Assembly (NCBI GenBank): GCA_033648345.1
Contig: GCA_033648345.1_4121.1
Length of the DNA: 64,000 nt
From: a phage
Strand: one strand, 5' to 3'
In this document: one piece after another, positions 1 through 64,000 of the stretch
Numbering within the stretch: position 1 is the first letter of the stretch
Layout of the letters: every line of letters starts with the position of its first letter
Program-made: the position numbers and the translations under genes
The notes under the pieces: generated by a model
The model's database searches: none
Told to the model about the DNA's origin: nothing
What the model saw: the letters and a program-made list of their open reading frames with translations, nothing else

Positions 1-405
1 TCCGTCTTTCATTAATATAAATGCTGTATAACCACATAACATTTTTTTAATTTGGGTAACATCTATACCAGTGAAATACACAGCCCAGTCAGTATATCCT
101 TGTTGGAAAGTATTAGAATTCGTGAATGCATATGTTGAACCTGAACCATATATTTTATCACCTTTAATAACAACGGAAAACGATCCTAACCATAAGTCAT
201 CAACTTCAGTTGTGATTTGTTGAACTGCTCCTAACGATACAAACTGTGTACTTAAACCCGCATTATAGTTTGAATCTTCACCGTGTGCATATACAGTGCC
301 ATCTTGCATTAGAAACATTTCAAGAGTGTAACTAACAACACTTTTCTTTATATTATTAACTTCGATTATATTCCCATAATCAAACATTCTAACAAAAGGT
401 AACAT
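1..405 (-). CDS. RCC1-repeat (beta-propeller-like) protein, paralog 1, C-terminus outside window
   Basis: Open frame to window edge; N-terminus MLPFVRMFDYGN shared with the two downstream paralogs; AAGGAGG SD 5 nt upstream. Confidence 0.6.
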   Translation of the reverse strand, partial: MLPFVRMFDYGNIIEVNNIKKSVVSYTLEMFLMQDGTVYAHGEDSNYNAGLSTQFVSLGAVQQITTEVDDLWLGSFSVVIKGDKIYGSGSTYAFTNSNTFQQGYTDWAVYFTGIDVTQIKKMLCGYTAFILMKDG

Positions 406-477
406 AATTCCCTCCTTTATTCATTATACTTTATTTAATACAAATAAGAATTCCTGTATCGAGTACTGGCATTCAAT

Positions 478-1626
478 TTATTGTAAAAAGGACATATCTA
501 CTTCTGTATAACTAAGAATGTTTTGACCAGCAATTCCACCCATTACTACTATTGCATACCCACAATAATATAATTTCCCAGTGTCCGTAAGTATAAGTGA
601 ACCAGAAGGTGTTCTTACCAAATTACACGAACTATTAAAAGAAGTATACGAAGGAGTATAGGAGTACTGATTAATATTATTACCAACACCTAATTGACCA
701 CCCCTATTCGAACCAGATGCATAAAGTACTTCATCTGCTTTGACAATATGTGATGCCATGTTAGCAACACATGCATATACACCATATACCCCTGTACTCA
801 ATAATGTAGGAGTCTTGTATTGAATATCAGTACTAGTAGATGTTCCACCTGTGCCAAATTCATTACCATATTGTGCTCCGTACTGCTTCCCACATGCGTA
901 CAAATTATTATCCGATTTGATAAAAAATGTACTCTGATAACTTACATCAAAATCTATAACATCCGAAGAAATCATCGTTACCCCAGTAATCGAAGTTTGA
1001 TTACCAGTACCCAACTGGTAGTAATAGTTAAAACCACAACCCCATAAAGTATTATCTTCTCGCAAATAAATGTTACCAACAGCCTTTTTAACAGATGTTA
1101 TAGTACTGACCTTCTTGAATGTATTAAATGAATCAATGTTAGTACCATCTCCAAAGGAGGATATGTTCGATGCGTTATTAGCACCACAACAATATAATGT
1201 CCCATCCTTCAGTACTAAATTTACCTTCATATCATTAAAACTGCTCATGTACTCAATATCAGATACACTAATACCACCTGATGTTATCCACGTAGTACAG
1301 TCCGTCCATAACGTCTTCCTATCAGTTACCCCAGTAAATGCCTTCGTGTTACCAGTGATAAACACTTTACCAGTACCCTTTTCTTCATACAATTGACAAT
1401 CACTACTGTTATCTTCCAATAAAACCCTCTGTACATTCTCTGCACAAAGAATAAATTTACTCGATGCTACACCTGTTCCAGTACCCCAATTCGTCGCAGA
1501 AGATGCATACAACTTATGTGTTAGTGTATCATGCAAATACATAGAACCACTAGAATATATTTTAAAACGCCCTTCTTTCTCAGGTATAATATTCCCATAA
1601 TCAAACATTCTAACAAAAGGTAACAT
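478..1626 (-). CDS. RCC1-repeat protein, paralog 2
   Basis: Track ORF 478..1644 trimmed to internal Met (MNKGGN is the SD AAGGAGG); repeated G-x-x-GQLG-x-G motifs typical of RCC1 blades. Confidence 0.65.
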   Translation of the reverse strand: MLPFVRMFDYGNIIPEKEGRFKIYSSGSMYLHDTLTHKLYASSATNWGTGTGVASSKFILCAENVQRVLLEDNSSDCQLYEEKGTGKVFITGNTKAFTGVTDRKTLWTDCTTWITSGGISVSDIEYMSSFNDMKVNLVLKDGTLYCCGANNASNISSFGDGTNIDSFNTFKKVSTITSVKKAVGNIYLREDNTLWGCGFNYYYQLGTGNQTSITGVTMISSDVIDFDVSYQSTFFIKSDNNLYACGKQYGAQYGNEFGTGGTSTSTDIQYKTPTLLSTGVYGVYACVANMASHIVKADEVLYASGSNRGGQLGVGNNINQYSYTPSYTSFNSSCNLVRTPSGSLILTDTGKLYYCGYAIVVMGGIAGQNILSYTEVDMSFLQ

Positions 1627-1654
1627 ATTCCCTCCCTTATTCATTATACTATAT

Positions 1655-1690
1655 TTAATACAAATAAGAAAGCCAGTACAGAGTACTGGC
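1655..1690 (-). terminator. Rho-independent terminator (minus strand)
   Basis: Perfect hairpin GCCAGTAC-nnn-GTACTGGC at 1672-1690 followed on the minus strand by UUUCUUAUUUG, just downstream of the 1698..2864 stop. Confidence 0.5.
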
Positions 1691-1697
1691 CTATCAA

Positions 1698-2864
1698 TTA
1701 CGAAAAACGTGGATCATCAAGAACAAACACTGTACTACTTGGACCACCTTGTGTGGTGACAGCACTAGTACTGTAAAGAAAGTTACCATCCGTCATATAA
1801 GTTCTACGATTCGTACAAATAACTCTTACTTTATTCATATCGATATCAGGATTAGGTAATGGACATGAAGTATACACTGATACATCAGTACTTGTTCCTA
1901 TCCCCAGCGTACCTTCATTTGTGGTTGAACCGCTATTCAACCCACTAGCATATATACCACTGCTTGTAATAACAAAAGTGGCGTAGAATGGAGAACCTTC
2001 ACCTATATTTAATTTAGTTCCAGGTGGTTGTCTTGCCGCAGCAACCGCACCATATGCTTTCCCACCAGATGTGGCAAGATTACCAAGAGCACCATACTGT
2101 TGTTGTCCACCATTATACACTGTGTTAGTGCCATCACTGTTAGTGTGGATACCAATAGAATTATAGTTACTGTTGCTATATACTAACGCGGTATTCGAAG
2201 TAACTGTATTTCGTGTATATACTTTATATTGTTGGGTAAAATTACCACTAGTGGACGTACCCTGTACAGTTCCAGTGTAGTATATATATCCGTCTGTACC
2301 AATGAATGAGTGCATAACACTACCTGCAAAAATTTTTTCGGGAGTAACACCTGACGGTATTGTTGATTGTACAAATCTACCCACTACATTTGTTGTTGTA
2401 TTATTTCCCAATTGACCGGAGTCACCATAACCACTTGACCATATGGTATTGTTCTCAAGAAGAACACTAATTGATAATCTTGATAAAGCTATTTCTTTAA
2501 CATCACTTTCTAATGTATCAAAAAATGAAGTACAATTTGTCCAAGTGTTCACTACGCTAGAACTAACACCAATTTGTTTATTATCACCAGAACTATAATA
2601 ATTCCCATCATATGTTTGTATAAGTATAACAGAACTACCAACCCATACTTTATCAACTGAACCAAACGTTCTTGTCCATGTGGTAACTATATCCCCGCTA
2701 TTATTACCCAATCCAAAGCAACCACTACTATCTACACCTCGTACATATAAATCTCCTGAAGTCATCAGAACTGCACAGAATGATTGTGCACCTTTAACAT
2801 CTTTAATTGGCTCTGGTTCAGGTGCAACATTCCCATAATCAAACATTCTAACAAAAGGTAACAT
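1698..2864 (-). CDS. RCC1-repeat protein, paralog 3
   Basis: Track ORF 1698..2882 trimmed to Met after SD; SGYGDSGQLGNN and GGQQQYGALGN RCC1-like blades. Confidence 0.65.
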   Translation of the reverse strand: MLPFVRMFDYGNVAPEPEPIKDVKGAQSFCAVLMTSGDLYVRGVDSSGCFGLGNNSGDIVTTWTRTFGSVDKVWVGSSVILIQTYDGNYYSSGDNKQIGVSSSVVNTWTNCTSFFDTLESDVKEIALSRLSISVLLENNTIWSSGYGDSGQLGNNTTTNVVGRFVQSTIPSGVTPEKIFAGSVMHSFIGTDGYIYYTGTVQGTSTSGNFTQQYKVYTRNTVTSNTALVYSNSNYNSIGIHTNSDGTNTVYNGGQQQYGALGNLATSGGKAYGAVAAARQPPGTKLNIGEGSPFYATFVITSSGIYASGLNSGSTTNEGTLGIGTSTDVSVYTSCPLPNPDIDMNKVRVICTNRRTYMTDGNFLYSTSAVTTQGGPSSTVFVLDDPRFS

Positions 2865-2912
2865 ATTTCCTCCTTTATTCATTATATCATATTTACCCCA
2901 TAAACAAAACCC

Positions 2913-2941
2913 TTGACAACCTTCCAGTACTGATGTACTAT
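2913..2941 (+). promoter_or_regulatory. sigma70-type promoter driving the FamA array
   Basis: TTGACA-17-TACTAT in the divergent intergenic region. Confidence 0.5.
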
Positions 2942-2966
2942 AGAAGGAATATAAGGAGAACTACAC

Positions 2967-3194
2967 ATGACAAATACTCTTAAGTACTACCTCAATACTC
3001 TAAATGAACTAGAGTACGCGAAGTTTCTCGCGGATAGTTCGTGGCTAATTGAGCTAAAAACACATAACAGTACTGGATGTAACCTTATGCTGAACAATGC
3101 ACTTGATACCCTTGTAGTGAGTATTTTACACAGCACCATCTGCGGGGATAGCAATAAACAATTATCAAAAATCTTAGTACTGGTAGCTCTATGA
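2967..3194 (+). CDS. FamA-like small protein (divergent first member)
   Basis: 75 aa ORF with SD AAGGAG; LKYYLNTL N-terminus. Confidence 0.5.
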   Translation: MTNTLKYYLNTLNELEYAKFLADSSWLIELKTHNSTGCNLMLNNALDTLVVSILHSTICGDSNKQLSKILVLVAL

Positions 3195-3403
3195 ACACTA
3201 TGAACATTGAACAGTACTACATTGATGCACTACCAACAAAAGGTCTACGAGAAAGCCTACTGTATACACAAAATAATTATATAAACCTCAAACATTGTCC
3301 TAAACTCTTGAACTCGTACAGGAATAATAAAATAAGAAATGCTGTACAAGGGGTAGAAAGTATGCAATACTATTACATCCTAACCCTTTTAATCGAGCAC
3401 TAA
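3191..3403 (+). CDS. FamA small paralog
   Basis: ATGA overlap with upstream gene; EQYYID N-term motif. Confidence 0.6.
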   Translation: MNTMNIEQYYIDALPTKGLRESLLYTQNNYINLKHCPKLLNSYRNNKIRNAVQGVESMQYYYILTLLIEH

Positions 3404-3404
3404 T

Positions 3405-3590
3405 ATGTATAAAGAATTCTACTGTAGTAAGCTGCACAAACAATACAGAGATTCATTTCCCAATGAACCTATGGATATGAATAGTCCCTTTTATAAATTT
3501 GACTTCAGACTGGAGACACGTTATGCAATAGAACATCAATTTCCTGAAACTAAGTACTTATCTATCATGAACCTCATCTTTAAGTTCTAA
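3405..3590 (+). CDS. FamA small paralog
   Basis: MYKEFY N-term, LIFKF C-term; TAATATG junction. Confidence 0.6.
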   Translation: MYKEFYCSKLHKQYRDSFPNEPMDMNSPFYKFDFRLETRYAIEHQFPETKYLSIMNLIFKF

Positions 3591-3601
3591 AAGAGTACTA
3601 T

Positions 3602-3814
3602 ATGAAAACTATGAACATACACCAGTACTACTTAGATATTCTCCCTAAAGATGTACAGTTCATCCTTAAACAAGAATACAGTACTTTAAAAAACCTTAAA
3701 AGAACCGCACCGAATGTATTAATCCTGCACCAAGAAAATGTAGTTGATAATATTCTACAAGGTGTACCAGGGACCGAGTACTTTAACATAATAAGGCTAA
3801 TTACATTACCATGA
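3602..3814 (+). CDS. FamA small paralog
   Basis: Near-duplicate architecture of 3191..3403 (MxTMNIxQYY...LQGV). Confidence 0.6.
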   Translation: MKTMNIHQYYLDILPKDVQFILKQEYSTLKNLKRTAPNVLILHQENVVDNILQGVPGTEYFNIIRLITLP

Positions 3815-3996
3815 ATCATATATTATACTATTACCAAAATCTATCCGACAGGGACAAGTACACCCACAACTCCAATGTATGGTACTACAAACGCGGTAGT
3901 ATAAGAGACAAACAACATTACTTCTGTATTGCTATAAAAGAAGCACTAACAACTAAGTACACGTACAGAGCAGTACTGAAACTTATTGATATGTAA
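3811..3996 (+). CDS. FamA small paralog
   Basis: ATGA overlap; C-term VLKLIDM. Confidence 0.55.
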   Translation: MNHILYYYQNLSDRDKYTHNSNVWYYKRGSIRDKQHYFCIAIKEALTTKYTYRAVLKLIDM

Positions 3997-4006
3997 AGAG
4001 AATACT

Positions 4007-4192
4007 ATGAATACATTTGAGTACTATACAAATAAACTATCTATGCCAGAAAGATCTCATCTCTATGTGTGGAGAAATGCGTATAAAAGCGGCAATAAAC
4101 TTATACAAAGAAATTCCCTTACAGTGTGTACAAATTTAATTAAAGCAGAGTACCGCACATATATTGAAGTACTCAAACTGATAGCAATATAA
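4007..4192 (+). CDS. FamA small paralog
   Basis: Start moved to MNTFEYY after upstream stop; C-term VLKLIAI. Confidence 0.55.
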   Translation: MNTFEYYTNKLSMPERSHLYVWRNAYKSGNKLIQRNSLTVCTNLIKAEYRTYIEVLKLIAI

Positions 4193-4200
4193 GGTACTCT

Positions 4201-4380
4201 ATGCAAGAATTCTATATCTATAACCTCCAGCACAAAGATAGATACAACTATAATAAATTCCAAAGGTACTACACAGTCGGAAACAAAAGAGATAAAAAAC
4301 GATACTTTCTATCATGTACAGTAGAAGCACAAAACGAAAAGTACAGGTACAGAGAAGTACTTAAACTAATCTCTATGTAA
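4201..4380 (+). CDS. FamA small paralog (59 aa, absent from ORF track)
   Basis: MQEFYIYNL...VLKLISM by manual translation. Confidence 0.5.
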   Translation: MQEFYIYNLQHKDRYNYNKFQRYYTVGNKRDKKRYFLSCTVEAQNEKYRYREVLKLISM

Positions 4381-4388
4381 GGAATAAT

Positions 4389-4568
4389 ATGCAAGAATAC
4401 TATATAGAACACATAAACATTAAAGACCGTTTCATGTACGACACCTTCGTGAAGTACTACAACCTGGCAACTAACAGTACTAAAAATATTAATCTCAATA
4501 GCTGCATTCATCACGCACTAACAAAAGATAATCCCTTCAGGGAAATCCTCGCACTCGCATCTGTATAA
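4389..4568 (+). CDS. FamA small paralog (59 aa, absent from ORF track)
   Basis: MQEYYIEHI... by manual translation. Confidence 0.5.
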   Translation: MQEYYIEHINIKDRFMYDTFVKYYNLATNSTKNINLNSCIHHALTKDNPFREILALASV

Positions 4569-4578
4569 AGGAAACCAA

Positions 4579-5238
4579 ATGAAACTTAATGCACACAGCA
4601 AACAATACCTTAAGCACTTTAAGTACCTCAACAGTATTCAAGCAGAATCTTTTACACCAGCATATACGTATCACCCAAATGTACTAAAGAAACGAAATAA
4701 AAAGAAAAAATCCAGAAATGTTCTCGTATCTAAGAACCTCAAATCGTACTTGAAGAAAAATAATATAGCTCTTGCTTTTATTAATATCTATCATACTGAT
4801 TTAAAAGTATTGAGTACTAATACCAGCACAAAAGCACTAAAGAATGCATCTATCTATATACACATGGATAATATCCCGTGCACTATAATTCTATCTTTCG
4901 GGAATGTATACTTCTTCGGGAATTGTAATAGCACCCATGATATCAGTACTGCACAATTCCAAATCGGAGATATGTACTGCATGGGTTCAGAAAAAATACA
5001 CGATAACATGCACTTCTTCCAAAAGCAACGTACTAACGAAACTGATACAGTACTGCAATTCCTCAAAGAACTACAAAACAAAGAATTAACACCAGAAGAA
5101 GAATTCATGTACAGTACTGTAATCGATAATCCAGAACTCTATAAAAACGCGTACAAACTAACAAAACATGTACAGGAACTTATCAGTACTGATAAGAAAT
5201 TTCATAACCTCATTACGTATATTACAAACTATGTATAA
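4579..5238 (+). CDS. 219-aa protein with FamC-like motif inside the FamA array
   Basis: Contains LTPEEEFMYSTVID, resembling the FamC EE-x-F-FQ-x-S-T-V motif. Confidence 0.55.
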   Translation: MKLNAHSKQYLKHFKYLNSIQAESFTPAYTYHPNVLKKRNKKKKSRNVLVSKNLKSYLKKNNIALAFINIYHTDLKVLSTNTSTKALKNASIYIHMDNIPCTIILSFGNVYFFGNCNSTHDISTAQFQIGDMYCMGSEKIHDNMHFFQKQRTNETDTVLQFLKELQNKELTPEEEFMYSTVIDNPELYKNAYKLTKHVQELISTDKKFHNLITYITNYV

Positions 5239-5413
5239 AGAATACTACAAAGATAAAATCCCAATGCATCTACAACACCATATACCAAACGTTGCATTGG
5301 GTATCAAAGATCACGCAAAGATAATGTTCCAACAATGTACTAAGTACACGCTCATATACGATGATAATCCATATATGCTGTACTACGTAGTAATGCTAAC
5401 ATTCAGGTACTAA
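5231..5413 (+). CDS. FamA small paralog
   Basis: Start moved to MYKEYY; C-term MLTFRY. Confidence 0.6.
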   Translation: MYKEYYKDKIPMHLQHHIPNVALGIKDHAKIMFQQCTKYTLIYDDNPYMLYYVVMLTFRY

Positions 5414-5415
5414 TA

Positions 5416-5613
5416 ATGAATATAAAAGAATACTACGTAAGTAAACTTGCAATTAATTACCAAATGCTTATTCCCCGCAATCCTGTAGATTTCAAAGATA
5501 AGAGCAAAACAATATACTACCGCCAGCATATAATGCATACAATAGAAGAAGATGATTATGATGATGATATGTATAACCTGTACAAAGTACTAACACTTAT
5601 ATTCAGGTACTAA
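5416..5613 (+). CDS. FamA small paralog
   Basis: MNIKEYY...LTLIFRY. Confidence 0.65.
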   Translation: MNIKEYYVSKLAINYQMLIPRNPVDFKDKSKTIYYRQHIMHTIEEDDYDDDMYNLYKVLTLIFRY

Positions 5614-5614
5614 T

Positions 5615-5800
5615 ATGTATAAAGAATACTACATAGAGAAACTCCCAATGTATCTCCAACACCTTGTACCAACAGAACCATTGGGTATAGAAAAAGACTA
5701 CGAAAAAGACTACTTCGTTAAGTGCACTAAATCCTCAATAGATATTGAGGACTATAATCGAGTACTGTATCACATCCTTTTACTAATATATAAGTACTAA
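5615..5800 (+). CDS. FamA small paralog
   Basis: MYKEYY...LLLIYKY. Confidence 0.65.
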   Translation: MYKEYYIEKLPMYLQHLVPTEPLGIEKDYEKDYFVKCTKSSIDIEDYNRVLYHILLLIYKY

Positions 5801-5801
5801 T

Positions 5802-5990
5802 ATGAATAACCACAAAGAATACTACACACAATTTCTCCCCAGCATTTTTGAACACTACGCCAGATATAAAGTCCCCCTGGATAACGATTTGGCAGTACTG
5901 GGATTCAATAACTGCATAGAACGAAGTATAGAAAATAGTAGTACTTATGACCAATTATATAACATCATACTACTCATATACAGGTACTAA
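5802..5990 (+). CDS. FamA small paralog
   Basis: MNNHKEYY...FNNCIERS...ILLIYRY. Confidence 0.65.
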   Translation: MNNHKEYYTQFLPSIFEHYARYKVPLDNDLAVLGFNNCIERSIENSSTYDQLYNIILLIYRY

Positions 5991-5991
5991 T

Positions 5992-6180
5992 ATGCATAAA
6001 GAATACTACACAAAATATTTCCCAATGTACCTCAGTACTAATCTATTAGATAAACCTCGCGGTATCAATGCTCAAAACGATAAAGTGTACTTTACTATGT
6101 GCACTAAAGCATGTATACTAGATTTTGATAGCTATCATCGAGTACTGTATCATACCCTGTACCTAGCTTTCGTGTACTAA
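5992..6180 (+). CDS. FamA small paralog
   Basis: Start moved to MHKEYY; C-term YLAFVY. Confidence 0.6.
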   Translation: MHKEYYTKYFPMYLSTNLLDKPRGINAQNDKVYFTMCTKACILDFDSYHRVLYHTLYLAFVY

Positions 6181-6190
6181 AGAGGCCAAT

Positions 6191-6397
6191 ATGAACGAAC
6201 AGAAAGAATTCTACACCAAATACCTCAGTGCATCAGAACAAATGTTTCTAAGGAGTGTATCACCTTTACGTTTAGATACACCACACGCCAGAGATTGTTT
6301 TAATAATTGTATACGTATTACTCTAGAAGCTTTAGAAAACAATAACAAAAATATTCAGTACTCAGGCGTAATGGGACTAATATTCTTCTATGAATAA
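6191..6397 (+). CDS. FamA small paralog
   Basis: MNEQKEFY...FNNCIRIT...LIFFYE. Confidence 0.65.
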   Translation: MNEQKEFYTKYLSASEQMFLRSVSPLRLDTPHARDCFNNCIRITLEALENNNKNIQYSGVMGLIFFYE

Positions 6398-6578
6398 CAA
6401 AGAATTCTACATAAACCATCTGGAACTAAACTCCCAAATGCTTATACCACTAAACCCAATAGATATCAAGGATAAGAAAAATACCAAACAATTCCACTAC
6501 CACACACTATGTGCTATCAACCCTGATTATAATACATATAAACTGTACTACATTCTCGCCCTAATATATAGGTACTGA
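6390..6578 (+). CDS. FamA small paralog
   Basis: MNNKEFY...LALIYRY. Confidence 0.65.
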   Translation: MNNKEFYINHLELNSQMLIPLNPIDIKDKKNTKQFHYHTLCAINPDYNTYKLYYILALIYRY

Positions 6579-6579
6579 T

Positions 6580-6765
6580 ATGCATAGAGAATACTATATA
6601 CAATTTGTTAAAGGGAACTACAAACACGCCGTCCCCGTAAACCCCTTAAATTCTAATGACCCAAGTACTATATTCTTGTTCCATGACGCAATACGTACAG
6701 TACTCAATACTAAAGATGAACAGGTGCAGTACGTATTCTTACTATTACTTATATACAGACACTAA
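6580..6765 (+). CDS. FamA small paralog
   Basis: MHREYY...LLLIYRH. Confidence 0.65.
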   Translation: MHREYYIQFVKGNYKHAVPVNPLNSNDPSTIFLFHDAIRTVLNTKDEQVQYVFLLLLIYRH

Positions 6766-6782
6766 AGCACTAAGGTACTAAC

Positions 6783-6986
6783 ATGTATAAAGACTTCTAC
6801 ATAAATCATCTTAGTCCCGCAAAACAATCATTCTATAAAGCAAAACCAATGAAAATGAAATTACAAAATAATTTCACAAAAATATGCTATAATAACTGTA
6901 TACGTAGTACTATACAAGCACTGCAAGAAAATGACAACAATAAACTATACTCCAACATAATGGCACTCCTATATATCTATGAATAA
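6783..6986 (+). CDS. FamA small paralog
   Basis: MYKDFY...YNNCIRST...LLYIYE. Confidence 0.65.
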   Translation: MYKDFYINHLSPAKQSFYKAKPMKMKLQNNFTKICYNNCIRSTIQALQENDNNKLYSNIMALLYIYE

Positions 6987-7188
6987 TGAACATAAAGAAT
7001 TCTACTCCAAACACCTCAGCCCCTCAGAACAAATGTTTCTAAGGACTACAGCACCTTTAAATACTGATACATATTTCGGCAGATTATGCTACAATAATTG
7101 TATTCAAATGACTTTAAACGCAAACGACAATAATAACAGTACTAACATGTACTCAGGCATCATAGGTATACTATTCCTATATGAATAA
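6979..7188 (+). CDS. FamA small paralog
   Basis: MNNEHKEFY...YNNCIQMT...LFLYE. Confidence 0.65.
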   Translation: MNNEHKEFYSKHLSPSEQMFLRTTAPLNTDTYFGRLCYNNCIQMTLNANDNNNSTNMYSGIIGILFLYE

Positions 7189-7369
7189 TTACAAAGACTT
7201 CTATTTGAATACACTACCTACTGTACTTTCTCTAAGTGCTCAATGTAAAATCCCGCTGGATAATCCTTACGCCAGATATAACTATTCCATAACTGTTAAT
7301 CGATGTATAGAGAATCATTGCAGTACTAACCAGTACTATAACATAATCCTACTTATATTCAGGTACTAA
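7181..7369 (+). CDS. FamA small paralog
   Basis: MNNYKDFY...ILLIFRY. Confidence 0.65.
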   Translation: MNNYKDFYLNTLPTVLSLSAQCKIPLDNPYARYNYSITVNRCIENHCSTNQYYNIILLIFRY

Positions 7370-7370
7370 T

Positions 7371-7550
7371 ATGAACGAACACAAAGACTTCTATATAAGA
7401 AAACTAACATTCGTCCCCGTAAAAATATATAAAGAATGCGACCCAAGATTATACCTATGGCACTTCAATGAGTGCATAAAAGATTCTATATACCCTAAGA
7501 ACTATAAAGAACAATTGTGCTCAGTACTAACACTAGTACTATCATATTAA
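7371..7550 (+). CDS. FamA small paralog (59 aa, absent from ORF track)
   Basis: MNEHKDFYIRKL... by manual translation. Confidence 0.5.
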   Translation: MNEHKDFYIRKLTFVPVKIYKECDPRLYLWHFNECIKDSIYPKNYKEQLCSVLTLVLSY

Positions 7551-7563
7551 TAGAGATAATACT

Positions 7564-7755
7564 ATGCATAAAGACTATAAAGAGTACTATATAAGTAAAC
7601 TCAAAGAGAATGAACAAGCATGGGTTAACAATTTAATCCCCCTGGCAATGACTCAATACGAATTTAATATGTGTACAAAGATTGTTTTAACTAGTAATGA
7701 TATCTCTAATACGTACTACTTCCTATTAAGAGTACTATATGGTACTTTGAAATAA
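7564..7755 (+). CDS. FamA small paralog
   Basis: MHKDYKEYYISKL... Confidence 0.6.
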   Translation: MHKDYKEYYISKLKENEQAWVNNLIPLAMTQYEFNMCTKIVLTSNDISNTYYFLLRVLYGTLK

Positions 7756-7766
7756 TAAGGTATACT

Positions 7767-7973
7767 ATGCAGAACATAAAAAACTATAAAGAGTACTATA
7801 TAAGTAAACTACCACCGACTGACCAAGCATGGATTAGATCTATAATAGTACTGGCATTTAATAGATATGCATTTAACAGATGTACCGAGATTGCTATAGA
7901 CCCTTATAATATTAAAGAGAATGTACAGCATAATCAGTACTACTATATGTTAATGCTTATATATAGGAAGTAA
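7767..7973 (+). CDS. FamA small paralog
   Basis: MQNIKNYKEYYISKL...LMLIYRK. Confidence 0.6.
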   Translation: MQNIKNYKEYYISKLPPTDQAWIRSIIVLAFNRYAFNRCTEIAIDPYNIKENVQHNQYYYMLMLIYRK

Positions 7974-8320
7974 TTCAACATATAGACAGGGGAAGCTCCG
8001 CAGGGAAAGCATTGGACAGGCTTTAACATATGTTATATATGTTAAAATTCAGCCTGCTCGACGTCTGAATTGTTAAAATTCAGCCTGGACAAATGCGATC
8101 ACTAGGATTCTCCCCAGGCTAAACCCCGTAATCATATGTAGTCATAAGTAATCATATATAAACATTTATGTAATCATTTATAATCATTGTAGTGATTAGT
8201 ATTGAGTACTAGAGTGTAATAGAGTGTAATAGAGTACAGGAATGTGCACGTTTAATCAAGAACGTAGCAGTACTGCCCCAAAAGTATTCAGTACTGAAGG
8301 TGTCGATATCCCACTAAGTA

Positions 8321-8346
8321 GGCAGAGGAAGTCTGCCGTACTTTTT
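8321..8346 (+). terminator. Terminator-like hairpin
   Basis: GGCAGA-GGAAG-TCTGCC followed by GTACTTTTT. Confidence 0.4.
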
Positions 8347-8681
8347 AGTTTCCAAGCTCCTTTTCCATTTTGCAAATTACATCAAATGTAATCAAAAGTA
8401 ATCACGCAATGATTAGTACTGAATTATTACTTTCACCTTAATTTCAATTACCCCTTTACCCTTCGGGGTAAAATTCCATTACCCCTTGAGGCTCCAGCAA
8501 AAAGTTGGTTAGTACTCCATCCTAAATCTCGATCCTAAAAATTTTGGAGTACCTATGAAATAAAAGTTGGATCTTCGAAAGTTGAAATTTACGTTGGGAC
8601 GTTTGTGATTTGTGGGATATAATGATGTTTGTAGTCGGGTAGTTCTCAAGAATATCAGTACTGAATGGTGAAAGAAAGTTA

Positions 8682-8709
8682 TTGACATTATGATTCAGTA
8701 CTGTATAAT
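8682..8709 (+). promoter_or_regulatory. Orphan sigma70-type promoter in non-coding region
   Basis: TTGACA-16-TATAAT followed by GTTTTACAT; no long ORF downstream. Confidence 0.45.
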
Positions 8710-9096
8710 GTTTTACATAGAGAGATGAGTTGCCGCAAACAATTCATTCACTCTACTTCCTGTCGTGAGACAGTACAGAAAGATAGTTCCTCCTATGGGT
8801 GGTACATCTTTTAGAACCTCTTTTTTCGTAATATGAACAGTACTGATATTAACAGAATGGTGTCAATACTGATTTTAATCTAAAGCATTATGCCACCAGC
8901 TTGTGCTGGTGGATTCCCTCTAACAGTATTCAGTACTACATGATAGTCTTCATCCTCCTAGGGTAACATAGTGAGGGCTATGATGGCAGTACTGAATACT
9001 CCTTTCACAAGATAGATCTATGGTATAGTACTGACGTATTTTGGGCGTAGTTACCCTGGATGGATTTTGGACGTAGATATGTCTAGCCCTCCAGAA

Positions 9097-9240
9097 GTCT
9101 GGAAGTAAATATGGCTATCCATCTAGACGGCTAAACGGCTAGATTTCTGGATGGCTGGGTGGCTGGGTGGCTGGGTGGCTAGACGTTTGGACGGCTAAAC
9201 GGCTAGATGGTTACACGTCTGGAAGTATAGACGGCTAAAT
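9097..9240. repeat. Iteron cluster with near-symmetric architecture
   Basis: (GGCTGGGT)x3.5 tandem at 9153-9180 flanked by two copies of TAGACGGCTAAACGGCTAGAT and outer GTCTGGAAGTA repeats. Confidence 0.65.
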
Positions 9241-9998
9241 CAAAATTTTATTTTGTTTTTTCCAATAGTTCCCCTACCGCGTGGGGATAGTTTCCCCGCA
9301 GTATCTGGAGTTAGATTTTTCTGAATCTGGAATCATTATCTTATAAACTGGGGGCAATGTCAACAGCCTGGACGGATATTTTTAAAAATTTTTTCAGTAC
9401 TGAATTTTGGGCGTAACTATGCACCCGGTGGGCTTGAGTCTTTCTCGACTTGATGGAACTATTATACAGTACTGGAAAAATAAAGCAATACCCTGGAAGC
9501 AAAAAAGTTTTAATTAATTTGCTTGCTATCCTGGGCCGGACTATGGTACTATATTTCAGTACTGAGAAAGTGCGTTTACCTGCTAGGGTGCGGGAGTGTA
9601 TCCTTTTTTTATATCTTGAATTTTGGGCGTAATTCCGCACCCTCTGGGGTTTCCGCTTTCTCGCGTCTATGTAGTAATTATACGCTTTTTCAGGATCAAG
9701 TCAATACCTAAAAACAAAATAATTGAAAATAATTTAACGCGTTTAAACGGCCAGTAAAGCCCTGGAATGATTGGAATGGTGCAAATGTATAGCTTAGGTG
9801 TATTAATGCGTTAGAATGCGTCTGAGGCCGTTTTATGGGGTATAGGGATGATTTGGTGGATTGATTCAGTACTGAATAATAGTACTACTATATAGAAAGA
9901 TAGTTCCCCTGGATGGTTGCAGTACTGAATGATAGTACTGAATAATAGTTCCCCTATATAGAAAGAAAACTATTTTAAAAAGTATTTGTAGAAAGTAC

Positions 9999-10026
9999 TT
10001 GCAAACTAAGTTTAACGGCGTATAAT
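9999..10026 (+). promoter_or_regulatory. Class-I early promoter
   Basis: AAAGTACTTGCAA-16-TATAAT-GTTTTACATC consensus. Confidence 0.6.
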
Positions 10027-10081
10027 GTTTTACATCGAGAGCGGGAACACTTCCCGCTACATATTACGAGAGATTAAAACG

Positions 10082-10444
10082 ATGGCGACTCAAATCACTA
10101 AAATTATTGCTAACCTGGTTAACTTCCGCGACGAGATGAAAGGTCTTCCGGCTGAAACGGTAAAAATTCACATCGCAGCTTATCGGGAACTTATTGCAAT
10201 GTTGCCGCTTAAGCGTGAACAATACGCCGCGACCGTGATGCTTGATGCGATGATCCATAAGATGATCGCCAGTGATTTGACGATGGCGTATCAGTATATG
10301 GGTGAATTGTTCGCGGTGTATAGTAAACCAGTACCAGGAATGGAAAGTACAGAAGTATTACACGGTTTAAATTTAAAACAAGATGCATGGGATAATATGC
10401 CTCGTTTCCTGGTATGGGCTGACAGTGGCAAGATTTACGAATAA
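10082..10444 (+). CDS. Hypothetical early protein (120 aa)
   Basis: Start moved from track ORF 10025 to Met after the 5'UTR hairpin GCGGGAACACTTCCCGC. Confidence 0.65.
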   Translation: MATQITKIIANLVNFRDEMKGLPAETVKIHIAAYRELIAMLPLKREQYAATVMLDAMIHKMIASDLTMAYQYMGELFAVYSKPVPGMESTEVLHGLNLKQDAWDNMPRFLVWADSGKIYE

Positions 10445-10458
10445 GTTTTAGAAAGTAC

Positions 10459-10486
10459 TTGCAAACTAAGTTTAAAAGCGTATAAT
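10459..10486 (+). promoter_or_regulatory. Class-I early promoter
   Basis: TTGCAA-16-TATAAT. Confidence 0.6.
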
Positions 10487-10536
10487 GTTTTACATCAGGT
10501 GGGGAATAGTTCCCCACTATATAAGAGGATTAAAAA

Positions 10537-10776
10537 ATGGCTAAATCAAAAATGTTCTTAGGTCACAAAAACAAAACTCATTGGAATGTAAGCCTTTGGA
10601 TTAATAACGATGAGTCATTGTACCGGTTGGCCCTGGACTTTATTGCCGCCAATACTAATCGCAATGATGCGGCCCGTCATATGATGTTATTTTTAGAACA
10701 GACTGGACAAGATAAAACACCGGACGGATTCAAATATAGCACTACTGCGATCCGTGCGGCGATGGTTGGAATGTAA
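10537..10776 (+). CDS. Hypothetical early protein; paralog of 12576..12815
   Basis: Shared GHKNKTxWNVSLWINN...TPDGFKYSTTAIRAAMVGM; SD AAGAGGA. Confidence 0.7.
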   Translation: MAKSKMFLGHKNKTHWNVSLWINNDESLYRLALDFIAANTNRNDAARHMMLFLEQTGQDKTPDGFKYSTTAIRAAMVGM

Positions 10777-10861
10777 TAGAATTTATTTAAAGTACTATCG
10801 CAAAAAATGATAGTACTTTATAATAGTGTTTTATTCATACACCAACGATAAGGGCAACAGC

Positions 10862-11128
10862 ATGAATATTAAGTATTTTGCGACGCGTGAACAAGCTCGG
10901 ATCGCCGCACGCCAGGACGGGGCAACGTTTAAAGATATGGGCGTACAATCGGAACGTGGTAAACGTTGGGCCATTATAAAGCGTAGTACCGCCAGATCAT
11001 TACAGTACTGGTTAGCGGCGTTAAAAAGTCCCGATAGTGTATCGCGTCGAGTGGTAGAAATAAAGCTCGACCGAAAGGGCAACCGCGTGACCGTGTACCG
11101 TACTAAAAAGATTGCAGTACTTGAATAA
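10862..11128 (+). CDS. Hypothetical early protein; paralog of 23885..24280
   Basis: Shared KYFATREQARIAARQDGATFKDMG and DRKGNRVTVY motifs; start moved to MNIKYF. Confidence 0.65.
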   Translation: MNIKYFATREQARIAARQDGATFKDMGVQSERGKRWAIIKRSTARSLQYWLAALKSPDSVSRRVVEIKLDRKGNRVTVYRTKKIAVLE

Positions 11129-11135
11129 AAAGTAC

Positions 11136-11163
11136 TTGCAAACTATGTTTAATGGCGTATAAT
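11136..11163 (+). promoter_or_regulatory. Class-I early promoter
   Basis: TTGCAA-16-TATAAT. Confidence 0.6.
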
Positions 11164-11215
11164 GTTTTACATCGAGAGCGGGAACACTTCCCGCCTATAA
11201 CCTGGAGTAATAAAA

Positions 11216-11446
11216 ATGACTAATATGTATATGACTGAAGTTAAAACCGTAAAAGATACTACCACGAATAAAACTACTTACTTACAGCGGATCTGCGGTG
11301 TATGGCAACGTATCAGCAAATCAAAGTACTTTAAATTAACATCATATGCAAACCGTTCGGATTCATTCAGTACTGAAATAAAAGGTAATAAAGTACACCA
11401 ATACGGCACTTATTATTATTATAGCCTGGACGCGATTGCAGTATAA
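11216..11446 (+). CDS. Hypothetical early protein (76 aa)
   Basis: ORF after promoter, hairpin and SD GGAGT. Confidence 0.6.
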   Translation: MTNMYMTEVKTVKDTTTNKTTYLQRICGVWQRISKSKYFKLTSYANRSDSFSTEIKGNKVHQYGTYYYYSLDAIAV

Positions 11447-11476
11447 GCAGTTTACAAATCTTTACAATTGCCGGTA

Positions 11477-11505
11477 TTGACTTATTTTGTCAGTACTGGC
11501 ATAAT
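11477..11505 (+). promoter_or_regulatory. Promoter of convergent pair (candidate small-RNA promoter)
   Basis: TTGACT-17-CATAAT; no ORF downstream, followed by the conserved CCCA-GGGTGC leader motif. Confidence 0.5.
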
Positions 11506-11620
11506 GTATTCATTGGCAGATAAGCCGTAGCCCATAGGGTGCGGGAGTGTATCTATAGAAAAAGTAGTTTATTACAGTTACAATTGTGCACCCGGTGGGT
11601 TAGCTGTTGTCATGGGGTAT

Positions 11621-11649
11621 ATTATGCCAGTACTTGATAATGCTGTCAA
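11621..11649 (-). promoter_or_regulatory. Convergent minus-strand promoter
   Basis: Reverse complement reads TTGACA-17-CATAAT and faces the promoter at 11477. Confidence 0.5.
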
Positions 11650-11695
11650 TACTTTTTTTTACTATTCAGTACTGAAAACTATTTTTAAAAAGTAC

Positions 11696-11723
11696 TTGCA
11701 AACTATGTTTAAAGGCGTATAAT
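11696..11723 (+). promoter_or_regulatory. Class-I early promoter (P1 of tandem pair)
   Basis: TTGCAA-16-TATAAT followed by structured leader ACATCAGGACGGGGAACG... Confidence 0.55.
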
Positions 11724-11813
11724 GTTTTACATCAGGACGGGGAACGAAATAAGTAACTCCCCGTTAAGTAGCCCAGGAGTAAGGCACACGAAAAACTCCC
11801 CTGATAAAATAGT

Positions 11814-11841
11814 TTGACAAATGTTTTTAAAAGCGTATAAT
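11814..11841 (+). promoter_or_regulatory. Promoter P2 of tandem pair
   Basis: TTGACA-16-TATAAT. Confidence 0.55.
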
Positions 11842-11873
11842 ACTTACATCAACTACTGAATGAGGGTTACAAA

Positions 11874-12485
11874 ATGAAAACTATCACTACTACTACTTTC
11901 GTTATGGATTTTTCTGAATTGAACGCAGAACAAAAAACGTCAGCTATCGAACTGGTTCGGGAACGTGAAAAAAACTCAAACGACAATTATTTTTCTGAAA
12001 GTGAAATTGAATACTATAAAGAAACAGTACTACCGGAATATGGCATTAATGACGCTGAAATACAATTCAGTGGTTTTTGGTCCCAGGGTGACGGTGCATC
12101 AATCAGTACTGACCACGTTGACGGTGTGAAGTTTTTACGCAAGGTAAGAGCATTAACTAAGTATCGCTCAATCCGTCACTTGCTGAATGAAGATGATTTG
12201 GCGATGAGTGTAAAGCGTTCTCATTCTTTGTACTTGCATGAGAATACTGTAAGCGGGTACATTGAATCGGCTTACACTGATTTAACCGCAAAACAAGAAA
12301 CGTTAGTTAATGAGCTTGAGGAACTACTCACTGAAACTATTCGTGAATTATCCCGCAAGTTGTACCGTGATTTAGAGAATGCATATGAGGATCAATTCAC
12401 TACTGAAAACATCGTATCACTGATTGAGGGTAACGAATATCAATTCAATGTTATTGATGGCGTAGTAGAATCAATCGAATATTAA
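11874..12485 (+). CDS. Hypothetical acidic early protein (203 aa)
   Basis: ORF with upstream tandem promoters; SD GAGGG. Confidence 0.7.
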   Translation: MKTITTTTFVMDFSELNAEQKTSAIELVREREKNSNDNYFSESEIEYYKETVLPEYGINDAEIQFSGFWSQGDGASISTDHVDGVKFLRKVRALTKYRSIRHLLNEDDLAMSVKRSHSLYLHENTVSGYIESAYTDLTAKQETLVNELEELLTETIRELSRKLYRDLENAYEDQFTTENIVSLIEGNEYQFNVIDGVVESIEY

Positions 12486-12497
12486 TTCAAAAAGTAC

Positions 12498-12525
12498 TTG
12501 CAAACTAAGTTTAAAAGCGTATAAT
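12498..12525 (+). promoter_or_regulatory. Class-I early promoter
   Basis: TTGCAA-16-TATAAT. Confidence 0.6.
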
Positions 12526-12575
12526 ACTTTATATCGAGGCGGGGAGTGGTTCCCCGCTCAAACGAGGATTTAAAA

Positions 12576-12815
12576 ATGGCTAGTACTAAAACTTATAACG
12601 GACACAAAAACAAAACTCAATGGAATGTAAGCCTTTGGATTAATAACGGTGAGTCATTGTATCGGCTTGCACAAAGTTGTATCGCACAAAGTAGAACTAA
12701 AGATATTGCAGCGGAATGCATGTACCGCAGATTAAAAGCCAACGGTACTACTACAACGCCGGACGGCTTTAAGTATAGCACTACTGCGATCCGTGCTGCA
12801 ATGGTTGGAATGTAA
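12576..12815 (+). CDS. Hypothetical early protein; paralog of 10537..10776
   Basis: Start moved to MASTKTYNGHK after hairpin GGCGGGGAGTGGTTCCCCGC. Confidence 0.7.
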   Translation: MASTKTYNGHKNKTQWNVSLWINNGESLYRLAQSCIAQSRTKDIAAECMYRRLKANGTTTTPDGFKYSTTAIRAAMVGM

Positions 12816-12873
12816 TATTCAGTACTGTAACAATGGCGGGGAATGGTTCCCGCCTTTATTGAGGGTTTATCTA

Positions 12874-13134
12874 ATGAGTAAAGTAATTAACTATACAGTA
12901 CTAAGCAAGTCATTGTCTATCAGTGAATGCACCGATGGTTTTTGGCTTTATGATGAAACGCGTGGAATGAATTTAGCTATGCGTGTAAAAACTGCTGAGG
13001 CGGCGTATCTTGAGGCACTGGAATACTACCAGGAACGTTTAACGGAAGTAGAAGAAGATTATAAAAGCCTCAAAGCGAAAGTAGATCATTTCGTCGGTCA
13101 ATTCATCGAGGAAGACGACGATAAACAATACTGA
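12874..13134 (+). CDS. Hypothetical early protein (86 aa)
   Basis: Start moved to MSKVINY after hairpin GGCGGGGAATGGTTCCCGCC and SD GAGGG. Confidence 0.6.
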   Translation: MSKVINYTVLSKSLSISECTDGFWLYDETRGMNLAMRVKTAEAAYLEALEYYQERLTEVEEDYKSLKAKVDHFVGQFIEEDDDKQY

Positions 13135-13222
13135 AAAAAAGTACTTGCAATTAGTTTTCAGTACTGTATAATAGTTTACATCAAGTGGAGAAATGGTTCT
13201 CCCTGGTAATGAGGAAAATAAA

Positions 13223-13444
13223 ATGGCTAATATCACTACTCTTTCCCAACTGGAAGCACTGGTTAAATCTATGCGGGAACATGCCGACAAAATCGGCGTA
13301 CAAGATCCAGCCGTTTGCTTCTGCGACGAATTGAATGATGATACCCTTGTAATAGCAGAAGTCCAGGACGTTTCTAACTATTCCTCGCGTTACACTGGCG
13401 GCGTAGCAAATAAAGGCGACTTCTGTTTATACCTTACAAAATAA
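13223..13444 (+). CDS. Hypothetical early protein (73 aa)
   Basis: Start moved to MANITT after hairpin and SD. Confidence 0.6.
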   Translation: MANITTLSQLEALVKSMREHADKIGVQDPAVCFCDELNDDTLVIAEVQDVSNYSSRYTGGVANKGDFCLYLTK

Positions 13445-13449
13445 CAACG

Positions 13450-13480
13450 CGGGGAGATAATAACTCCCCGTTACTTTTTC
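13450..13480 (+). terminator. Rho-independent terminator
   Basis: CGGGGAGATAATAACTCCCCG followed by TTACTTTTT. Confidence 0.6.
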
Positions 13481-13550
13481 AGTACTGAATCATTTAATAG
13501 ACGGATCTATGCACCCGGTGGGTTAGTGACTGTTTCGTCTTGATGTAGTA

Positions 13551-13579
13551 ATTATGCCAGTACTGGATGCAGTTGTCAA
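13551..13579 (-). promoter_or_regulatory. Minus-strand promoter with conserved leader (candidate small RNA)
   Basis: Reverse complement TTGACA-17-CATAAT followed by ACATCAAGACG...CCCACCGGGTGCAT; no ORF. Confidence 0.45.
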
Positions 13580-13612
13580 CAACTATTTTTCAAATACTTT
13601 TTATTAAAATAC

Positions 13613-13640
13613 TTGCAATTAGTTTTTAAACGCGTATAAT
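13613..13640 (+). promoter_or_regulatory. Class-I early promoter
   Basis: TTGCAA-16-TATAAT. Confidence 0.55.
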
Positions 13641-13687
13641 GTTTTGCATAGGGGGAGCGGTTCCCCTGGTAACTAAGGAATAATAAA

Positions 13688-13924
13688 ATGCTTGAACAAA
13701 TCAAATCAACGTCTGCGAATGTAACGGGAACGGTAGCACACTTTACTAGTGATGAATCGCGGGGCGTTCCCTATTGTGCTGTACATGTAAACACTGATGG
13801 CAACTACTGGTTTACGGTTTACGGATCATATTCATTTGGACGGCCTGGGCATCAAAAAATTCTGGATAAAGTACAACCAACGGGTAAAAATATCACTGCC
13901 GAAATGTTTTATAAAAAATCATAA
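13688..13924 (+). CDS. Hypothetical early protein (78 aa)
   Basis: Hairpin GGGGGAGCGGTTCCCC then SD AAGGAA. Confidence 0.65.
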   Translation: MLEQIKSTSANVTGTVAHFTSDESRGVPYCAVHVNTDGNYWFTVYGSYSFGRPGHQKILDKVQPTGKNITAEMFYKKS

Positions 13925-13929
13925 AGTAC

Positions 13930-13957
13930 TTGATAATAGTTTTTAGTACTGTATAAT
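13930..13957 (+). promoter_or_regulatory. Early promoter
   Basis: TTGATA-16-TATAAT. Confidence 0.5.
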
Positions 13958-14008
13958 ATTTTACATCGCAAGGGGGAGCGGTTCCCCCTAGTAACTAAGG
14001 ATAATCAA

Positions 14009-14308
14009 ATGAAAATTGCAATCATCGCCCTGGCTTTATCTGTTTCCTCTTTCGCTGTTAATGCGTCATTAGATGTAAGTAGTGAAAAATTCATTCAGTG
14101 CACTGTTGCAATGACCGATGAAAGAACTGGCGAGATTGTATTAAAGGATTTAGAGATCCAGCCGGAAGCATTTAAAAACGGCCCGTTCCATGAAGAAGAC
14201 GAAAACGGTAGCACAACAATTTATTATGATGCCAGTACTAAACGCGGTTCGGTCACTGTAATGGATACTGAGAAAGTAACTCATACTGGCGTTATTAATT
14301 GCCGTTGA
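14009..14308 (+). CDS. Small secreted/periplasmic protein
   Basis: N-terminal signal-peptide-like MKIAIIALALSVSSFAVNA. Confidence 0.65.
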   Translation: MKIAIIALALSVSSFAVNASLDVSSEKFIQCTVAMTDERTGEIVLKDLEIQPEAFKNGPFHEEDENGSTTIYYDASTKRGSVTVMDTEKVTHTGVINCR

Positions 14309-14329
14309 TAGATACTACGGGGTAACATC

Positions 14330-14560
14330 ATGACTAAGCGAATTGTTTTACTTAACGAAAGCAGTACTACACAACTACTTAACGCCGTGCATTATGATAT
14401 TGAAACGAGCGTTAATCTTATCAGTACTGTAGTACTGTTGGACACTGGAAAGGTCGCCAATGATAAAGCGATTGCAGGTATATTAACGGATCTTGAGCCT
14501 GGTAGCAGTGCACCAATAACGTTAAATGGTAAAGTGTTTAATATTTTACTCACTGATTAA
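14330..14560 (+). CDS. Hypothetical protein (76 aa)
   Basis: ORF closely following upstream gene. Confidence 0.55.
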   Translation: MTKRIVLLNESSTTQLLNAVHYDIETSVNLISTVVLLDTGKVANDKAIAGILTDLEPGSSAPITLNGKVFNILLTD

Positions 14561-14566
14561 GTACAT

Positions 14567-14594
14567 AGCCCACCTGGTGGGCTTTTTTGTTTTT
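14567..14594 (+). terminator. Rho-independent terminator
   Basis: AGCCCACC-TGGTGGGCT followed by TTTTTTGTTTTTG. Confidence 0.75.
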
Positions 14595-14642
14595 GTAGTA
14601 TCGTAGTACTGAGATACTTTGAAAATAGTTTTAAAAAAGTAG

Positions 14643-14670
14643 TTGACATTACCGCAGAAAAGCGTAGAAT
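14643..14670 (+). promoter_or_regulatory. Early promoter
   Basis: TTGACA-16-TAGAAT followed by conserved leader ACATCAAGACGGGGAGC. Confidence 0.5.
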
Positions 14671-14793
14671 GTATTACATCAAGACGGGGAGCACTAAGTA
14701 GACCGCCAGTAAGTCGAACGAAAAACTGGACACGTCGAGAAAACTTTGATACACTAATAAACGTAAACTAAACTTTAATTGAGGATTTATAAA

Positions 14794-15276
14794 ATGGCTA
14801 ATGTAAAATCATTCATCAAAGCACTGGTAGCAAATGAAACTAACGTCGCGGCAGAGATCCTGGCTGAACTGGATAACGATACCATGAAAGCGGTACGCAA
14901 TAATTTTAACATCGCGTACAGTACTGCGAAAGAACTACAAGCAAATAAAGCAGCAGAGATCGAGGCAGCAAAGGCGGCCCGTGAAGCAGAACTACAAGCA
15001 ACAATTGAAAGTATTCAGGCGGCAGTAGTTGGATTGGATCTGGAAGTAGTTACAGAGATGGCACAAAAAGCCCTGGCGAAAAAGTACGGGGAAGACAAGC
15101 CAGAAGTAAAAGCCAAAAAATGGATTCAAGAACGTGTAGCGGTAGTACTTGATAATGGGGAAGAATATCTGATTCCGGTGCGTGGTAACTGCATTGCTGT
15201 AGTACTGGATGCGATTAACTCCAGCGGTATGACTCGCGAGGAATGGATCGAAGCTCATCGCAAAGTGGAAGCATAA
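14794..15276 (+). CDS. Hypothetical protein with Ala/Glu-rich helical segment (160 aa)
   Basis: Start moved to MANVKSF after SD GAGGA. Confidence 0.65.
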   Translation: MANVKSFIKALVANETNVAAEILAELDNDTMKAVRNNFNIAYSTAKELQANKAAEIEAAKAAREAELQATIESIQAAVVGLDLEVVTEMAQKALAKKYGEDKPEVKAKKWIQERVAVVLDNGEEYLIPVRGNCIAVVLDAINSSGMTREEWIEAHRKVEA

Positions 15277-15297
15277 CAATTAAAGTACTGAATCACT

Positions 15298-15325
15298 AGC
15301 CCACTGTATAAGTGGGCTTTTTTGT
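15298..15325 (+). terminator. Rho-independent terminator
   Basis: AGCCCAC-TGTATAA-GTGGGCT followed by TTTTTTG. Confidence 0.75.
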
Positions 15326-15477
15326 GTTTATCGTTTACCAGGCCACCAGCACCGCCTAGAATCGATTCTAACGCATTAAACTGATTATCTGATGCATCGC
15401 CCTAGCTGGTGGAGTTAAGGCCGTTAGAATGCGATTTAGAGCGTTTAAAGTATTTTGCAAAAAGTAATAAAAAGTAC

Positions 15478-15505
15478 TTGCACGATTCAGAGATTAGCGT
15501 ATAAT
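15478..15505 (+). promoter_or_regulatory. Class-I early promoter
   Basis: TTGCAC-16-TATAAT. Confidence 0.5.
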
Positions 15506-15550
15506 GTTTTACATCAAGGCGAAACACCTTAACTAACTGAGGATATAAAG

Positions 15551-15703
15551 ATGAATACTTATGAACTGGATTGTTTCACTATGCAAGTAATGTTAGTATG
15601 CAGTAAAAAAGAATGGTCATCAAAGGAATTTAAAGCAGTTATTGCGTGTGCAAAACACGGCAAGACTATCAATGAAACGGCATCAATCATTGATAAACTT
15701 TAA
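15551..15703 (+). CDS. Small hypothetical protein (50 aa, absent from ORF track)
   Basis: Manual translation MNTYELDCFTMQ... with SD GAGGA. Confidence 0.45.
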   Translation: MNTYELDCFTMQVMLVCSKKEWSSKEFKAVIACAKHGKTINETASIIDKL

Positions 15704-15711
15704 AAAATAGT

Positions 15712-15740
15712 TTGACAATAGTTTTAAGTACTGACATAAT
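15712..15740 (+). promoter_or_regulatory. Class-II early promoter
   Basis: TTGACA-17-CATAAT with AGTACTG before the -10. Confidence 0.6.
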
Positions 15741-15773
15741 ACATACATCAACTACTGAATAGGAATCAAAACA

Positions 15774-16001
15774 ATGGCTATCGTAATCACTCGCGTATCT
15801 GGTACTACTGGCAATTCTTCTACTGTTGCTGTAATTACTAATAAGAAAGGTGCGGAATTACATTTTGCAATGAATACCTGGGCGGTGAATGAGTTCGGTC
15901 AGTGGGCTAGTGTAGAATACATTGAAACCTATCAAGTGCCAACCATTAGCTTAACGGATCTCGGCGTAGATCGTATCTTATGCCTGGATGAATTAAATTA
16001 A
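15774..16001 (+). CDS. Hypothetical early protein (75 aa)
   Basis: ORF after promoter; SD AGGAA. Confidence 0.65.
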   Translation: MAIVITRVSGTTGNSSTVAVITNKKGAELHFAMNTWAVNEFGQWASVEYIETYQVPTISLTDLGVDRILCLDELN

Positions 16002-16008
16002 AAAAGTA

Positions 16009-16037
16009 CTTGCAAAGTAAATCAAATAAAGTATAAT
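16009..16037 (+). promoter_or_regulatory. Class-I early promoter
   Basis: TTGCAA-17-TATAAT; hairpin GGGGAGAAATGGTTCTCCCC at 16050-16069. Confidence 0.6.
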
Positions 16038-16086
16038 ACATTACATCAAGGGGAGAAATGGTTCTCCCCACTACAAGGAAACTAAA

Positions 16087-16230
16087 ATGAAAACTTGTCA
16101 ATGTGGTCAGAAATCTATTACGGGTTTAAAGCGGGGCGTTGCTCTTTGCCAGTACCATTATAATTTACAAGTATGGGGTAAAGAATGGGCCGACCAGGTG
16201 GAAGCAGCAAAGAAAGCAAAAAGTAAGTAA
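16087..16230 (+). CDS. Small Cys-containing (zinc-ribbon-like) protein (47 aa, absent from ORF track)
   Basis: Manual translation MKTCQCGQKS...CQYH with SD AAGGAA. Confidence 0.5.
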   Translation: MKTCQCGQKSITGLKRGVALCQYHYNLQVWGKEWADQVEAAKKAKSK

Positions 16231-16311
16231 AAATATTATCACAGTACTATTGACATAGTTTGATAGTACTGGCATAATAGATTTTATCAAGACAACTAAG
16301 AGGAAACAATA
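16221..16311 (+). repeat. Duplicated ~91-bp promoter cassette (copy 1)
   Basis: Near-identical to 16515..16605; contains TTGACA-17-CATAAT and SD AAGAGGAAA. Confidence 0.8.
16250..16278 (+). promoter_or_regulatory. Class-II early promoter
   Basis: TTGACA-17-CATAAT. Confidence 0.6.
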
Positions 16312-16524
16312 ATGGCTATCATCACAAAAATCAAAGTAAACAAATCACTGGTTAAGCTGGAAGAAGTGAAAGAAGGTTATAAAGTATCGTGGTGCGGCAT
16401 GTATCGGATTTTTACAGATGTTGACGATGCAATCAATTACTACACTGACACGGTAAAAAACTTTGTTCGTGCTGATGTGGTTATGGCAGTGGCAACACAC
16501 AAAGCATCGAAAGAAAGTAAGTAA
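16312..16524 (+). CDS. Hypothetical early protein (70 aa)
   Basis: ORF downstream of duplicated promoter cassette. Confidence 0.65.
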   Translation: MAIITKIKVNKSLVKLEEVKEGYKVSWCGMYRIFTDVDDAINYYTDTVKNFVRADVVMAVATHKASKESK

Positions 16525-16605
16525 AAATATTATCACAGTACTATTGACATAGTTTGATAGTACTGGCATAATAGATTTTATCAAGACAACTAAGAGGAAA
16601 TTAAA
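16515..16605 (+). repeat. Duplicated ~91-bp promoter cassette (copy 2)
   Basis: Near-identical to 16221..16311. Confidence 0.8.
16544..16572 (+). promoter_or_regulatory. Class-II early promoter
   Basis: TTGACA-17-CATAAT. Confidence 0.6.
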
Positions 16606-16950
16606 ATGGCTAACATCAACACTATCGCAGCACAAAATATCAACCTGTCTTCTGTTGAAGTTGTACATATTGCCGCTCGGCGTTGGTTCCAGGCTTCATA
16701 TGGTAACACTTATTTCTCTTTAAGTGTAGACGTAGAAATTGATGGTAATTTTATTGAAGTAGTAAACGTGCCGTTCCAATATGGATACGGGGATCATTTT
16801 GACACTGTAGCAATGGAAGAATTTAGCAAGGTTATTAATATGGAAGGTAAAGAGTTTTTACGCGGTTCTTATCTTTCACGTTTTTGCCGTGATAATAATA
16901 TCACTGTTTACAGTTCGGTAACTGATGTTAAACGCAAAAAAGATCTTTAA
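16606..16950 (+). CDS. Hypothetical early protein; paralog of 23466..23789
   Basis: Shared GNTY...F.YGYG...DVKRKKD motifs. Confidence 0.7.
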   Translation: MANINTIAAQNINLSSVEVVHIAARRWFQASYGNTYFSLSVDVEIDGNFIEVVNVPFQYGYGDHFDTVAMEEFSKVINMEGKEFLRGSYLSRFCRDNNITVYSSVTDVKRKKDL

Positions 16951-17030
16951 TTAGCTTTACTTTATGCAGATACTTTGATATAGTGTCTGCATAGGGGAAA
17001 GAAATTAAATTAACTTAAGAGGATAGTATA

Positions 17031-17300
17031 ATGAAAAATATCAGTACTTTAATTGATGCAGGTACACATGTTCGGCGGTCTATGGTTGCAACCAGTACTA
17101 CAAAACAAGTAGCAAGCGGTTATCTTGTATTTGTGCACGATGGAAAACTCCTGGAACGTTCAATCAATTTTGATGTTAAAAACAATTGCCGTTTTATTAT
17201 TTTTAAGCGTGAACAATATAAAATTGATTTACCAGCGAAGCCCATTAGCGGGGCGTATAACGTCTATTCATTGTTTGAGCGTCAACCATACACCTATTAA
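17031..17300 (+). CDS. Hypothetical protein (89 aa)
   Basis: SD AAGAGGA; upstream inverted repeat TGCAGA...TCTGCA. Confidence 0.6.
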   Translation: MKNISTLIDAGTHVRRSMVATSTTKQVASGYLVFVHDGKLLERSINFDVKNNCRFIIFKREQYKIDLPAKPISGAYNVYSLFERQPYTY

Positions 17301-17351
17301 TCAAAACATCGTTAGCGGTCGATTTAGGCCGCTTATATTGGGGATTATACC

Positions 17352-17624
17352 ATGAACGTTAATCAAGTACTGAATGAGATCGAAAGCATCATTAAACCAA
17401 TGAAACGCATTGATGCTATGTTAACACCGGAAGAATGCCGCCTTTATGAGCGTTACAGCGTCGAACAAGTCCAGGCAATGGCTATGGCTACCCCAGCCGT
17501 TAAACAGCCTGAGAACGCGTTACAGGACGTTACAGGGGATTATATCATCAATCCAGTACTAGGGAAGATGGCGGCAATCACCGAAGATCAACAAGACTAC
17601 TTAAGCCAGTACTTAAAAGGTTAA
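17352..17624 (+). CDS. Hypothetical protein (90 aa)
   Basis: ORF with SD GGGGA. Confidence 0.6.
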   Translation: MNVNQVLNEIESIIKPMKRIDAMLTPEECRLYERYSVEQVQAMAMATPAVKQPENALQDVTGDYIINPVLGKMAAITEDQQDYLSQYLKG

Positions 17625-17629
17625 TTAAT

Positions 17630-17839
17630 ATGCTTACTGTACAGGATAAGATCGACATCTTAAAGGTTAATATGTATGTGATTGATGCCGTACCTGGTAA
17701 AGTATTTGCATACGATGACACTACTGTAAGCGATTTCTACTATAGCCAGGCCGTGGGGGATCTTTCTGTACAGTCGGTTATTGAAAACGTAGTTAATGCA
17801 GCGTATGAGCATTTACTTTCAAATAGTACTTGCAATTAG
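17630..17839 (+). CDS. Hypothetical protein (69 aa)
   Basis: ORF whose 3' end overlaps the next promoter. Confidence 0.55.
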   Translation: MLTVQDKIDILKVNMYVIDAVPGKVFAYDDTTVSDFYYSQAVGDLSVQSVIENVVNAAYEHLLSNSTCN

Positions 17840-17857
17840 TTTTTAAACGCGTATAAT
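17830..17857 (+). promoter_or_regulatory. Class-I early promoter
   Basis: TTGCAA-16-TATAAT; hairpin GGGGAGAAATGATTCTCCCC follows. Confidence 0.6.
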
Positions 17858-17908
17858 GTTTTACATGAAGGGGAGAAATGATTCTCCCCACTAATTAAGG
17901 AATATGAA

Positions 17909-18055
17909 ATGAAAGCATCAAAAAAGAGTAATACTAAGAAAGCACGTTCACCTTTCGCTGGGGTATTCCCTTTACGTTTCGTTGATGAAGTGGTTTCCTA
18001 CCCGCCGGGCCTTACTCCTGAGATGGTAGAAAGTTTGCGTAAATCTAAAAAATAG
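17909..18055 (+). CDS. Small basic protein (48 aa, absent from ORF track)
   Basis: Manual translation MKASKKSNTKKARSPFAG... with SD AAGGAA. Confidence 0.5.
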   Translation: MKASKKSNTKKARSPFAGVFPLRFVDEVVSYPPGLTPEMVESLRKSKK

Positions 18056-18058
18056 TAC

Positions 18059-18086
18059 TTGCAATTAGTTTTTAAACGCGTATAAT
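18059..18086 (+). promoter_or_regulatory. Class-I early promoter
   Basis: TTGCAA-16-TATAAT; hairpin at 18099-18118. Confidence 0.6.
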
Positions 18087-18136
18087 GTTTTACATAGAGG
18101 GGAGAAATGGTTCTCCCCAATAACAGGAGAATCAAA

Positions 18137-18289
18137 ATGAAACAATACAATGCTCGGTTTGATGTTACTATCGGCAACGGCAAAGGTCAATTTTCTTTCA
18201 GTACTCGCCGCAGTTATACAGAAAACTTCCTGCGTAATTGTGCACTGACCGCCGCACAAATTAAACATTACTTCCAGGCTAAAAAATGA
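18137..18289 (+). CDS. Small hypothetical protein (50 aa)
   Basis: Start moved to MKQYNARF after SD AGGAGAA. Confidence 0.6.
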   Translation: MKQYNARFDVTIGNGKGQFSFSTRRSYTENFLRNCALTAAQIKHYFQAKK

Positions 18290-18375
18290 AATCATTAGCT
18301 TATTACAGTTCAGCGGTGATCGGTGCATTGATCGCGGCATTGTTAGTAACCTATCTATTCTTTATGGTGATTTAA
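18286..18375 (+). CDS. Tiny hydrophobic membrane peptide (29 aa)
   Basis: ATGA-coupled ORF MKSLAYYSSAVIGALIAALLVTYLFFMVI; a single TM-length hydrophobic stretch. Confidence 0.45.
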   Translation: MKSLAYYSSAVIGALIAALLVTYLFFMVI

Positions 18376-18510
18376 ATGAATCCTAACGGTTTAATTTACA
18401 GTACTCCTAAAACGAAAGCAGATAAAGCGAAAGCACGTAAAGCGAAAGTAAAGGAGTACATTAAGCAAGGCATGACGCGAAAGGCGGCAGTACTGAAAGC
18501 TAAAAAATAA
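18376..18510 (+). CDS. Small Lys-rich basic protein (44 aa)
   Basis: Manual translation MNPNGLIYSTPKTKADKAKARKAKVKEY... Confidence 0.45.
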   Translation: MNPNGLIYSTPKTKADKAKARKAKVKEYIKQGMTRKAAVLKAKK

Positions 18511-18520
18511 ATGAAAAAAG

Positions 18521-18550
18521 TGGTTGACTTCGGTCAGCCATTTTGCTATT
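18521..18550 (+). terminator. Rho-independent terminator
   Basis: TGGTTGAC-TTCG-GTCAGCCA followed by TTTTGCTATTAT. Confidence 0.7.
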
Positions 18551-18645
18551 ATATATTCATTGAGAGATAGCTCACTAGCCCACCGGGTGCATAAGTGTAT
18601 CTATTATATAAGTATTGAGTACTGAAAACTATTTTTAAAAAGTAC

Positions 18646-18673
18646 TTGCAAACTATCTCAATAAGCGTATAAT
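18646..18673 (+). promoter_or_regulatory. Class-I early promoter
   Basis: TTGCAA-16-TATAAT. Confidence 0.6.
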
Positions 18674-18724
18674 GTTTTACATCGAAAGGGGAAACGGTTT
18701 CCCCTGGTAATAAGGAAACAAATC

Positions 18725-19066
18725 ATGACTATTGCAATTGCTCAATCTAACTTTGAAAATGAAATCATCGCCCAGGCACTGCGTTTAAATGATGGTCGGG
18801 CCGAAATTAATTACGGTTTCAATTCAGGCGGTTGTGAAAAATATCAGTACTTTGTAACTGCTGATGGCGGTGTCCTGGGCATCAATACCGTTATTGTAAA
18901 CATTCAGAAAATTAATTTCAATGATCCAGACGATAGCCAGTTTTACATTGTAGGCGTAGACGTGAACTATGAGGATGACTCACTAACTGATGATCACACT
19001 GGCGAGCGGTTAGAAAGTGCATACGGTGAAGATGATTATCAGTCCGGTCCAGAAGATTTCGAATAA
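18725..19066 (+). CDS. Hypothetical acidic protein (113 aa)
   Basis: ORF after promoter, hairpin GGGGAAACGGTTTCCCC and SD AAGGAA. Confidence 0.7.
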   Translation: MTIAIAQSNFENEIIAQALRLNDGRAEINYGFNSGGCEKYQYFVTADGGVLGINTVIVNIQKINFNDPDDSQFYIVGVDVNYEDDSLTDDHTGERLESAYGEDDYQSGPEDFE

Positions 19067-19079
19067 TATAAAAAATAGT

Positions 19080-19107
19080 TTGACAATAGATTATAGTACT
19101 GTATAAT
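19080..19107 (+). promoter_or_regulatory. Class-II early promoter
   Basis: TTGACA-16-TATAAT. Confidence 0.6.
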
Positions 19108-19157
19108 TAATTACATCAAGGGGAGAATAGTTCTCCCCAACTAAGAGGAAAAAGAAA

Positions 19158-19340
19158 ATGGCTGAATTAATCGCTCGGAATACAATTGCAGGCGTTGAAG
19201 ATGTAACATTATCATATGATTCAGATAAACAAGTTTACGTCGTTCGTTATGGTCTGATTGGTGTTAACGTTGATTATATTGATGAAGCCTTTGAAAAATA
19301 CTTTGAATTTATTAATATGGCTTATAATGATTATCGTTAA
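19158..19340 (+). CDS. Hypothetical early protein (60 aa)
   Basis: Promoter, hairpin GGGGAGAATAGTTCTCCCC, SD AAGAGGA. Confidence 0.65.
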   Translation: MAELIARNTIAGVEDVTLSYDSDKQVYVVRYGLIGVNVDYIDEAFEKYFEFINMAYNDYR

Positions 19341-19348
19341 AAAATAGT

Positions 19349-19376
19349 TTGACAATAGATTATAGTACTGTATAAT
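19349..19376 (+). promoter_or_regulatory. Class-II early promoter
   Basis: TTGACA-16-TATAAT. Confidence 0.6.
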
Positions 19377-19430
19377 AGTTTACATCAAGGGGAGAAAAAC
19401 TTCTCCCCACTAACAGAGAGAGAAAACAAA

Positions 19431-19643
19431 ATGGCTAATATCTGCACTGTACTGAAAAATGCAAAACAAGTTTTATTTTCTGATCACGATCATTTAAACA
19501 AGGATATTACGGGCGTTCGGAATATCAAAGATGTAAAAAGTGTTATGGGTATCTATTGCAATATGAAACGTGTCGGCACGTTCGGCGATAAAGTACTATA
19601 CCAGGCAGGGGATTATAACTTCACATTAACCATCATCAATTAA
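19431..19643 (+). CDS. Hypothetical early protein (70 aa)
   Basis: Promoter, hairpin GGGGAGAAAAACTTCTCCCC, SD. Confidence 0.65.
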   Translation: MANICTVLKNAKQVLFSDHDHLNKDITGVRNIKDVKSVMGIYCNMKRVGTFGDKVLYQAGDYNFTLTIIN

Positions 19644-19733
19644 AATATATTACCAGTACTATTGACAACGTTTGATAGTACTGTATAATAAGTTTTATAA
19701 ACAGTAGTTAACTTAACCTAAGAGAGAAACAAA

Positions 19734-19877
19734 ATGATCGCACTGGATTCATTCATCGACGCAGTACTGGCAAAAACTGGCGAGGATCTGACCGCAGAAC
19801 AATACGCGATGATCGAGCAATGTCAGCAAAACGGTAAATCGGTGAAAGATACTGTTAAGATTATCCGCAAGATGTAA
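19734..19877 (+). CDS. Small hypothetical protein (47 aa, absent from ORF track)
   Basis: Manual translation MIALDSFIDAVLAKTGEDL... after class-II promoter near 19663. Confidence 0.5.
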   Translation: MIALDSFIDAVLAKTGEDLTAEQYAMIEQCQQNGKSVKDTVKIIRKM

Positions 19878-19883
19878 TATTAT

Positions 19884-19912
19884 AGCCCACTGGTTAACGC
19901 TGGTGGGCTTTA
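19884..19912 (+). terminator. Terminator-like hairpin
   Basis: AGCCCAC-12 nt-GTGGGCT followed by TTTAATCATTT. Confidence 0.5.
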
Positions 19913-19976
19913 ATCATTTACCCTATACAATGCCAGTACTCAACCGTTTATCTCGTTAGAATGCGTTACAGGACGT

Positions 19977-20180
19977 TTGACAATGATTAGCATGAAATCA
20001 GTACAAAAACAAATAGAAACATTATCAAAAATTAAACGTAAACAATACTCCTTAGAATATACAATCAATGGTAACTATCATCTAATGAAAGAAAATAATT
20101 TTATAGTCATTGATGAATCATTGCAAATTATTAGTATAGTACTGAAAGCATTAATCAATGACAGAAAAAAATTAAAATAA
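19977..20180 (+). CDS. Hypothetical AT-rich ORF (67 aa)
   Basis: Track ORF; weak SD, so low confidence. Confidence 0.35.
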   Translation: MTMISMKSVQKQIETLSKIKRKQYSLEYTINGNYHLMKENNFIVIDESLQIISIVLKALINDRKKLK

Positions 20181-20183
20181 TTG

Positions 20184-20212
20184 TTGACATACAATGCCAG
20201 TACTGGCATAAT
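20184..20212 (+). promoter_or_regulatory. Promoter with conserved leader (candidate small RNA)
   Basis: TTGACA-17-CATAAT followed by ACATCAAGACGAGAACGTCACTAACCCATAGGGTGCACAAATGTAACTAT; no ORF for ~300 bp. Confidence 0.5.
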
Positions 20213-20274
20213 ACTTACATCAAGACGAGAACGTCACTAACCCATAGGGTGCACAAATGTAACTATATAATATC

Positions 20275-20347
20275 GATCAATAAATGATCAAAAAAGTACT
20301 GGATCAATTTAGCATAAGGAGTATAATTCTGATCAATTCTTGATCAA
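20275..20347. repeat. Cluster of five GATCAA sites including palindrome TTGATCAA
   Basis: GATCAA at 20275, 20286, 20302, 20331, 20342 upstream of the TraR-like gene. Confidence 0.7.
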
Positions 20348-20508
20348 AGGCAATATACGCAGTTGAATTTATATAGACAGTACAAAGGCGTTACTATCCG
20401 TGGTAATGCTGGTGGATATGTAGTATCATATGGTTTGAATAAGATTAGCACTAGTAGTATTATTGTAGCATTACAGTACTATAGTATTTTTATAATGAGG
20501 TTAAAATA

Positions 20509-20766
20509 ATGGCTGTTGGATTCGCGAAGGACGGGGCCGAGCAAGACGAGATTAACGCAGTGATTCAGGCCGCTGTAAACCACGCTAGAAAGCAAATTAA
20601 CGCACAAAGAGAATCACTGGTACATTGCCTCGACTGCGGCGATAAAATCCCTGAGAATCGACGCCAGGCCGTTATAGGGTGCATGTATTGTATTACTTGC
20701 CAGGAGGATCATGATAGTACTTTTAAAAGAGATCCGCGTAATTGTTGGCATAGATCTATGAGATAA
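20509..20766 (+). CDS. TraR/DksA-family C4 zinc-finger protein
   Basis: RKQINA...HCLDCGDKIPENRR...CMYCITCQ fits the TraR pattern C-x2-CG-x-IPE-x-RR ... C-x2-CQ. Confidence 0.8.
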   Translation: MAVGFAKDGAEQDEINAVIQAAVNHARKQINAQRESLVHCLDCGDKIPENRRQAVIGCMYCITCQEDHDSTFKRDPRNCWHRSMR

Positions 20767-20773
20767 AAAGTAA

Positions 20774-20801
20774 TTGACAGTACTGAAAGATAGTGTATAA
20801 T
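20774..20801 (+). promoter_or_regulatory. Early promoter with extended -10
   Basis: TTGACA-16-TGTATAAT. Confidence 0.6.
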
Positions 20802-20830
20802 GTTTTATATCTTAACTGAGGATTGAAATC

Positions 20831-21187
20831 ATGGGTATTCAACACATCACGCGTACTACTGACAATGGCGAGATCACTGGTTATCAGGTACAGGGCAAAG
20901 TAGCACAATTGCAGTACTGGTTTGTTAAACGTGGAATCATTGCACCGGATCTTGATTATGACCGTGTAGCGTTTATTGATTCTCTTTATGTTGATCCTGA
21001 TAGTCGGGGCAATGGTGAAGGTAACGAATTAATGAATGCCTTTATTGATGCCGCCGATGATTCAGATTGTATCATCTTAGAATGCGATACGGGAGAAGAT
21101 AACGCCTTTAATCTTAAAGAATGGTACGAAGGCTTCGGATTCGAGGTATTGATAGATAGTGAATATCCTATCATGATTTTATCATAG
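20831..21187 (+). CDS. Putative GNAT-like acetyltransferase (weak)
   Basis: VDPDSRGNGEGNELMNAF resembles the GNAT acetyl-CoA-binding motif; 118 aa. Confidence 0.45.
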   Translation: MGIQHITRTTDNGEITGYQVQGKVAQLQYWFVKRGIIAPDLDYDRVAFIDSLYVDPDSRGNGEGNELMNAFIDAADDSDCIILECDTGEDNAFNLKEWYEGFGFEVLIDSEYPIMILS

Positions 21188-21190
21188 TAC

Positions 21191-21219
21191 TTGCATTTAG
21201 TTTTCAGTACTGTTATAGT
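21191..21219 (+). promoter_or_regulatory. Early promoter
   Basis: TTGCAT-17-TATAGT; hairpin GGGGAAACATCTTCCCC follows. Confidence 0.5.
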
Positions 21220-21266
21220 ACTTGCATCAAGGGGAAACATCTTCCCCTACTAAGAGGAAATAAAAA

Positions 21267-21455
21267 ATGGAAAACTTATCAAGTATTTTAGTACAAGATG
21301 ATTTCGGTAATCCTGGAAGTGCTATCATTGTTCGGGGCAATAAAGCAACGTTTGTTATTGCTGGTGGACCCGTACAGCGTAGCATTAAAAATAATGCTGT
21401 TACCATTAATAATGTACGCTATCGCTTAGATAAAGAATTAATTCATAAACTGTAA
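21267..21455 (+). CDS. Hypothetical early protein (62 aa)
   Basis: ORF with SD AAGAGGAAA. Confidence 0.6.
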   Translation: MENLSSILVQDDFGNPGSAIIVRGNKATFVIAGGPVQRSIKNNAVTINNVRYRLDKELIHKL

Positions 21456-21482
21456 TATTAATTTAATAGAGGATAACAATAA

Positions 21483-21806
21483 ATGTACATTCATACTACT
21501 ATCACAAAGGAAGTCCGTTGCCAGTTCGAAAGTATTCCGGGCGTATGTTTCATCACTGGTACGTTTTCCCCTGGTGATCGTGATAATCCAGTACTGTTAC
21601 AATTACGCCATCCATCATGGGATAAAGCATTTGATCTACCGTTGAATGAATTCGCAACTACTGCTGAAAAGTACATTAAAAATATTCGCGAGAATGATCG
21701 ACTATTCATTAATGCTTTTAGTGATTCCGCGTTAAGCGAGATCCACGGCGTATTGGTTGCAATCATGGAATCAATGCAGAAAACTAAATTCAAACAAGGT
21801 GAATAA
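21483..21806 (+). CDS. Hypothetical protein (107 aa)
   Basis: ORF with SD AGAGGA. Confidence 0.6.
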   Translation: MYIHTTITKEVRCQFESIPGVCFITGTFSPGDRDNPVLLQLRHPSWDKAFDLPLNEFATTAEKYIKNIRENDRLFINAFSDSALSEIHGVLVAIMESMQKTKFKQGE

Positions 21807-21812
21807 AAACTA

Positions 21813-21840
21813 TTGACAATGCAATCCAGTACTGTATAAT
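21813..21840 (+). promoter_or_regulatory. Class-II early promoter
   Basis: TTGACA-16-TATAAT; hairpin GGGGAGAAATGATTCTCCCC follows. Confidence 0.6.
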
Positions 21841-21889
21841 AGTTTACATGAAGGGGAGAAATGATTCTCCCCACTAAGAGGAAAGAAAA

Positions 21890-22102
21890 ATGCAAGGTCA
21901 ACTAATCGTTCGTAAATGGTCTGATACTAACGAAAAACCGTGGGATGTACAATACATCGCCCCAAATGGTGAATCCAGATATCAACCAGGTGTAACGCAT
22001 AGTACTGAGCAATTCGCCGCCGCTCATCGCGAACGTCTGTTACAATCAATGCAGCAAGGTTCCGGTGAAAAATTCATTCAGGATCATTGGCTGAAAGATT
22101 AA
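21890..22102 (+). CDS. Hypothetical early protein (70 aa)
   Basis: ORF with SD AAGAGGAAA. Confidence 0.65.
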   Translation: MQGQLIVRKWSDTNEKPWDVQYIAPNGESRYQPGVTHSTEQFAAAHRERLLQSMQQGSGEKFIQDHWLKD

Positions 22103-22108
22103 AAAGTA

Positions 22109-22137
22109 CTTGCACTGTACTGAATAAAGTGTATAAT
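22109..22137 (+). promoter_or_regulatory. Class-I early promoter
   Basis: TTGCAC-17-TATAAT. Confidence 0.55.
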
Positions 22138-22188
22138 GTTTTATATCGGAAGGGGAATAGTTCCCCTCCGAACAAAGAGGAAAGTATA

Positions 22189-22362
22189 ATGGTCCAGGTA
22201 GAATTAACAGTACTGAAAGATCTGTTTTATCGGATTGGTACTACTGGCGAATATCCGAAGGGTGATAATGCAAAACTTTACGTATCACTCGACTTATGGC
22301 AACGCGAACAATTAGCAACGGCCTGGCGTAAAGGCAAAGCAGATCGAGAGGTGAAAGCATGA
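22189..22362 (+). CDS. Hypothetical early protein (57 aa)
   Basis: Start moved to MVQVEL after hairpin GGAAGGGGAATAGTTCCCCTCC and SD. Confidence 0.55.
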   Translation: MVQVELTVLKDLFYRIGTTGEYPKGDNAKLYVSLDLWQREQLATAWRKGKADREVKA

Positions 22363-22508
22363 AAGAATTCTTATTTGAAGTAGTGTTTCAAGGTGTCGGC
22401 AATAACCAACTGATTCGATCAAGTGGTTATAATGTTAACCAGGCATGGAATAACATTAAACAAATGTACCCGAACGCTATCACATATCGCAACCCGAAAG
22501 AAGTTTAA
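22359..22508 (+). CDS. Small hypothetical protein (49 aa, absent from ORF track)
   Basis: ATGA-coupled ORF MKEFLFEVVFQGVGNN... Confidence 0.45.
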   Translation: MKEFLFEVVFQGVGNNQLIRSSGYNVNQAWNNIKQMYPNAITYRNPKEV

Positions 22509-22518
22509 AAATAATTGA

Positions 22519-22555
22519 AAAAGGGATTGACTCCGGTCAGTCCCTTTGCTATTAT
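22519..22555 (+). terminator. Terminator hairpin with embedded promoter-like TTGACT
   Basis: AAGGGATTGAC-TCCG-GTCAGTCCCTT followed by TGCTATTATAT. Confidence 0.7.
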
Positions 22556-22655
22556 ATACGCATAGAAACAAATTAGCCCACCGGGTGCATAAATGTATCT
22601 ATTGTTTGCTGGTGGCTAGTACTATCAAGTACTGAAAACTATTTTTAAAAAGTAC

Positions 22656-22683
22656 TTGCAAAGTATCACGATAAGCGTATAAT
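22656..22683 (+). promoter_or_regulatory. Class-I promoter P1 with structured leader
   Basis: TTGCAA-16-TATAAT followed by ACATCAGGACGGGGAACGAAACAAGTAACCCCG... Confidence 0.55.
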
Positions 22684-22771
22684 GTTTTACATCAGGACGG
22701 GGAACGAAACAAGTAACCCCGTTAAGTAGTCCAGGAGTAAGACATACGAAAAACTCCCCTGATAAAATAGT

Positions 22772-22799
22772 TTGACAATAGAAAGTAAACGAGTATAAT
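22772..22799 (+). promoter_or_regulatory. Promoter P2
   Basis: TTGACA-16-TATAAT. Confidence 0.55.
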
Positions 22800-22832
22800 A
22801 CTTACATCAACCACTGATAAGGAAACATTAAA

Positions 22833-23108
22833 ATGCGGATTCTACTGACAGCTAACGAAATCGAACAAGTACTGACTACTAACCTGGAAGACTGGAAACG
22901 TGAAGCAGATATCCAGGCGGTTCAATGGCTTAACGATAAGTTAACGCCGGATGACTTAAGCAAGATTGTAGATCCTCAATTCTACGAAGATATTCACGAC
23001 ACCGCGTTAAGCGTCGAGGATGTACTTGATAAGCACTACATTGATACTGATTTACATGTTTACGGTCGTAAAAACTTTATCACTATTCACGACATTTACA
23101 ATACTTAA
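22833..23108 (+). CDS. Hypothetical acidic early protein (91 aa)
   Basis: ORF after tandem promoters; SD AAGGAAA. Confidence 0.7.
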   Translation: MRILLTANEIEQVLTTNLEDWKREADIQAVQWLNDKLTPDDLSKIVDPQFYEDIHDTALSVEDVLDKHYIDTDLHVYGRKNFITIHDIYNT

Positions 23109-23111
23109 GTA

Positions 23112-23139
23112 TTGACAAAGTATCTTAGTACTGTATAAT
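23112..23139 (+). promoter_or_regulatory. Class-II promoter (duplicated cassette, copy 1)
   Basis: TTGACA-16-TGTATAAT; whole ~90-bp cassette repeated at 23377..23468. Confidence 0.6.
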
Positions 23140-23196
23140 AGTTTACATCAAGTGAGGGGAAACGGTTCCCCTCCTAACAAAGAGAGAGAAATAAAA

Positions 23197-23379
23197 ATGG
23201 CTAAGTGCACTATCTGCAAGAAAGAAATAGTATTAGTTCCAAGTGCCCGTGAACGTGCCGCTCGGTTTGGTGGCAAAGCGTCAGACTATACAAAAATGTT
23301 TACTGCCCATACAGCTTGCCAGGTAGCAAAACGTTCACAAGAAAGCGTAGAATTAATGCGTAAACTTTCCAAAAAATAA
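23197..23379 (+). CDS. Small CxxC protein (60 aa)
   Basis: Start moved to MAKCTICKKE; second Cys pair near the C-terminus. Confidence 0.6.
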   Translation: MAKCTICKKEIVLVPSARERAARFGGKASDYTKMFTAHTACQVAKRSQESVELMRKLSKK

Positions 23380-23381
23380 GT

Positions 23382-23409
23382 ATTGACAAAGTATCTTAGT
23401 ACTGTATAA
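23382..23409 (+). promoter_or_regulatory. Class-II promoter (duplicated cassette, copy 2)
   Basis: Identical to the promoter at 23112. Confidence 0.6.
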
Positions 23410-23465
23410 TAGTTTACATCAAGTGAGGGGAAACGGTTCCCCTCCTAACAGAGAGAGAAATAAAA

Positions 23466-23789
23466 ATGGCTATGATCCTTACCCAGAAAGTGGAATTGAA
23501 AATTGTAACCTCCTTTGACATTAAAGTTAATCGGTGGACTGATTCACACGGCAATACTTACCACTCTTGCTACGTGTCTGCGTTAATTGGCGACCGCTGG
23601 GAAGACCTGGGACACGAAACCTTTACATACGGTTACGGTACGCAAGGCGAATACACTGGTTTGGAGATCATTAAAGAAACCGTTATAGGTTTCAACCCGA
23701 AAGAAAAAGTTATTCACCGCATCGAAAAAGAGATTAACAAAGAAATAACAGTTCGCTACTACGATGTAAAACGTAAGAAAGACATGTAA
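23466..23789 (+). CDS. Hypothetical early protein; paralog of 16606..16950
   Basis: Shared GNTY...YGYG...DVKRKKD motifs. Confidence 0.7.
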   Translation: MAMILTQKVELKIVTSFDIKVNRWTDSHGNTYHSCYVSALIGDRWEDLGHETFTYGYGTQGEYTGLEIIKETVIGFNPKEKVIHRIEKEINKEITVRYYDVKRKKDM

Positions 23790-23811
23790 TAGAATCCATT
23801 TAAAGTACTAT

Positions 23812-23840
23812 TTGACATTGCCCAGATAGTACTTTATAAT
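23812..23840 (+). promoter_or_regulatory. Class-II early promoter
   Basis: TTGACA-17-TATAAT. Confidence 0.6.
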
Positions 23841-23884
23841 AGACTCTAACTTGTAGTACTAACTCAACTAATAGGATGTATACC

Positions 23885-24280
23885 ATGATTACTAAATTCT
23901 ACGCTACCCGTGAAGCTGCCCGTATTGTTGCACGCGAGGAAGGAGCAGCATTTAAAGACATGGGAACGACAGCACCGAAAGGTCAACGCTGGGCCGTACA
24001 GTTCAAAGAAATCTCTGATATTGTGAATTCACCTGAGCCAGTACTGACAGCAGCAGAACTAAAACGAGCGGATATGCTGGCGGCAATACTTGACGCACAA
24101 GATGAGTTTATCGCTGATTCTGATATCAAAGTACAGGTAAACCACACCGCATGGACTCACGCGGATCACCTGGCAAACCTTAAGCGTCCAAGTGAACTGA
24201 TTCGCAACCAGAAAGAGATCCGACATGATCGTAAGGGTAATCGTGTAACAGTATACAGTAAACGCCGCCAGGTTATCTAA
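23885..24280 (+). CDS. Hypothetical protein; paralog of 10862..11128
   Basis: Start moved to MITKFYATREAARIVAREEG. Confidence 0.65.
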   Translation: MITKFYATREAARIVAREEGAAFKDMGTTAPKGQRWAVQFKEISDIVNSPEPVLTAAELKRADMLAAILDAQDEFIADSDIKVQVNHTAWTHADHLANLKRPSELIRNQKEIRHDRKGNRVTVYSKRRQVI

Positions 24281-24302
24281 TAACTTGCAGTACTAACAAC
24301 AC

Positions 24303-24328
24303 GGCGGGATCAGTTCCCGCCTTTTTTA
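24303..24328 (+). terminator. Rho-independent terminator
   Basis: GGCGGGATCAGTTCCCGCC followed by TTTTTT. Confidence 0.75.
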
Positions 24329-24341
24329 TAGGACAAACAAA

Positions 24342-24596
24342 ATGATTAAGGTTCAACTATATAAAGATAACATCTTACGGGTACACTATAAAGCACCGAA
24401 GAGAATCATCACAAAGGCCGTACAGCTTGCTAATGAGTTTATTAATGGTAACCTATTACCGAGGAAGTTAAGCAACGGGAAACTGCGTGTAATCGACGTG
24501 GACACTAACAACAGGATAGTAATCGAGAACACAGGAAAGATAAACCTTTATGAGCATCAACAATACAATAAGAAAATAAAACTAATATCACGTTGA
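24342..24596 (+). CDS. Hypothetical protein (84 aa)
   Basis: ORF with SD GGACAAACAAA. Confidence 0.55.
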   Translation: MIKVQLYKDNILRVHYKAPKRIITKAVQLANEFINGNLLPRKLSNGKLRVIDVDTNNRIVIENTGKINLYEHQQYNKKIKLISR

Positions 24597-24621
24597 CAGT
24601 ACTCAATTGTTTTAGTATTAT
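24593..24621 (+). promoter_or_regulatory. Promoter (duplicated cassette, copy 1)
   Basis: TTGACA-17-TATTAT; cassette repeated at 24869. Confidence 0.5.
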
Positions 24622-24649
24622 GTACACATACCAACACGGGAGAAACAAA

Positions 24650-24868
24650 ATGAAATTATCTAAAATCGAAAAGAAAACTATTGATGAAGCAGTTAAGCAC
24701 GGTTATACCTTTCGTAATGATTCACATTTTACCAATTATCAACAAGGGTATCGTACTATTAAAAAACTTATTGACAAAGGTTTATTAGTTGAAGTCAATA
24801 ACGGCAATGGCATTGAGTATCAACCAACACAGGACGCATTTTATTTTAAGAAATATAATATTATCTAA
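24650..24868 (+). CDS. Hypothetical protein (72 aa)
   Basis: Start moved to MKLSKIEKK after SD GGGAGAAA. Confidence 0.6.
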   Translation: MKLSKIEKKTIDEAVKHGYTFRNDSHFTNYQQGYRTIKKLIDKGLLVEVNNGNGIEYQPTQDAFYFKKYNII

Positions 24869-24898
24869 TTGACAGTACTCAAATGTTTTAGTACTATA
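24869..24898 (+). promoter_or_regulatory. Promoter (duplicated cassette, copy 2)
   Basis: TTGACA-18-TACTAT. Confidence 0.45.
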
Positions 24899-24926
24899 TG
24901 TACATACCAACACGGGGGAAAACAAA

Positions 24927-25169
24927 ATGATTACTTTAGAAAAACGTATCAAAGAAACTACATCGCTGGTGGAATTGTTAACAGTACTCAAATGTAAAAC
25001 AACACCATTCAGCACGCCGGACTTTATTAATATGGTTGATGTTAACGGTCGTTATCGCATTGCAGTAGAACATGGAACAGCGAAAGTATTCAGTACTAAA
25101 AACACTAAGGAAGTGATTCACGCGGTTAGTGTGAAAAAAGTGGTTGCCATTGATAGTAAAGTACTGTAA
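24927..25169 (+). CDS. Hypothetical protein (80 aa)
   Basis: ORF after duplicated promoter cassette. Confidence 0.6.
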   Translation: MITLEKRIKETTSLVELLTVLKCKTTPFSTPDFINMVDVNGRYRIAVEHGTAKVFSTKNTKEVIHAVSVKKVVAIDSKVL

Positions 25170-25200
25170 TATAGTTTCATTAACTCAAGGAGTAAATGCA

Positions 25201-25785
25201 ATGCGTAATTATACTAAATTCATCCGTACACTGTCAGAAATGGAAACCAACAAAGAGATCCTTTCAGCTTGTCGGTTAGCTGGCCTGGAGATCATCGGTG
25301 CTGGTTCTTCCCGTATAGTATTCGCTTTAAATGATCGGTTAGTGATTAAGGTCGCGAATTGTGATGCGGGTGTAGAACAAAATGAAACTGAATGTAAGGT
25401 ATGGAATTTTTTAGACTATGACCGCCCTCAGTTGAAACAGTACTTTGCAAAGGTGCATATGCATTTATGCGATCCTGATAATATGTTTATCGTTATGGAT
25501 CGGTTGAGTACTGCAAGCAAAGGCAGTGTGAAGCACGTTAACGCGTGCAATGAATTAAAGTACAATATTAAACGTAATGCAATCGAACGCCAGCACCGCT
25601 TTGCTGATGCACTACAACACGTTGATGATACATTATCAACACTAACGATAAGAGATATCAGAAAACAGAATATCGGCCAGGATCGTAATGGCCTTATTAA
25701 AGTACTTGATTACGGTTTAACCAGCAATATCTGGAATCAGTACTATAAAAAGCGTGATGTGGCAGCAAGTAAAGTAACACGATAA
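25201..25785 (+). CDS. Protein-kinase-like protein (Ser/Thr kinase fold motifs)
   Basis: Gly-rich loop IGAGSSRIV plus Lys VIKVA; catalytic-loop-like RDIRKQNIG; DYG in place of DFG. Start moved to MRNYTKF after SD AAGGAG. Confidence 0.5.
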   Translation: MRNYTKFIRTLSEMETNKEILSACRLAGLEIIGAGSSRIVFALNDRLVIKVANCDAGVEQNETECKVWNFLDYDRPQLKQYFAKVHMHLCDPDNMFIVMDRLSTASKGSVKHVNACNELKYNIKRNAIERQHRFADALQHVDDTLSTLTIRDIRKQNIGQDRNGLIKVLDYGLTSNIWNQYYKKRDVAASKVTR

Positions 25786-25796
25786 AAAAAGATTAA

Positions 25797-25833
25797 AAAA
25801 GGGATTGACTCCGGTCAGTCCCTTTGCTATTAT
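25797..25833 (+). terminator. Terminator hairpin with embedded promoter-like TTGACT
   Basis: Same element as 22519. Confidence 0.7.
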
Positions 25834-25925
25834 ATATTCATTGAGAGATAACTCACTGACCCATAGGGTGCGGAAGTGTATCTATTATATAAGCATTCAG
25901 TACTGAAAACTATTTTAAAAAAGTA

Positions 25926-25954
25926 CTTGCATTGTACTTAGAATCAAGTATAAT
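25926..25954 (+). promoter_or_regulatory. Class-I early promoter
   Basis: TTGCAT-17-TATAAT. Confidence 0.6.
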
Positions 25955-26008
25955 GTTTTATATCGAGAGGGGGAAATGGTTCTCCCTGGTACATTAAGGA
26001 ATAAAATC

Positions 26009-26416
26009 ATGACTACTACTAATCAAGCTCGGTCCATCGCCAACGATAAAAATCATGCTGCAATGGTCGCTGGTTACATTGAAGCTATGCAATTCAGTAC
26101 TGTACACAATGAGAACGGCGAATACCTGGAAGATTATGAATTATCAGAGCAAGCCCATCAAGCGGCAGTGATTGCATGTTCACGTTTCCTTGCTGTACAT
26201 GGTGAAGATATGGAAACAGTACAAAAACACCATAATCCTGATTATACTTATAGTCATGCAGGTCATGATCTCTTTCTTACTCGCGAAGGTCACGGCACTG
26301 GTTTTTGGGATCGTGATATCGGTCACTATGATGATATATTCACTAAGTACTGCGAAGAAATCAACGTTTGCGATCCCTATGTAGGCGATGATAATCTAAT
26401 CTATATGGGCGAATAA
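26009..26416 (+). CDS. Hypothetical His-rich protein (135 aa)
   Basis: Start moved to MTTTNQ after hairpin and SD AAGGAA. Confidence 0.65.
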   Translation: MTTTNQARSIANDKNHAAMVAGYIEAMQFSTVHNENGEYLEDYELSEQAHQAAVIACSRFLAVHGEDMETVQKHHNPDYTYSHAGHDLFLTREGHGTGFWDRDIGHYDDIFTKYCEEINVCDPYVGDDNLIYMGE

Positions 26417-26422
26417 AAGTAT

Positions 26423-26450
26423 TTGACAAAGTATATCAGTACTGTATAAT
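26423..26450 (+). promoter_or_regulatory. Class-II early promoter
   Basis: TTGACA-16-TATAAT. Confidence 0.6.
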
Positions 26451-26504
26451 AGTTTACATCAAGGGGAGAATAGTTCTCCCCCACCAATAAAAGGAAACAA
26501 AATT

Positions 26505-26777
26505 ATGTCCAGCTACTCCGCTACTATGATCATTAAAGATATGAACGGTAATCCTACTTCTGCTGGTGGATCATTTGGAAACATTAATTTAGATGGTCGG
26601 TTATCCATGCAATCAGCCATCGATGCAGCGAAAGAAGTTTTTAAGAATGAATGTACTGTAAGTAAGCTGGATTATATGGGATTCGCTATCGAAAAAACTA
26701 ATCGTTTTGTGAACTACAAAAATCCACTGATGATCGATACTAACCTGAAAGCAAACGAAGTGGGGTACTTATTATGA
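26505..26777 (+). CDS. Hypothetical protein (90 aa)
   Basis: ORF after hairpin GGGGAGAATAGTTCTCCCCC. Confidence 0.65.
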   Translation: MSSYSATMIIKDMNGNPTSAGGSFGNINLDGRLSMQSAIDAAKEVFKNECTVSKLDYMGFAIEKTNRFVNYKNPLMIDTNLKANEVGYLL

Positions 26778-26965
26778 CAGTTGAAGAAGTTAAAAAAGTA
26801 CTGGCAGTACTACGCTATCATAATCATTGCAAGGTGAAGAATGATCCTGATTATCTCGATTCATCCCTGGAAGAGGATACACTACAAGCAATAAGCCATA
26901 TGCAAAAAATGCTTAAGCGTATGACCGAAAAGAATAGGCCGGACTATATCGGAAATAAAATTTAA
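26774..26965 (+). CDS. Hypothetical protein (63 aa)
   Basis: ATGA-coupled ORF. Confidence 0.55.
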   Translation: MTVEEVKKVLAVLRYHNHCKVKNDPDYLDSSLEEDTLQAISHMQKMLKRMTEKNRPDYIGNKI

Positions 26966-26972
26966 AAAGTAC

Positions 26973-27000
26973 TTGCATTGTAGTTAGATTAACGTATAAT
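26973..27000 (+). promoter_or_regulatory. Class-I early promoter
   Basis: TTGCAT-16-TATAAT. Confidence 0.6.
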
Positions 27001-27052
27001 GTTTTATATCGAGAGGGGGAAATGGTTTCCCCTCAAGTCCAGGAGATACACC

Positions 27053-27316
27053 ATGAACACTATCGAAATCACTATCAATGCACACGTATACGACAACGTA
27101 GTACTGCAAACTACTATGACCGCTAATGATACCAGTACTTTGCGGAATACTGTTATTAGTGCCGTATGTGCTGCAATCGGTGATGTATCCCTGGAAAATG
27201 CAGAACATATCAACAACGGTTTCACTATGTGCAAGCGTGATAACGCAAAACATATCATCGTGGAAGGTTACGGCGGTGTAGAATTTAATGTTTATATGAA
27301 AAAAGTACTTGCATAA
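27053..27316 (+). CDS. Hypothetical protein (87 aa)
   Basis: Start moved to MNTIEIT after hairpin GAGGGGGAAATGGTTTCCCCTC and SD AGGAGA. Confidence 0.65.
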   Translation: MNTIEITINAHVYDNVVLQTTMTANDTSTLRNTVISAVCAAIGDVSLENAEHINNGFTMCKRDNAKHIIVEGYGGVEFNVYMKKVLA

Positions 27317-27335
27317 TAACTAAAACAAAGTATAA
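27308..27335 (+). promoter_or_regulatory. Class-I early promoter
   Basis: TTGCAT-16-TATAAT. Confidence 0.55.
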
Positions 27336-27383
27336 TGTTTTGCATAGGGGGAGATATCCTCCCCCACTAAAAGGAGTAATAAA

Positions 27384-27608
27384 ATGGCTAACTTTGATGA
27401 ACTGATGCGGGAAGTAGCTAACCTGGCAGAAGAGAAGAAATCATTCGATTCTATCTATAACACCGCTCACCGTGATTCAGTACTGGCATGTAACCAGGAT
27501 CAAAAAGATGAACTAATCGCCACCTATCATGAAGCATGGAAGTACTACCGACAATGGGAGAAAGAAGAAAGTGAGTCTACCATTGACGGCCTCAATAATC
27601 TAATCTAA
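27384..27608 (+). CDS. Hypothetical acidic protein (74 aa)
   Basis: ORF after hairpin GGGGGAGATATCCTCCCCC and SD AAGGAG. Confidence 0.65.
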   Translation: MANFDELMREVANLAEEKKSFDSIYNTAHRDSVLACNQDQKDELIATYHEAWKYYRQWEKEESESTIDGLNNLI

Positions 27609-27684
27609 AAGTTTTATTTCAGTACTATTGACATAGCTTGATAGTACTGATGTAATAACTTTACTAACTACAAGGGGAAACATA

Positions 27685-27942
27685 ATGGAACAGTTCACAC
27701 AATATCGGGTAAATCCACAAGCTATGGCCTACGTAGAAGACCATAAAACGTTACCAGTACTGCAACCAGTTAAAGGCCGTATCTATCGTGGCCTTGCCTG
27801 GGATACGGCCCAGGATGGATATAAAACCGTCGCCGTGGGGATGTATTGCGGGAATGGTGAATGGTTTGATCCTAGCAATCCGATTGCACTTGACAGTACT
27901 GAAAAAATGAAATGGGCCGACTACATCGAAGATATTTCATAA
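27685..27942 (+). CDS. Hypothetical protein (85 aa)
   Basis: ORF with upstream TTGACA promoter-like element. Confidence 0.6.
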   Translation: MEQFTQYRVNPQAMAYVEDHKTLPVLQPVKGRIYRGLAWDTAQDGYKTVAVGMYCGNGEWFDPSNPIALDSTEKMKWADYIEDIS

Positions 27943-27949
27943 AAACTAT

Positions 27950-27977
27950 TTGACAGTACTAACCAGTAATGTATAAT
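27950..27977 (+). promoter_or_regulatory. Class-II early promoter
   Basis: TTGACA-16-TATAAT. Confidence 0.6.
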
Positions 27978-28032
27978 GTTTTACATAGAGCGGGGGAATA
28001 GTTCTCCCGCCAATAGTTTGGAGTTAAACATT

Positions 28033-28233
28033 ATGTCTATCGCTATCGCCCTGGTTGAAGTACTGAAAGAAGCTAAAGCCAACCAGATCGACGTAAAGAT
28101 CCAGGAACTACAAAACGGCTTAATCGGCTGTACTTGTACCGCTGGTGGAGCGGCAGACTATCGAGAACACGAATCACTCGAATCACTGGTTCGGTATCTT
28201 ACCATGATCGTTGATGATTGGAGAATCATCTAA
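28033..28233 (+). CDS. Hypothetical protein (66 aa)
   Basis: Start moved to MSIAIALVEV after hairpin GCGGGGGAATAGTTCTCCCGC and SD GGAG. Confidence 0.6.
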   Translation: MSIAIALVEVLKEAKANQIDVKIQELQNGLIGCTCTAGGAADYREHESLESLVRYLTMIVDDWRII

Positions 28234-28247
28234 CAAAAAAAGAATAA

Positions 28248-28284
28248 AAAAGGGATTGACTCCGGTCAGTCCCTTTGCTATTAT
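28248..28284 (+). terminator. Terminator hairpin with embedded promoter-like TTGACT
   Basis: Same element as 22519. Confidence 0.7.
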
Positions 28285-28480
28285 ATACGCATAGACAAAA
28301 ACTAGCCCACAGGGTGCATAGGTGTATCTAAAATATATAGTTAATAACGGTGAGTAACTATCTGCTGGTGGAGTGAAAACTATTAATAAAAAAAACTATT
28401 GACAAAGTATATCAGTACTGCAATAATGTATCTCGTAGGGCGGCAATGGTGCGACGGCCCACAAAGTTAGGAGATTCAAA

Positions 28481-28813
28481 ATGAGTACTTCAATCGCTAT
28501 CGTTAAAGCTTTCATCCGTACCAATGTTTCATCTGTATTCATCGACGGTCTGGATCGGGAAGTAGAATACTCAATCATTATCGCACAGACTGCAAACGGT
28601 GCTCGGTATATCCTTAATAATAGTGAAGCAAATCACTACTACTTCACTAAAGCTACTGGCTTTAAACGCATCGATGCTGACGTAGTATACACTAAGATGA
28701 ATAAGCTGGTAGACAAGATTAACGCGAAAGGTACTATCGATTTACAGTACTGGACCGAAACCGATCCAGAATATGGATCTCACCGCTACCTGAATCCAGG
28801 TATTAAAATGTAA
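28481..28813 (+). CDS. Hypothetical protein (110 aa)
   Basis: ORF with SD AGGAGA. Confidence 0.65.
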   Translation: MSTSIAIVKAFIRTNVSSVFIDGLDREVEYSIIIAQTANGARYILNNSEANHYYFTKATGFKRIDADVVYTKMNKLVDKINAKGTIDLQYWTETDPEYGSHRYLNPGIKM

Positions 28814-28820
28814 AAAGTAC

Positions 28821-28848
28821 TTGCATAGTACTTAGATTCATGTATAAT
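28821..28848 (+). promoter_or_regulatory. Class-I early promoter
   Basis: TTGCAT-16-TATAAT. Confidence 0.6.
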
Positions 28849-28902
28849 GTTTTACATAGAGAGGGGGAAATGGTTCTCCCTCCTAAATTAAGGAGTTTTA
28901 TC

Positions 28903-29304
28903 ATGACCTTCTCAATCACTTCCTTCGCTGACGTTTTAGTACTGGCTCGGACTTTTGGTAAAGCTGGCCTTGAGCACGCTGTAAGTAATGGTCATATGCA
29001 CCCTGAATATTGCCGCATCATTGGAAGCTGTAAACGTTGGGCTGTGTCCCGTAACATTGAGATTGAAAACTTCAATGACGGTAACAACGAATATACAGTT
29101 GATGCAGTATTCGAAGTCGTTGATCTCGGCGGTATCTATAACACTAACCTGAATGATGTGCGTATCGTTCGCACGGGGTTCGGTGCTTATGATGTATCTA
29201 TCCGTGAAGCTATGGACAAGGGATACATTAGCAAGGACCAGTTAGCTTACATCATGCAGCAAACTAAGGAACGTAACGAAGCACGCACTATCTTAGGACT
29301 GTAA
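28903..29304 (+). CDS. Hypothetical protein (133 aa)
   Basis: Start moved to MTFSITSF after hairpin and SD AAGGAG. Confidence 0.65.
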   Translation: MTFSITSFADVLVLARTFGKAGLEHAVSNGHMHPEYCRIIGSCKRWAVSRNIEIENFNDGNNEYTVDAVFEVVDLGGIYNTNLNDVRIVRTGFGAYDVSIREAMDKGYISKDQLAYIMQQTKERNEARTILGL

Positions 29305-29372
29305 GCGTTACACATCACCAAACATCATAGGCCGCCTTGTAGCGGCCTTAACTATATCAGGAGGGCATACAT

Positions 29373-29582
29373 ATGTTCTATACAGTATACAGCGTTCTAG
29401 GTACTATTGCAGGCGTACATGATAACGTCAATGATGCTATGCGTACAGTACTGCAACAGGTTCCACTAAAGCCTAAGACCATTAAGCAGATGACAGCACG
29501 ACTAACCAGGGCGACGGCTGGCGTGGAAGTATGGCAGGACTATGGGGATACACAGATAATCGTAAGCGTAACGAAGGATTAA
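29373..29582 (+). CDS. Hypothetical protein (69 aa)
   Basis: ORF with SD AGGAGGG. Confidence 0.6.
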   Translation: MFYTVYSVLGTIAGVHDNVNDAMRTVLQQVPLKPKTIKQMTARLTRATAGVEVWQDYGDTQIIVSVTKD

Positions 29583-29865
29583 TGCGTAAAAGGATTTAGT
29601 ACTGAATCATAAAAAAGTCAAGGCATTTTTAAACTTCAGCGTTAAAAAAATGCATAGGTAATCCCTTGACTTTTATGAATAAAAAGGGATTGGACTATGG
29701 CAAAATGCGTAGGGGGCTTAACTGCGGGTAACCTTAGCGACTTCGAAAAAAGGAGTGATAGGGGCTTGACTTTTTATATAATTCTGATAATATATAGTCT
29801 ATATTATATTTCATTCATATTTTATATGTTAGTTACATTAACTCAACATTAGAGGTCACAGAACT

Positions 29866-30231
29866 ATGAATCCATCATCTAATAAATGTGGTACTTCCTT
29901 TAATGTAGAATGGTTATTTTTTAAACCCACATCTACTATAAAATCATTCATTGCTGATATCACTGAAGCACCTGACACCCTTGTATCAGTTGTTAACAAC
30001 AATAACGAAATGGTATTTTCTATTGATGAAAATCAATATGCAGATATCTATTCATTGAGTCGTATAAAAAACTTAGTTGTACTGTCCGAGAAAGCGTTCG
30101 CAAAAGAAGCGAAGAAATGGGATTTTAAACTTCCTATTGAATTGGTACGTGAAATACAAAAATTGGGATGTACTACTATTGAGAATTGTAAAGACTCACG
30201 TGCTACTGGGAATATTTCATTTGAAGTATAA
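29866..30231 (+). CDS. Hypothetical AT-rich protein (121 aa)
   Basis: Track ORF; SD AGAGG; first gene of the AT-rich right-hand zone. Confidence 0.55.
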   Translation: MNPSSNKCGTSFNVEWLFFKPTSTIKSFIADITEAPDTLVSVVNNNNEMVFSIDENQYADIYSLSRIKNLVVLSEKAFAKEAKKWDFKLPIELVREIQKLGCTTIENCKDSRATGNISFEV

Positions 30232-30317
30232 TGCATTTATATGAACAAAACATCTTGACATCATGCCTCACATGGGGTATGATGTTTTTTCACATATGAA
30301 CCTATGGATTTTATCCT

Positions 30318-30515
30318 ATGCGTATTTTAACTAAAGAACAGCACCACGAAAGACTTATCAATAACATGGCTATGATAATGTATAAGTCCCATGACCGTGG
30401 TATTGCATATAAGCGTGAATTGGTTATGGCACTATTCATTGGAACTAACTTTCAGGAAAGGTATGTCAAGGATTGGATTTGGTATTTAATTGAAGATATA
30501 ACGAGTAAACTATGA
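30318..30515 (+). CDS. FamB small paralog
   Basis: C-terminal IGTNFQERYVKDWIWYLIEDI. Confidence 0.65.
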   Translation: MRILTKEQHHERLINNMAMIMYKSHDRGIAYKRELVMALFIGTNFQERYVKDWIWYLIEDITSKL

Positions 30516-30712
30516 AAATGCGTATTTTAAATAAAGAAGAATATCAATCACTGTTACGTAAAAACTACGTAAAGATTTACAACACAGACACACACGTAGA
30601 ACGAATGGAGTTATACCTTTTGATTACATTGGGAACAAACTATCAGGGTAGATGGGTGTGGCAATATATGGATACATTGAAAAATAAAATATTGTCCACG
30701 AGGAAACAATGA
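30512..30712 (+). CDS. FamB small paralog
   Basis: LGTNYQGRWV; ATGA overlap. Confidence 0.65.
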   Translation: MKMRILNKEEYQSLLRKNYVKIYNTDTHVERMELYLLITLGTNYQGRWVWQYMDTLKNKILSTRKQ

Positions 30713-30918
30713 AAACTATAACACGAACCCAATCATTAGGTCTTATCTTGAAATACATGGACTTAATGTTGGATATCAGCAAAGACCTTCCTAAAACTGA
30801 AATCCAAGTTGCAAGAGCAGAGATCCGCATGTTAGCTGTACTGAACACAAACCATCAGGAAGAGTATGTTGACGATTGGATTCGATTTTTAATAGAAGAT
30901 ATTAAGAGTAAACTATGA
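30709..30918 (+). CDS. FamB small paralog
   Basis: LNTNHQEEYVDDWIRFLIEDI. Confidence 0.65.
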   Translation: MKTITRTQSLGLILKYMDLMLDISKDLPKTEIQVARAEIRMLAVLNTNHQEEYVDDWIRFLIEDIKSKL

Positions 30919-31130
30919 ATATCATTACAAACTCAAATCAATATACCGAACGCGTCGCTGCCAGACAACTTGAAATTCTCATAGTATATGAAGAGACTGA
31001 TGATTTGAACTTAGCATTAGTATTGGAAAATGATATACTATTGGGTGCATTCCTCGGCACAGATTATCAGGAGCACTTCTTGAATGAGTATATAATTGCA
31101 CTCCAGAAATACATTAAGAGCAAACTATGA
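30915..31130 (+). CDS. FamB small paralog
   Basis: LGTDYQEHFL. Confidence 0.65.
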   Translation: MNIITNSNQYTERVAARQLEILIVYEETDDLNLALVLENDILLGAFLGTDYQEHFLNEYIIALQKYIKSKL

Positions 31131-31345
31131 AACATTTAAGTAACTCCGAGAAGAATAAAATTATCATTGCTGCAATAAACAAATATTTTACACTTCCTCA
31201 CACAGAAGGTTTATGTGTAAGGGAACACAGGATAAACACCACCGATATACGCATGATGGCTGTACTGGGGACGAACTTTCAGGAAGAGTATGTTGTTGCA
31301 CACATAGTTGCCCTCACTGATCTAATAAGGGACAAATGCAAATGA
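31127..31345 (+). CDS. FamB small paralog
   Basis: LGTNFQEEYV. Confidence 0.65.
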   Translation: MKHLSNSEKNKIIIAAINKYFTLPHTEGLCVREHRINTTDIRMMAVLGTNFQEEYVVAHIVALTDLIRDKCK

Positions 31346-31560
31346 AAGACATAAACACTCAAGAATATCTTAAACGATTAGAACAAGGGAAGAACTTTAG
31401 ACTTCAAGTTTACGATGATGAATCACTAACATCCAATGAAAAGTATGTTATACTAACAGACTCAACATTAATACCATTTGTAGGAACAAACTATCAGGAG
31501 GTTATGGTAGACAACCACATCACGGCCTTAAAATGTCATGTCAGGGATTTAGGTAAATGA
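31336..31560 (+). CDS. FamB small paralog
   Basis: VGTNYQEVMV. Confidence 0.65.
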   Translation: MQMKDINTQEYLKRLEQGKNFRLQVYDDESLTSNEKYVILTDSTLIPFVGTNYQEVMVDNHITALKCHVRDLGK

Positions 31561-31814
31561 GACGCTTAACACAAGATGAATATGAAACTATAGTTCGTAA
31601 ACTAACCCCCGTCGCCAGTATAGTCTACGATGACCCCAGCCTTACATGGAACCAAATGCGAGCTAAAGTTAATGAGCTATGGTTGCTGTACTTTATGGGG
31701 ACTCAATATCAAGATAAGTTTTGCACAGAATATGTCGAACAATTAATGAATGTTATACAGGATAAACTAGATGATTATTGGCTCACAAAACATGAAGACT
31801 TTATCAGGAGTTGA
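31557..31814 (+). CDS. FamB small paralog
   Basis: MGTQYQDKFC. Confidence 0.65.
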   Translation: MRRLTQDEYETIVRKLTPVASIVYDDPSLTWNQMRAKVNELWLLYFMGTQYQDKFCTEYVEQLMNVIQDKLDDYWLTKHEDFIRS

Positions 31815-32043
31815 GTATCAAACTGCCCTATTCTCTTTAATCCATACCCTTAGAAAAAACAATGCCTTACATGGTGCACCTGAAGTGGATGTTATCAACG
31901 GTGAACTTTATCTTATGAAATTCATTGGAACAAACTATCAAGATCTGTTCATTCAACGATACTTGGCAGCATTAAGAAACCAAATCCAATATAAAACCCA
32001 GAGAGCCAAAAAAGAATGGAATAAACAATGCGACAAAGAATGA
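31792..32043 (+). CDS. FamB small paralog
   Basis: IGTNYQDLFI; start uncertain (track 31771). Confidence 0.55.
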   Translation: MKTLSGVEYQTALFSLIHTLRKNNALHGAPEVDVINGELYLMKFIGTNYQDLFIQRYLAALRNQIQYKTQRAKKEWNKQCDKE

Positions 32044-32279
32044 ACCACAAAATGTATTGTAAACTATTGCAGACACTGGCACAGAAACACTATGACACGG
32101 TATCTGAAATATTACCCTATGATATCATGCGTTTACTTCACTGTGAGGCCGAGATGCTTGTACTGATGACAGGCACTGATAAAAAAGCAATTGCCAAATC
32201 AATAGATATGTTCATCGAAGCACAATGTCAACACATTAGAACCGAGATATGGAGACGAGAGAATGATAACACTAAATGA
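32028..32279 (+). CDS. FamB-like small paralog (divergent)
   Basis: TGTDKKAIAKSIDMFIE variant of the motif. Confidence 0.5.
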   Translation: MRQRMNHKMYCKLLQTLAQKHYDTVSEILPYDIMRLLHCEAEMLVLMTGTDKKAIAKSIDMFIEAQCQHIRTEIWRRENDNTK

Positions 32280-32478
32280 GTTTCAGTATCATTGGAGGTT
32301 ACAAGCTATAAGAAGGAAAGTTGTTAGTATTTCTTTAGACAAGTCTATTGCACAAGAGGACAAATGTGTTATAATAGCTGAAATGAAGTTGGGTGTATTC
32401 GTAGGAACAAACTATCAAAACATCTACACTGACGTATTGTTAAGTGCCTTACGTAACAAGGTGATATCAAAAGAATGA
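32263..32478 (+). CDS. FamB small paralog
   Basis: VGTNYQNIYT. Confidence 0.65.
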   Translation: MITLNEFQYHWRLQAIRRKVVSISLDKSIAQEDKCVIIAEMKLGVFVGTNYQNIYTDVLLSALRNKVISKE

Positions 32479-32693
32479 GAAAATTAATAGGTTACGAATA
32501 TGTTAAGCTTCTGAAAACATGTGCCAACAGAAGAGTAAAGATTCAATCTGATAAGAGCATCCCTGCCAACCTAAAACATGCAATGGTAGCTGAACTCTAT
32601 GCAGGGGCACTCATAGGAACAAACTATCAACAAATGTATATAGACATGTGGGTTGATGCATTAGTCAAGGTGATCCAAAGTAAATGCAAATGA
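32475..32693 (+). CDS. FamB small paralog
   Basis: IGTNYQQMYI. Confidence 0.65.
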   Translation: MRKLIGYEYVKLLKTCANRRVKIQSDKSIPANLKHAMVAELYAGALIGTNYQQMYIDMWVDALVKVIQSKCK

Positions 32694-32932
32694 TTAATTT
32701 AAGTAAATCTGAATATAAAGAACGCCAAGCAAAAATCTTACCTAAACTTAATGAAATCCATTTCGGTGAAGTAAACAAACACGAAAATAAGATGATTATG
32801 AAGCGTGAGACAAAGCTATGTGCATTCTTAGGAACTAACTATCAGGAGTATTATGTAGAGGAATATATAATTACACTTAAGAAATACATTGGGAGTAAAC
32901 TAAGTAAATGTACGAGAAATGCAAATGATTAA
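32684..32932 (+). CDS. FamB small paralog
   Basis: LGTNYQEYYV; MQMINLSK N-terminus. Confidence 0.65.
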   Translation: MQMINLSKSEYKERQAKILPKLNEIHFGEVNKHENKMIMKRETKLCAFLGTNYQEYYVEEYIITLKKYIGSKLSKCTRNAND

Positions 32933-33137
32933 TTTAAGTAAAGATGAATATTATGATCGTCTTGCAAAAACTTATCCAGCACGTAACGCCGTTTATAATA
33001 GTAACATTATTGAACGCTCAAAGAAGTTGATTGTAGTAAATGAGATTAAGATGCTTTCAGTCTTAGGAACAAACTATCAAGAGAATGCTGTACTGTTGTT
33101 AATTGATGCCCTCAAGAGAGAGATACAAAGTAAATGA
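32919..33137 (+). CDS. FamB small paralog
   Basis: LGTNYQENAV; MQMINLSK N-terminus. Confidence 0.65.
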   Translation: MQMINLSKDEYYDRLAKTYPARNAVYNSNIIERSKKLIVVNEIKMLSVLGTNYQENAVLLLIDALKREIQSK

Positions 33138-33358
33138 TTAATTTATCTTTCCATGAATATCAAAAACGTTTAAATGCATCCAGAGATATAAGGATTCAAA
33201 TATTCAATAACAAAAGATTGAAGCCTGATATCAGAAAAATCAAAATTATAGAAGCAGAGTTATGCAACTTTCTAGGGACCAACTATCAGGCAGGTAAGGT
33301 AAAAAACTATCTTAGAGAACTAATGAATAGTATTGAAAATAAATGCGAGGGTAATTAA
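33134..33358 (+). CDS. FamB small paralog
   Basis: LGTNYQAGKV. Confidence 0.65.
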   Translation: MINLSFHEYQKRLNASRDIRIQIFNNKRLKPDIRKIKIIEAELCNFLGTNYQAGKVKNYLRELMNSIENKCEGN

Positions 33359-33359
33359 C

Positions 33360-33623
33360 ATGAAAATGATTAATTTAAGTAAAGATGAATATACCGAGCG
33401 TATGACAAAAATTACGCACAAACGTAATACAATCTATCACAACCCAGAAATTCAACACAGTAAGAAGATGATTATGATGCGTGAGTTAAAGATGGGTGTA
33501 TTCTTAGGAACAAACTATCAAGATACAGAAGTAAATCGCTTAATCGCGGAGTTACTACTGGAAATCAAAGGTAAGCTGTACTTTTATCAAATGACCCGTC
33601 CACTAAGGTGTACTGATCGATGA
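33360..33623 (+). CDS. FamB small paralog
   Basis: LGTNYQDTEV; start moved to MKMINLSK. Confidence 0.6.
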   Translation: MKMINLSKDEYTERMTKITHKRNTIYHNPEIQHSKKMIMMRELKMGVFLGTNYQDTEVNRLIAELLLEIKGKLYFYQMTRPLRCTDR

Positions 33624-33862
33624 ATATTGTGAATAACATCAGAATAGCAGAAAGATTTGATAGAATTGGGGAAGCTCTGAGAAGATACGATAAAGAATAT
33701 GGTCATTTAAGCTTTTCTATAGAAAAGAGATATGAACTTGAAGCAGAGTTTAAAATGCAGTTCCTCTTAGGTACACAGTATCAAAACCAATATGTAGAAA
33801 AATGGATTTCACTTTTAATCCAGACAATTTACGTAAGGAACATTAAATGCAAAATGAAATGA
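33620..33862 (+). CDS. FamB small paralog
   Basis: LGTQYQNQYV. Confidence 0.65.
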   Translation: MNIVNNIRIAERFDRIGEALRRYDKEYGHLSFSIEKRYELEAEFKMQFLLGTQYQNQYVEKWISLLIQTIYVRNIKCKMK

Positions 33863-34107
33863 TATACTTAACACATGATGAGTTAACAGAAAGACTAGAT
33901 AAATCCAAAAAACTTACAAATAAACTTCCTCACAACACAAACCAAACCCCAGCGGAAAGGAGTGCAGAAGTTTTATTCCAAACATTACCATACCTTCTTG
34001 GAACTGATAGGCAAGAGTATCACATTGAACGTATAATTAAATATCTCAAAATTACTATTAAGGAAAAAGTAAATGCAAATGCAAATGAAATACTTAACAG
34101 ACGATGA
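33847..34107 (+). CDS. FamB small paralog
   Basis: LGTDRQEYHI. Confidence 0.65.
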   Translation: MQNEMIYLTHDELTERLDKSKKLTNKLPHNTNQTPAERSAEVLFQTLPYLLGTDRQEYHIERIIKYLKITIKEKVNANANEILNRR

Positions 34108-34330
34108 GTTAAAAGAACGATTAATTAAATCCAGAAAACTTACAAATCAACTTCCAATCGACACAAACAAGTCACATGCCGAAAGGAGTGCAGAAGTTTT
34201 ATACATTCAACTCCTGTACTTTCTTGGAACTGACAGACAAGAGTATTACATTGAAAGTATGCTTCGATATCTTAAATTCTCTATAAAGGAAAAGATACAT
34301 GCTCAAGAATTTAAAAATCCTAACAGTTAA
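34073..34330 (+). CDS. FamB small paralog
   Basis: LGTDRQEYYI; near-duplicate of 33847..34107. Confidence 0.65.
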   Translation: MQMQMKYLTDDELKERLIKSRKLTNQLPIDTNKSHAERSAEVLYIQLLYFLGTDRQEYYIESMLRYLKFSIKEKIHAQEFKNPNS

Positions 34331-34556
34331 TGAATATCATAAGATTGTAATGAAAACTAATAGTGCAATTTCTAAAAAATCAAACCCAAAGTACATACTG
34401 GAACACACATTCGAAGAACGCCAATTAGCTCTAGTTGAAGCAAAACTTCTTGCACTCCTAGGAACAAACTATCAGGAAGAATACATTAGAAAACTAATAT
34501 ACCTTTTAACTAAACACATCAGGAAAAGAAAAAAGCATGAAGCACTTGACAGATGA
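34299..34556 (+). CDS. FamB small paralog
   Basis: LGTNYQEEYI. Confidence 0.65.
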   Translation: MLKNLKILTVNEYHKIVMKTNSAISKKSNPKYILEHTFEERQLALVEAKLLALLGTNYQEEYIRKLIYLLTKHIRKRKKHEALDR

Positions 34557-34767
34557 TGAACATGGGCTTATAGTAATGGATGTAATCAACATCGAATACA
34601 AAAAGTTGATACGCTACCGTTGTTATGAAGATAAGCAACTCGTTCTAGCAGAACAGAAGTTGTTTCGACTCTTAAACACAAACTTCCAAGCACAATACGA
34701 AGAATCGTATTTGTACCTACTGTCGAGGAAAGCAAAAAGAGATTATGAAAATTTTAAGCCACAGTGA
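34537..34767 (+). CDS. FamB small paralog
   Basis: LNTNFQAQYE. Confidence 0.6.
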   Translation: MKHLTDDEHGLIVMDVINIEYKKLIRYRCYEDKQLVLAEQKLFRLLNTNFQAQYEESYLYLLSRKAKRDYENFKPQ

Positions 34768-34960
34768 ACAAACAGAATTGTTAATCTTTAATACAAGTAA
34801 ATTCTTAAACATAACATTGTCTGATATAGATGATGATGAAAAAGAGTTACTTAGAGCAGATTTAAGAGTTCTTTTATATATTGGAACTAACTTCCAAGAG
34901 CAATTCGTTGAGGACTACATCGATGAACTTAAAGAATCTGTACTGAGAACATGCAAATGA
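34745..34960 (+). CDS. FamB small paralog
   Basis: IGTNFQEQFV. Confidence 0.65.
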   Translation: MKILSHSEQTELLIFNTSKFLNITLSDIDDDEKELLRADLRVLLYIGTNFQEQFVEDYIDELKESVLRTCK

Positions 34961-35184
34961 AAATCCTTTCACCAAGTGAATACCACGAACTATTAAGTAG
35001 TTTAATTCTAAAATTGTATATAGCAAAGACCACAGATTTACCTGATGAAGAAAAAAATATTCTAATGAGTGAAATCTATGTTAATTCTACCCTAGGGACT
35101 AACTATCAAGAATGTAATATTAATGATTACATCAAAGAACTAAAAAGGTTTATCCAATGCAAATGCGAATCATTACCGAAGTAG
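34951..35184 (+). CDS. FamB small paralog
   Basis: LGTNYQECNI. Confidence 0.65.
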   Translation: MQMKILSPSEYHELLSSLILKLYIAKTTDLPDEEKNILMSEIYVNSTLGTNYQECNINDYIKELKRFIQCKCESLPK

Positions 35185-35408
35185 AATACCTAACAATCAT
35201 AAATGGACTGTTTTCGAAGTTATTTGCCATTAACACATCAAAACTTCCAGATACTGATAAAATTATTAAGTTAAATGAAATCTACGTTCAAGCTACTCTA
35301 GGAACAAACTATCAAGAAGCCAATGTGTATAATTACATTAATACACTCAAAAGGGTAATAAAATTAAAATGCACAGACAGCACAAACAGCCAATACACAA
35401 ACCCCTAG
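35157..35408 (+). CDS. FamB small paralog
   Basis: LGTNYQEANV. Confidence 0.65.
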   Translation: MQMRIITEVEYLTIINGLFSKLFAINTSKLPDTDKIIKLNEIYVQATLGTNYQEANVYNYINTLKRVIKLKCTDSTNSQYTNP

Positions 35409-35608
35409 GAACAGCAGAATACATTGAACTAATGGCTGCAAACTTCTCATCCTTTAAGAAACTGATGCAAGAATCAAATAATGATTTAGAATATCATATC
35501 AAAAGTTCAGATTTAAGAATGCTTCTCACCCTAGACACAGATTCCCAAGAGCGATTTGTCAATGAGCATATTAGAGCACTTTTAAATGGCATCAGGGATA
35601 AACTATGA
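35369..35608 (+). CDS. FamB small paralog
   Basis: LDTDSQERFV. Confidence 0.6.
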   Translation: MHRQHKQPIHKPLGTAEYIELMAANFSSFKKLMQESNNDLEYHIKSSDLRMLLTLDTDSQERFVNEHIRALLNGIRDKL

Positions 35609-35820
35609 AGGAAATATCAAATCAAGAGTACTTGGCACTATTCAGGAAGAATAATCACAAATATATGGCACTTGATTCAAGAACTGATATAAGTGAACTT
35701 GAAAAAAATCTTTTGCGTTCAGAGATGATAGTACTGACACTCTTAGGAACACAGCATCAAGAGAGAACTGTTAATTCACACATAGAGATTCTTATGCAGA
35801 TAGTACAGGAAAAGATATGA
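35605..35820 (+). CDS. FamB small paralog
   Basis: LGTQHQERTV. Confidence 0.65.
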   Translation: MKEISNQEYLALFRKNNHKYMALDSRTDISELEKNLLRSEMIVLTLLGTQHQERTVNSHIEILMQIVQEKI

Positions 35821-36038
35821 GAATCATAACACAACAAGATATGCTTAAGTTCGCAAGGGTTCATGCATCTGAATTTGATGCTATATTATCAAAAAGTTAC
35901 AACAACCCTTATACACAAGATGTACATTACAGTGAATTATGGATGTATATACTTTTAGGTACAGATCATCAAGAGCAAGCAGTACAGAAGTATTTGACAG
36001 CTTTACGTGATGCTACAGCTAATGGAGTACGTGTTTAA
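35817..36038 (+). CDS. FamB small paralog
   Basis: LGTDHQEQAV. Confidence 0.65.
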   Translation: MRIITQQDMLKFARVHASEFDAILSKSYNNPYTQDVHYSELWMYILLGTDHQEQAVQKYLTALRDATANGVRV

Positions 36039-36039
36039 T

Positions 36040-36282
36040 ATGAAAGTACTGACAGAACTAGAAATGTATCATAGATTTAATAAGTACTATCATTTACTTA
36101 AGCCTATACAGAGGATTAAATGTCCATTTGAAGAGAAACAGGTTTTAATCTATGAGCACAAGTTCTTTGTATCATTAGGTACAGATCAACAAGAGTACTA
36201 TTTGACGTTGTACTTGATTACATTAATAGATTTCATTCACTATAAAACCACACAATCTAATAAAGAGAAATATGAAAACTAA
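36040..36282 (+). CDS. FamB small paralog
   Basis: LGTDQQEYYL; start moved to MKVLTELEMY. Confidence 0.6.
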   Translation: MKVLTELEMYHRFNKYYHLLKPIQRIKCPFEEKQVLIYEHKFFVSLGTDQQEYYLTLYLITLIDFIHYKTTQSNKEKYEN

Positions 36283-36616
36283 TATACAACTCAAGGTATA
36301 TAAATCCTATGAACATATATATATCAAAAGTAGTCTATGTAGAGATGTAATGGACTACAAGGGTAAGCCATTCACAATTACGTATGATTCTTATATTAAT
36401 GATTTATATATATCATTTGTTAATTACGAAAATAAAATATACAAGCACGTTGATATTAAAGATTTAAGTACTTTATCACCAGAGGAATACTTTCAAGAAT
36501 CATTAGTATGGGATTTAGAATTTCCTATGCCATTAGTACATAAAATGATAGTACTAATGAAAGAAGCTAAACAGGAGCCTAATGGTGATTATGAAGAACA
36601 CATTATTGAGTACTGA
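36272..36616 (+). CDS. FamC paralog (short form) at the FamB/FamC border
   Basis: SPEEYFQESLVWD motif. Confidence 0.65.
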   Translation: MKTNIQLKVYKSYEHIYIKSSLCRDVMDYKGKPFTITYDSYINDLYISFVNYENKIYKHVDIKDLSTLSPEEYFQESLVWDLEFPMPLVHKMIVLMKEAKQEPNGDYEEHIIEY

Positions 36617-36619
36617 ACA

Positions 36620-36835
36620 ATGAAAAGATTATCATACAAAGATTACACCAATCTTATCAGGACTTTACAACCAGAAATTAGAAGAATTAATTCTCTTCCT
36701 ATATCTAATGAAGAATGTTCAGTACTGAAAGATGAGTTAATCTTAAAACACACAGTAGGAACAAACTATCAAGCTGATAGTGTTCGATATTTAATTTGGG
36801 GGTTGATGTGTCAAATAAAGTCCAGACAAGCTTGA
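36620..36835 (+). CDS. FamB small paralog
   Basis: VGTNYQADSV. Confidence 0.65.
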   Translation: MKRLSYKDYTNLIRTLQPEIRRINSLPISNEECSVLKDELILKHTVGTNYQADSVRYLIWGLMCQIKSRQA

Positions 36836-36860
36836 CAGTACTCTTCATTACTGCTATAGT
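36832..36860 (+). promoter_or_regulatory. sigma70-type promoter
   Basis: TTGACA-17-TATAGT. Confidence 0.5.
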
Positions 36861-36890
36861 ACACTAACGTTAATCATTAGGGTAAAAATT

Positions 36891-37136
36891 ATGTTAAATT
36901 TTTTAAATTTCCTTATCGTCTTGTGTATTGTTCTTGGGATTGCACCATTTGTATTGTATTTCATGGATTCAGATGAAATGCAGAAGATGAATTGCACAAA
37001 GACAGGACAGAGTAGAGTAGAGACGATTCTTATGCCTGTTACCGTTATTGTTAATAATATGCCCATTACAAACATGGTCCCTACCCTAACGACAACGTAC
37101 CAGTACTCTTGTACAGACGGAGAGAGGTGGAGATAA
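36891..37136 (+). CDS. Small membrane protein (N-terminal TM helix)
   Basis: MLNFLNFLIVLCIVLGIAPFVLYF hydrophobic N-terminus. Confidence 0.55.
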   Translation: MLNFLNFLIVLCIVLGIAPFVLYFMDSDEMQKMNCTKTGQSRVETILMPVTVIVNNMPITNMVPTLTTTYQYSCTDGERWR

Positions 37137-37459
37137 TGCGTAAGTTCAATTGTATTGTACGTAAGAATTCATGTTACATTGTAGTAGCTGATTTTAATAC
37201 AGGTTCTGGGTTGAAGATATTTGAGTACAGAAAATGCAATAATTCTTTTCATTGGAAATTGGGTGCAAGAAAAGCAAAAACAATTTCAGTACCGAATTTA
37301 TGTTCTATCTCTGAAGAAGAAGAGTTTCAGTACTTGTTAGTACATGATGATTCTTTAGGATTTACATTCGAAGATATGAAGGAAGTACAAAAGCAGATGA
37401 TTGCACATTGTCATCTTCCAAAGAATTTTGTTCAACGCGTATGTGAATTCTACATATAA
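37136..37459 (+). CDS. FamC paralog (short form)
   Basis: SEEEEFQYLLVHDD; start moved to MRKFNC. Confidence 0.6.
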   Translation: MRKFNCIVRKNSCYIVVADFNTGSGLKIFEYRKCNNSFHWKLGARKAKTISVPNLCSISEEEEFQYLLVHDDSLGFTFEDMKEVQKQMIAHCHLPKNFVQRVCEFYI

Positions 37460-37468
37460 GAGAAGAAT

Positions 37469-37780
37469 ATGAAATTTAATATAGCAAAAACATCGAGTAT
37501 ATGTATTTTTGGTTATGCAGAAGAGTTAGGTGATATTGACATTCTTTTGTACAAAAAGGATGGTGTTATGCATTTCAAGTACCAGGATGAAGAGGCAGAC
37601 AATTATCTTTTACCTAATTTAGTACACATGCAGGAAGAGGAATTATTCCAGTACAGCCTTGTGTACGACATTGATATTTGCACGATGCCAGTATTAATTA
37701 GTATTCAAAAAGTGATGCTCGATATGTATGATAAGCTAATACAAGGTATGTCAGGGAGGATCATTGAAATTGATATATAA
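37469..37780 (+). CDS. FamC paralog (short form)
   Basis: QEEELFQYSLVYD. Confidence 0.65.
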   Translation: MKFNIAKTSSICIFGYAEELGDIDILLYKKDGVMHFKYQDEEADNYLLPNLVHMQEEELFQYSLVYDIDICTMPVLISIQKVMLDMYDKLIQGMSGRIIEIDI

Positions 37781-37808
37781 GAATTTACCTAAAGGAGATG
37801 CAATATAA

Positions 37809-38060
37809 ATGTACAAAAAAATAAACCGTTATTTGTATGCATCAAAGTACAGGGATTTTTGTTTACAAGGGGGAGATGACGATTTTGCTCTGAGGTTATC
37901 GGAATTTAATATGTTATTTTATCTTGGTACATCAGTACAAGAAGAAATGGTACAGAAATTTCTCAATCACCTTGGACGAAAAATTAATATACAAATTTTG
38001 ATGCTTAAGTTACAGAATGAGATAAATGAATATGAATCCAGAAATAGTTCAGGATCTTAA
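37809..38060 (+). CDS. FamB-like gene embedded in the FamC array
   Basis: YLGTSVQEEMVQKFLNHL. Confidence 0.55.
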   Translation: MYKKINRYLYASKYRDFCLQGGDDDFALRLSEFNMLFYLGTSVQEEMVQKFLNHLGRKINIQILMLKLQNEINEYESRNSSGS

Positions 38061-38436
38061 AAAAGTAATATTTCTTTTGAATACAAGAAGCTCTTTATAT
38101 AAGGAGTTCAAGGATATTAAAACATCGTGTAATATAGATTTTTTTGAAACCATACATGCGGAGTTTCGTGATTTAATTGCAGATGCATTGTTTGAATTTT
38201 CCGAGAAATATCAAGGTACAGTCTTCGGTGTTAAGAATGTTCTTCGTCCAAGTACAGGTACAAGGAAGATTGAGTTATCACATTTTACAATTGGTAACAA
38301 CGATTTATTCAGTTATAACCCCAGTACATCTTTATATTTTATTCCTGTTTCAGACAAAAATCATCCTATTCATTACGGATGGATTATATCTTATACAATA
38401 AATGGGACGGAGTATCCTATTAAATGGCACGATTAG
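38026..38436 (+). CDS. Hypothetical protein (136 aa), no family motif
   Basis: Track ORF. Confidence 0.5.
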   Translation: MNMNPEIVQDLKKVIFLLNTRSSLYKEFKDIKTSCNIDFFETIHAEFRDLIADALFEFSEKYQGTVFGVKNVLRPSTGTRKIELSHFTIGNNDLFSYNPSTSLYFIPVSDKNHPIHYGWIISYTINGTEYPIKWHD

Positions 38437-38453
38437 GGTGTGAAGATTATAAT

Positions 38454-38576
38454 ATGAATATATTATTAAGAAATATTAATGCAGATTATTGTGTATGGGT
38501 TAAGAATAGAGATATGATGTATTATGATTTTTATTTAGATTGTGCCATTAAGCGTTTTTTAAGAGAAGAACATTAA
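38454..38576 (+). CDS. Small hypothetical ORF (40 aa)
   Basis: Manual translation; overlaps the next start; low confidence. Confidence 0.3.
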   Translation: MNILLRNINADYCVWVKNRDMMYYDFYLDCAIKRFLREEH

Positions 38577-38758
38577 TGAAAACCGTTAATACAAAAGCAA
38601 TAAATGATTTAAATGATTCTTTATTAGTAAGTATCAAGATGTATTACAATATACATTTAAAGGGTGGTATAGATAATTACAATTATTATCTTTCATTAGT
38701 TACAATAGAACATTTAAATTATATAGATCAGTTATTACATCCAAATCCACCAAATTAA
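38576..38758 (+). CDS. Small hypothetical protein (60 aa)
   Basis: Track ORF. Confidence 0.45.
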   Translation: MKTVNTKAINDLNDSLLVSIKMYYNIHLKGGIDNYNYYLSLVTIEHLNYIDQLLHPNPPN

Positions 38759-38769
38759 GGAATACCAAT

Positions 38770-39330
38770 ATGAATGATATTGAGTTATTGGTACATAAGA
38801 TTTGCACAATATCGTTTGTGCTGAACAATTCGAATACAGTACAGAGTTCCCTTTTAAGAATTAATAAAGTTGGGAGTAGTTTATATTTGGAAGTAAAAGC
38901 TGGTTTTGCAGGACAGTACAATGATAAAATCAAAGAAGAAGTTAAGGGAAGTGAAGATGCTTACATTGAGGTTTGTGCAACAGTTGGTTCAAATCCAATT
39001 TCAGTATCACCGTTAATGCGAAATGAAAATTCAGAATTTGATTCCAGTTTTGAAGGTTATTTGTGGTACAATTATGGTGATGATTATTTTATATATCAAA
39101 ATTCCAAAACGGATTATAGTGAAGAAGGTATAAAATTCATTGATCCTTACAATGAAGCAGAAGTATTTCAGACATCCCTAATATACAATACAAATCAAAT
39201 GAAGTATCTTATGTTGTTTAGTACAATGCATTTGAATCCATTGAAAGATAATTTAAAATTTTTCATTCGTTTAGAATTAGTTGATATTGCTTATGATCTT
39301 TTAATGCAAGGATATAGTTATGAAGTATAA
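38770..39330 (+). CDS. FamC paralog (long form)
   Basis: NEAEVFQTSLIYN. Confidence 0.65.
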   Translation: MNDIELLVHKICTISFVLNNSNTVQSSLLRINKVGSSLYLEVKAGFAGQYNDKIKEEVKGSEDAYIEVCATVGSNPISVSPLMRNENSEFDSSFEGYLWYNYGDDYFIYQNSKTDYSEEGIKFIDPYNEAEVFQTSLIYNTNQMKYLMLFSTMHLNPLKDNLKFFIRLELVDIAYDLLMQGYSYEV

Positions 39331-39631
39331 AATGCTGTATACATTAACATTAATATATGTAGAATTAGAATCCGATTCAGATGCATGGAATTTGGTTAAA
39401 GAGGTCGATACCAATCAATGGTACATGGCAAATTTAGACGAACATGTTGTTACGGATTATTTTATAGATTTTAATACATTATCTGAAGAAGAATTTTTCC
39501 AAATGCAATTGGTGGTTGACATGTACGGACATGACATGGTAACATTAAGAAATATACAGAAAGTAGTTAATGAATTCCAAAGCAAGAAAGATTATGAGGT
39601 AGGAGCGTATTATGACATCGACGTACAGTGA
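39320..39631 (+). CDS. FamC paralog (short form)
   Basis: LSEEEFFQMQLVVD. Confidence 0.65.
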   Translation: MKYKMLYTLTLIYVELESDSDAWNLVKEVDTNQWYMANLDEHVVTDYFIDFNTLSEEEFFQMQLVVDMYGHDMVTLRNIQKVVNEFQSKKDYEVGAYYDIDVQ

Positions 39632-39978
39632 AAGCAATGAGTACAATAGTTATGATATATAAAATGCTTTATACAGTATCGGGGATATATGTAGAATTAG
39701 AACCCGATTATCCAGATGGATGGAATTTTATTAAACGCTCCGAAAGAAATACATGGCACATGGCACATTTGGATAATGACGTAATATTAGACAATTTTGT
39801 GGATTTTAATACATTATCAGAAGAAGAATTCTTCCAAATGCAATGTGTGCTTGACACAAAAGGATTTGATGTGCTATTATTAAAGAATATACAAAAAGCT
39901 GTTAACGAATTAATATCCAATGACGAGTTAGGCAAAGTGAGGCTGTTCCATGATCTCGAAGTACCGTACCAGCAATGA
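39628..39978 (+). CDS. FamC paralog (short form)
   Basis: LSEEEFFQMQCVLD; near-duplicate of 39320..39631. Confidence 0.65.
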   Translation: MKAMSTIVMIYKMLYTVSGIYVELEPDYPDGWNFIKRSERNTWHMAHLDNDVILDNFVDFNTLSEEEFFQMQCVLDTKGFDVLLLKNIQKAVNELISNDELGKVRLFHDLEVPYQQ

Positions 39979-40519
39979 AATTCAGTACACCTACGCTAAT
40001 GCCATTCTTATGGGACAAAAGTTAGCTTGTATTGTTGCAGCCTTATATAATGTACAGAAAGCAGCACATAATAAAAAACCATATACAAGAATCATTAACG
40101 CATTCATGGGGTTTAAACCATCTGATTTTGATTCACATATTGCGTGCACAAGTTATTTTGACAAACGATTCAATACACCTGATACCCCAAATGCCCGTAG
40201 TGTTATTAGTCTTTTACAGTTTAATCCAACACCAGTTATATCAAAGAATGATTTGGATTACACATGGTACAATTCAAATCAAGATTCATTTTATTCTAAT
40301 GATCAATCGATTGAATATAATAAAATTAAATCAGAGGAAGCATTTTTTCAGGAATCATTATTTACACATGAACGTTCTTTGTTTTATAGTGTTATGTTGA
40401 GTACAGTATACAATAGTCCATTACACAAGAATAACAAAATTAATTTCAGTTTTTGTGCTTATGCGATTGATGGTGTTTATGAGTGCTTAATGGAGGTATT
40501 GAGTTATGAAGCTGAATAA
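39950..40519 (+). CDS. FamC paralog (long form)
   Basis: SEEAFFQESLFTHE. Confidence 0.6.
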   Translation: MISKYRTSNEIQYTYANAILMGQKLACIVAALYNVQKAAHNKKPYTRIINAFMGFKPSDFDSHIACTSYFDKRFNTPDTPNARSVISLLQFNPTPVISKNDLDYTWYNSNQDSFYSNDQSIEYNKIKSEEAFFQESLFTHERSLFYSVMLSTVYNSPLHKNNKINFSFCAYAIDGVYECLMEVLSYEAE

Positions 40520-40847
40520 TACATTTGATATTAAGAAGTTAAGAGAATGGTTTTATAGTATTGAAATTGAAGCCATTCCTTATCATACATATGAACAAAG
40601 TGATTTACAAAGTATTGATATCAGAGAGTTGTACAAATATTATCAGAGTGCATTAGAGATGCATAAGTTATTTTTGAGTACAAATTTCATTCTAAATTAC
40701 AATTTTGAGGAATTTAATAATTATAATTTAGTACAGAAATATGTAGTAGCAAAGTACATGTACAATCAAGGTATCAAAGGTTGCCTCGAATTCAATACCG
40801 TTCTTATTTTAGTTGAGGTAATTTTATGCACCGCATGTCTGATTTAG
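40506..40847 (+). CDS. Hypothetical protein (degenerate FamC-like)
   Basis: Track ORF; motif not evident. Confidence 0.45.
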   Translation: MKLNNTFDIKKLREWFYSIEIEAIPYHTYEQSDLQSIDIRELYKYYQSALEMHKLFLSTNFILNYNFEEFNNYNLVQKYVVAKYMYNQGIKGCLEFNTVLILVEVILCTACLI

Positions 40848-41323
40848 AGTTCAGTTTAGATGCAGCCTTTAAATTTGTTCACAAAATAGAAACAATATAT
40901 CGTACATTATGTGCAATAACATCAGTATCAAAAGAGTTTGATGTTGGTGAAAGGTATCAGGTGTGGAATAATTCATTTTATAATAAAGAACATTCTGCGA
41001 CGGCATTTTATATTTTAGCATTTAATCCCAGCAATTGTTACCCTGAGAAGCATGAACGTTATCCAAATGACGACATGTGGTTTGAGTACAAAGAAGATGC
41101 TGATATGTCGTCAATTGTAGTTCCTGATGATTTTAATGCACAAGATTTAACAGAAGAGTGGTGGTTCCAGCAGAATTTAGTACATGATGATATTGATTTA
41201 TTTTTCTATATTGCATTTAAAATGCTTTATCACAACAATATAGTTAAAGAAAGTTTATCGTTTTCATGTCTATATATTGATGATTTGTACAATGAAATTC
41301 AAATAAACATGCCTGTATCGTAA
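40826..41323 (+). CDS. FamC paralog (long form)
   Basis: TEEWWFQQNLVHDD. Confidence 0.65.
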   Translation: MHRMSDLEFSLDAAFKFVHKIETIYRTLCAITSVSKEFDVGERYQVWNNSFYNKEHSATAFYILAFNPSNCYPEKHERYPNDDMWFEYKEDADMSSIVVPDDFNAQDLTEEWWFQQNLVHDDIDLFFYIAFKMLYHNNIVKESLSFSCLYIDDLYNEIQINMPVS

Positions 41324-41341
41324 GATATGGGCTTTTTTTGT

Positions 41342-41370
41342 TTGACACGAGTACAAATGCATGGTACAAT
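41342..41370 (+). promoter_or_regulatory. sigma70-type promoter inside the FamC array
   Basis: TTGACA-17-TACAAT. Confidence 0.5.
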
Positions 41371-41396
41371 GTGTAATCATTTTTAAGGAGATACCT

Positions 41397-41972
41397 ATGG
41401 AAAATTTTAAAATACCAGATGATTTCAATTCAGTACAAGAGATTGTACACAAGGTTCATTATATTTTTAATGAATTAATTATTGCCAATTCATCCGGTAT
41501 GCAAATTGAGTTAAAGGATATTGATAGAGAAGAAGTTTTTTTGGGTTCCCCAAATTCAATCATTCCTTTTTATGGACAAGATCGTTTATGGTTCATGAGA
41601 GATACCCCAATTGACAAATACAAAATACAAACAAAATCAGAGTTTTATTCTATTTTTGAATATCTTAATATTACATTACAAACACAAGATATAAATGCAA
41701 TGAGTGCCATGAGTGCAGAGGATTATTTTCAGTACAGTACAGTGTATAGTCCAGAAGAAATCTTTGTTGTTATGCTCGTTGCAAAATTGAGTACAGTTGA
41801 TTTTGGGACGTACCCAAATAAATCATTCAAGATTATTATTCCTGCATTCGTCGATCTTTATGATTTCATTGTGCACAAGAAAGAAAGTACAGTGTACGAT
41901 ATGTATCGTTCAAATATCAGTTTATTTGCATCAAGTGCAGTAAATGCAGTGATTACAGGGGAATTAAAATGA
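41397..41972 (+). CDS. FamC paralog (long form)
   Basis: SAEDYFQYSTVYSPEE; start moved to MENFKIPDDF after SD AAGGAG. Confidence 0.65.
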   Translation: MENFKIPDDFNSVQEIVHKVHYIFNELIIANSSGMQIELKDIDREEVFLGSPNSIIPFYGQDRLWFMRDTPIDKYKIQTKSEFYSIFEYLNITLQTQDINAMSAMSAEDYFQYSTVYSPEEIFVVMLVAKLSTVDFGTYPNKSFKIIIPAFVDLYDFIVHKKESTVYDMYRSNISLFASSAVNAVITGELK

Positions 41973-42577
41973 ACATAGACCAATTAATGAAGTACAGTAC
42001 AAATACAATTCCAGTGCTAAGTAAAGCATTAGATGCATTCAATGCTAAGTACCCTGAAGGTTCAGAGTTAAATATTCCTTTTACCACAGAAGGAATTGTT
42101 GATACGTACATTGTAAACATCAGTAGTACAGGTATTGTTTTGAAGCAAAAGTACGGCGAAAGTGAATATTATGGATTGAAGCTGGATAATATTTCAGGAG
42201 AGAAGACACCTTATGAGTTTTGGGTTCCGAATAACATTGAGTCATGGAAAACAAATATTAATAAGAGAGACGAAAGAAATTTACCTCTTGTACAAAATAA
42301 TGAAAAAAGAATTGACGTATTTTATTATTACAGTACAGCCCAGTTTCCAGAAGAGATTTATTTAAATTCAGAGGTGCATGAAGATATTGAATCATTTTTC
42401 TTTCAGTTATCATTGGTACAGGATATCATGCCTGTGCAAATGTTCAGGGATGAAATAAATTTAGCGAAAGAGATTTCGGATATGTTACCTGAATTTAGTG
42501 TTCTTTATGGTAGTAGAGCTTTACCTGAAAATGTATACAAAGAATTTATTTCCATTGTTAAAGGGTTGAATATATAA
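41969..42577 (+). CDS. FamC paralog (long form)
   Basis: ESFFFQLSLVQD. Confidence 0.65.
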   Translation: MNIDQLMKYSTNTIPVLSKALDAFNAKYPEGSELNIPFTTEGIVDTYIVNISSTGIVLKQKYGESEYYGLKLDNISGEKTPYEFWVPNNIESWKTNINKRDERNLPLVQNNEKRIDVFYYYSTAQFPEEIYLNSEVHEDIESFFFQLSLVQDIMPVQMFRDEINLAKEISDMLPEFSVLYGSRALPENVYKEFISIVKGLNI

Positions 42578-42578
42578 T

Positions 42579-42773
42579 ATGACCGCCTATGATATCAAAC
42601 AAAGGCATACGAAGTTTGATTTGTTCACATACCAATTCCACAATGATATAGTGAATTTTAACATCAATGCGTCATTGCATCCTACATCACAAGATGATTT
42701 TGACAACAGAGTGCTTAACATCGTGGTGCTTTTGTGTTATAATCATTTCAGTGAATATTTTAACACAAGATAA
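42579..42773 (+). CDS. Small hypothetical protein (64 aa)
   Basis: Track ORF. Confidence 0.45.
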   Translation: MTAYDIKQRHTKFDLFTYQFHNDIVNFNINASLHPTSQDDFDNRVLNIVVLLCYNHFSEYFNTR

Positions 42774-42786
42774 GGTTGAGGCACAC

Positions 42787-43305
42787 ATGTATCAGGCCAA
42801 GTACAATACATCATATGCATTTGCACACAACATTTTGAAGATCATCAAAGCGTTAGAGGGTGGATTGCTTAGTCATAAGTACACCAAAGTAGGTGACAAT
42901 TGGTTCAGAAATGATGATGAGTTCAGAAGTCATAAGATTGTTTACAGCAATAATTACAGTGCCAATTACCTTCAGGATGTTGCTATGTGCTTCGAATACG
43001 TGTTACAGTTCAGGGGTTCCATCAGTCCAGAGCTAAGAGAACACATGTACATTCGATACCTACCAATGCTTAAGGATGAGAAAACAATATTCAATTCAGT
43101 ACACCACAGAGTACGAGAGAGAACATTCAGGGATATTTTAGAAGATGAAGCTGCATATTTCCAGCAATCATTGATTGATGCTCCTGATGTGTTACAGATG
43201 CAGAATTTGTATAATGTATTAGATGCGAACATCGATACGGATATCTTTTTTTCCTTAAGTGATTATGAAACATTTTTGGAAGATTTAAAGGAAATAGGAT
43301 TATGA
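42787..43305 (+). CDS. FamC paralog (long form)
   Basis: DEAAYFQQSLIDAPD; start moved to MYQAKYNT. Confidence 0.6.
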   Translation: MYQAKYNTSYAFAHNILKIIKALEGGLLSHKYTKVGDNWFRNDDEFRSHKIVYSNNYSANYLQDVAMCFEYVLQFRGSISPELREHMYIRYLPMLKDEKTIFNSVHHRVRERTFRDILEDEAAYFQQSLIDAPDVLQMQNLYNVLDANIDTDIFFSLSDYETFLEDLKEIGL

Positions 43306-43646
43306 GTAGATTTTCAGTTTATATAGTAAACGTCAGTAAAGATGGTAGTTTAATTGAATTTGATGTAGTTGATGACAATGATAATTCATATTGTATTAAG
43401 GTACAGGACAATGATGTACAGTTCAGTACAAGGACAAATTTTGAAAATCCAGTCCAAGTTCCGAATTTCATAGAAGATGAAGCTGCACGATTCCAATACG
43501 AAACGGCCTTTGATAATTTAGCGATGCATATTATTATGCAACAGAGTTTAGTTCAATTGCTTCAGGTATTCAGACAAAATATATATGTACACGAAGTGTC
43601 GATTAATGGCATTCAAAGTTCCGTTTTGTTCAGTACAAATATGTAA
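43302..43646 (+). CDS. FamC paralog (short form)
   Basis: DEAARFQYETAFD. Confidence 0.6.
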   Translation: MSRFSVYIVNVSKDGSLIEFDVVDDNDNSYCIKVQDNDVQFSTRTNFENPVQVPNFIEDEAARFQYETAFDNLAMHIIMQQSLVQLLQVFRQNIYVHEVSINGIQSSVLFSTNM

Positions 43647-43656
43647 GGAAAGTACA

Positions 43657-44211
43657 ATGAGTTCAATGAGTTTATTAGATACATTAGAAAAAGACAGAAG
43701 TGCCATTAAGAGATTAAAAAATCTTGTCCAGAGCATTGCGAACAACGCTGAGAAGTTCAGTGACAATCTTAGTATAGGTGATATAACCAGTACAGGAATA
43801 AAATCCCTGAAGTCAGATTTATTAATTCATAAGGAAGATAAATTATTATTTGTATTGAGTTCAGATTTAATGGTTGCAAGTAATGGTTTCAATTCGATAT
43901 CAACACAAGATGGTAGCACAGGATTATATCTATCACAGGGTGTCCAGACGAACGAACAAAAGTGTTTTAGTTCAGGAGTACAGAATCCCTTTAAGTTCAG
44001 TACAGAACAAGCTACAGAGCTTTTAGATGCTTCAGAAGAGATGTTATTTCAGTACAAAACGGTTCATACAGATTTTGAATTACGATGCATGTACGCTGTT
44101 AAGCATTATGTTCAGGAGTTCGAGAATTTAAGTTATCTTTTAGTTCGAACGAATACAAAGAACATTGGTGCATTAGAAGATTACATTTCAAAAGTTGTTA
44201 AAGGGTGCTAA
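43657..44211 (+). CDS. FamC paralog (long form)
   Basis: SEEMLFQYKTVHTD; start moved to MSSMSLL. Confidence 0.6.
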   Translation: MSSMSLLDTLEKDRSAIKRLKNLVQSIANNAEKFSDNLSIGDITSTGIKSLKSDLLIHKEDKLLFVLSSDLMVASNGFNSISTQDGSTGLYLSQGVQTNEQKCFSSGVQNPFKFSTEQATELLDASEEMLFQYKTVHTDFELRCMYAVKHYVQEFENLSYLLVRTNTKNIGALEDYISKVVKGC

Positions 44212-44220
44212 AGGGTGCTG

Positions 44221-44382
44221 ATGAAAGAGTTATTTGAAGAACAGTTCGATACATATGTGGATAATATTCTTTATTCCAGTCGTGCTAGTCAACGAGGAAA
44301 TCGTGCTTACAACATAGATTACCTATTAACGGTGCTGAGTTCACAGTACACCTACGCTGTGCAGAGGACATATTATGGATAA
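44221..44382 (+). CDS. Small hypothetical protein (53 aa)
   Basis: Manual translation MKELFEEQFD... Confidence 0.4.
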   Translation: MKELFEEQFDTYVDNILYSSRASQRGNRAYNIDYLLTVLSSQYTYAVQRTYYG

Positions 44383-44578
44383 TTTTAGAGATGTTGCTAA
44401 GGAGAAGTTCAAGTGCAGTTTAGATTACGGTTTAAATGATTTTCTTACATGCACAATGTACAGGAATGATGATTATGAGCAATCCGTAATTTCGTTGCAC
44501 AGATATTTCGAAATAATTTACGCAAGATATCTTAGAAGGTTAGATGGGATAGGGGATTGGAATTATGATTACGTTTGA
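44375..44578 (+). CDS. Small hypothetical protein (67 aa)
   Basis: Track ORF. Confidence 0.5.
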   Translation: MDNFRDVAKEKFKCSLDYGLNDFLTCTMYRNDDYEQSVISLHRYFEIIYARYLRRLDGIGDWNYDYV

Positions 44579-44789
44579 AGAGCCGGAAGTAGTATATTGC
44601 TATAGTGTGAAAGGTTTTGAATACATGATGGATTCGATTTTGAAGGATACATATTTGGTTCAGATTGCAGTTACAGATAATACAGATAATGCATTACAGC
44701 GAGTATTGAATATATACGAGAGGACGAGTCGAAGGCTTTGTGCATTGAAAAGGATTGAAGAAATCAAGCTTTCTAGGCTGAATAAATAG
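44565..44789 (+). CDS. Small hypothetical protein (74 aa)
   Basis: Track ORF. Confidence 0.5.
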   Translation: MITFEEPEVVYCYSVKGFEYMMDSILKDTYLVQIAVTDNTDNALQRVLNIYERTSRRLCALKRIEEIKLSRLNK

Positions 44790-44986
44790 AGACGTTTCGT
44801 TTTCACAGGCCGCAGGGGGGGGTCAAAAAAAATTTTCGCTGAAAAACATGTTAAGGTATATGTTTAATATAAAGTTTTAAAATGTGTTCACAGAGTACAG
44901 TTCATGTTTCCTGAAACAAAAAATACCCCGCCGCGAACGTTCTCCTTATATTGGAGTTTACCTTATTAATTACAGTTGAGATTAAG

Positions 44987-45364
44987 ATGGAAATAAAATA
45001 TAATGATTTTTGTGCAAGGACATGGATGTACACTGGTGAGTTAGTTACGCACTCTAACTTATACAAGGGTGATTTAAACTACGCAAGGGACAAGATTTTA
45101 AAGTACTGGAATTCTGACTTTTATTTGATGGATTTTAGTACTGGGTTTAGGGGTAAAGCAACCGAGATGTTGGACTATACAGTACTTGATGATGCGGCAC
45201 TGTTTCAGGAGGCATTAGTATTTGATAAGAAGTACATCTGTACATTAGAAGAGATGATTGAAATCCAGCGTAGAATTAAATGTATTCACAGAGAATGTAT
45301 AGACATCTGGTGCAGTACTGGTGAGGCTGATTTCTGGAAATTTTTTAATCTAGGGGAAGAGTGA
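44987..45364 (+). CDS. FamC paralog (short form)
   Basis: DAALFQEALVFDKKYICTLEE; start moved to MEIKYNDF. Confidence 0.6.
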   Translation: MEIKYNDFCARTWMYTGELVTHSNLYKGDLNYARDKILKYWNSDFYLMDFSTGFRGKATEMLDYTVLDDAALFQEALVFDKKYICTLEEMIEIQRRIKCIHRECIDIWCSTGEADFWKFFNLGEE

Positions 45365-45720
45365 TGGAATTTGATTTTGTAATATCAGTACATTCTTTTA
45401 AGAACAGTTTTCAGTACTTTTGTAATTTAAACAAAGGTGATTTAATGCACAGTGCAAATGAGTATATTCATTACACTCAGGGTAAATTTACATTCATTGA
45501 TTACAGTTCATTACAGTATCCGCATCAGGATATGCCGGATTATACAGTACTTGATGAGGCTGAACTATTTCAGGAGTCATTAGTATTTGATAAGAAGTAC
45601 TTGTGTACATTTGAAGAAGTAATTGCAATACAAAATGAAATGAAAGAGTATGACTCTTTGAATAAAGGCAATGTCAGTATTAATCAAGAATACAAATTCA
45701 ATATAGGAATTCCAGAATGA
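45361..45720 (+). CDS. FamC paralog (short form)
   Basis: EAELFQESLVFDKKYLCTFEE. Confidence 0.7.
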   Translation: MMEFDFVISVHSFKNSFQYFCNLNKGDLMHSANEYIHYTQGKFTFIDYSSLQYPHQDMPDYTVLDEAELFQESLVFDKKYLCTFEEVIAIQNEMKEYDSLNKGNVSINQEYKFNIGIPE

Positions 45721-46061
45721 CATTTGATTTTTCTATGTTTATACCTAAGATTAGTACTTCACTGGAAGTGTATTGCAATCTTAACAAAGGTGATTATGAA
45801 CACAAAATGGATCAGTACATTAAATTTAATGGTTCTTACTTTAGCTTCATTGATTATCAGGCCAAAGGAACAGTTGTAGAAAATATGAAAGACTATGCAA
45901 CTGTACATGGTGAGGCTGAAATATTTCAAGAGTCATTAATATTTGACAAGAAGTACTTGTGTACACTAGAGGAAGTTATTGAACTCCAACAGAAGATGAA
46001 AGAATATAGAAGAATCTGCATAGAGACTGATTCCAAAGATAGGTATTGTTTTAAGCTATGA
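45717..46061 (+). CDS. FamC paralog (short form)
   Basis: EAEIFQESLIFDKKYLCTLEE. Confidence 0.7.
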   Translation: MTFDFSMFIPKISTSLEVYCNLNKGDYEHKMDQYIKFNGSYFSFIDYQAKGTVVENMKDYATVHGEAEIFQESLIFDKKYLCTLEEVIELQQKMKEYRRICIETDSKDRYCFKL

Positions 46062-46243
46062 ATAAAAAAGAACAAATGGAATCATTCATGAATACAATAC
46101 TTCGACGATTCGTAATTGATATTAGACATAACAACAGCATTAGGAATGATATGTACTTCGGTACATATGATATTAGTGAATTGTATATAGCTAATATTCA
46201 CATGGTTTACCGAGATTATATCAAGACACAACACAGGAGTTGA
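46058..46243 (+). CDS. Small hypothetical protein (61 aa)
   Basis: Track ORF. Confidence 0.45.
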   Translation: MNKKEQMESFMNTILRRFVIDIRHNNSIRNDMYFGTYDISELYIANIHMVYRDYIKTQHRS

Positions 46244-46244
46244 T

Positions 46245-46715
46245 ATGAGTTTTGCAAGAGCATTAGAAATTGCTAAGTTAATTGATTTATGTAAAAAGGA
46301 AATAGTACTCAATCGTCTCAATGGGTATCTATTCAAGGAAGGTAAAGCTTATTGTCGAATGATATACGATGACAGTAGTGAGTACATTCACATGTACGAA
46401 GAAAACTTAGATTCTTCTGAAACAACACTCACTGGGTGTGATGTTAATCTGGAAGATAATTACATGTACTTCTGTCGTGATGCTGATATTTTAATACAAT
46501 ATACTGACATTATAACTGGTACAGCAGAAAAACATCTTCCGTATTCAGTACTGGATAATGACTGGGGAAGTGAAGAGTTCTACTTCCAGCAGAATACTAT
46601 CTACGAGGAAGATGTGCTTGACAAGCTTGTCATTCTGTGGTACTTTAATAATACCGATTGTCCTAGCTTCTATCTGGACTTGGATCTACTACGAGTTATT
46701 AAAGAGGATATATGA
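46245..46715 (+). CDS. FamC paralog (long form)
   Basis: SEEFYFQQNTIYEEDVLDKLVILWYF. Confidence 0.7.
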   Translation: MSFARALEIAKLIDLCKKEIVLNRLNGYLFKEGKAYCRMIYDDSSEYIHMYEENLDSSETTLTGCDVNLEDNYMYFCRDADILIQYTDIITGTAEKHLPYSVLDNDWGSEEFYFQQNTIYEEDVLDKLVILWYFNNTDCPSFYLDLDLLRVIKEDI

Positions 46716-47152
46716 GTTTAGCAAGTGCACTTAAACTGGCACACAAAATACATCACTTCCACGATAACATAAAAAGTGGTTTCTATGGTGATAAAGTAAG
46801 TGCATTTGGTAATGAGTATTATCTATCAGGTATAAAGACATACTCTGATGATATTTTACTTATGGGCCATGATAAAGACAATACTATACAGTACTCTTCA
46901 TGTAGTCAATATACTAGTTTTTTTGTATATATTCCAGGTACTAAGATTACTTTTGACACATCAAATACACCTGTTGACTTCGGGGTACTTGATGGGCCGT
47001 GGGGTACTGAAGAGTATTACTTCCAACAGAGTCTTATTTTTAACCAAGAAATGCTTGATTCCTTGGTTGTTTTGTGGTACTTTAAGGAATTGAATTTTGA
47101 ACCCTTCTTCCTTGACTGGGGAGCATGTGAATATTTAAGTACAGGGGATTAG
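46712..47152 (+). CDS. FamC paralog (long form)
   Basis: TEEYYFQQSLIFNQEMLDSLVVLWYF. Confidence 0.7.
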   Translation: MSLASALKLAHKIHHFHDNIKSGFYGDKVSAFGNEYYLSGIKTYSDDILLMGHDKDNTIQYSSCSQYTSFFVYIPGTKITFDTSNTPVDFGVLDGPWGTEEYYFQQSLIFNQEMLDSLVVLWYFKELNFEPFFLDWGACEYLSTGD

Positions 47153-47154
47153 TA

Positions 47155-47643
47155 ATGTCATTACAAAGTGCATTGAAAGAAGCAAAGAAGATTCATGAGT
47201 ACATGATTATGGTACAAGAAGGTTCAGTTCCTGGGGTGTATAAAACATCTGATACTGAATTTTTTGTAAAAGACCGCGACGATTATGATGAGTCAGAGAT
47301 ACATGCAGAAACGTTAGTACTACACACTGATACGGGTGATACTGATGACTGTGAATATCATATGTACAATCAATACATTAGTTATTGTAGAGATGAAGAT
47401 ATTATAATTTACAGCCCTGATTACGATGATTATGACACAATTATTCCGTATTCAGTACTGGATGGTCCGTGGGACAGTGAGGAATATTACTTCCAGAACA
47501 GTACTGTGTACAATGAAGAAGAATTAGATGTTATTGTAATTATGTGGTACTTTAAAAGTATTGGTTCTGGTAGTTTCTATTTCGATTATGAATACGTAGA
47601 GAATACTGTAGGGGAAGATAATGTCATTACGAAGTGCTCTTGA
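47155..47643 (+). CDS. FamC paralog (long form)
   Basis: SEEYYFQNSTVYNEEELDVIVIMWYF. Confidence 0.7.
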   Translation: MSLQSALKEAKKIHEYMIMVQEGSVPGVYKTSDTEFFVKDRDDYDESEIHAETLVLHTDTGDTDDCEYHMYNQYISYCRDEDIIIYSPDYDDYDTIIPYSVLDGPWDSEEYYFQNSTVYNEEELDVIVIMWYFKSIGSGSFYFDYEYVENTVGEDNVITKCS

Positions 47644-48064
47644 TAAAGCAAAAGAACTACAGGCATATATTGAAGATATTAAGGCTGGGAAGTTCGAAGA
47701 AGTATACAAAGCCGAGAATGGTAACTACTACAAGGATTGTGATTTTGCTACAACTACAGTTATTCTTGGGTTGAATTCCAAAAGTCCCGCAGATTTTTCA
47801 CAATACAATCCAGATGCAGAATTTATCAGTTATGCTTATGGTGGTGAAATCCGTTTTTATAATCGCAGCAGACCTTTAAAATTGAACTTTGAAGTACTGA
47901 AAGGTCCGTGGGATAGTGAAGAGTATTACTTCCAGAATAGTACTTTGTATGATGATGAAGTACTAGATACTTTAGTTATTATGTGGTACTTTAAAAGTAT
48001 TGATAGTACAAGATTTTATTTGGATTATGAATATGTACGTGAAGCATATAAGGGCAAACGATGA
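47621..48064 (+). CDS. FamC paralog (long form)
   Basis: SEEYYFQNSTLYDDEVLDTLVIMWYF. Confidence 0.7.
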   Translation: MSLRSALDKAKELQAYIEDIKAGKFEEVYKAENGNYYKDCDFATTTVILGLNSKSPADFSQYNPDAEFISYAYGGEIRFYNRSRPLKLNFEVLKGPWDSEEYYFQNSTLYDDEVLDTLVIMWYFKSIDSTRFYLDYEYVREAYKGKR

Positions 48065-48375
48065 AATTCTTATACAGTATTCAGTACATTCCAGGTACAA
48101 TTAGTTTAATGTATTTCTTCGATCATGATAATTTCCAGCAACTTGCCGTTAGAAGATGTAATGAATCTTTAATGATTGAATATCTTCACGATTGTGATTA
48201 TATTCCCGACTTTCTTGAATGCGATTACAGTGATGATCATGAAACATTTCTTTTTCAGGAATCACTTATATGGGATAAGAGAATTAATTTTCATGCCTTA
48301 ATTGAGATACAAAAACAAGTGAAGTACTACTGGGATTACTTAATTACCCAAAAATATATAGAGATTGAAATATAA
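48061..48375 (+). CDS. FamC paralog (short form)
   Basis: HETFLFQESLIWDKR. Confidence 0.65.
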   Translation: MKFLYSIQYIPGTISLMYFFDHDNFQQLAVRRCNESLMIEYLHDCDYIPDFLECDYSDDHETFLFQESLIWDKRINFHALIEIQKQVKYYWDYLITQKYIEIEI

Positions 48376-48818
48376 TGTACGAAAGTGATCTTAAGCACGC
48401 TGAGGAATTAGTTAATATAGTAAAGTTCTTTCAAAATAATGTAAAGTACTTAGACGACAAAGGGGCATATATTAGTACTATAAGTGTTGGTACAGATATT
48501 CTAGGATTAGGTAATGAATATAAGTACGAGTCCCATGATTATGATTTGGAATTCAAGTACTTCGAATGGAATTCTGGGACTTTCTATTCAATCGATGAAA
48601 GTGGGGGATACATTGAATTCACAGAAGAAGAAGTACTATTCTTAAATTCAGAATATGCTTACTTCCAGTACAGTACTATATACCCAAGTAGTGCATTAAG
48701 AGCTTTAGTAGTTTTTAATGCATTTCTGAAAGAGAACTTTAATAATTCTATATTCATTGATTTAAATTATGTATATGAACTAAATCAGGTGATATATATG
48801 GAGTCCAGAAAAAAATGA
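48375..48818 (+). CDS. FamC paralog (long form)
   Basis: SEYAYFQYSTIY. Confidence 0.65.
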   Translation: MYESDLKHAEELVNIVKFFQNNVKYLDDKGAYISTISVGTDILGLGNEYKYESHDYDLEFKYFEWNSGTFYSIDESGGYIEFTEEEVLFLNSEYAYFQYSTIYPSSALRALVVFNAFLKENFNNSIFIDLNYVYELNQVIYMESRKK

Positions 48819-49270
48819 GTTACGAAAGTGCAATCAAGAAAGCAAATGATATTCTAAAAGTTGTTAAGTTCTTCAAAGAAAATCCTGAATACGTAGATGA
48901 TGAACGAAGAGAAGTTTCTAATGGCACGAAGATTACAATTGATTCTTTATTTGACACTAGCAACAACAACTGTAGTACTATTGAATTAGCATACGATTAT
49001 ATTTCATTGAACAGAAAATATGATGAAGTTACGATAGAGCGTCATGAGAATGAAGAATCTTTTAAAATTTCTGATATTTTATCTCTGAGTACAGAAGAAG
49101 GGTACTTTCAGGGAAGTACTGTTTATAATGAAGGAACACTTGACAATCTATGTACATTTAGTGTACTATATCAGAAGTCAGTACTGGATATATTTTATCT
49201 AGACACTGAAAAACTTGATAGGTTAGTTGATTTCGTTACTATAGAAGAGGCATCCTTTGAGAAAAATTAA
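48815..49270 (+). CDS. FamC paralog (long form)
   Basis: TEEGYFQGSTVY. Confidence 0.65.
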   Translation: MSYESAIKKANDILKVVKFFKENPEYVDDERREVSNGTKITIDSLFDTSNNNCSTIELAYDYISLNRKYDEVTIERHENEESFKISDILSLSTEEGYFQGSTVYNEGTLDNLCTFSVLYQKSVLDIFYLDTEKLDRLVDFVTIEEASFEKN

Positions 49271-49793
49271 TATTAATGATTATGATGCATTACAAGATTT
49301 ATCAAAAAAGATTCGCACTATCGTACCAGTACTGAAAAAATGCAGTACTGGATTAATCGATCCTAGTACTGTTGTTAATGAGAAGTACAATTTTCATTAT
49401 GTATTACAGGGTACTGGGGCATTCCAGAAGTGTGAGGTGCGTGAGAAACACGTAATTGATACATCATTGTTTTCTATTGGTGCACCTATGTCGAATAATA
49501 CTATTTTCCTGGATGACGCAGGAAATATTCAACAATTAACATTTAAGAAAAGGAAAAAGAACAATAACATTGGTGTGTACGCGATGAAGTGGGGTCAACC
49601 TGATTTGAAGCGTGAAATTCACATCCCTAAGTACAATTACAATTCATTTGAAGAACAGTGCTTTCAACTATCTTGTACTGATCCTGACTATGCTATTATT
49701 CAGTTCTATATGGAATTGCAGATTGCATTTAACAGTAATTTGTATATTAACTTATTGGCGATGAACATCGATGAAGTATTCAAAAACATTTAA
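49257..49793 (+). CDS. FamC paralog (long form)
   Basis: FEEQCFQLSCTD. Confidence 0.6.
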   Translation: MRKININDYDALQDLSKKIRTIVPVLKKCSTGLIDPSTVVNEKYNFHYVLQGTGAFQKCEVREKHVIDTSLFSIGAPMSNNTIFLDDAGNIQQLTFKKRKKNNNIGVYAMKWGQPDLKREIHIPKYNYNSFEEQCFQLSCTDPDYAIIQFYMELQIAFNSNLYINLLAMNIDEVFKNI

Positions 49794-49989
49794 TCGAATT
49801 GAATACATGAGAACTGTGAGTGCAGTGTGGGACATATGGTTCACTACTAAACCAAAAATGGATTACCATGACTTTAAGCTATTGTTCTTCGTTGGTTCTA
49901 ATAAACAGGACGTTGCAATGAAGGGTTATATTGAGCACTTACAGGAACTAATACAGAAGAGGATTTATGAAAATAATAGACCAAAGTGA
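49771..49989 (+). CDS. FamB-like gene embedded in the FamC array
   Basis: FFVGSNKQDVAMKGYIEHLQELI; start uncertain. Confidence 0.5.
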   Translation: MKYSKTFNRIEYMRTVSAVWDIWFTTKPKMDYHDFKLLFFVGSNKQDVAMKGYIEHLQELIQKRIYENNRPK

Positions 49990-50161
49990 CATTGATAAAC
50001 TCTTCGGTATATACTCTAAAAGAATGATGCAAATATCAGACTCATTTAGTACTGAATTCAAAGAATTAAAAGTACTGATGTATTTGGGCACACAGTATCA
50101 GGAACAAGTTGTTAAAGAATATATTGATTCTTTACAGAAGGATATCCGTTATGTACAATGA
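49967..50161 (+). CDS. FamB-like gene embedded in the FamC array
   Basis: YLGTQYQEQVVKEYIDSL. Confidence 0.6.
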   Translation: MKIIDQSDIDKLFGIYSKRMMQISDSFSTEFKELKVLMYLGTQYQEQVVKEYIDSLQKDIRYVQ

Positions 50162-50705
50162 ACTTGACTTGACATTTGAGCGTGTAAAAATCTTCATTGA
50201 AACTTATCTTATGCATGAAACTATACTGAAAACAAAAGGAATATGGTTCACTGATAAATTTCTTACTCTAGCTATGAGAGGTGGAATGAAACATCTGTAC
50301 TGCACAGATAATGCAAGAATTTCAGTACTGAATTATGATGAAAGTGTAGCATCCAGTACCAGTTTAATTTCTACATACAATGATAATGTTATTAGTATTA
50401 TGTGCAATATGAATGTCCCATCTATTTCTGTATATAAAAACTGTGATAGTTCATTGGGGTACAAGATTGAGCAGTACTTATATCCTAACACAGAAGAAAA
50501 CATCTTTCAAAATAGTCTTATGTGGGATGATACATCTACTAAGTGCATATATCTTTATAATAAATTAAAAGAGTACATTGTTGATAGTTCAATTAGTACT
50601 GCTGTATTCAGTGTTACTGTTTTTAATGATAATCGTGAAGATATGAGTTATTACAGAGACATTGTAAGAATACATGCAATGTATAAGGATCTACTATGTT
50701 ATTAA
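50151..50705 (+). CDS. FamC paralog (long form)
   Basis: TEENIFQNSLMWDD; start moved to MYNELDL. Confidence 0.6.
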   Translation: MYNELDLTFERVKIFIETYLMHETILKTKGIWFTDKFLTLAMRGGMKHLYCTDNARISVLNYDESVASSTSLISTYNDNVISIMCNMNVPSISVYKNCDSSLGYKIEQYLYPNTEENIFQNSLMWDDTSTKCIYLYNKLKEYIVDSSISTAVFSVTVFNDNREDMSYYRDIVRIHAMYKDLLCY

Positions 50706-51298
50706 ATGCAAATAAATGTTGTAGTACTGAGGTTCATTTGTATTTTAAGAAATTAGTAAATGATATTATCTATATGCAAGAAATCATTTATCACAAAAGA
50801 ATGGACTTAGAAAAAGCATTAGTTCAGTTCTCTTTTAATCTCGATGGTGATATATCGTTAGATGGTGATGGATTGCGTATAGCATTTGACGGTAATACAA
50901 ATAGGGTTTTCTTTTGGATAGATAATAAATTATGTTCATCAATATGTCGTACTTTTTATAACCCTATTTCGGACTTATATCAATTGGTGTATTCTAAAGG
51001 TGCAGTTGAAGCATCATACGGTGATAGCTTTGCACTAGGAAAGAGTATCCCATATATGCAATCATTTGATATTGAATTAGTCAGTACTGATGAAGATGCA
51101 ATGTTCACAAATGATATAACAATGCAGCGTGAATCTGCAATGAGATATATTACAAATTCTATGCATACATTCTTCGAAAGAACAGAATTTGATAATGTGT
51201 ATATAGCAAATGTAAATATTTTTACTGACCTTTGTCAGTTCTTGAGAAGTATTTTTGATTTCGATGAAAGCTATTGTAAGCTTTATACTGAGGTTTAA
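50696..51298 (+). CDS. FamC-like protein (degenerate motif)
   Basis: 200 aa; TDEDAMFTNDITMQ in motif position. Confidence 0.5.
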   Translation: MLLNANKCCSTEVHLYFKKLVNDIIYMQEIIYHKRMDLEKALVQFSFNLDGDISLDGDGLRIAFDGNTNRVFFWIDNKLCSSICRTFYNPISDLYQLVYSKGAVEASYGDSFALGKSIPYMQSFDIELVSTDEDAMFTNDITMQRESAMRYITNSMHTFFERTEFDNVYIANVNIFTDLCQFLRSIFDFDESYCKLYTEV

Positions 51299-51303
51299 AT
51301 GCC

Positions 51304-51663
51304 ATGAATACCATTAGTATTACGTACTACACAACGAAAAAATACGTTTGTTGTTTACTTTCGTTAAAGACAAATGATGATATGTTTGAAATGGCGGCAT
51401 ATACATTAGAATTGTCAGAAGATGGATTTCAATGTCATGAAGCGTACTCAAATACACGTGAAGATACAATTGATACTACGCTAATGCAAGAAGATGAGTT
51501 ATTTCAAGAAAGTTTAGTATGGGATAAAAAATACTATTGTGATTTTGATTTTCTTTGTTTAATCCAGAAAGAAATGAAAAGGATCTTCGACAATTATCCG
51601 GTGAAGAGATTGAGTACTAAGCCGGAGCAGTACAGGAGAATTTTATTCCGTTATGAAGACTGA
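51304..51663 (+). CDS. FamC paralog (short form)
   Basis: QEDELFQESLVWDKKYYCDF. Confidence 0.7.
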   Translation: MNTISITYYTTKKYVCCLLSLKTNDDMFEMAAYTLELSEDGFQCHEAYSNTREDTIDTTLMQEDELFQESLVWDKKYYCDFDFLCLIQKEMKRIFDNYPVKRLSTKPEQYRRILFRYED

Positions 51664-51991
51664 ATTAGTAAAAATAATGTACGCAACTCACACTAAGTTA
51701 TTATTGGTTAAAATGGATTATAACAGAAAACATAATGAATTCTGTACATTAATCCGAAATGAGGAATCATTTACATTGCGTACCAATGATAAGCCAATGC
51801 TAACTATAAATGATTTTTCATGTTTAGATACAGGTGAATTGTTCCAGGAGTCATTAGTACTGGATAGTAGTATACATTTGGAAATTGAAGTACTACAACA
51901 GTACCAGATACTTTTGAATCGTATTATGGAAAATTATCCATGTGAAGTTGGTGGACCAATGCAATTCAAATCAAAGATGTATGAATTATGA
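51653..51991 (+). CDS. FamC paralog (short form)
   Basis: DTGELFQESLVLDSS. Confidence 0.65.
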   Translation: MKTELVKIMYATHTKLLLVKMDYNRKHNEFCTLIRNEESFTLRTNDKPMLTINDFSCLDTGELFQESLVLDSSIHLEIEVLQQYQILLNRIMENYPCEVGGPMQFKSKMYEL

Positions 51992-51998
51992 GGTTAGT

Positions 51999-52532
51999 AT
52001 GTTAGATAAAATAAAGAACAAGGGTACACAATACAATCATCTTAAGTTGGATACGTTCGAGGCAGCAATCAGTACTGCACAAGATATAATTGATATTATC
52101 AAGTACATTAAAGAAAATAAGTTAAAATGTGTGAAAACGCCAGAACGTACAATGTACAAAGATGACGACCTTCACGTATCAGTTGTTAAGCCAAAAGATA
52201 AGGATGGTAATAGAGATTTCTATAATAACAGTGGACAGTATGAATGTGAATATGATCCCGAATTTAGAGGTGGATTCATGTGCTTCAGTAAAACAGATAC
52301 TTCACATGTTGAGATACGTACATTAAAAGGTCTAGGTAGATTTGAGTTCATGGATATAGAACTAAATGAAGAAAACTACTTCCAACAATCATTACTTAAT
52401 ACTGAATACAATTTAGGTGTACTATTCATGTACAAGTACTTATATGAGCACTTAAATGAAGACTTCTATCTGGACTTAGAAGATTACCATTTAGTATGGA
52501 AAGAAATGGTAGAACTTCGTGAGAACTCTTGA
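51999..52532 (+). CDS. FamC paralog (long form)
   Basis: NEENYFQQSLLNTE; start moved to MLDKIKNK. Confidence 0.6.
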   Translation: MLDKIKNKGTQYNHLKLDTFEAAISTAQDIIDIIKYIKENKLKCVKTPERTMYKDDDLHVSVVKPKDKDGNRDFYNNSGQYECEYDPEFRGGFMCFSKTDTSHVEIRTLKGLGRFEFMDIELNEENYFQQSLLNTEYNLGVLFMYKYLYEHLNEDFYLDLEDYHLVWKEMVELRENS

Positions 52533-52591
52533 CACCCTCCAAATCTTTGTGATATAATCTCTTTATATTAATTGTAAAGGGTTATATCACA

Positions 52592-53071
52592 ATGTCCAAA
52601 GACCTATCATTTAGCAATGCACAAAAAATCGCACAAAATATCATTAAACTTCATAAGTTCCTTTTAACAGTTAAAGAGAATATAATTCTCCCACGATGCA
52701 CACTTTATGCGTACAAAAATTATTTGTCAATGAATAGCAATTTGTTGCATACTACAGATGAGAATTTCTGTGGTATTCGTGTACTTGACGATGCACCATC
52801 AGGGGATTTTATCTCATATTGTTTCCATACATCTGATAGTTTTAAGTACTATCATCCTAGATCTGATGATGATGATGAATATGACACATTTAATGTTAGA
52901 TCAGAAGAAGAATTCTTCCAGTACAGTACTTTGTACAATGAGAGAATCGTGTTTAGTTCTACAATTTTTACAGTACTTAAAGATGAACTCAATGACGCAA
53001 ATGATAGATTCTATATGGATTTAAACTTCGTAGATGAAATCATTGAGTACATGGAGAAAAATGGTCTATGA
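52592..53071 (+). CDS. FamC paralog (long form)
   Basis: SEEEFFQYSTLYNE; SD AAAGGG. Confidence 0.65.
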   Translation: MSKDLSFSNAQKIAQNIIKLHKFLLTVKENIILPRCTLYAYKNYLSMNSNLLHTTDENFCGIRVLDDAPSGDFISYCFHTSDSFKYYHPRSDDDDEYDTFNVRSEEEFFQYSTLYNERIVFSSTIFTVLKDELNDANDRFYMDLNFVDEIIEYMEKNGL

Positions 53072-53550
53072 TTACAACAGAATATGATTACGATGGTGTT
53101 TTAGAATTTGCATCTAACATTCATCGCATTGCAAAGGAGTTCAGAAGTCCCCAACCTTTCGGTGGAATGCCTTTTGGTGGAATGTTCCAATATGACCAAT
53201 TCAGTTCAACCAAAGGAAGACTTGCCTTTAAAAATAATAGGGACAATCAAGTATATGCTGAGTACTTTGACGATAATGACTTTCATTACAGAGGTGAATA
53301 TATTTCATATTGCCAAGGGTCCGATTTGAAGATTAACATTGATACATTTAGAGATTCAGTGTTTATCCCTTATAGTGAGTTAGTTTTCATGACAGAAGAA
53401 ATGTACTTCCAAGAGTCTTGTATTCATGATGCAAAAGTACTTAATGCTATATTACTTTATGGTGCACTACTTCATCATTACAAATACAAACAACGATTCT
53501 TTTTAGATTTAGATGTATACCATAAATGCGTGGATTATTTGAATGCATAA
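53068..53550 (+). CDS. FamC paralog (long form)
   Basis: TEEMYFQESCIHD. Confidence 0.65.
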   Translation: MITTEYDYDGVLEFASNIHRIAKEFRSPQPFGGMPFGGMFQYDQFSSTKGRLAFKNNRDNQVYAEYFDDNDFHYRGEYISYCQGSDLKINIDTFRDSVFIPYSELVFMTEEMYFQESCIHDAKVLNAILLYGALLHHYKYKQRFFLDLDVYHKCVDYLNA

Positions 53551-53905
53551 TACAACAACAATTCAGTACATGACGGATGGCAATGATTGCTTTGCTTCAA
53601 GATATGAATTCATCAAGAACCATTTCGTAACCTATATCCCTGAATATAATCAGTTTTATCTACAGATTTACCAAAATGATTCATATATGAATGAGATATA
53701 TTCTGAAATAAAAATCCCTGATTATAGTACTTTATCAGAAGAGGAATTGTTTCAGGAGAGCACTGTCAATACTGAAGATGTGTACGAACTAATGGAATAC
53801 CAGAAGGTACTTAAATATTTCCATGAAGTTCAGGATATACAAATGGATAGTGTTAAAACGTGGAATTATAACACATACGAGGTAAATTATGTTCGAAATG
53901 ATTAA
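53543..53905 (+). CDS. FamC paralog (short form)
   Basis: SEEELFQESTVNTED. Confidence 0.65.
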   Translation: MHNTTTIQYMTDGNDCFASRYEFIKNHFVTYIPEYNQFYLQIYQNDSYMNEIYSEIKIPDYSTLSEEELFQESTVNTEDVYELMEYQKVLKYFHEVQDIQMDSVKTWNYNTYEVNYVRND

Positions 53906-54302
53906 AATTATGCAACGATGCATTGTTGACCAACATGGAATATATGGATATAGTTTAAGTGCAGCTATTGACAAAAACAAAACAACCTATGTAAGCTATA
54001 ATGCAGTACTTGGATTTGATATATTCATTAATGCCAACAATAAAATCAAACAAGCCAAAGATGTATCTATAATGACCCCTGATGAGCTATTTCAGTACAG
54101 CTTAGTTCTGCCGGGCTGTATTGATTTACAACGCCTAGGAGCTATACAGAAGGTTTTACGCGAACATAAAGTACAACCAAATAAAATTACACACATTCCA
54201 GAAACATTCTACAAACCCATAGAAGTAGAAACACCTGATTATATGTTAAGTGATGATGAGTTCTACAAGAAACACTTCCCTGGTAAAGTTTGGAGAGACT
54301 AA
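53889..54302 (+). CDS. FamC paralog
   Basis: TPDELFQYSLVLPG. Confidence 0.65.
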   Translation: MFEMIKIMQRCIVDQHGIYGYSLSAAIDKNKTTYVSYNAVLGFDIFINANNKIKQAKDVSIMTPDELFQYSLVLPGCIDLQRLGAIQKVLREHKVQPNKITHIPETFYKPIEVETPDYMLSDDEFYKKHFPGKVWRD

Positions 54303-54784
54303 TGAACCGAAAGTACAGAGAAACTATGAAGTTCGCTAAGGAGTGTTTAGAGACAGTTGATTTCATTTTCGATAACAAAGACTCACTGGGTCATCACTTC
54401 GTAATTACAAAGAAAGAAGATAAGAGATACAAGTGTCAAAGATTAGGATACAGTATTGAGTTCTCCTTAATGATTGATGGAATGATAAACTCCTTATATG
54501 AATGTGGTAAGACTGATTACCTTTCATTTAGATCATGGAGTGAAGGTATCATGTTCTTGAGAACAAATGGAGTTTTATATCCGTTTCTTGATGATTTATC
54601 AGAAGAAAGTTACTTTCAAAATAGTTTAATTTACACAGAAAAAGAACTCAAGATGCTATTCATTATGTCGTACTTTAAAAAGTACTGCAATTTTAAATCA
54701 TTATCTTTTGAGATCTCTGCAATGAAAGTATTCATTAAAAATGTAAAAGAATTAAAGAGGATTTACGATGTACATAGAAAATGA
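54290..54784 (+). CDS. FamC paralog (long form)
   Basis: SEESYFQNSLIYTEKELKMLFIMSYF. Confidence 0.65.
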   Translation: MERLMNRKYRETMKFAKECLETVDFIFDNKDSLGHHFVITKKEDKRYKCQRLGYSIEFSLMIDGMINSLYECGKTDYLSFRSWSEGIMFLRTNGVLYPFLDDLSEESYFQNSLIYTEKELKMLFIMSYFKKYCNFKSLSFEISAMKVFIKNVKELKRIYDVHRK

Positions 54785-55310
54785 TAATGTAAAATGCATT
54801 GCCGACATTTGTATAAAATTAATGAAAATTTTCATTAACCCAAAATACAAGACTCGTTCTTTACGTCATAATATTGATGATCATTGTGTAATTACTATTC
54901 TAGGTAGTATGCTTGATGTAAAGTACGATGGTAAATTGTTATTCGGTATACGAGAAGAGAAGATAGATGATGTCTTCTTTTCTCCTAAAGATAAGTTTGA
55001 ACCTTCTGATTATAAAGTAATTATTCGTGATGATAGTATCTACATTAGTAGTGACTATTCAAATTACGTCGAACAGATATACACTGAAAATGTTGACTAC
55101 AACCATGAACTACTAGATTTACCAACATCAGACATAGATATGGAGAGAATCAAATTTTCATTATCAAATAATGAGTACTTAGGTATACAAACATATTATG
55201 CACTTCAGGGAAAGATTCCACCTGCGATGTATATAAGAATTGAGATTGGTAATGTATTCAGTGATACGGTTATATCAATTGCTGATAAAATATTGAAGGT
55301 ACAATTATGA
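54768..55310 (+). CDS. FamC-like protein (degenerate motif)
   Basis: 180 aa track ORF in array context. Confidence 0.5.
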   Translation: MYIENDNVKCIADICIKLMKIFINPKYKTRSLRHNIDDHCVITILGSMLDVKYDGKLLFGIREEKIDDVFFSPKDKFEPSDYKVIIRDDSIYISSDYSNYVEQIYTENVDYNHELLDLPTSDIDMERIKFSLSNNEYLGIQTYYALQGKIPPAMYIRIEIGNVFSDTVISIADKILKVQL

Positions 55311-55864
55311 ATTTTACTAATTATAATTTACATAGACTTGAATTACGTCATTGTATTGCATTTGCAAAAACATTAATGTGCATCATTGATACACTATCAT
55401 CTAAAACTTTTCGAAAGGATAATGATTTATGCCTTAAAAAAGGTAAAGTACAAAAATACGATTATACAGATGAAACGTATTTTGATATCTTTTTGGGAAC
55501 AAATGATAGTACAAGAGTAGGATGTTTGGGAACAGTTGGGACACATTGCTTTACATGGAATCCAAATTCAAGTACAGTACGAATTGACACCAACGATACA
55601 TGTTATGCTGACCTTAGTACTGAATCTGATTTAGAATCAGTTATGTTCCAACACATGTTAATCCATAAACCAAATGAAATTCTTTATCTTGTTGCTTTTA
55701 GTTATCTCTTACAAAATTATAAATCAGGTTTTACTATTGAAACTGATATCGATGAGATTATGGATGAGATTCCTAGTTTAAAAGATATTCTTGAAGAAAA
55801 AGATTTCTATCAGGACTTTAGAGATTTATACAACATGCACAGGGAGTTATCTGATAATGAATAA
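55307..55864 (+). CDS. FamC paralog (long form)
   Basis: TESDLESVMFQHMLIHK. Confidence 0.6.
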   Translation: MNFTNYNLHRLELRHCIAFAKTLMCIIDTLSSKTFRKDNDLCLKKGKVQKYDYTDETYFDIFLGTNDSTRVGCLGTVGTHCFTWNPNSSTVRIDTNDTCYADLSTESDLESVMFQHMLIHKPNEILYLVAFSYLLQNYKSGFTIETDIDEIMDEIPSLKDILEEKDFYQDFRDLYNMHRELSDNE

Positions 55865-56375
55865 AGATGATATTCTAATCAGACTAATCAACAGTCTGTT
55901 AAAATTCGTGAATAGTGATAGTGATACACACAATGTAGGTGACATTGAATTCAAATCATTTGGAATGTACGGTGAGGACAAAACATATTATGCATCAATG
56001 AAATTCCAAGATTATTATGAAATGTTAATTGCGTTAACATACGAAGATGTGGACCCAAGATGGAGTTCCAGTATTTCTCTGTCGAGAATGGTAATTCGTA
56101 GTAAACATCGTTACATTTCGTCAAAGAATACTCCTAATTTGTTTGATATTGTTTTGAATGAAAATACCAACCCCCCATCTAAACATGATATCGTACCTTT
56201 AACTGATGAAGTACAGTTTCAATTGAGTACCATTTGTGATGAAGATGTGATATCATGTATGAAAATTTACGAGAAGATTGGTAGTGATATCCCTAAGAAC
56301 TATTACATAACAATAGATGGAACGTACCTCCGAGATGAGGCTCTAGCGTACATTGACAGCGTTTTACCAAAATAA
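55857..56375 (+). CDS. FamC paralog (long form)
   Basis: TDEVQFQLSTICDED; start moved to MNKDDIL. Confidence 0.6.
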   Translation: MNKDDILIRLINSLLKFVNSDSDTHNVGDIEFKSFGMYGEDKTYYASMKFQDYYEMLIALTYEDVDPRWSSSISLSRMVIRSKHRYISSKNTPNLFDIVLNENTNPPSKHDIVPLTDEVQFQLSTICDEDVISCMKIYEKIGSDIPKNYYITIDGTYLRDEALAYIDSVLPK

Positions 56376-56400
56376 AGACCCTTATGGGTCTTTTTGTGTT
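56375..56400 (+). terminator. Rho-independent terminator
   Basis: AAGACCC-TTAT-GGGTCTT followed by TTTTGTGTTT. Confidence 0.7.
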
Positions 56401-56406
56401 TAGTGC

Positions 56407-56435
56407 TTTACATGAGCATTCAGGTGTGTTATAAT
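56407..56435 (+). promoter_or_regulatory. sigma70-type promoter with extended -10
   Basis: TTTACA-17-TGTTATAAT. Confidence 0.55.
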
Positions 56436-56462
56436 CGCTTTTAACAGAGTACAGGAGAAGAT

Positions 56463-57026
56463 ATGAGTACTGAATTAATTAAAGAAATCACATTGTTGGT
56501 AAAGCATTGTTTTAAGTTCATTGATGATAATGGTTCACGCCAGTACATTAAAGTTAATGAGAAATATAACATTAACGTCCTAAAGAATGAAACCGTTAAC
56601 AGTTATGCAAACATTGAGTTAGATGTTGAGGACAAATACACAGCATTACACATCATTTCGTCCGGCGATAGAAAACAAGATTATCGTTCTACATTTTATG
56701 ATGATAGTGTTACTGTTGGTTATAAATTTCATAAAAATAAAATTGCCTATAAGAATACATACACACATGAAGTAATTGAAGAGTACAATTATAAAATTAA
56801 AAAAGACGAGTACGATGTACTTTTATTCAATGCGAACCTCATACACAACGCTGGTACTGTTCGCAATCTTATGTTAGCATATGAAATTCCAAAGATTATA
56901 GAAAGAAATGAATTGATAATCTTTAAAACTATATTAAAATTCAGTACAGAAGAATTAGAAGATCTAGTACTGGCTCTTAAGACGTTCATCAATGAACATG
57001 TACCTGTTAAATTAGAGGACTTATAA
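56463..57026 (+). CDS. FamC-like protein (degenerate motif)
   Basis: 187 aa ORF after promoter and SD AGGAGAAG. Confidence 0.55.
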   Translation: MSTELIKEITLLVKHCFKFIDDNGSRQYIKVNEKYNINVLKNETVNSYANIELDVEDKYTALHIISSGDRKQDYRSTFYDDSVTVGYKFHKNKIAYKNTYTHEVIEEYNYKIKKDEYDVLLFNANLIHNAGTVRNLMLAYEIPKIIERNELIIFKTILKFSTEELEDLVLALKTFINEHVPVKLEDL

Positions 57027-57610
57027 TGCAAGCTGAACACATTCAAATTATGAAATTGATGCATGACATTGCAGAACTATCTGAAAAGCACAACATTACT
57101 GAACATGAGCCTATTGGAAATTATCGTCTTAAAGTTGAATGCAAATCACCATATCGTTTTGGTTCAGTAGTACTGGAGTCTTATAAAGTTTACGATTATG
57201 GAACGACGAAAAAAGGTTCATGGGATACTATGGCAATGTATATCCGAACATCAAGGCATAGTGAGCAAATCGGTTCCATTACTCCAAACATGATATTTGT
57301 CAATGCTTTACACGAAGATATTAATCGAATTGTTGAATCTAATTTTGATGACGTAGAGAATGATACATATTTGGAAATTCCACCAGAACTAGATCAATGT
57401 GAAGACATTCGCGAAGGATACATTTTTCAGAGATCAGTACTTGACAACTTCAAGGAATTTGAGTACATGATGCTTTGCTATGAAACTGCAAAAGCTATTG
57501 ACACTGGTGAATTGGTAATGTATAGTAAGTTCATTAACTGTGAATCCGATACATTAAAAGAGCTACACACGGCAATCAAAAACATCAAGGATACATATGA
57601 ACGCTTATAG
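57026..57610 (+). CDS. FamC paralog (long form)
   Basis: REGYIFQRSVLDNF. Confidence 0.65.
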   Translation: MQAEHIQIMKLMHDIAELSEKHNITEHEPIGNYRLKVECKSPYRFGSVVLESYKVYDYGTTKKGSWDTMAMYIRTSRHSEQIGSITPNMIFVNALHEDINRIVESNFDDVENDTYLEIPPELDQCEDIREGYIFQRSVLDNFKEFEYMMLCYETAKAIDTGELVMYSKFINCESDTLKELHTAIKNIKDTYERL

Positions 57611-58175
57611 TTATATGACAGCCCGACACCAACAGCTATATGATATCAGTACAAAAATGTTATCAATTGTTAGTAGTGCAAAAGAAATTGAAAAACAATA
57701 CCTCATCCGTGATGTAGCAATTTCATCTAAATGTTGGTCCAATGAATATTACGATCACGGTATTCTTACTATTTCTGGGGCTAGAAATATTTGTATTGTA
57801 AAAAATAAAAATAAAAGTAATGAAGAGTGTGAGATTAGAACCGATATACAAATTAAGGATGATGGAAGTTTTTCACACCACCCATTCCATATTAGTACTA
57901 TTGGTGTTTTATATAATATTAAAGTACTATTCGGTGATGAAGAGTATGTGTTAAAAGCTATCAATCCAGATTCAAGTACAGTTGAAGAAGAACTGTTCCA
58001 GATGAGCACTGTTATACCTGAAGAGGTTCTTAGTACTGTTATTTTTTGTAGTTTAATTTATCACACATACAAAAAGTACCAGTTCGATTTCCACATTTTA
58101 GGAACGTACATCTTCAATACTTTGAATGTTGATCGTTTAAAAGCATTAAATGCAGCAATGGATAAGGTGCTATAA
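57597..58175 (+). CDS. FamC paralog (long form)
   Basis: VEEELFQMSTVIPEE. Confidence 0.65.
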   Translation: MNAYSYMTARHQQLYDISTKMLSIVSSAKEIEKQYLIRDVAISSKCWSNEYYDHGILTISGARNICIVKNKNKSNEECEIRTDIQIKDDGSFSHHPFHISTIGVLYNIKVLFGDEEYVLKAINPDSSTVEEELFQMSTVIPEEVLSTVIFCSLIYHTYKKYQFDFHILGTYIFNTLNVDRLKALNAAMDKVL

Positions 58176-58603
58176 TGACAAGAGATGAATGCTTATACAT
58201 ATGGGATATAATTGAAACTACACTTTCAAATCCAGAAAATTATAAAACAAAAAAAAGACAACGACACAAAATATGGATAGATTTGTTCGTTGAGGGCATA
58301 CACGCAGTGACTATTTGGGATTCACCGAGGGCATCATCATCTACTCTGTTGGACAATGAATGCATTGATTGCATTAATTCCACTTTTCATCTCCACGGTA
58401 CTACATATTTCGGCACATTTCTGGATATTGAAAGTAAAGATGATATTGATTCACTTGCTTTACAATACGGAGTACTGTATGATACTAAATTAATTTACGA
58501 TTTAGTACTAGCTTCTTATGTGTATAAATTAATGATGAAATATAATCATATTTCAGTTTCAGTTTATACTAAGGATATTCTTTCATTAAGAGACAAAACA
58601 TGA
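58175..58603 (+). CDS. FamC-like protein (degenerate motif)
   Basis: SLALQYGVLYD in motif position. Confidence 0.5.
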   Translation: MTRDECLYIWDIIETTLSNPENYKTKKRQRHKIWIDLFVEGIHAVTIWDSPRASSSTLLDNECIDCINSTFHLHGTTYFGTFLDIESKDDIDSLALQYGVLYDTKLIYDLVLASYVYKLMMKYNHISVSVYTKDILSLRDKT

Positions 58604-59106
58604 GTTTATTAAATGCACGAGAATTAGTTGAGATGTATGAGATCTTATCTTCATATAAAAATTCTCCAAAAGATGTAATTCTCAACAAAAAGTTCCATGT
58701 CAATGTTGATCATATGAAAAATATAGATATGATTTCTTTAGTGGAAAGTCGTAAATCGGGTCTTGAGCGTGATATCATGCGTTTGATTTATATTACCAAA
58801 CCATCATATACTAATGATAGTTCAATTAGTAATGAGACGTTTTTGTACACTCCTTATACTGATTGTACTTTAGTTTCAATGTCTAATCAGAAACAAGATA
58901 CTATCCAATTCATCAATACCAGTACTGATAACATTGAAGAAAATGAATTCCAAAACAATACATTAAGTTCATGTAGTAGTGTTATAACCTTTATGTCATA
59001 TCTGTGGTCAATCAAATCAAATGCAATTGTATATAGTTCTAATTACACACAAGATAGTATTGTTGAATCATTTAAAGTTCTAAAGGAATACTATGAAAAT
59101 AACTAA
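58600..59106 (+). CDS. FamC paralog (long form)
   Basis: IEENEFQNNTLSS. Confidence 0.6.
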   Translation: MSLLNARELVEMYEILSSYKNSPKDVILNKKFHVNVDHMKNIDMISLVESRKSGLERDIMRLIYITKPSYTNDSSISNETFLYTPYTDCTLVSMSNQKQDTIQFINTSTDNIEENEFQNNTLSSCSSVITFMSYLWSIKSNAIVYSSNYTQDSIVESFKVLKEYYENN

Positions 59107-59674
59107 TGATTTTATTAGAAGCTTAGTGCACCCTATGCTTGGTGTTATGAAAAAACTACAGACTCTACCTGAAGACAACGATTACAAGTTTAATCGTTTT
59201 GATTCGGATGTGTTTTGTATTGAAATGGAAATTAATAACAATCGTTATTTTCATTTAAAATTCAAAGAATCGTCGAGTTCGCACTACAACTTTGACATGA
59301 ATTTTAAAATAAGCAATGATATTGAAGAAAACGCAATATCAAATCATATTAGCAGAAATGGTTTCATGCATAGAACTAATATGTTCAATAATAAAAACAG
59401 TATTATATCTAAATGGAATCATCAATTCACTAAAATTTGTGATATTGATTGCAGTACATTTGGTGAAGAACAATACTTTCAGTTAAGTACAATACATGAA
59501 CTTCCACCATATGATTGTGTAAAAACATGGTTTGATATTCATAATATAATTGATGATGCAATCGTACTTCCATTTGGGTTGTCAATATCATATACTGCAC
59601 CTAAAACGTTTGTTTTTACTGAAGATATGATTATGAAAAAGATATGGGCGATGATCCCACTTATGCTTGATTAA
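59093..59674 (+). CDS. FamC paralog (long form)
   Basis: GEEQYFQLSTIHEL. Confidence 0.65.
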   Translation: MKITNDFIRSLVHPMLGVMKKLQTLPEDNDYKFNRFDSDVFCIEMEINNNRYFHLKFKESSSSHYNFDMNFKISNDIEENAISNHISRNGFMHRTNMFNNKNSIISKWNHQFTKICDIDCSTFGEEQYFQLSTIHELPPYDCVKTWFDIHNIIDDAIVLPFGLSISYTAPKTFVFTEDMIMKKIWAMIPLMLD

Positions 59675-59685
59675 CGGAGAACTAC

Positions 59686-60237
59686 ATGAATCAAAGTCAT
59701 GATCTTTTTAAATTATGTGCATCCAAAGATGTGGAAGGATGGGCAGATAAAATCAATACAATTATTAACCGTTATCTTGGCTTCTGTGCACGATCACGAA
59801 GTGAAGGTTCAATGCGTTTCCAAATAACCATGACAATCGATGGTGTTACGATTTATGTCAACGAAGAACGTCTTGGTATTAATCTCTATGATAGTTGTGT
59901 CTTTGCTATTCACCAGAAAATGGGGGCAGGTTGGGGTTGTAATAATATGAACACCAATGCATTTTTCTGGGTAGGTCATAGCAACACAGTACTTGATCCT
60001 TCAAAGAAATCAAACCTTTTAGATGATAATTTGGTATATGATTTAGCTTACTCTGAAGAACAACATTTCCAGTTAAGTACATTGCATAATTTAGTCAAAT
60101 ATGAAGATTGTATCAAAGCATTAGAATTATGCCATTCACTTGAACTTAAAGAAAAATTGATACAAATTTACCCATTGTTCTTCCATGAAGAAGTACAATG
60201 CACACTAGATCATATTTTATATGGGTACGACAAATGA
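59686..60237 (+). CDS. FamC paralog (long form)
   Basis: SEEQHFQLSTLHNL. Confidence 0.65.
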   Translation: MNQSHDLFKLCASKDVEGWADKINTIINRYLGFCARSRSEGSMRFQITMTIDGVTIYVNEERLGINLYDSCVFAIHQKMGAGWGCNNMNTNAFFWVGHSNTVLDPSKKSNLLDDNLVYDLAYSEEQHFQLSTLHNLVKYEDCIKALELCHSLELKEKLIQIYPLFFHEEVQCTLDHILYGYDK

Positions 60238-60836
60238 GAAAAAGTTATCAAGAAGCTATTGACCTAATTCGAGAAGTTATTAAGGCGGCTCCAGGTGCGA
60301 TAGCATTCAAGAAGTCCCTATATAAAAAGTATGGTCCCATGTCAAGTATGTGCTGTCAAAAGAAACGTAGTAAATTTACTACGCAGTACTGGCATGATTC
60401 TATTATCCTGAGTAATGAACATCAGCGTATTTTAACAATCGAATCAGTAGATAATCAATATGGTGAAGGAATGATTTGTGTTCCTGACTATGATGAAATT
60501 AATTTCAATTGTGGAGATTATGAGACAACATTATTATTACACGAGGGTTACCCTGAAGGTGATGTAATGGCAGAGTATAATCCAAAAACCAAAATACTGA
60601 AACGTGGTATGCAGTTCAAAATCAATAACAAAGATGATGTGGAAGCAGCACTAATGCAACTTAGTACTAGTGAACCTATCACTATTGATGTAGAAGAGTT
60701 ATGGGGCATCATTTCAGTACTTAATGAGTGTTATAAAATTAAATCATTACATAAGTACTCTATCATTTTACATACTAATTGTGCAATGATAAAATGCAAG
60801 AACATACAAGAGATGGTGGTTCCAGATGAACTTTAA
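60234..60836 (+). CDS. FamC paralog (long form, divergent motif)
   Basis: VEAALMQLSTSEP; start moved to MRKSYQ. Confidence 0.55.
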   Translation: MRKSYQEAIDLIREVIKAAPGAIAFKKSLYKKYGPMSSMCCQKKRSKFTTQYWHDSIILSNEHQRILTIESVDNQYGEGMICVPDYDEINFNCGDYETTLLLHEGYPEGDVMAEYNPKTKILKRGMQFKINNKDDVEAALMQLSTSEPITIDVEELWGIISVLNECYKIKSLHKYSIILHTNCAMIKCKNIQEMVVPDEL

Positions 60837-61410
60837 AGAAATAGAAAGTAAAATTAAGTACTTCAAAGATATTAAAAAACTTTGGGAAAAGTATAAAATT
60901 GATTATCAGTTCCAAGATGATGATACTGTTCAAAGCATTGATATTAATATTCGTGTGAAGTTTAAGAATGGCAATTATGGCGAAGTTAAATTGAATGCTA
61001 TTGGTGTATTCCTTAAGGATTATGATGGTTCTTCACTCGCTCAATTCGATTTCACACCTGATCCTGATGATATGTTATTGAGTGAAGTCAATGCATATGA
61101 CCTTGAGATGTTTAATGGTAAACCTTTACTATTCCGCTTATCAGATGAATGGGATGAGGTTTACTACACATACAAAGATGGTGTGATTCGAGACGTAAAT
61201 GATGAAGTAGTAAATGATATGGAAGAACGTCTATTTCAAGAATCATGTGTGTCATCGGAGTCATATACATATCAATATCTACTTGACATGTTCGATTTGT
61301 ATAGTAAAATAGATTCAGAAATGAGTACATTGGGTATTCATTATCTTACAATCAACGACTTTGCACAACTTGAAACAGCGGTTAAAGCACTGGTCAAAGT
61401 ACTGAAATAG
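60826..61410 (+). CDS. FamC paralog (long form)
   Basis: MEERLFQESCVSSE. Confidence 0.65.
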   Translation: MNFKEIESKIKYFKDIKKLWEKYKIDYQFQDDDTVQSIDINIRVKFKNGNYGEVKLNAIGVFLKDYDGSSLAQFDFTPDPDDMLLSEVNAYDLEMFNGKPLLFRLSDEWDEVYYTYKDGVIRDVNDEVVNDMEERLFQESCVSSESYTYQYLLDMFDLYSKIDSEMSTLGIHYLTINDFAQLETAVKALVKVLK

Positions 61411-61419
61411 GAATGAATA

Positions 61420-61833
61420 ATGAAACTGTATCATGCGAGTACTGTAAAAATTGATAACTTTTATATCCCGTATGGTGGCCTTCATATGGGAGGTAAACAC
61501 AGTGCTTTAGAAGCTGCATTACGCAAACTGAGAAGCCCACTAAACGTCGTTGACGCTGATACAGTATACTTGCATACCTTAGAAGTTGATGTTGATAACG
61601 TGCTTCTATGGACGGATATGGGCAGTGATGATGAATGGCGTGGAGTGATTGAGTACTGCGAAATTAACGGCTATGATGCAGTTCAGTACCAAAACGATTA
61701 CGAACCAGATACAGTTCCTAGCTATATGATTTGGGATACGTCTAAGGTTCGCATTATTGAAGTTGATGCGATGCATATGGATGAAGCTGAAATGATCATC
61801 GAAGATTTCCTTGATGAATATGAAGGTGTATAA
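61420..61833 (+). CDS. Hypothetical protein (137 aa), no family motif
   Basis: Track ORF; locally higher GC than neighbours. Confidence 0.55.
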   Translation: MKLYHASTVKIDNFYIPYGGLHMGGKHSALEAALRKLRSPLNVVDADTVYLHTLEVDVDNVLLWTDMGSDDEWRGVIEYCEINGYDAVQYQNDYEPDTVPSYMIWDTSKVRIIEVDAMHMDEAEMIIEDFLDEYEGV

Positions 61834-62351
61834 TGATTGAACCTATGACAGTACTAGCACGTACTAAATTATTATTGAAGATTGGTGAGATATTCACTGA
61901 TATTTTGTACAGTGGGATTGATATACATGAATTAGGCATTAAGCAACCGTGGGAAATAACCAAGTTCTCTGCGTTCTATCGTTTATCATATAAAGGGGAA
62001 ACGGTTCTGGACTGGAACCCCAAAGCCAAATTCATGGAATATGCGGCGTTATATGGAAGCAATGGTGGTATAACAAATAATTTTAAAGAAATTAAAGTCC
62101 TAATTGGGTCAAAGGAATTTAATGATCTACTATATCCAGAATTTAAGTTAACAGAAGAATTAATATTTCAGTACTCTTTGATTTTAAAAGATCTTAATGA
62201 TTTAGAGTACTACAAAGAGTTAGTAGATATTTTTATTAATACTCGACTTTCAAAAGATATTGTGATATTCTGGTATGTTGAGTATGTTACAGAGGAATTG
62301 CTTGAAGAATTTCTTCTAAATATGACAGCAATCAAGGAGAAGTTATGTTAG
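61833..62351 (+). CDS. FamC paralog (long form)
   Basis: TEELIFQYSLILKD. Confidence 0.65.
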   Translation: MIEPMTVLARTKLLLKIGEIFTDILYSGIDIHELGIKQPWEITKFSAFYRLSYKGETVLDWNPKAKFMEYAALYGSNGGITNNFKEIKVLIGSKEFNDLLYPEFKLTEELIFQYSLILKDLNDLEYYKELVDIFINTRLSKDIVIFWYVEYVTEELLEEFLLNMTAIKEKLC

Positions 62352-62818
62352 ACATTTTAGGAAACATCGATACAGCAAATTATTTTATTCAAGATGCACT
62401 GTTCAATACAGTACAGAAAGGGTTGGATGTACGATGTAATATCCATCAGGGAGATGGGTATTTTGTTGATATCACAGAAACACGCAAGAACGTGTTCAAT
62501 TTAAACATTACCACATTAGCACGTCAGAACATTGCACGCATTCTGGTTAATAAAGATGAAATAGTTCTTCGTTATAATTCCAAATTCTTATTCACATACA
62601 AGAAGAAGACTGACATGTTCAGTACTAATTTGTTTGATGAACCCTTCAATCTGGAAGACTTAGAAGCAACTTTCTTTACACAGAACACTATGCTGAAATT
62701 CAATGATGTTGAATTTTCATCAGAAGTAATGTCTGAAACACTACAAATGGTTAAGGTAGTATTCTATGCTTTTCAACAGTTTAACGAAGAACGAAACAAG
62801 GTTAACAACAACAGATGA
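62345..62818 (+). CDS. FamC paralog (divergent motif)
   Basis: LEATFFTQNTMLKF. Confidence 0.55.
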   Translation: MLDILGNIDTANYFIQDALFNTVQKGLDVRCNIHQGDGYFVDITETRKNVFNLNITTLARQNIARILVNKDEIVLRYNSKFLFTYKKKTDMFSTNLFDEPFNLEDLEATFFTQNTMLKFNDVEFSSEVMSETLQMVKVVFYAFQQFNEERNKVNNNR

Positions 62819-63179
62819 ACTAATCGCGGCGATGGGAGCCAATGAGAAATACTTCAATGGGATTCATTTTTTTAAAACAGATCTTAGTGAAAGTAAAGTA
62901 CTATATGTGTATGGTTCCCAGTACTGCATTGTCACAAAGCACCCAGATTCGATTTCACTAAAATTTAACACTTATTCAAAAAACTTCTTGACGATTAATA
63001 AAAGCAATGTTACTATGTCTGGTATAGGGAATCAGGTTGTTGAGATTCCTTTGGACTCAATTGATTCTATTGAGTTCTTTCAATACGAGTGCTTAGGTGT
63101 TGATTTTGGTACTGTCAGTACTGAATCTATGCGAACATTAATTAATTTACTTAAAGGTAAAGTTCATGCTTTTAACTAA
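62766..63179 (+). CDS. FamC paralog
   Basis: DSIEFFQYECLGVD; start uncertain (52-nt overlap with upstream gene). Confidence 0.5.
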   Translation: MLFNSLTKNETRLTTTDELIAAMGANEKYFNGIHFFKTDLSESKVLYVYGSQYCIVTKHPDSISLKFNTYSKNFLTINKSNVTMSGIGNQVVEIPLDSIDSIEFFQYECLGVDFGTVSTESMRTLINLLKGKVHAFN

Positions 63180-63666
63180 TTCGATGAAGAATTCATTTAA
63201 AATTATCAAAGAAATACTAAATGGGTCTAAAACTTCTAGTGGGTCTTCCTTTACTAGTGACCAGATCCAACACAGTACAAAGGATTGTACTGTAATCTTT
63301 GGGTTACATAGTCTGCGTTTGACAATAGTAAATAATATTGATAACACAGCAATTGTAATCACCCCATGTCATATTCAGAATGAAACAGGTGCATACTTAC
63401 ACCACATGGGGACTGTATTCTACATCTTCAATACTGAAGAAAACATTGTTAAAGAATACAACACACTCAATGTTGATGCAGGTGAGTTATTCCAATTGAG
63501 TACTGTCAATGATTGTAACTTCAGTGACAATGCAGAAGTACTTCCATTGTTTCTAAGTCTTCTCAATAACATGGAAAAACTAACCATTGCATACAACAAA
63601 AGTGACGTACCGCAAGCAGTATTGAATATCACCGAAGCAATGGAGAAATACAAAGCTGTGACCTAA
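63166..63666 (+). CDS. FamC paralog
   Basis: DAGELFQLSTVNDCN. Confidence 0.65.
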   Translation: MLLTNSMKNSFKIIKEILNGSKTSSGSSFTSDQIQHSTKDCTVIFGLHSLRLTIVNNIDNTAIVITPCHIQNETGAYLHHMGTVFYIFNTEENIVKEYNTLNVDAGELFQLSTVNDCNFSDNAEVLPLFLSLLNNMEKLTIAYNKSDVPQAVLNITEAMEKYKAVT

Positions 63667-63708
63667 TATATGTGCACATGGAGTGCCTTTGAAGATCAAG
63701 GATAGATC

Positions 63709-64000
63709 ATGGAGATTAAAACTGTTGAGAATGGAAAGATAGATGACATTTTAGAGTTGGACGCATTCAAAGTTCATGATATAATGTTCAATGTAAAGGA
63801 CATAATTCAGTGCTTGTTTTTATGCAGTAAAACTATGCACGACTTCTTTCACAATCCAAATACTAATGTTTTCATACTAACAATCAGTACTAGCAATTCG
63901 TTTATCATGGGTATGCCTATGAGTACAAATGACGAGTACATTGATTGTGTTATTCGTAACAATGATAATATTACCCCACAATCTGAAGTACGTAAGAAAA
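63709..64000 (+). CDS. Hypothetical protein, 3' end outside window
   Basis: Open frame from ATG 63709 to window edge by manual translation. Confidence 0.45.
   Translation, partial: MEIKTVENGKIDDILELDAFKVHDIMFNVKDIIQCLFLCSKTMHDFFHNPNTNVFILTISTSNSFIMGMPMSTNDEYIDCVIRNNDNITPQSEVRKK

Follow-up and report, generated by a model that had tools for sequence, protein, structure and literature searches.

Tandem duplication was proposed by Hua et al. as a route by which jumbo phage genomes grow, and phage 121Q was noted to carry an array that exceeds 30 genes (PMC5646251). In phage CBB, RpoD-like promoters cluster in a region of short hypothetical genes, which its authors suspected to be the site of early genes (PMC5259590), and in phage PA5oct the genes of the terminal repeat were found to be early by RNA-seq (PMC7318152). 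The terminal repeat of phage fEgEco12 is 20,993 bp (PMC13070987). The stretch of DNA analyzed here (64,000 nucleotides, hereafter the window) is matched by Asteriusvirus genomes at 96-98% identity, which identifies its source at the sequence level as an Asteriusvirus (121Q/PBECO4-type, RaK2-like) jumbo coliphage. Its plus strand carries, at 36272-63666, an array of 40 firm and six marginal paralogs of one protein family, designated FamC, with a few unrelated small genes interspersed. Since the arrays of fEgEco12 begin at 21,091, directly beyond its repeat, the FamC array is positioned just inside the left terminal repeat of about 21 kb.

The FamC array and its members

Iterated HMM searches of all ORFs in the window gathered 36 plus-strand ORFs between 36272 and 63666 at E < 1e-3 and no further ORF at this threshold; in the leave-one-out test, 35 of the 36 kept E < 1e-3. 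Profile-profile comparison, in which P exceeded 0.1 for 15 of the 16 controls, added the ORFs starting at 41969, 59093, 59686 and 61833 (P from 3e-5 to 5e-4), giving 40 firm members, while six others aligned in register with marginal support (P from 0.005 to 0.06). Thus, the tandem array of divergent, motif-sharing plus-strand paralogs reported in the first-pass annotation, which had also proposed building an HMM, was confirmed by the HMM, leave-one-out and profile-profile tests, its figure of about 46 paralogs being an upper bound that includes the marginal ORFs. The firm members (103-212 aa, all on the plus strand) covered 69% of the bases, so that the description of almost every gene in the region as a paralog was too broad; nor does the array reach position 64000, as its last member ends at 63666 and the partial ORF at the window end is a non-member.

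The short and long subfamilies distinguished earlier proved real (103-137 aa and 146-212 aa, respectively). The short members, given with length, motif, motif position and HMM E-value, were 36272-36616 (114 aa; PEEYFQESLV, 36479-36508; 1.7e-17), 37109-37459 (116 aa; EEEEFQYLLV, 37313-37342; 3.1e-14), 37469-37780 (103 aa; EEELFQYSLV, 37634-37663; 1.5e-12), 39320-39631 (103 aa; EEEFFQMQLV, 39485-39514; 1.9e-13; 56% identical to its neighbor 39628), 39628-39978 (116 aa; EEEFFQMQCV, 39820-39849; 2e-15), 44951-45364 (137 aa; DAALFQEALV, 45191-45220; 2.3e-20), 45361-45720 (119 aa; EAELFQESLV, 45556-45585; 3.3e-23), 45717-46061 (114 aa; EAEIFQESLI, 45912-45941; 3.4e-21), 48061-48375 (104 aa; ETFLFQESLI, 48241-48270; 1.4e-13), 51304-51663 (119 aa; EDELFQESLV, 51490-51519; 5.8e-17), 51653-51991 (112 aa; TGELFQESLV, 51830-51859; 1.3e-16), 53543-53905 (120 aa; EEELFQESTV, 53738-53767; 1.4e-15) and 53889-54302 (137 aa; PDELFQYSLV, 54078-54107; 1e-13).

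The longer members, described in the same way, were 38770-39330 (186 aa; EAEVFQTSLI, 39154-39183; 4.9e-20), 39950-40519 (189 aa; EEAFFQESLF, 40334-40363; 8.2e-21), 40826-41323 (165 aa; EEWWFQQNLV, 41153-41182; 2e-23), 41361-41972 (203 aa; AEDYFQYSTV, 41715-41744; 2.6e-18; true start probably downstream of 41361), 41969-42577 (202 aa; ESFFFQLSLV, 42389-42418; hhalign P = 2.2e-4, in register), 42667-43305 (212 aa; EAAYFQQSLI, 43147-43176; 9.4e-20), 43585-44211 (208 aa; EEMLFQYKTV, 44035-44064; 8.8e-19), 46245-46715 (156 aa; EEFYFQQNTI, 46572-46601; 1.4e-24), 46712-47152 (146 aa; EEYYFQQSLI, 47009-47038; 1.9e-27), 47155-47643 (162 aa; EEYYFQNSTV, 47479-47508; 6.7e-32), 47621-48064 (147 aa; EEYYFQNSTL, 47918-47947; 4.2e-29), 48375-48818 (147 aa; EYAYFQYSTI, 48651-48680; 5.1e-21), 48815-49270 (151 aa; EEGYFQGSTV, 49094-49123; 5.4e-24), 50109-50705 (198 aa; EENIFQNSLM, 50493-50522; 5.9e-20), 51942-52532 (196 aa; EENYFQQSLL, 52368-52397; 7.4e-24), 52592-53071 (159 aa; EEEFFQYSTL, 52904-52933; 4.3e-29), 53068-53550 (160 aa; EEMYFQESCI, 53395-53424; 2.1e-29), 54290-54784 (164 aa; EESYFQNSLI, 54602-54631; 1.2e-26), 55307-55864 (185 aa; ESVMFQHMLI, 55634-55663; 3.2e-22), 55791-56375 (194 aa; DEVQFQLSTI, 56205-56234; 1.2e-20), 57597-58175 (192 aa; EEELFQMSTV, 57984-58013; 9.3e-24), 58600-59106 (168 aa; EENEFQNNTL, 58936-58965; 9.4e-14; the weakest HMM member, leave-one-out E = 0.0023), 59093-59674 (193 aa; EEQYFQLSTI, 59465-59494; hhalign P = 3.1e-5), 59686-60237 (183 aa; EEQHFQLSTL, 60055-60084; hhalign P = 4.8e-4), 60826-61410 (194 aa; EERLFQESCV, 61222-61251; 1e-16; leave-one-out 6.8e-4), 61833-62351 (172 aa; EELIFQYSLI, 62154-62183; hhalign P = 4.7e-5) and, as the last member, 63166-63666 (166 aa; AGELFQLSTV, 63478-63507; 2.7e-15). 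The marginal candidates, also on the plus strand, were 43302-43646 (114 aa; MQQSLV present, the aligned stretch lying just upstream; hhalign P = 0.0063), 49257-49793 (178 aa; EEQCFQLSC; P = 0.035, core HMM), 57026-57610 (194 aa; EGYIFQRSVL; P = 0.0051), 58175-58603 (142 aa; LQYGVL in register; P = 0.014), 60198-60836 (212 aa; P = 0.057 over 41 columns) and 62766-63179 (137 aa; IEFFQYECL; P = 0.023).

The motif EE-x-Φ-FQ-x-S-[LT]-[VI] stands in a single alignment register across the family, and its positional homology is evident from the Phe and Gln, which occupy one invariant column pair: all 40 window members have them, as do 128 of the 132 database representatives. Against a mean column identity of 13%, the Glu-Glu and Ser are conserved at about 80%, with 9 of the 40 members having another residue for Ser and 13 for the second Glu; information content shows a sharp peak over about 10 columns and is at background level elsewhere. 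The pattern FQ.[ST][LTVC][VILMF] occurred 32 times in the plus frames of 36272-64000 and twice in the minus frames, and was absent from every frame of 1-36271. The motif codons show synonymous variation. The distance from the motif Phe to the C-terminus is 40-81 aa, so length variation in FamC is mostly N-terminal. The motif examples quoted earlier were all present or deviated by one or two residues (STLY in 47621 and EAEIFQESLIFDKKY in 45717); as for the hydrophobic segment said to follow the motif, the ending WYF was found in four members only, and the I/L-Q pair was upheld as a feature of the short subfamily.

Relatives, age and selection of the family

The family had been described as unrecognized, and it remained without a match in Pfam, NCBIfam, PDB sequences and PDB folds; PADLOC also gave no match, which is little informative since it covers defense rather than anti-defense proteins. 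A search of 1.84 billion representative proteins returned 133 matching clusters, and all those traced belong to RaK2-like phages; by this distribution, FamC is specific to the RaK2-like jumbo phages. In Klebsiella phage Muenster, at least 30 motif-bearing members were found at the corresponding position, and a metagenomic contig with about 30% identity has at least 29 members. Copy number in three close relatives was 41, 45 and 43.

The nearest paralog was the adjacent member in 16 of 40 cases (2 expected), and the comparison of sequences identifies tandem duplication as the mode of expansion. Identity between any two paralogs never exceeded 56%, so the duplications are old and, as dated by these comparisons, precede the split between Escherichia and Klebsiella phages. 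Syntenic one-to-one orthologs of 38 members were identified in 121Q. The dN/dS estimate suggested in the first-pass annotation, made on these orthologs, had a median of 0.22 and was flat along the protein (0.15-0.33), which indicates purifying selection on the FamC genes; together with retention of the array in Muenster and in the metagenomic relative, this lends no support to the rapid divergence assumed earlier.

Predicted fold and expression

AlphaFold2 models, built from shallow alignments (36 and 26 sequences), were obtained for the long member 47155 (pLDDT 86.9, pTM 0.82) and the short member 45361 (pLDDT 83.4, pTM 0.80). The FamC protein is predicted to be one compact α/β domain in which a β-meander leads to a short helix and, past a loop, to a long helix and a closing strand; the short-member model has the same order of elements without the terminal helices, and long members are modeled with an additional N-terminal and C-terminal helix. 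The motif, in the extended form [ST]-E-E-x-Φ-F-Q-x-S-[LT]-[VI]-Φ-[DN], forms in the models the short helix and the turn into the long helix (helix 109-115 in the long member, in blocks of pLDDT 95-98; helix 66-75 in the short member) and is thus predicted to be integral to the fold. Presumably, Ser/Thr serves as N-cap, the acidic residues occupy the first turn, Asp/Asn caps the next helix, and Phe and Leu/Val act as core anchors, burial being judged from sequence periodicity. The first-pass annotation had described the motif as short and linear and had suggested a shared processing or binding site. A linear or processing motif disagrees with the helical state within the folded domain in both models and with the strict TEV consensus being found in one of 40 members and 5 of 132 representatives; a disordered linear motif is likewise disfavored, as the helix lies in the most confident blocks. 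FamC proteins have a median pI of 4.8 and a net charge of -8, with one weak hydrophobic segment among the 40; these properties suggest small, acidic, soluble proteins.

Gene junctions overlapped in 37 of 64 cases, including 11 ATGA and 8 TAATG/TGATG, in line with the linkage noted earlier, and polycistronic expression is consistent with these overlaps and with the few promoter-bearing gaps. σ70 matches scoring 11/12 or better numbered twelve on the plus strand and zero on the minus strand, where about 2 would be expected by chance overall; totals of σ70-like matches at a loose threshold were not above shuffles. Of the five gaps exceeding 40 nt, four contained a σ70-like promoter, two of these after terminator-like hairpins. 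All on the plus strand, these elements comprised a TG-extended 11/12 promoter (36832-36860) in the 55-nt gap before 36891; a hairpin with a T run (41311-41332) after gene 40826-41323, directly followed by an 11/12 TG promoter (41342-41370); a 10/12 TG promoter (42624-42652) in the 89-nt gap 42577-42667; a perfect 12/12 TG consensus promoter (52529-52558) in the 59-nt gap before 52592; and a hairpin (56374-56393) after gene 55791-56375, with an 11/12 TG promoter (56407-56435) in the 87-nt gap before 56463. The virion proteome of phAPEC6 lists no protein between gp347 and gp549, the section of its genome where the family is encoded (one FamC ortholog is gp442c), as would fit non-virion proteins. 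The strong promoters confined to the plus strand, the overlapping junctions and this proteome gap suggest early, non-structural expression, the timing being deduced from promoter consensus and from related phages.

Possible roles of the FamC proteins

The explanation we tentatively prefer, at somewhat less than an even chance as a whole, is that FamC is an old tandem α/β family expressed from early σ70 operons and diversified into host-takeover or anti-defense binders. It should be noted that the arms-race signature often shown by anti-defense binders is absent, dN/dS being low and flat, and that a reading of the motif as scaffold may give too little weight to a ligand, partner or catalytic site in common, because the invariance of Gln and the conservation of Glu and Ser exceed usual structural need.

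It is possible, though unlikely, that the motif helix docks a single partner common to all members, be it host machinery (for instance a protease) or an enzyme of the phage, to which the variable remainder of each paralog recruits a different target, in a manner likened to the F-box, SOCS-box and PRANC proteins of eukaryotes and poxviruses. The narrow conservation peak with its invariant Phe-Gln and nearly constant Glu-Glu and Ser, and the fixed distance to the C-terminus beside an N-terminal part of varying length, would fit such adaptors, and a candidate partner is the ART-like gene within the array (61420-61833), a putative ADP-ribosyltransferase by the Muenster annotation that keeps its place within the array in different genera; however, that annotation was not reproduced for the array gene, domain fusions were absent among the 133 representatives, and the models place the motif in the folded core rather than in a separate module.

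Quite improbable is a pocket of Glu-Glu, Gln and Ser for binding or modifying a small molecule or metal shared by the family, with paralogs differing in specificity or regulation: polar residues invariant or almost so despite extreme divergence, and the acidity of the proteins, agree with it, whereas the replacements of Ser and the second Glu, the lack of likeness to any enzyme or sponge fold and the unusual number of forty paralogs of a single enzyme or sponge do not. Co-assembly of the paralogs into a large early intracellular structure, with the motif as subunit interface, would account for a single conserved patch on divergent subunits and for the co-expression implied by gene overlaps, but it is very improbable, as variation of copy number and content among close relatives is awkward for a fixed complex. 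Only a slim chance is given to near-neutral tandem duplicates filling an enlarged capsid: the proposal of Hua et al. with its 121Q array and the variable copy number favor this, yet the ORFs are intact under the low dN/dS, synteny is one-to-one within the genus, and motif and array persist across genera at about 30% identity.

That a phage or host protease of the TEV or 3C type cleaves E-E-x-Y-F-Q is scarcely credible, because, despite the resemblance to ENLYFQ and the fit of EEGYFQGS in 48815 and the five representatives to ExxYxQ[GS], the other 39 members depart from that consensus, P1' takes several residues (E, Y, N, Q, L, M) with the conserved Ser at P2', the motif is helical and lies where both models are most confident, and no peptidase C3/C4-type match occurred among the window ORFs scanned. 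A TEV/3C-like protease of this kind is not known in E. coli.

For the preferred reading as diversified binders, unmodified host RNA polymerase would probably transcribe the array as early operons with translational coupling, starting at a few σ70-consensus promoters. The cytoplasmic products would retain one scaffold and probably one patch (invariant Gln, Glu-Glu, Ser) while the remaining surface differs, and each paralog may engage a different host target; a host-directed effector role for the FamC family is plausible.

Membership, motif and predicted fold of the FamC family

All-against-all BLAST of the window ORFs linked subsets of the + strand genes lying beyond 36 kb, and an iterated HMM searched against all window ORFs converged on 36 ORFs between positions 36272 and 63666 (FamC), with no other window ORF found at E < 1e-3. 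In a leave-one-out test, 35 of the 36 HMM members stayed below 1e-3. Profile–profile comparison, run with small ortholog alignments, added the ORFs starting at 41969, 59093, 59686 and 61833, which aligned at the motif columns (P between 3e-5 and 5e-4), and classed six ORFs as marginal; for the controls taken from the terminal repeat, P exceeded 0.1 in 15 of 16 ORFs. The same comparison detected no FamC signal in the seven interleaved ORFs (38026, 40506, 50696, 54768, 56463, 61420 and 62345), which were ruled out as hidden members. Consequently, the head-to-tail array contains 40 firm members within 27 kb, or up to 46 with the marginal ones, so that the estimate of about 46 paralogs in the first-pass annotation holds only as the upper end of the range.

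The Phe and Gln of the motif EE-x-Φ-FQ-x-S-[LT]-[VI] were invariant and fell in a single pair of alignment columns, which confirmed the positional homology of the motif between members. Apart from some ten columns (E-E-x-Φ-F-Q-x-S-[LT]-[VI]), the information content of the alignment was about 1.3 bits, i.e., near background. The motif Phe was located 40–81 residues from the C-terminus; therefore, the length differences between members are mostly N-terminal. The pattern FQ.[ST][LTVC][VILMF] occurred 32 times in the + frames of the FamC region and twice in its minus frames, and was absent from all frames of the other 36 kb of the window. Because the Phe, Gln, Glu and Ser codons of the motif varied synonymously, selection acts on the protein; the motif-coding stretches were the only DNA repeats, and a DNA-level repeat or regulatory element behind the motif was thus ruled out. 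As had been noted from the sequence, genes were linked by ATGA and TAATG overlaps: 37 of the 64 gene junctions were overlapping (11 ATGA, 8 TAATG/TGATG), and only five gaps exceeded 40 nt.

The family, which had not been recognised in the first-pass annotation, gave no significant match in the curated collections Pfam-A, NCBIfam and PADLOC; the PDB, all of whose sequences were searched with a profile, gave none either, and no significant fold match to a solved structure was obtained. Window members matched PHROGs 9317, 12674, 15629, 13866, 19795, 30978, 34636, 38467 and 35972, all of 'unknown function' (E down to 1e-132), with several members cross-hitting two to four groups. FamC is divided in PHROGs among many small groups without function, and neither the motif nor the fact that these groups form one family is recorded there.

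The AlphaFold2 model of member 47155 (162 aa; 36-sequence alignment; pLDDT 86.9, pTM 0.82) consisted of an N-terminal helix, seven short strands, helices 99–103, 109–115 and 121–135, a strand and a C-terminal helix, where helix 109–115 corresponded to EEYYFQN (pLDDT blocks 95–98). The model of the short member 45361 (119 aa; pLDDT 83.4, pTM 0.80) comprised five strands, helix 66–75 with EAELFQESLV (block 94), a long helix and a closing strand, so that its predicted core is that of 47155 with both terminal helices missing. The motif lay inside the most confident blocks of each model, as a predicted helix within a folded domain, and its description as a short linear motif is not supported. As far as the periodicity of the sequence and the predicted secondary structure show, the motif is most naturally read as a fold component, a reading that speaks against both a disordered linear motif and a protease site. 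A short helix would be opened by a Ser/Thr N-cap and two acidic residues, core contacts would come from the Phe and the Leu/Thr-Val/Ile-aromatic run, and the next helix would be capped by a conserved Asp/Asn. With a median pI of 4.8 and a net charge of −8, FamC proteins were acidic, which set them apart from those of the neighbouring arrays; only one hydrophobic segment, a weak one, was found among the 40, and membrane or secreted proteins were thereby ruled out.

Genomic position, distribution and evolution of the array

According to megablast, window positions 44000–56000 were 96–98% identical over the full length to Escherichia phages Turkey3, vB_Ec-M-J, WPEC3, fEgEco12 and CMSTMSU, and 85–90% identical to 121Q/PBECO4-type phages. 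The phages matching the window are Asteriusvirus, RaK2-like jumbo myoviruses of 350–385 kb, and every gene annotated under the matched regions in public records is a 'hypothetical protein'. Phage fEgEco12 has direct terminal repeats of 20,993 bp, which are experimentally supported (PMC13070987). Mapped from fEgEco12, the terminal repeat corresponded to roughly 8.3–30.2 kb of the window and was followed by an array of 30 genes of ~70 aa (30318–36282) and then by the FamC region. Since the stretch of ~8300–30200 represents the ~21 kb fEgEco12-type repeat and the GC skew switches sign at about 8 kb, the window crosses from the right-hand end of the unique genome into the repeat. The fEgEco12 repeat extends to position 20,993, with FamC at about 27.3–56.3 kb; in Klebsiella phage Muenster, the repeat occupies 1–20,030 and the first FamC member begins at 20,938. 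The array, that is, adjoins the genome terminus or terminal repeat.

Several other features of the window should be mentioned. The 30 paralogs of the second array, located right after the terminal repeat (65–96 aa), were basic (median pI 8.7) and shared a conserved block, roughly fLGTNyQE.yV; four copies were scattered inside the FamC array (36620–36835, 37809–38060, 49771–49989 and 49967–50161). A third + strand array of 15 paralogs of about 60–80 aa (3405–7973) immediately preceded the terminal repeat, alongside a 4-member group (3811–4568). Kinship of FamC with either array was rejected (hhalign P 0.58 and 0.6, respectively), and no clear relationship was found between the third array and the 30-member one (P 0.05). 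The 219-aa ORF at 4579–5238 (+), outside the array, carries LTPEEEFMYSTVIDNPEL about 46 aa from its C-terminus and aligned in register with the FamC motif, with Met in place of Gln (P 0.0024 in hhalign), and could represent a divergent FamC relative across the terminal repeat. Two minus-strand paralogs (478–1644 and 1698–2882) encode RCC1-repeat proteins of about 390 aa, from a family annotated as 'DNA condensation protein' and present in phAPEC6 virions (gp549, gp551). Within the terminal repeat, the 213-aa ORF at 25144–25785 (+) had a sub-threshold protein-kinase match (Pfam PF00069, E 0.0048), and the corresponding region of Turkey3 is annotated as the Ser/Thr kinase 'PknA'. Six minus-strand ORFs of the repeat (10209–21901) clustered by BLAST, which suggests dispersed DNA repeats and not real genes. 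Inside the FamC array, the 137-aa gene at 61420–61833 (+), conserved in 121Q and fEgEco12, was 57% identical to CPT_Muenster_123, annotated as 'putative ADP-ribosyl transferase' (HHpred 4GV2_A, 99.8%); this annotation was not reproduced with Pfam, NCBIfam or PDB profile searches.

An exhaustive FamC HMM scan of 1.84 billion representative proteins yielded only 133 matches, which were 55–215 aa long apart from a tandem-repeat artefact that was rejected as a family member (P0063, 773 aa, 13 matched stretches). The motif was carried under the strict pattern by 113 matches, and FQ was found at the expected distance from the C-terminus in 128 of the 132 remaining representatives. The best database match to the profile, P0134 (242 aa, longer than any window member), lies on a contig of 358 kb labelled as E. 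coli; it may represent either two fused genes or a read-through call. Named members came from Asteriusvirus and from Klebsiella phages RaK2, K64-1 and Muenster (Alcyoneusvirus), the last with at least 30 members directly after its annotated terminal repeat. A metagenomic contig of 41 kb (28% GC), only ~30% identical, contained at least 29 members in 20 kb. Fold-level matches were also found in Serratia, Cronobacter, Yersinia and Erwinia phages.

The nearest paralog was the neighbouring member for 16 of the 40 proteins, compared with 2.0 ± 1.6 expected, and identity between window paralogs reached 56% at most. As nearest paralogs are adjacent and no pair exceeds this value, the sequences point to tandem duplications that would all be old. 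In 121Q, syntenic reciprocal-best orthologs were identified for 38 members (40–96% identity), and the median dN/dS relative to 121Q (pooled Nei–Gojobori count) was 0.22 for FamC and 0.28 for neighbouring non-members. Along the protein, dN/dS was flat (0.15–0.33) with a minimum around the motif, and positive selection was rejected on this pooled count. The rapid divergence proposed in the first-pass annotation was not borne out by these orthologs and ratios. The synonymous divergence of adjacent genes between the window and 121Q ranged from about 0.1 to >2 across 36272–63666, a mosaic that suggests recombination or allele exchange among co-circulating phages.

Copy number and content varied between close relatives: there were 41 members in the window, 45 in fEgEco12 and 43 in 121Q, and three fEgEco12 members had no counterpart of ≥60% identity in the window. 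When the window was compared with 121Q, 10–12 members fell below 60% in each direction, of which about 4–5 were lineage-specific and the others divergent orthologs. Thus, with orthologs under low dN/dS, a spread across genera and few lineage-specific genes, FamC is, as far as sequence comparison can tell, an ancient family maintained gene by gene with slow turnover.

Expression and candidate functions

Loose σ70 matches were not more frequent than in shuffled sequence. Near-perfect matches (≥11/12) numbered 12 on the + strand, with about 2 expected, and none on the minus strand. Such a promoter was found in four of the five long intergenic gaps, upstream and on the correct strand; a perfect TTGACA-18-TATAAT with a TG extension lies in one long gap at 52529–52558 (+), and terminator-like hairpins at 41311–41332 and 56374–56393 precede two of the gap promoters. 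From these signals we infer that several operons would be read by unmodified host RNA polymerase, and FamC would therefore consist of early genes. In phage CBB, RpoD-like promoters are clustered in a region of short hypothetical genes that its authors suspect to be early host-takeover genes (PMC5259590), and in PA5oct the terminal-repeat genes are early by RNA-seq (PMC7318152). These relatives lend indirect support to a putative early expression of FamC. Among the 62 proteins of the phAPEC6 virion proteome, none falls between gp347 and gp549, the interval that holds the family, including the FamC ortholog gp442c; this suggests that FamC is non-structural, and virion proteins were ruled out on this ground.

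That Gln is invariant in identity, and Glu-Glu and Ser about 80% conserved, where mean column identity is 13%, suggests that the motif may also form a shared functional patch besides its role in the fold. Our tentative preference is that FamC represents a scaffold family of early cytoplasmic host-protein binders serving host takeover or anti-defence, in which paralog-specific surfaces would engage different host targets. The main rival, an adaptor model in which the motif would dock all members onto a single partner, is considered unlikely. Also unlikely is a reading of FamC as the phage equivalent of the 'box' adaptors of eukaryotes and poxviruses. In that reading, the invariant helix EE-x-Φ-FQ-x-S-[LT]-[VI], roughly 12 residues long, would serve to dock all paralogs on one shared host or phage machine, and about forty differing β-sheet surfaces would each bring another host protein to it; the array would amount to a programmable system of host takeover with a fold not seen before.

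The likeness of the motif to protease sites was also weighed. TEV NIa and picornaviral 3C sites (ExxYxQ↓G/S; LFQ↓G) share the string E-E-x-Y-F-Q or L-F-Q with FamC; unlike them, FamC is variable after the Gln, has its Ser one position late and carries the motif as a helix in a folded domain. The strict consensus ExxYxQ[GS] fitted one of the 40 window members and 5 of the 132 representatives; the residue after the Gln (P1') was E, Y, N, Q, L or M, with the conserved Ser at P2'. Instead of the accessible, extended or disordered segment of TEV/3C sites, the motif was helical in the two predicted models. No cognate protease was found among the ORFs scanned in part of the 64 kb window (genome ~360 kb). 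On the sequence and model grounds, a TEV/3C cleavage site was rejected.

Bacterial β-clamp-binding motifs (QL[SD]LF or QLxLxL) have a Gln, a Leu at position 4 and an aromatic residue or Leu at position 5 or 6, and occur in a flexible terminus or loop. The FamC string Q-x-S-L-V-Φ resembles them, but the resemblance fails because the key Leu is replaced in 18 of the 40 members (Thr in 15, Cys in 3), and this reading was rejected, the segment being also internal and folded.

Comparison with known systems and significance

The ASFV families MGF110/360/505 and the poxvirus ankyrin-PRANC and BTB-kelch families comprise dozens of diverged tandem paralogs adjoining genome termini, with strain-variable copy number and each copy maintained, and are thought to affect host range and host defence. 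FamC is similar in its diverged tandem paralogs near a terminus, variable copy number and maintenance, but differs in its bacterial host, unrelated fold and a single short invariant motif where the others have a repeat domain; a part in host range or anti-defence is, for FamC, one that we only infer. Early blocks near terminal repeats are likewise known in phages, namely, the SPO1 host-takeover module, the T5 pre-early genes and the early small proteins of T4 and T7. Like these, and like CBB and PA5oct, FamC genes are small, tightly packed, adjoin a long terminal repeat, have σ70-type promoters and encode non-virion products; however, the SPO1, T5, T4 and T7 blocks are mostly unrelated singletons, whereas FamC is 40 copies of one fold.

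Tandem amplification of the type discussed by Hua et al. (PMC5646251) likewise concerns lineage-specific jumbo-phage genes that are small and of unknown function, and their remark on 121Q refers to the same genus. The '>30 very similar genes' of that remark are a better fit to the 30318–36282 array than to FamC, in which identity between members reaches 56% at most. Arrays of paralogs were already known from jumbo phages and FamC sequences have been public since 2013–2014, yet no description of the family, its motif or its fold was found in the literature searched.

RaK2-like jumbo phages of Escherichia, Klebsiella and Salmonella are under development for therapy, and >80% of their genes are without known function. 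With one fold, the FamC array takes up some 19 kb of coding sequence (about 5% of the genome), and purifying selection has acted on it from before the split between the Escherichia and the Klebsiella phage genera. The family is also tractable: it offers a single invariant FQ pair for mutation, 40 natural variants for comparison and a block structure that permits deletions. If the array were dispensable, this would favour the growth of jumbo genomes through near-neutral tandem duplication. If its members are binders, they would provide a bacterial-virus example of the multigene-family strategy of ASFV and poxviruses and, as binders for host takeover or anti-defence, an extensive set of novel inhibitors directed at bacterial proteins.
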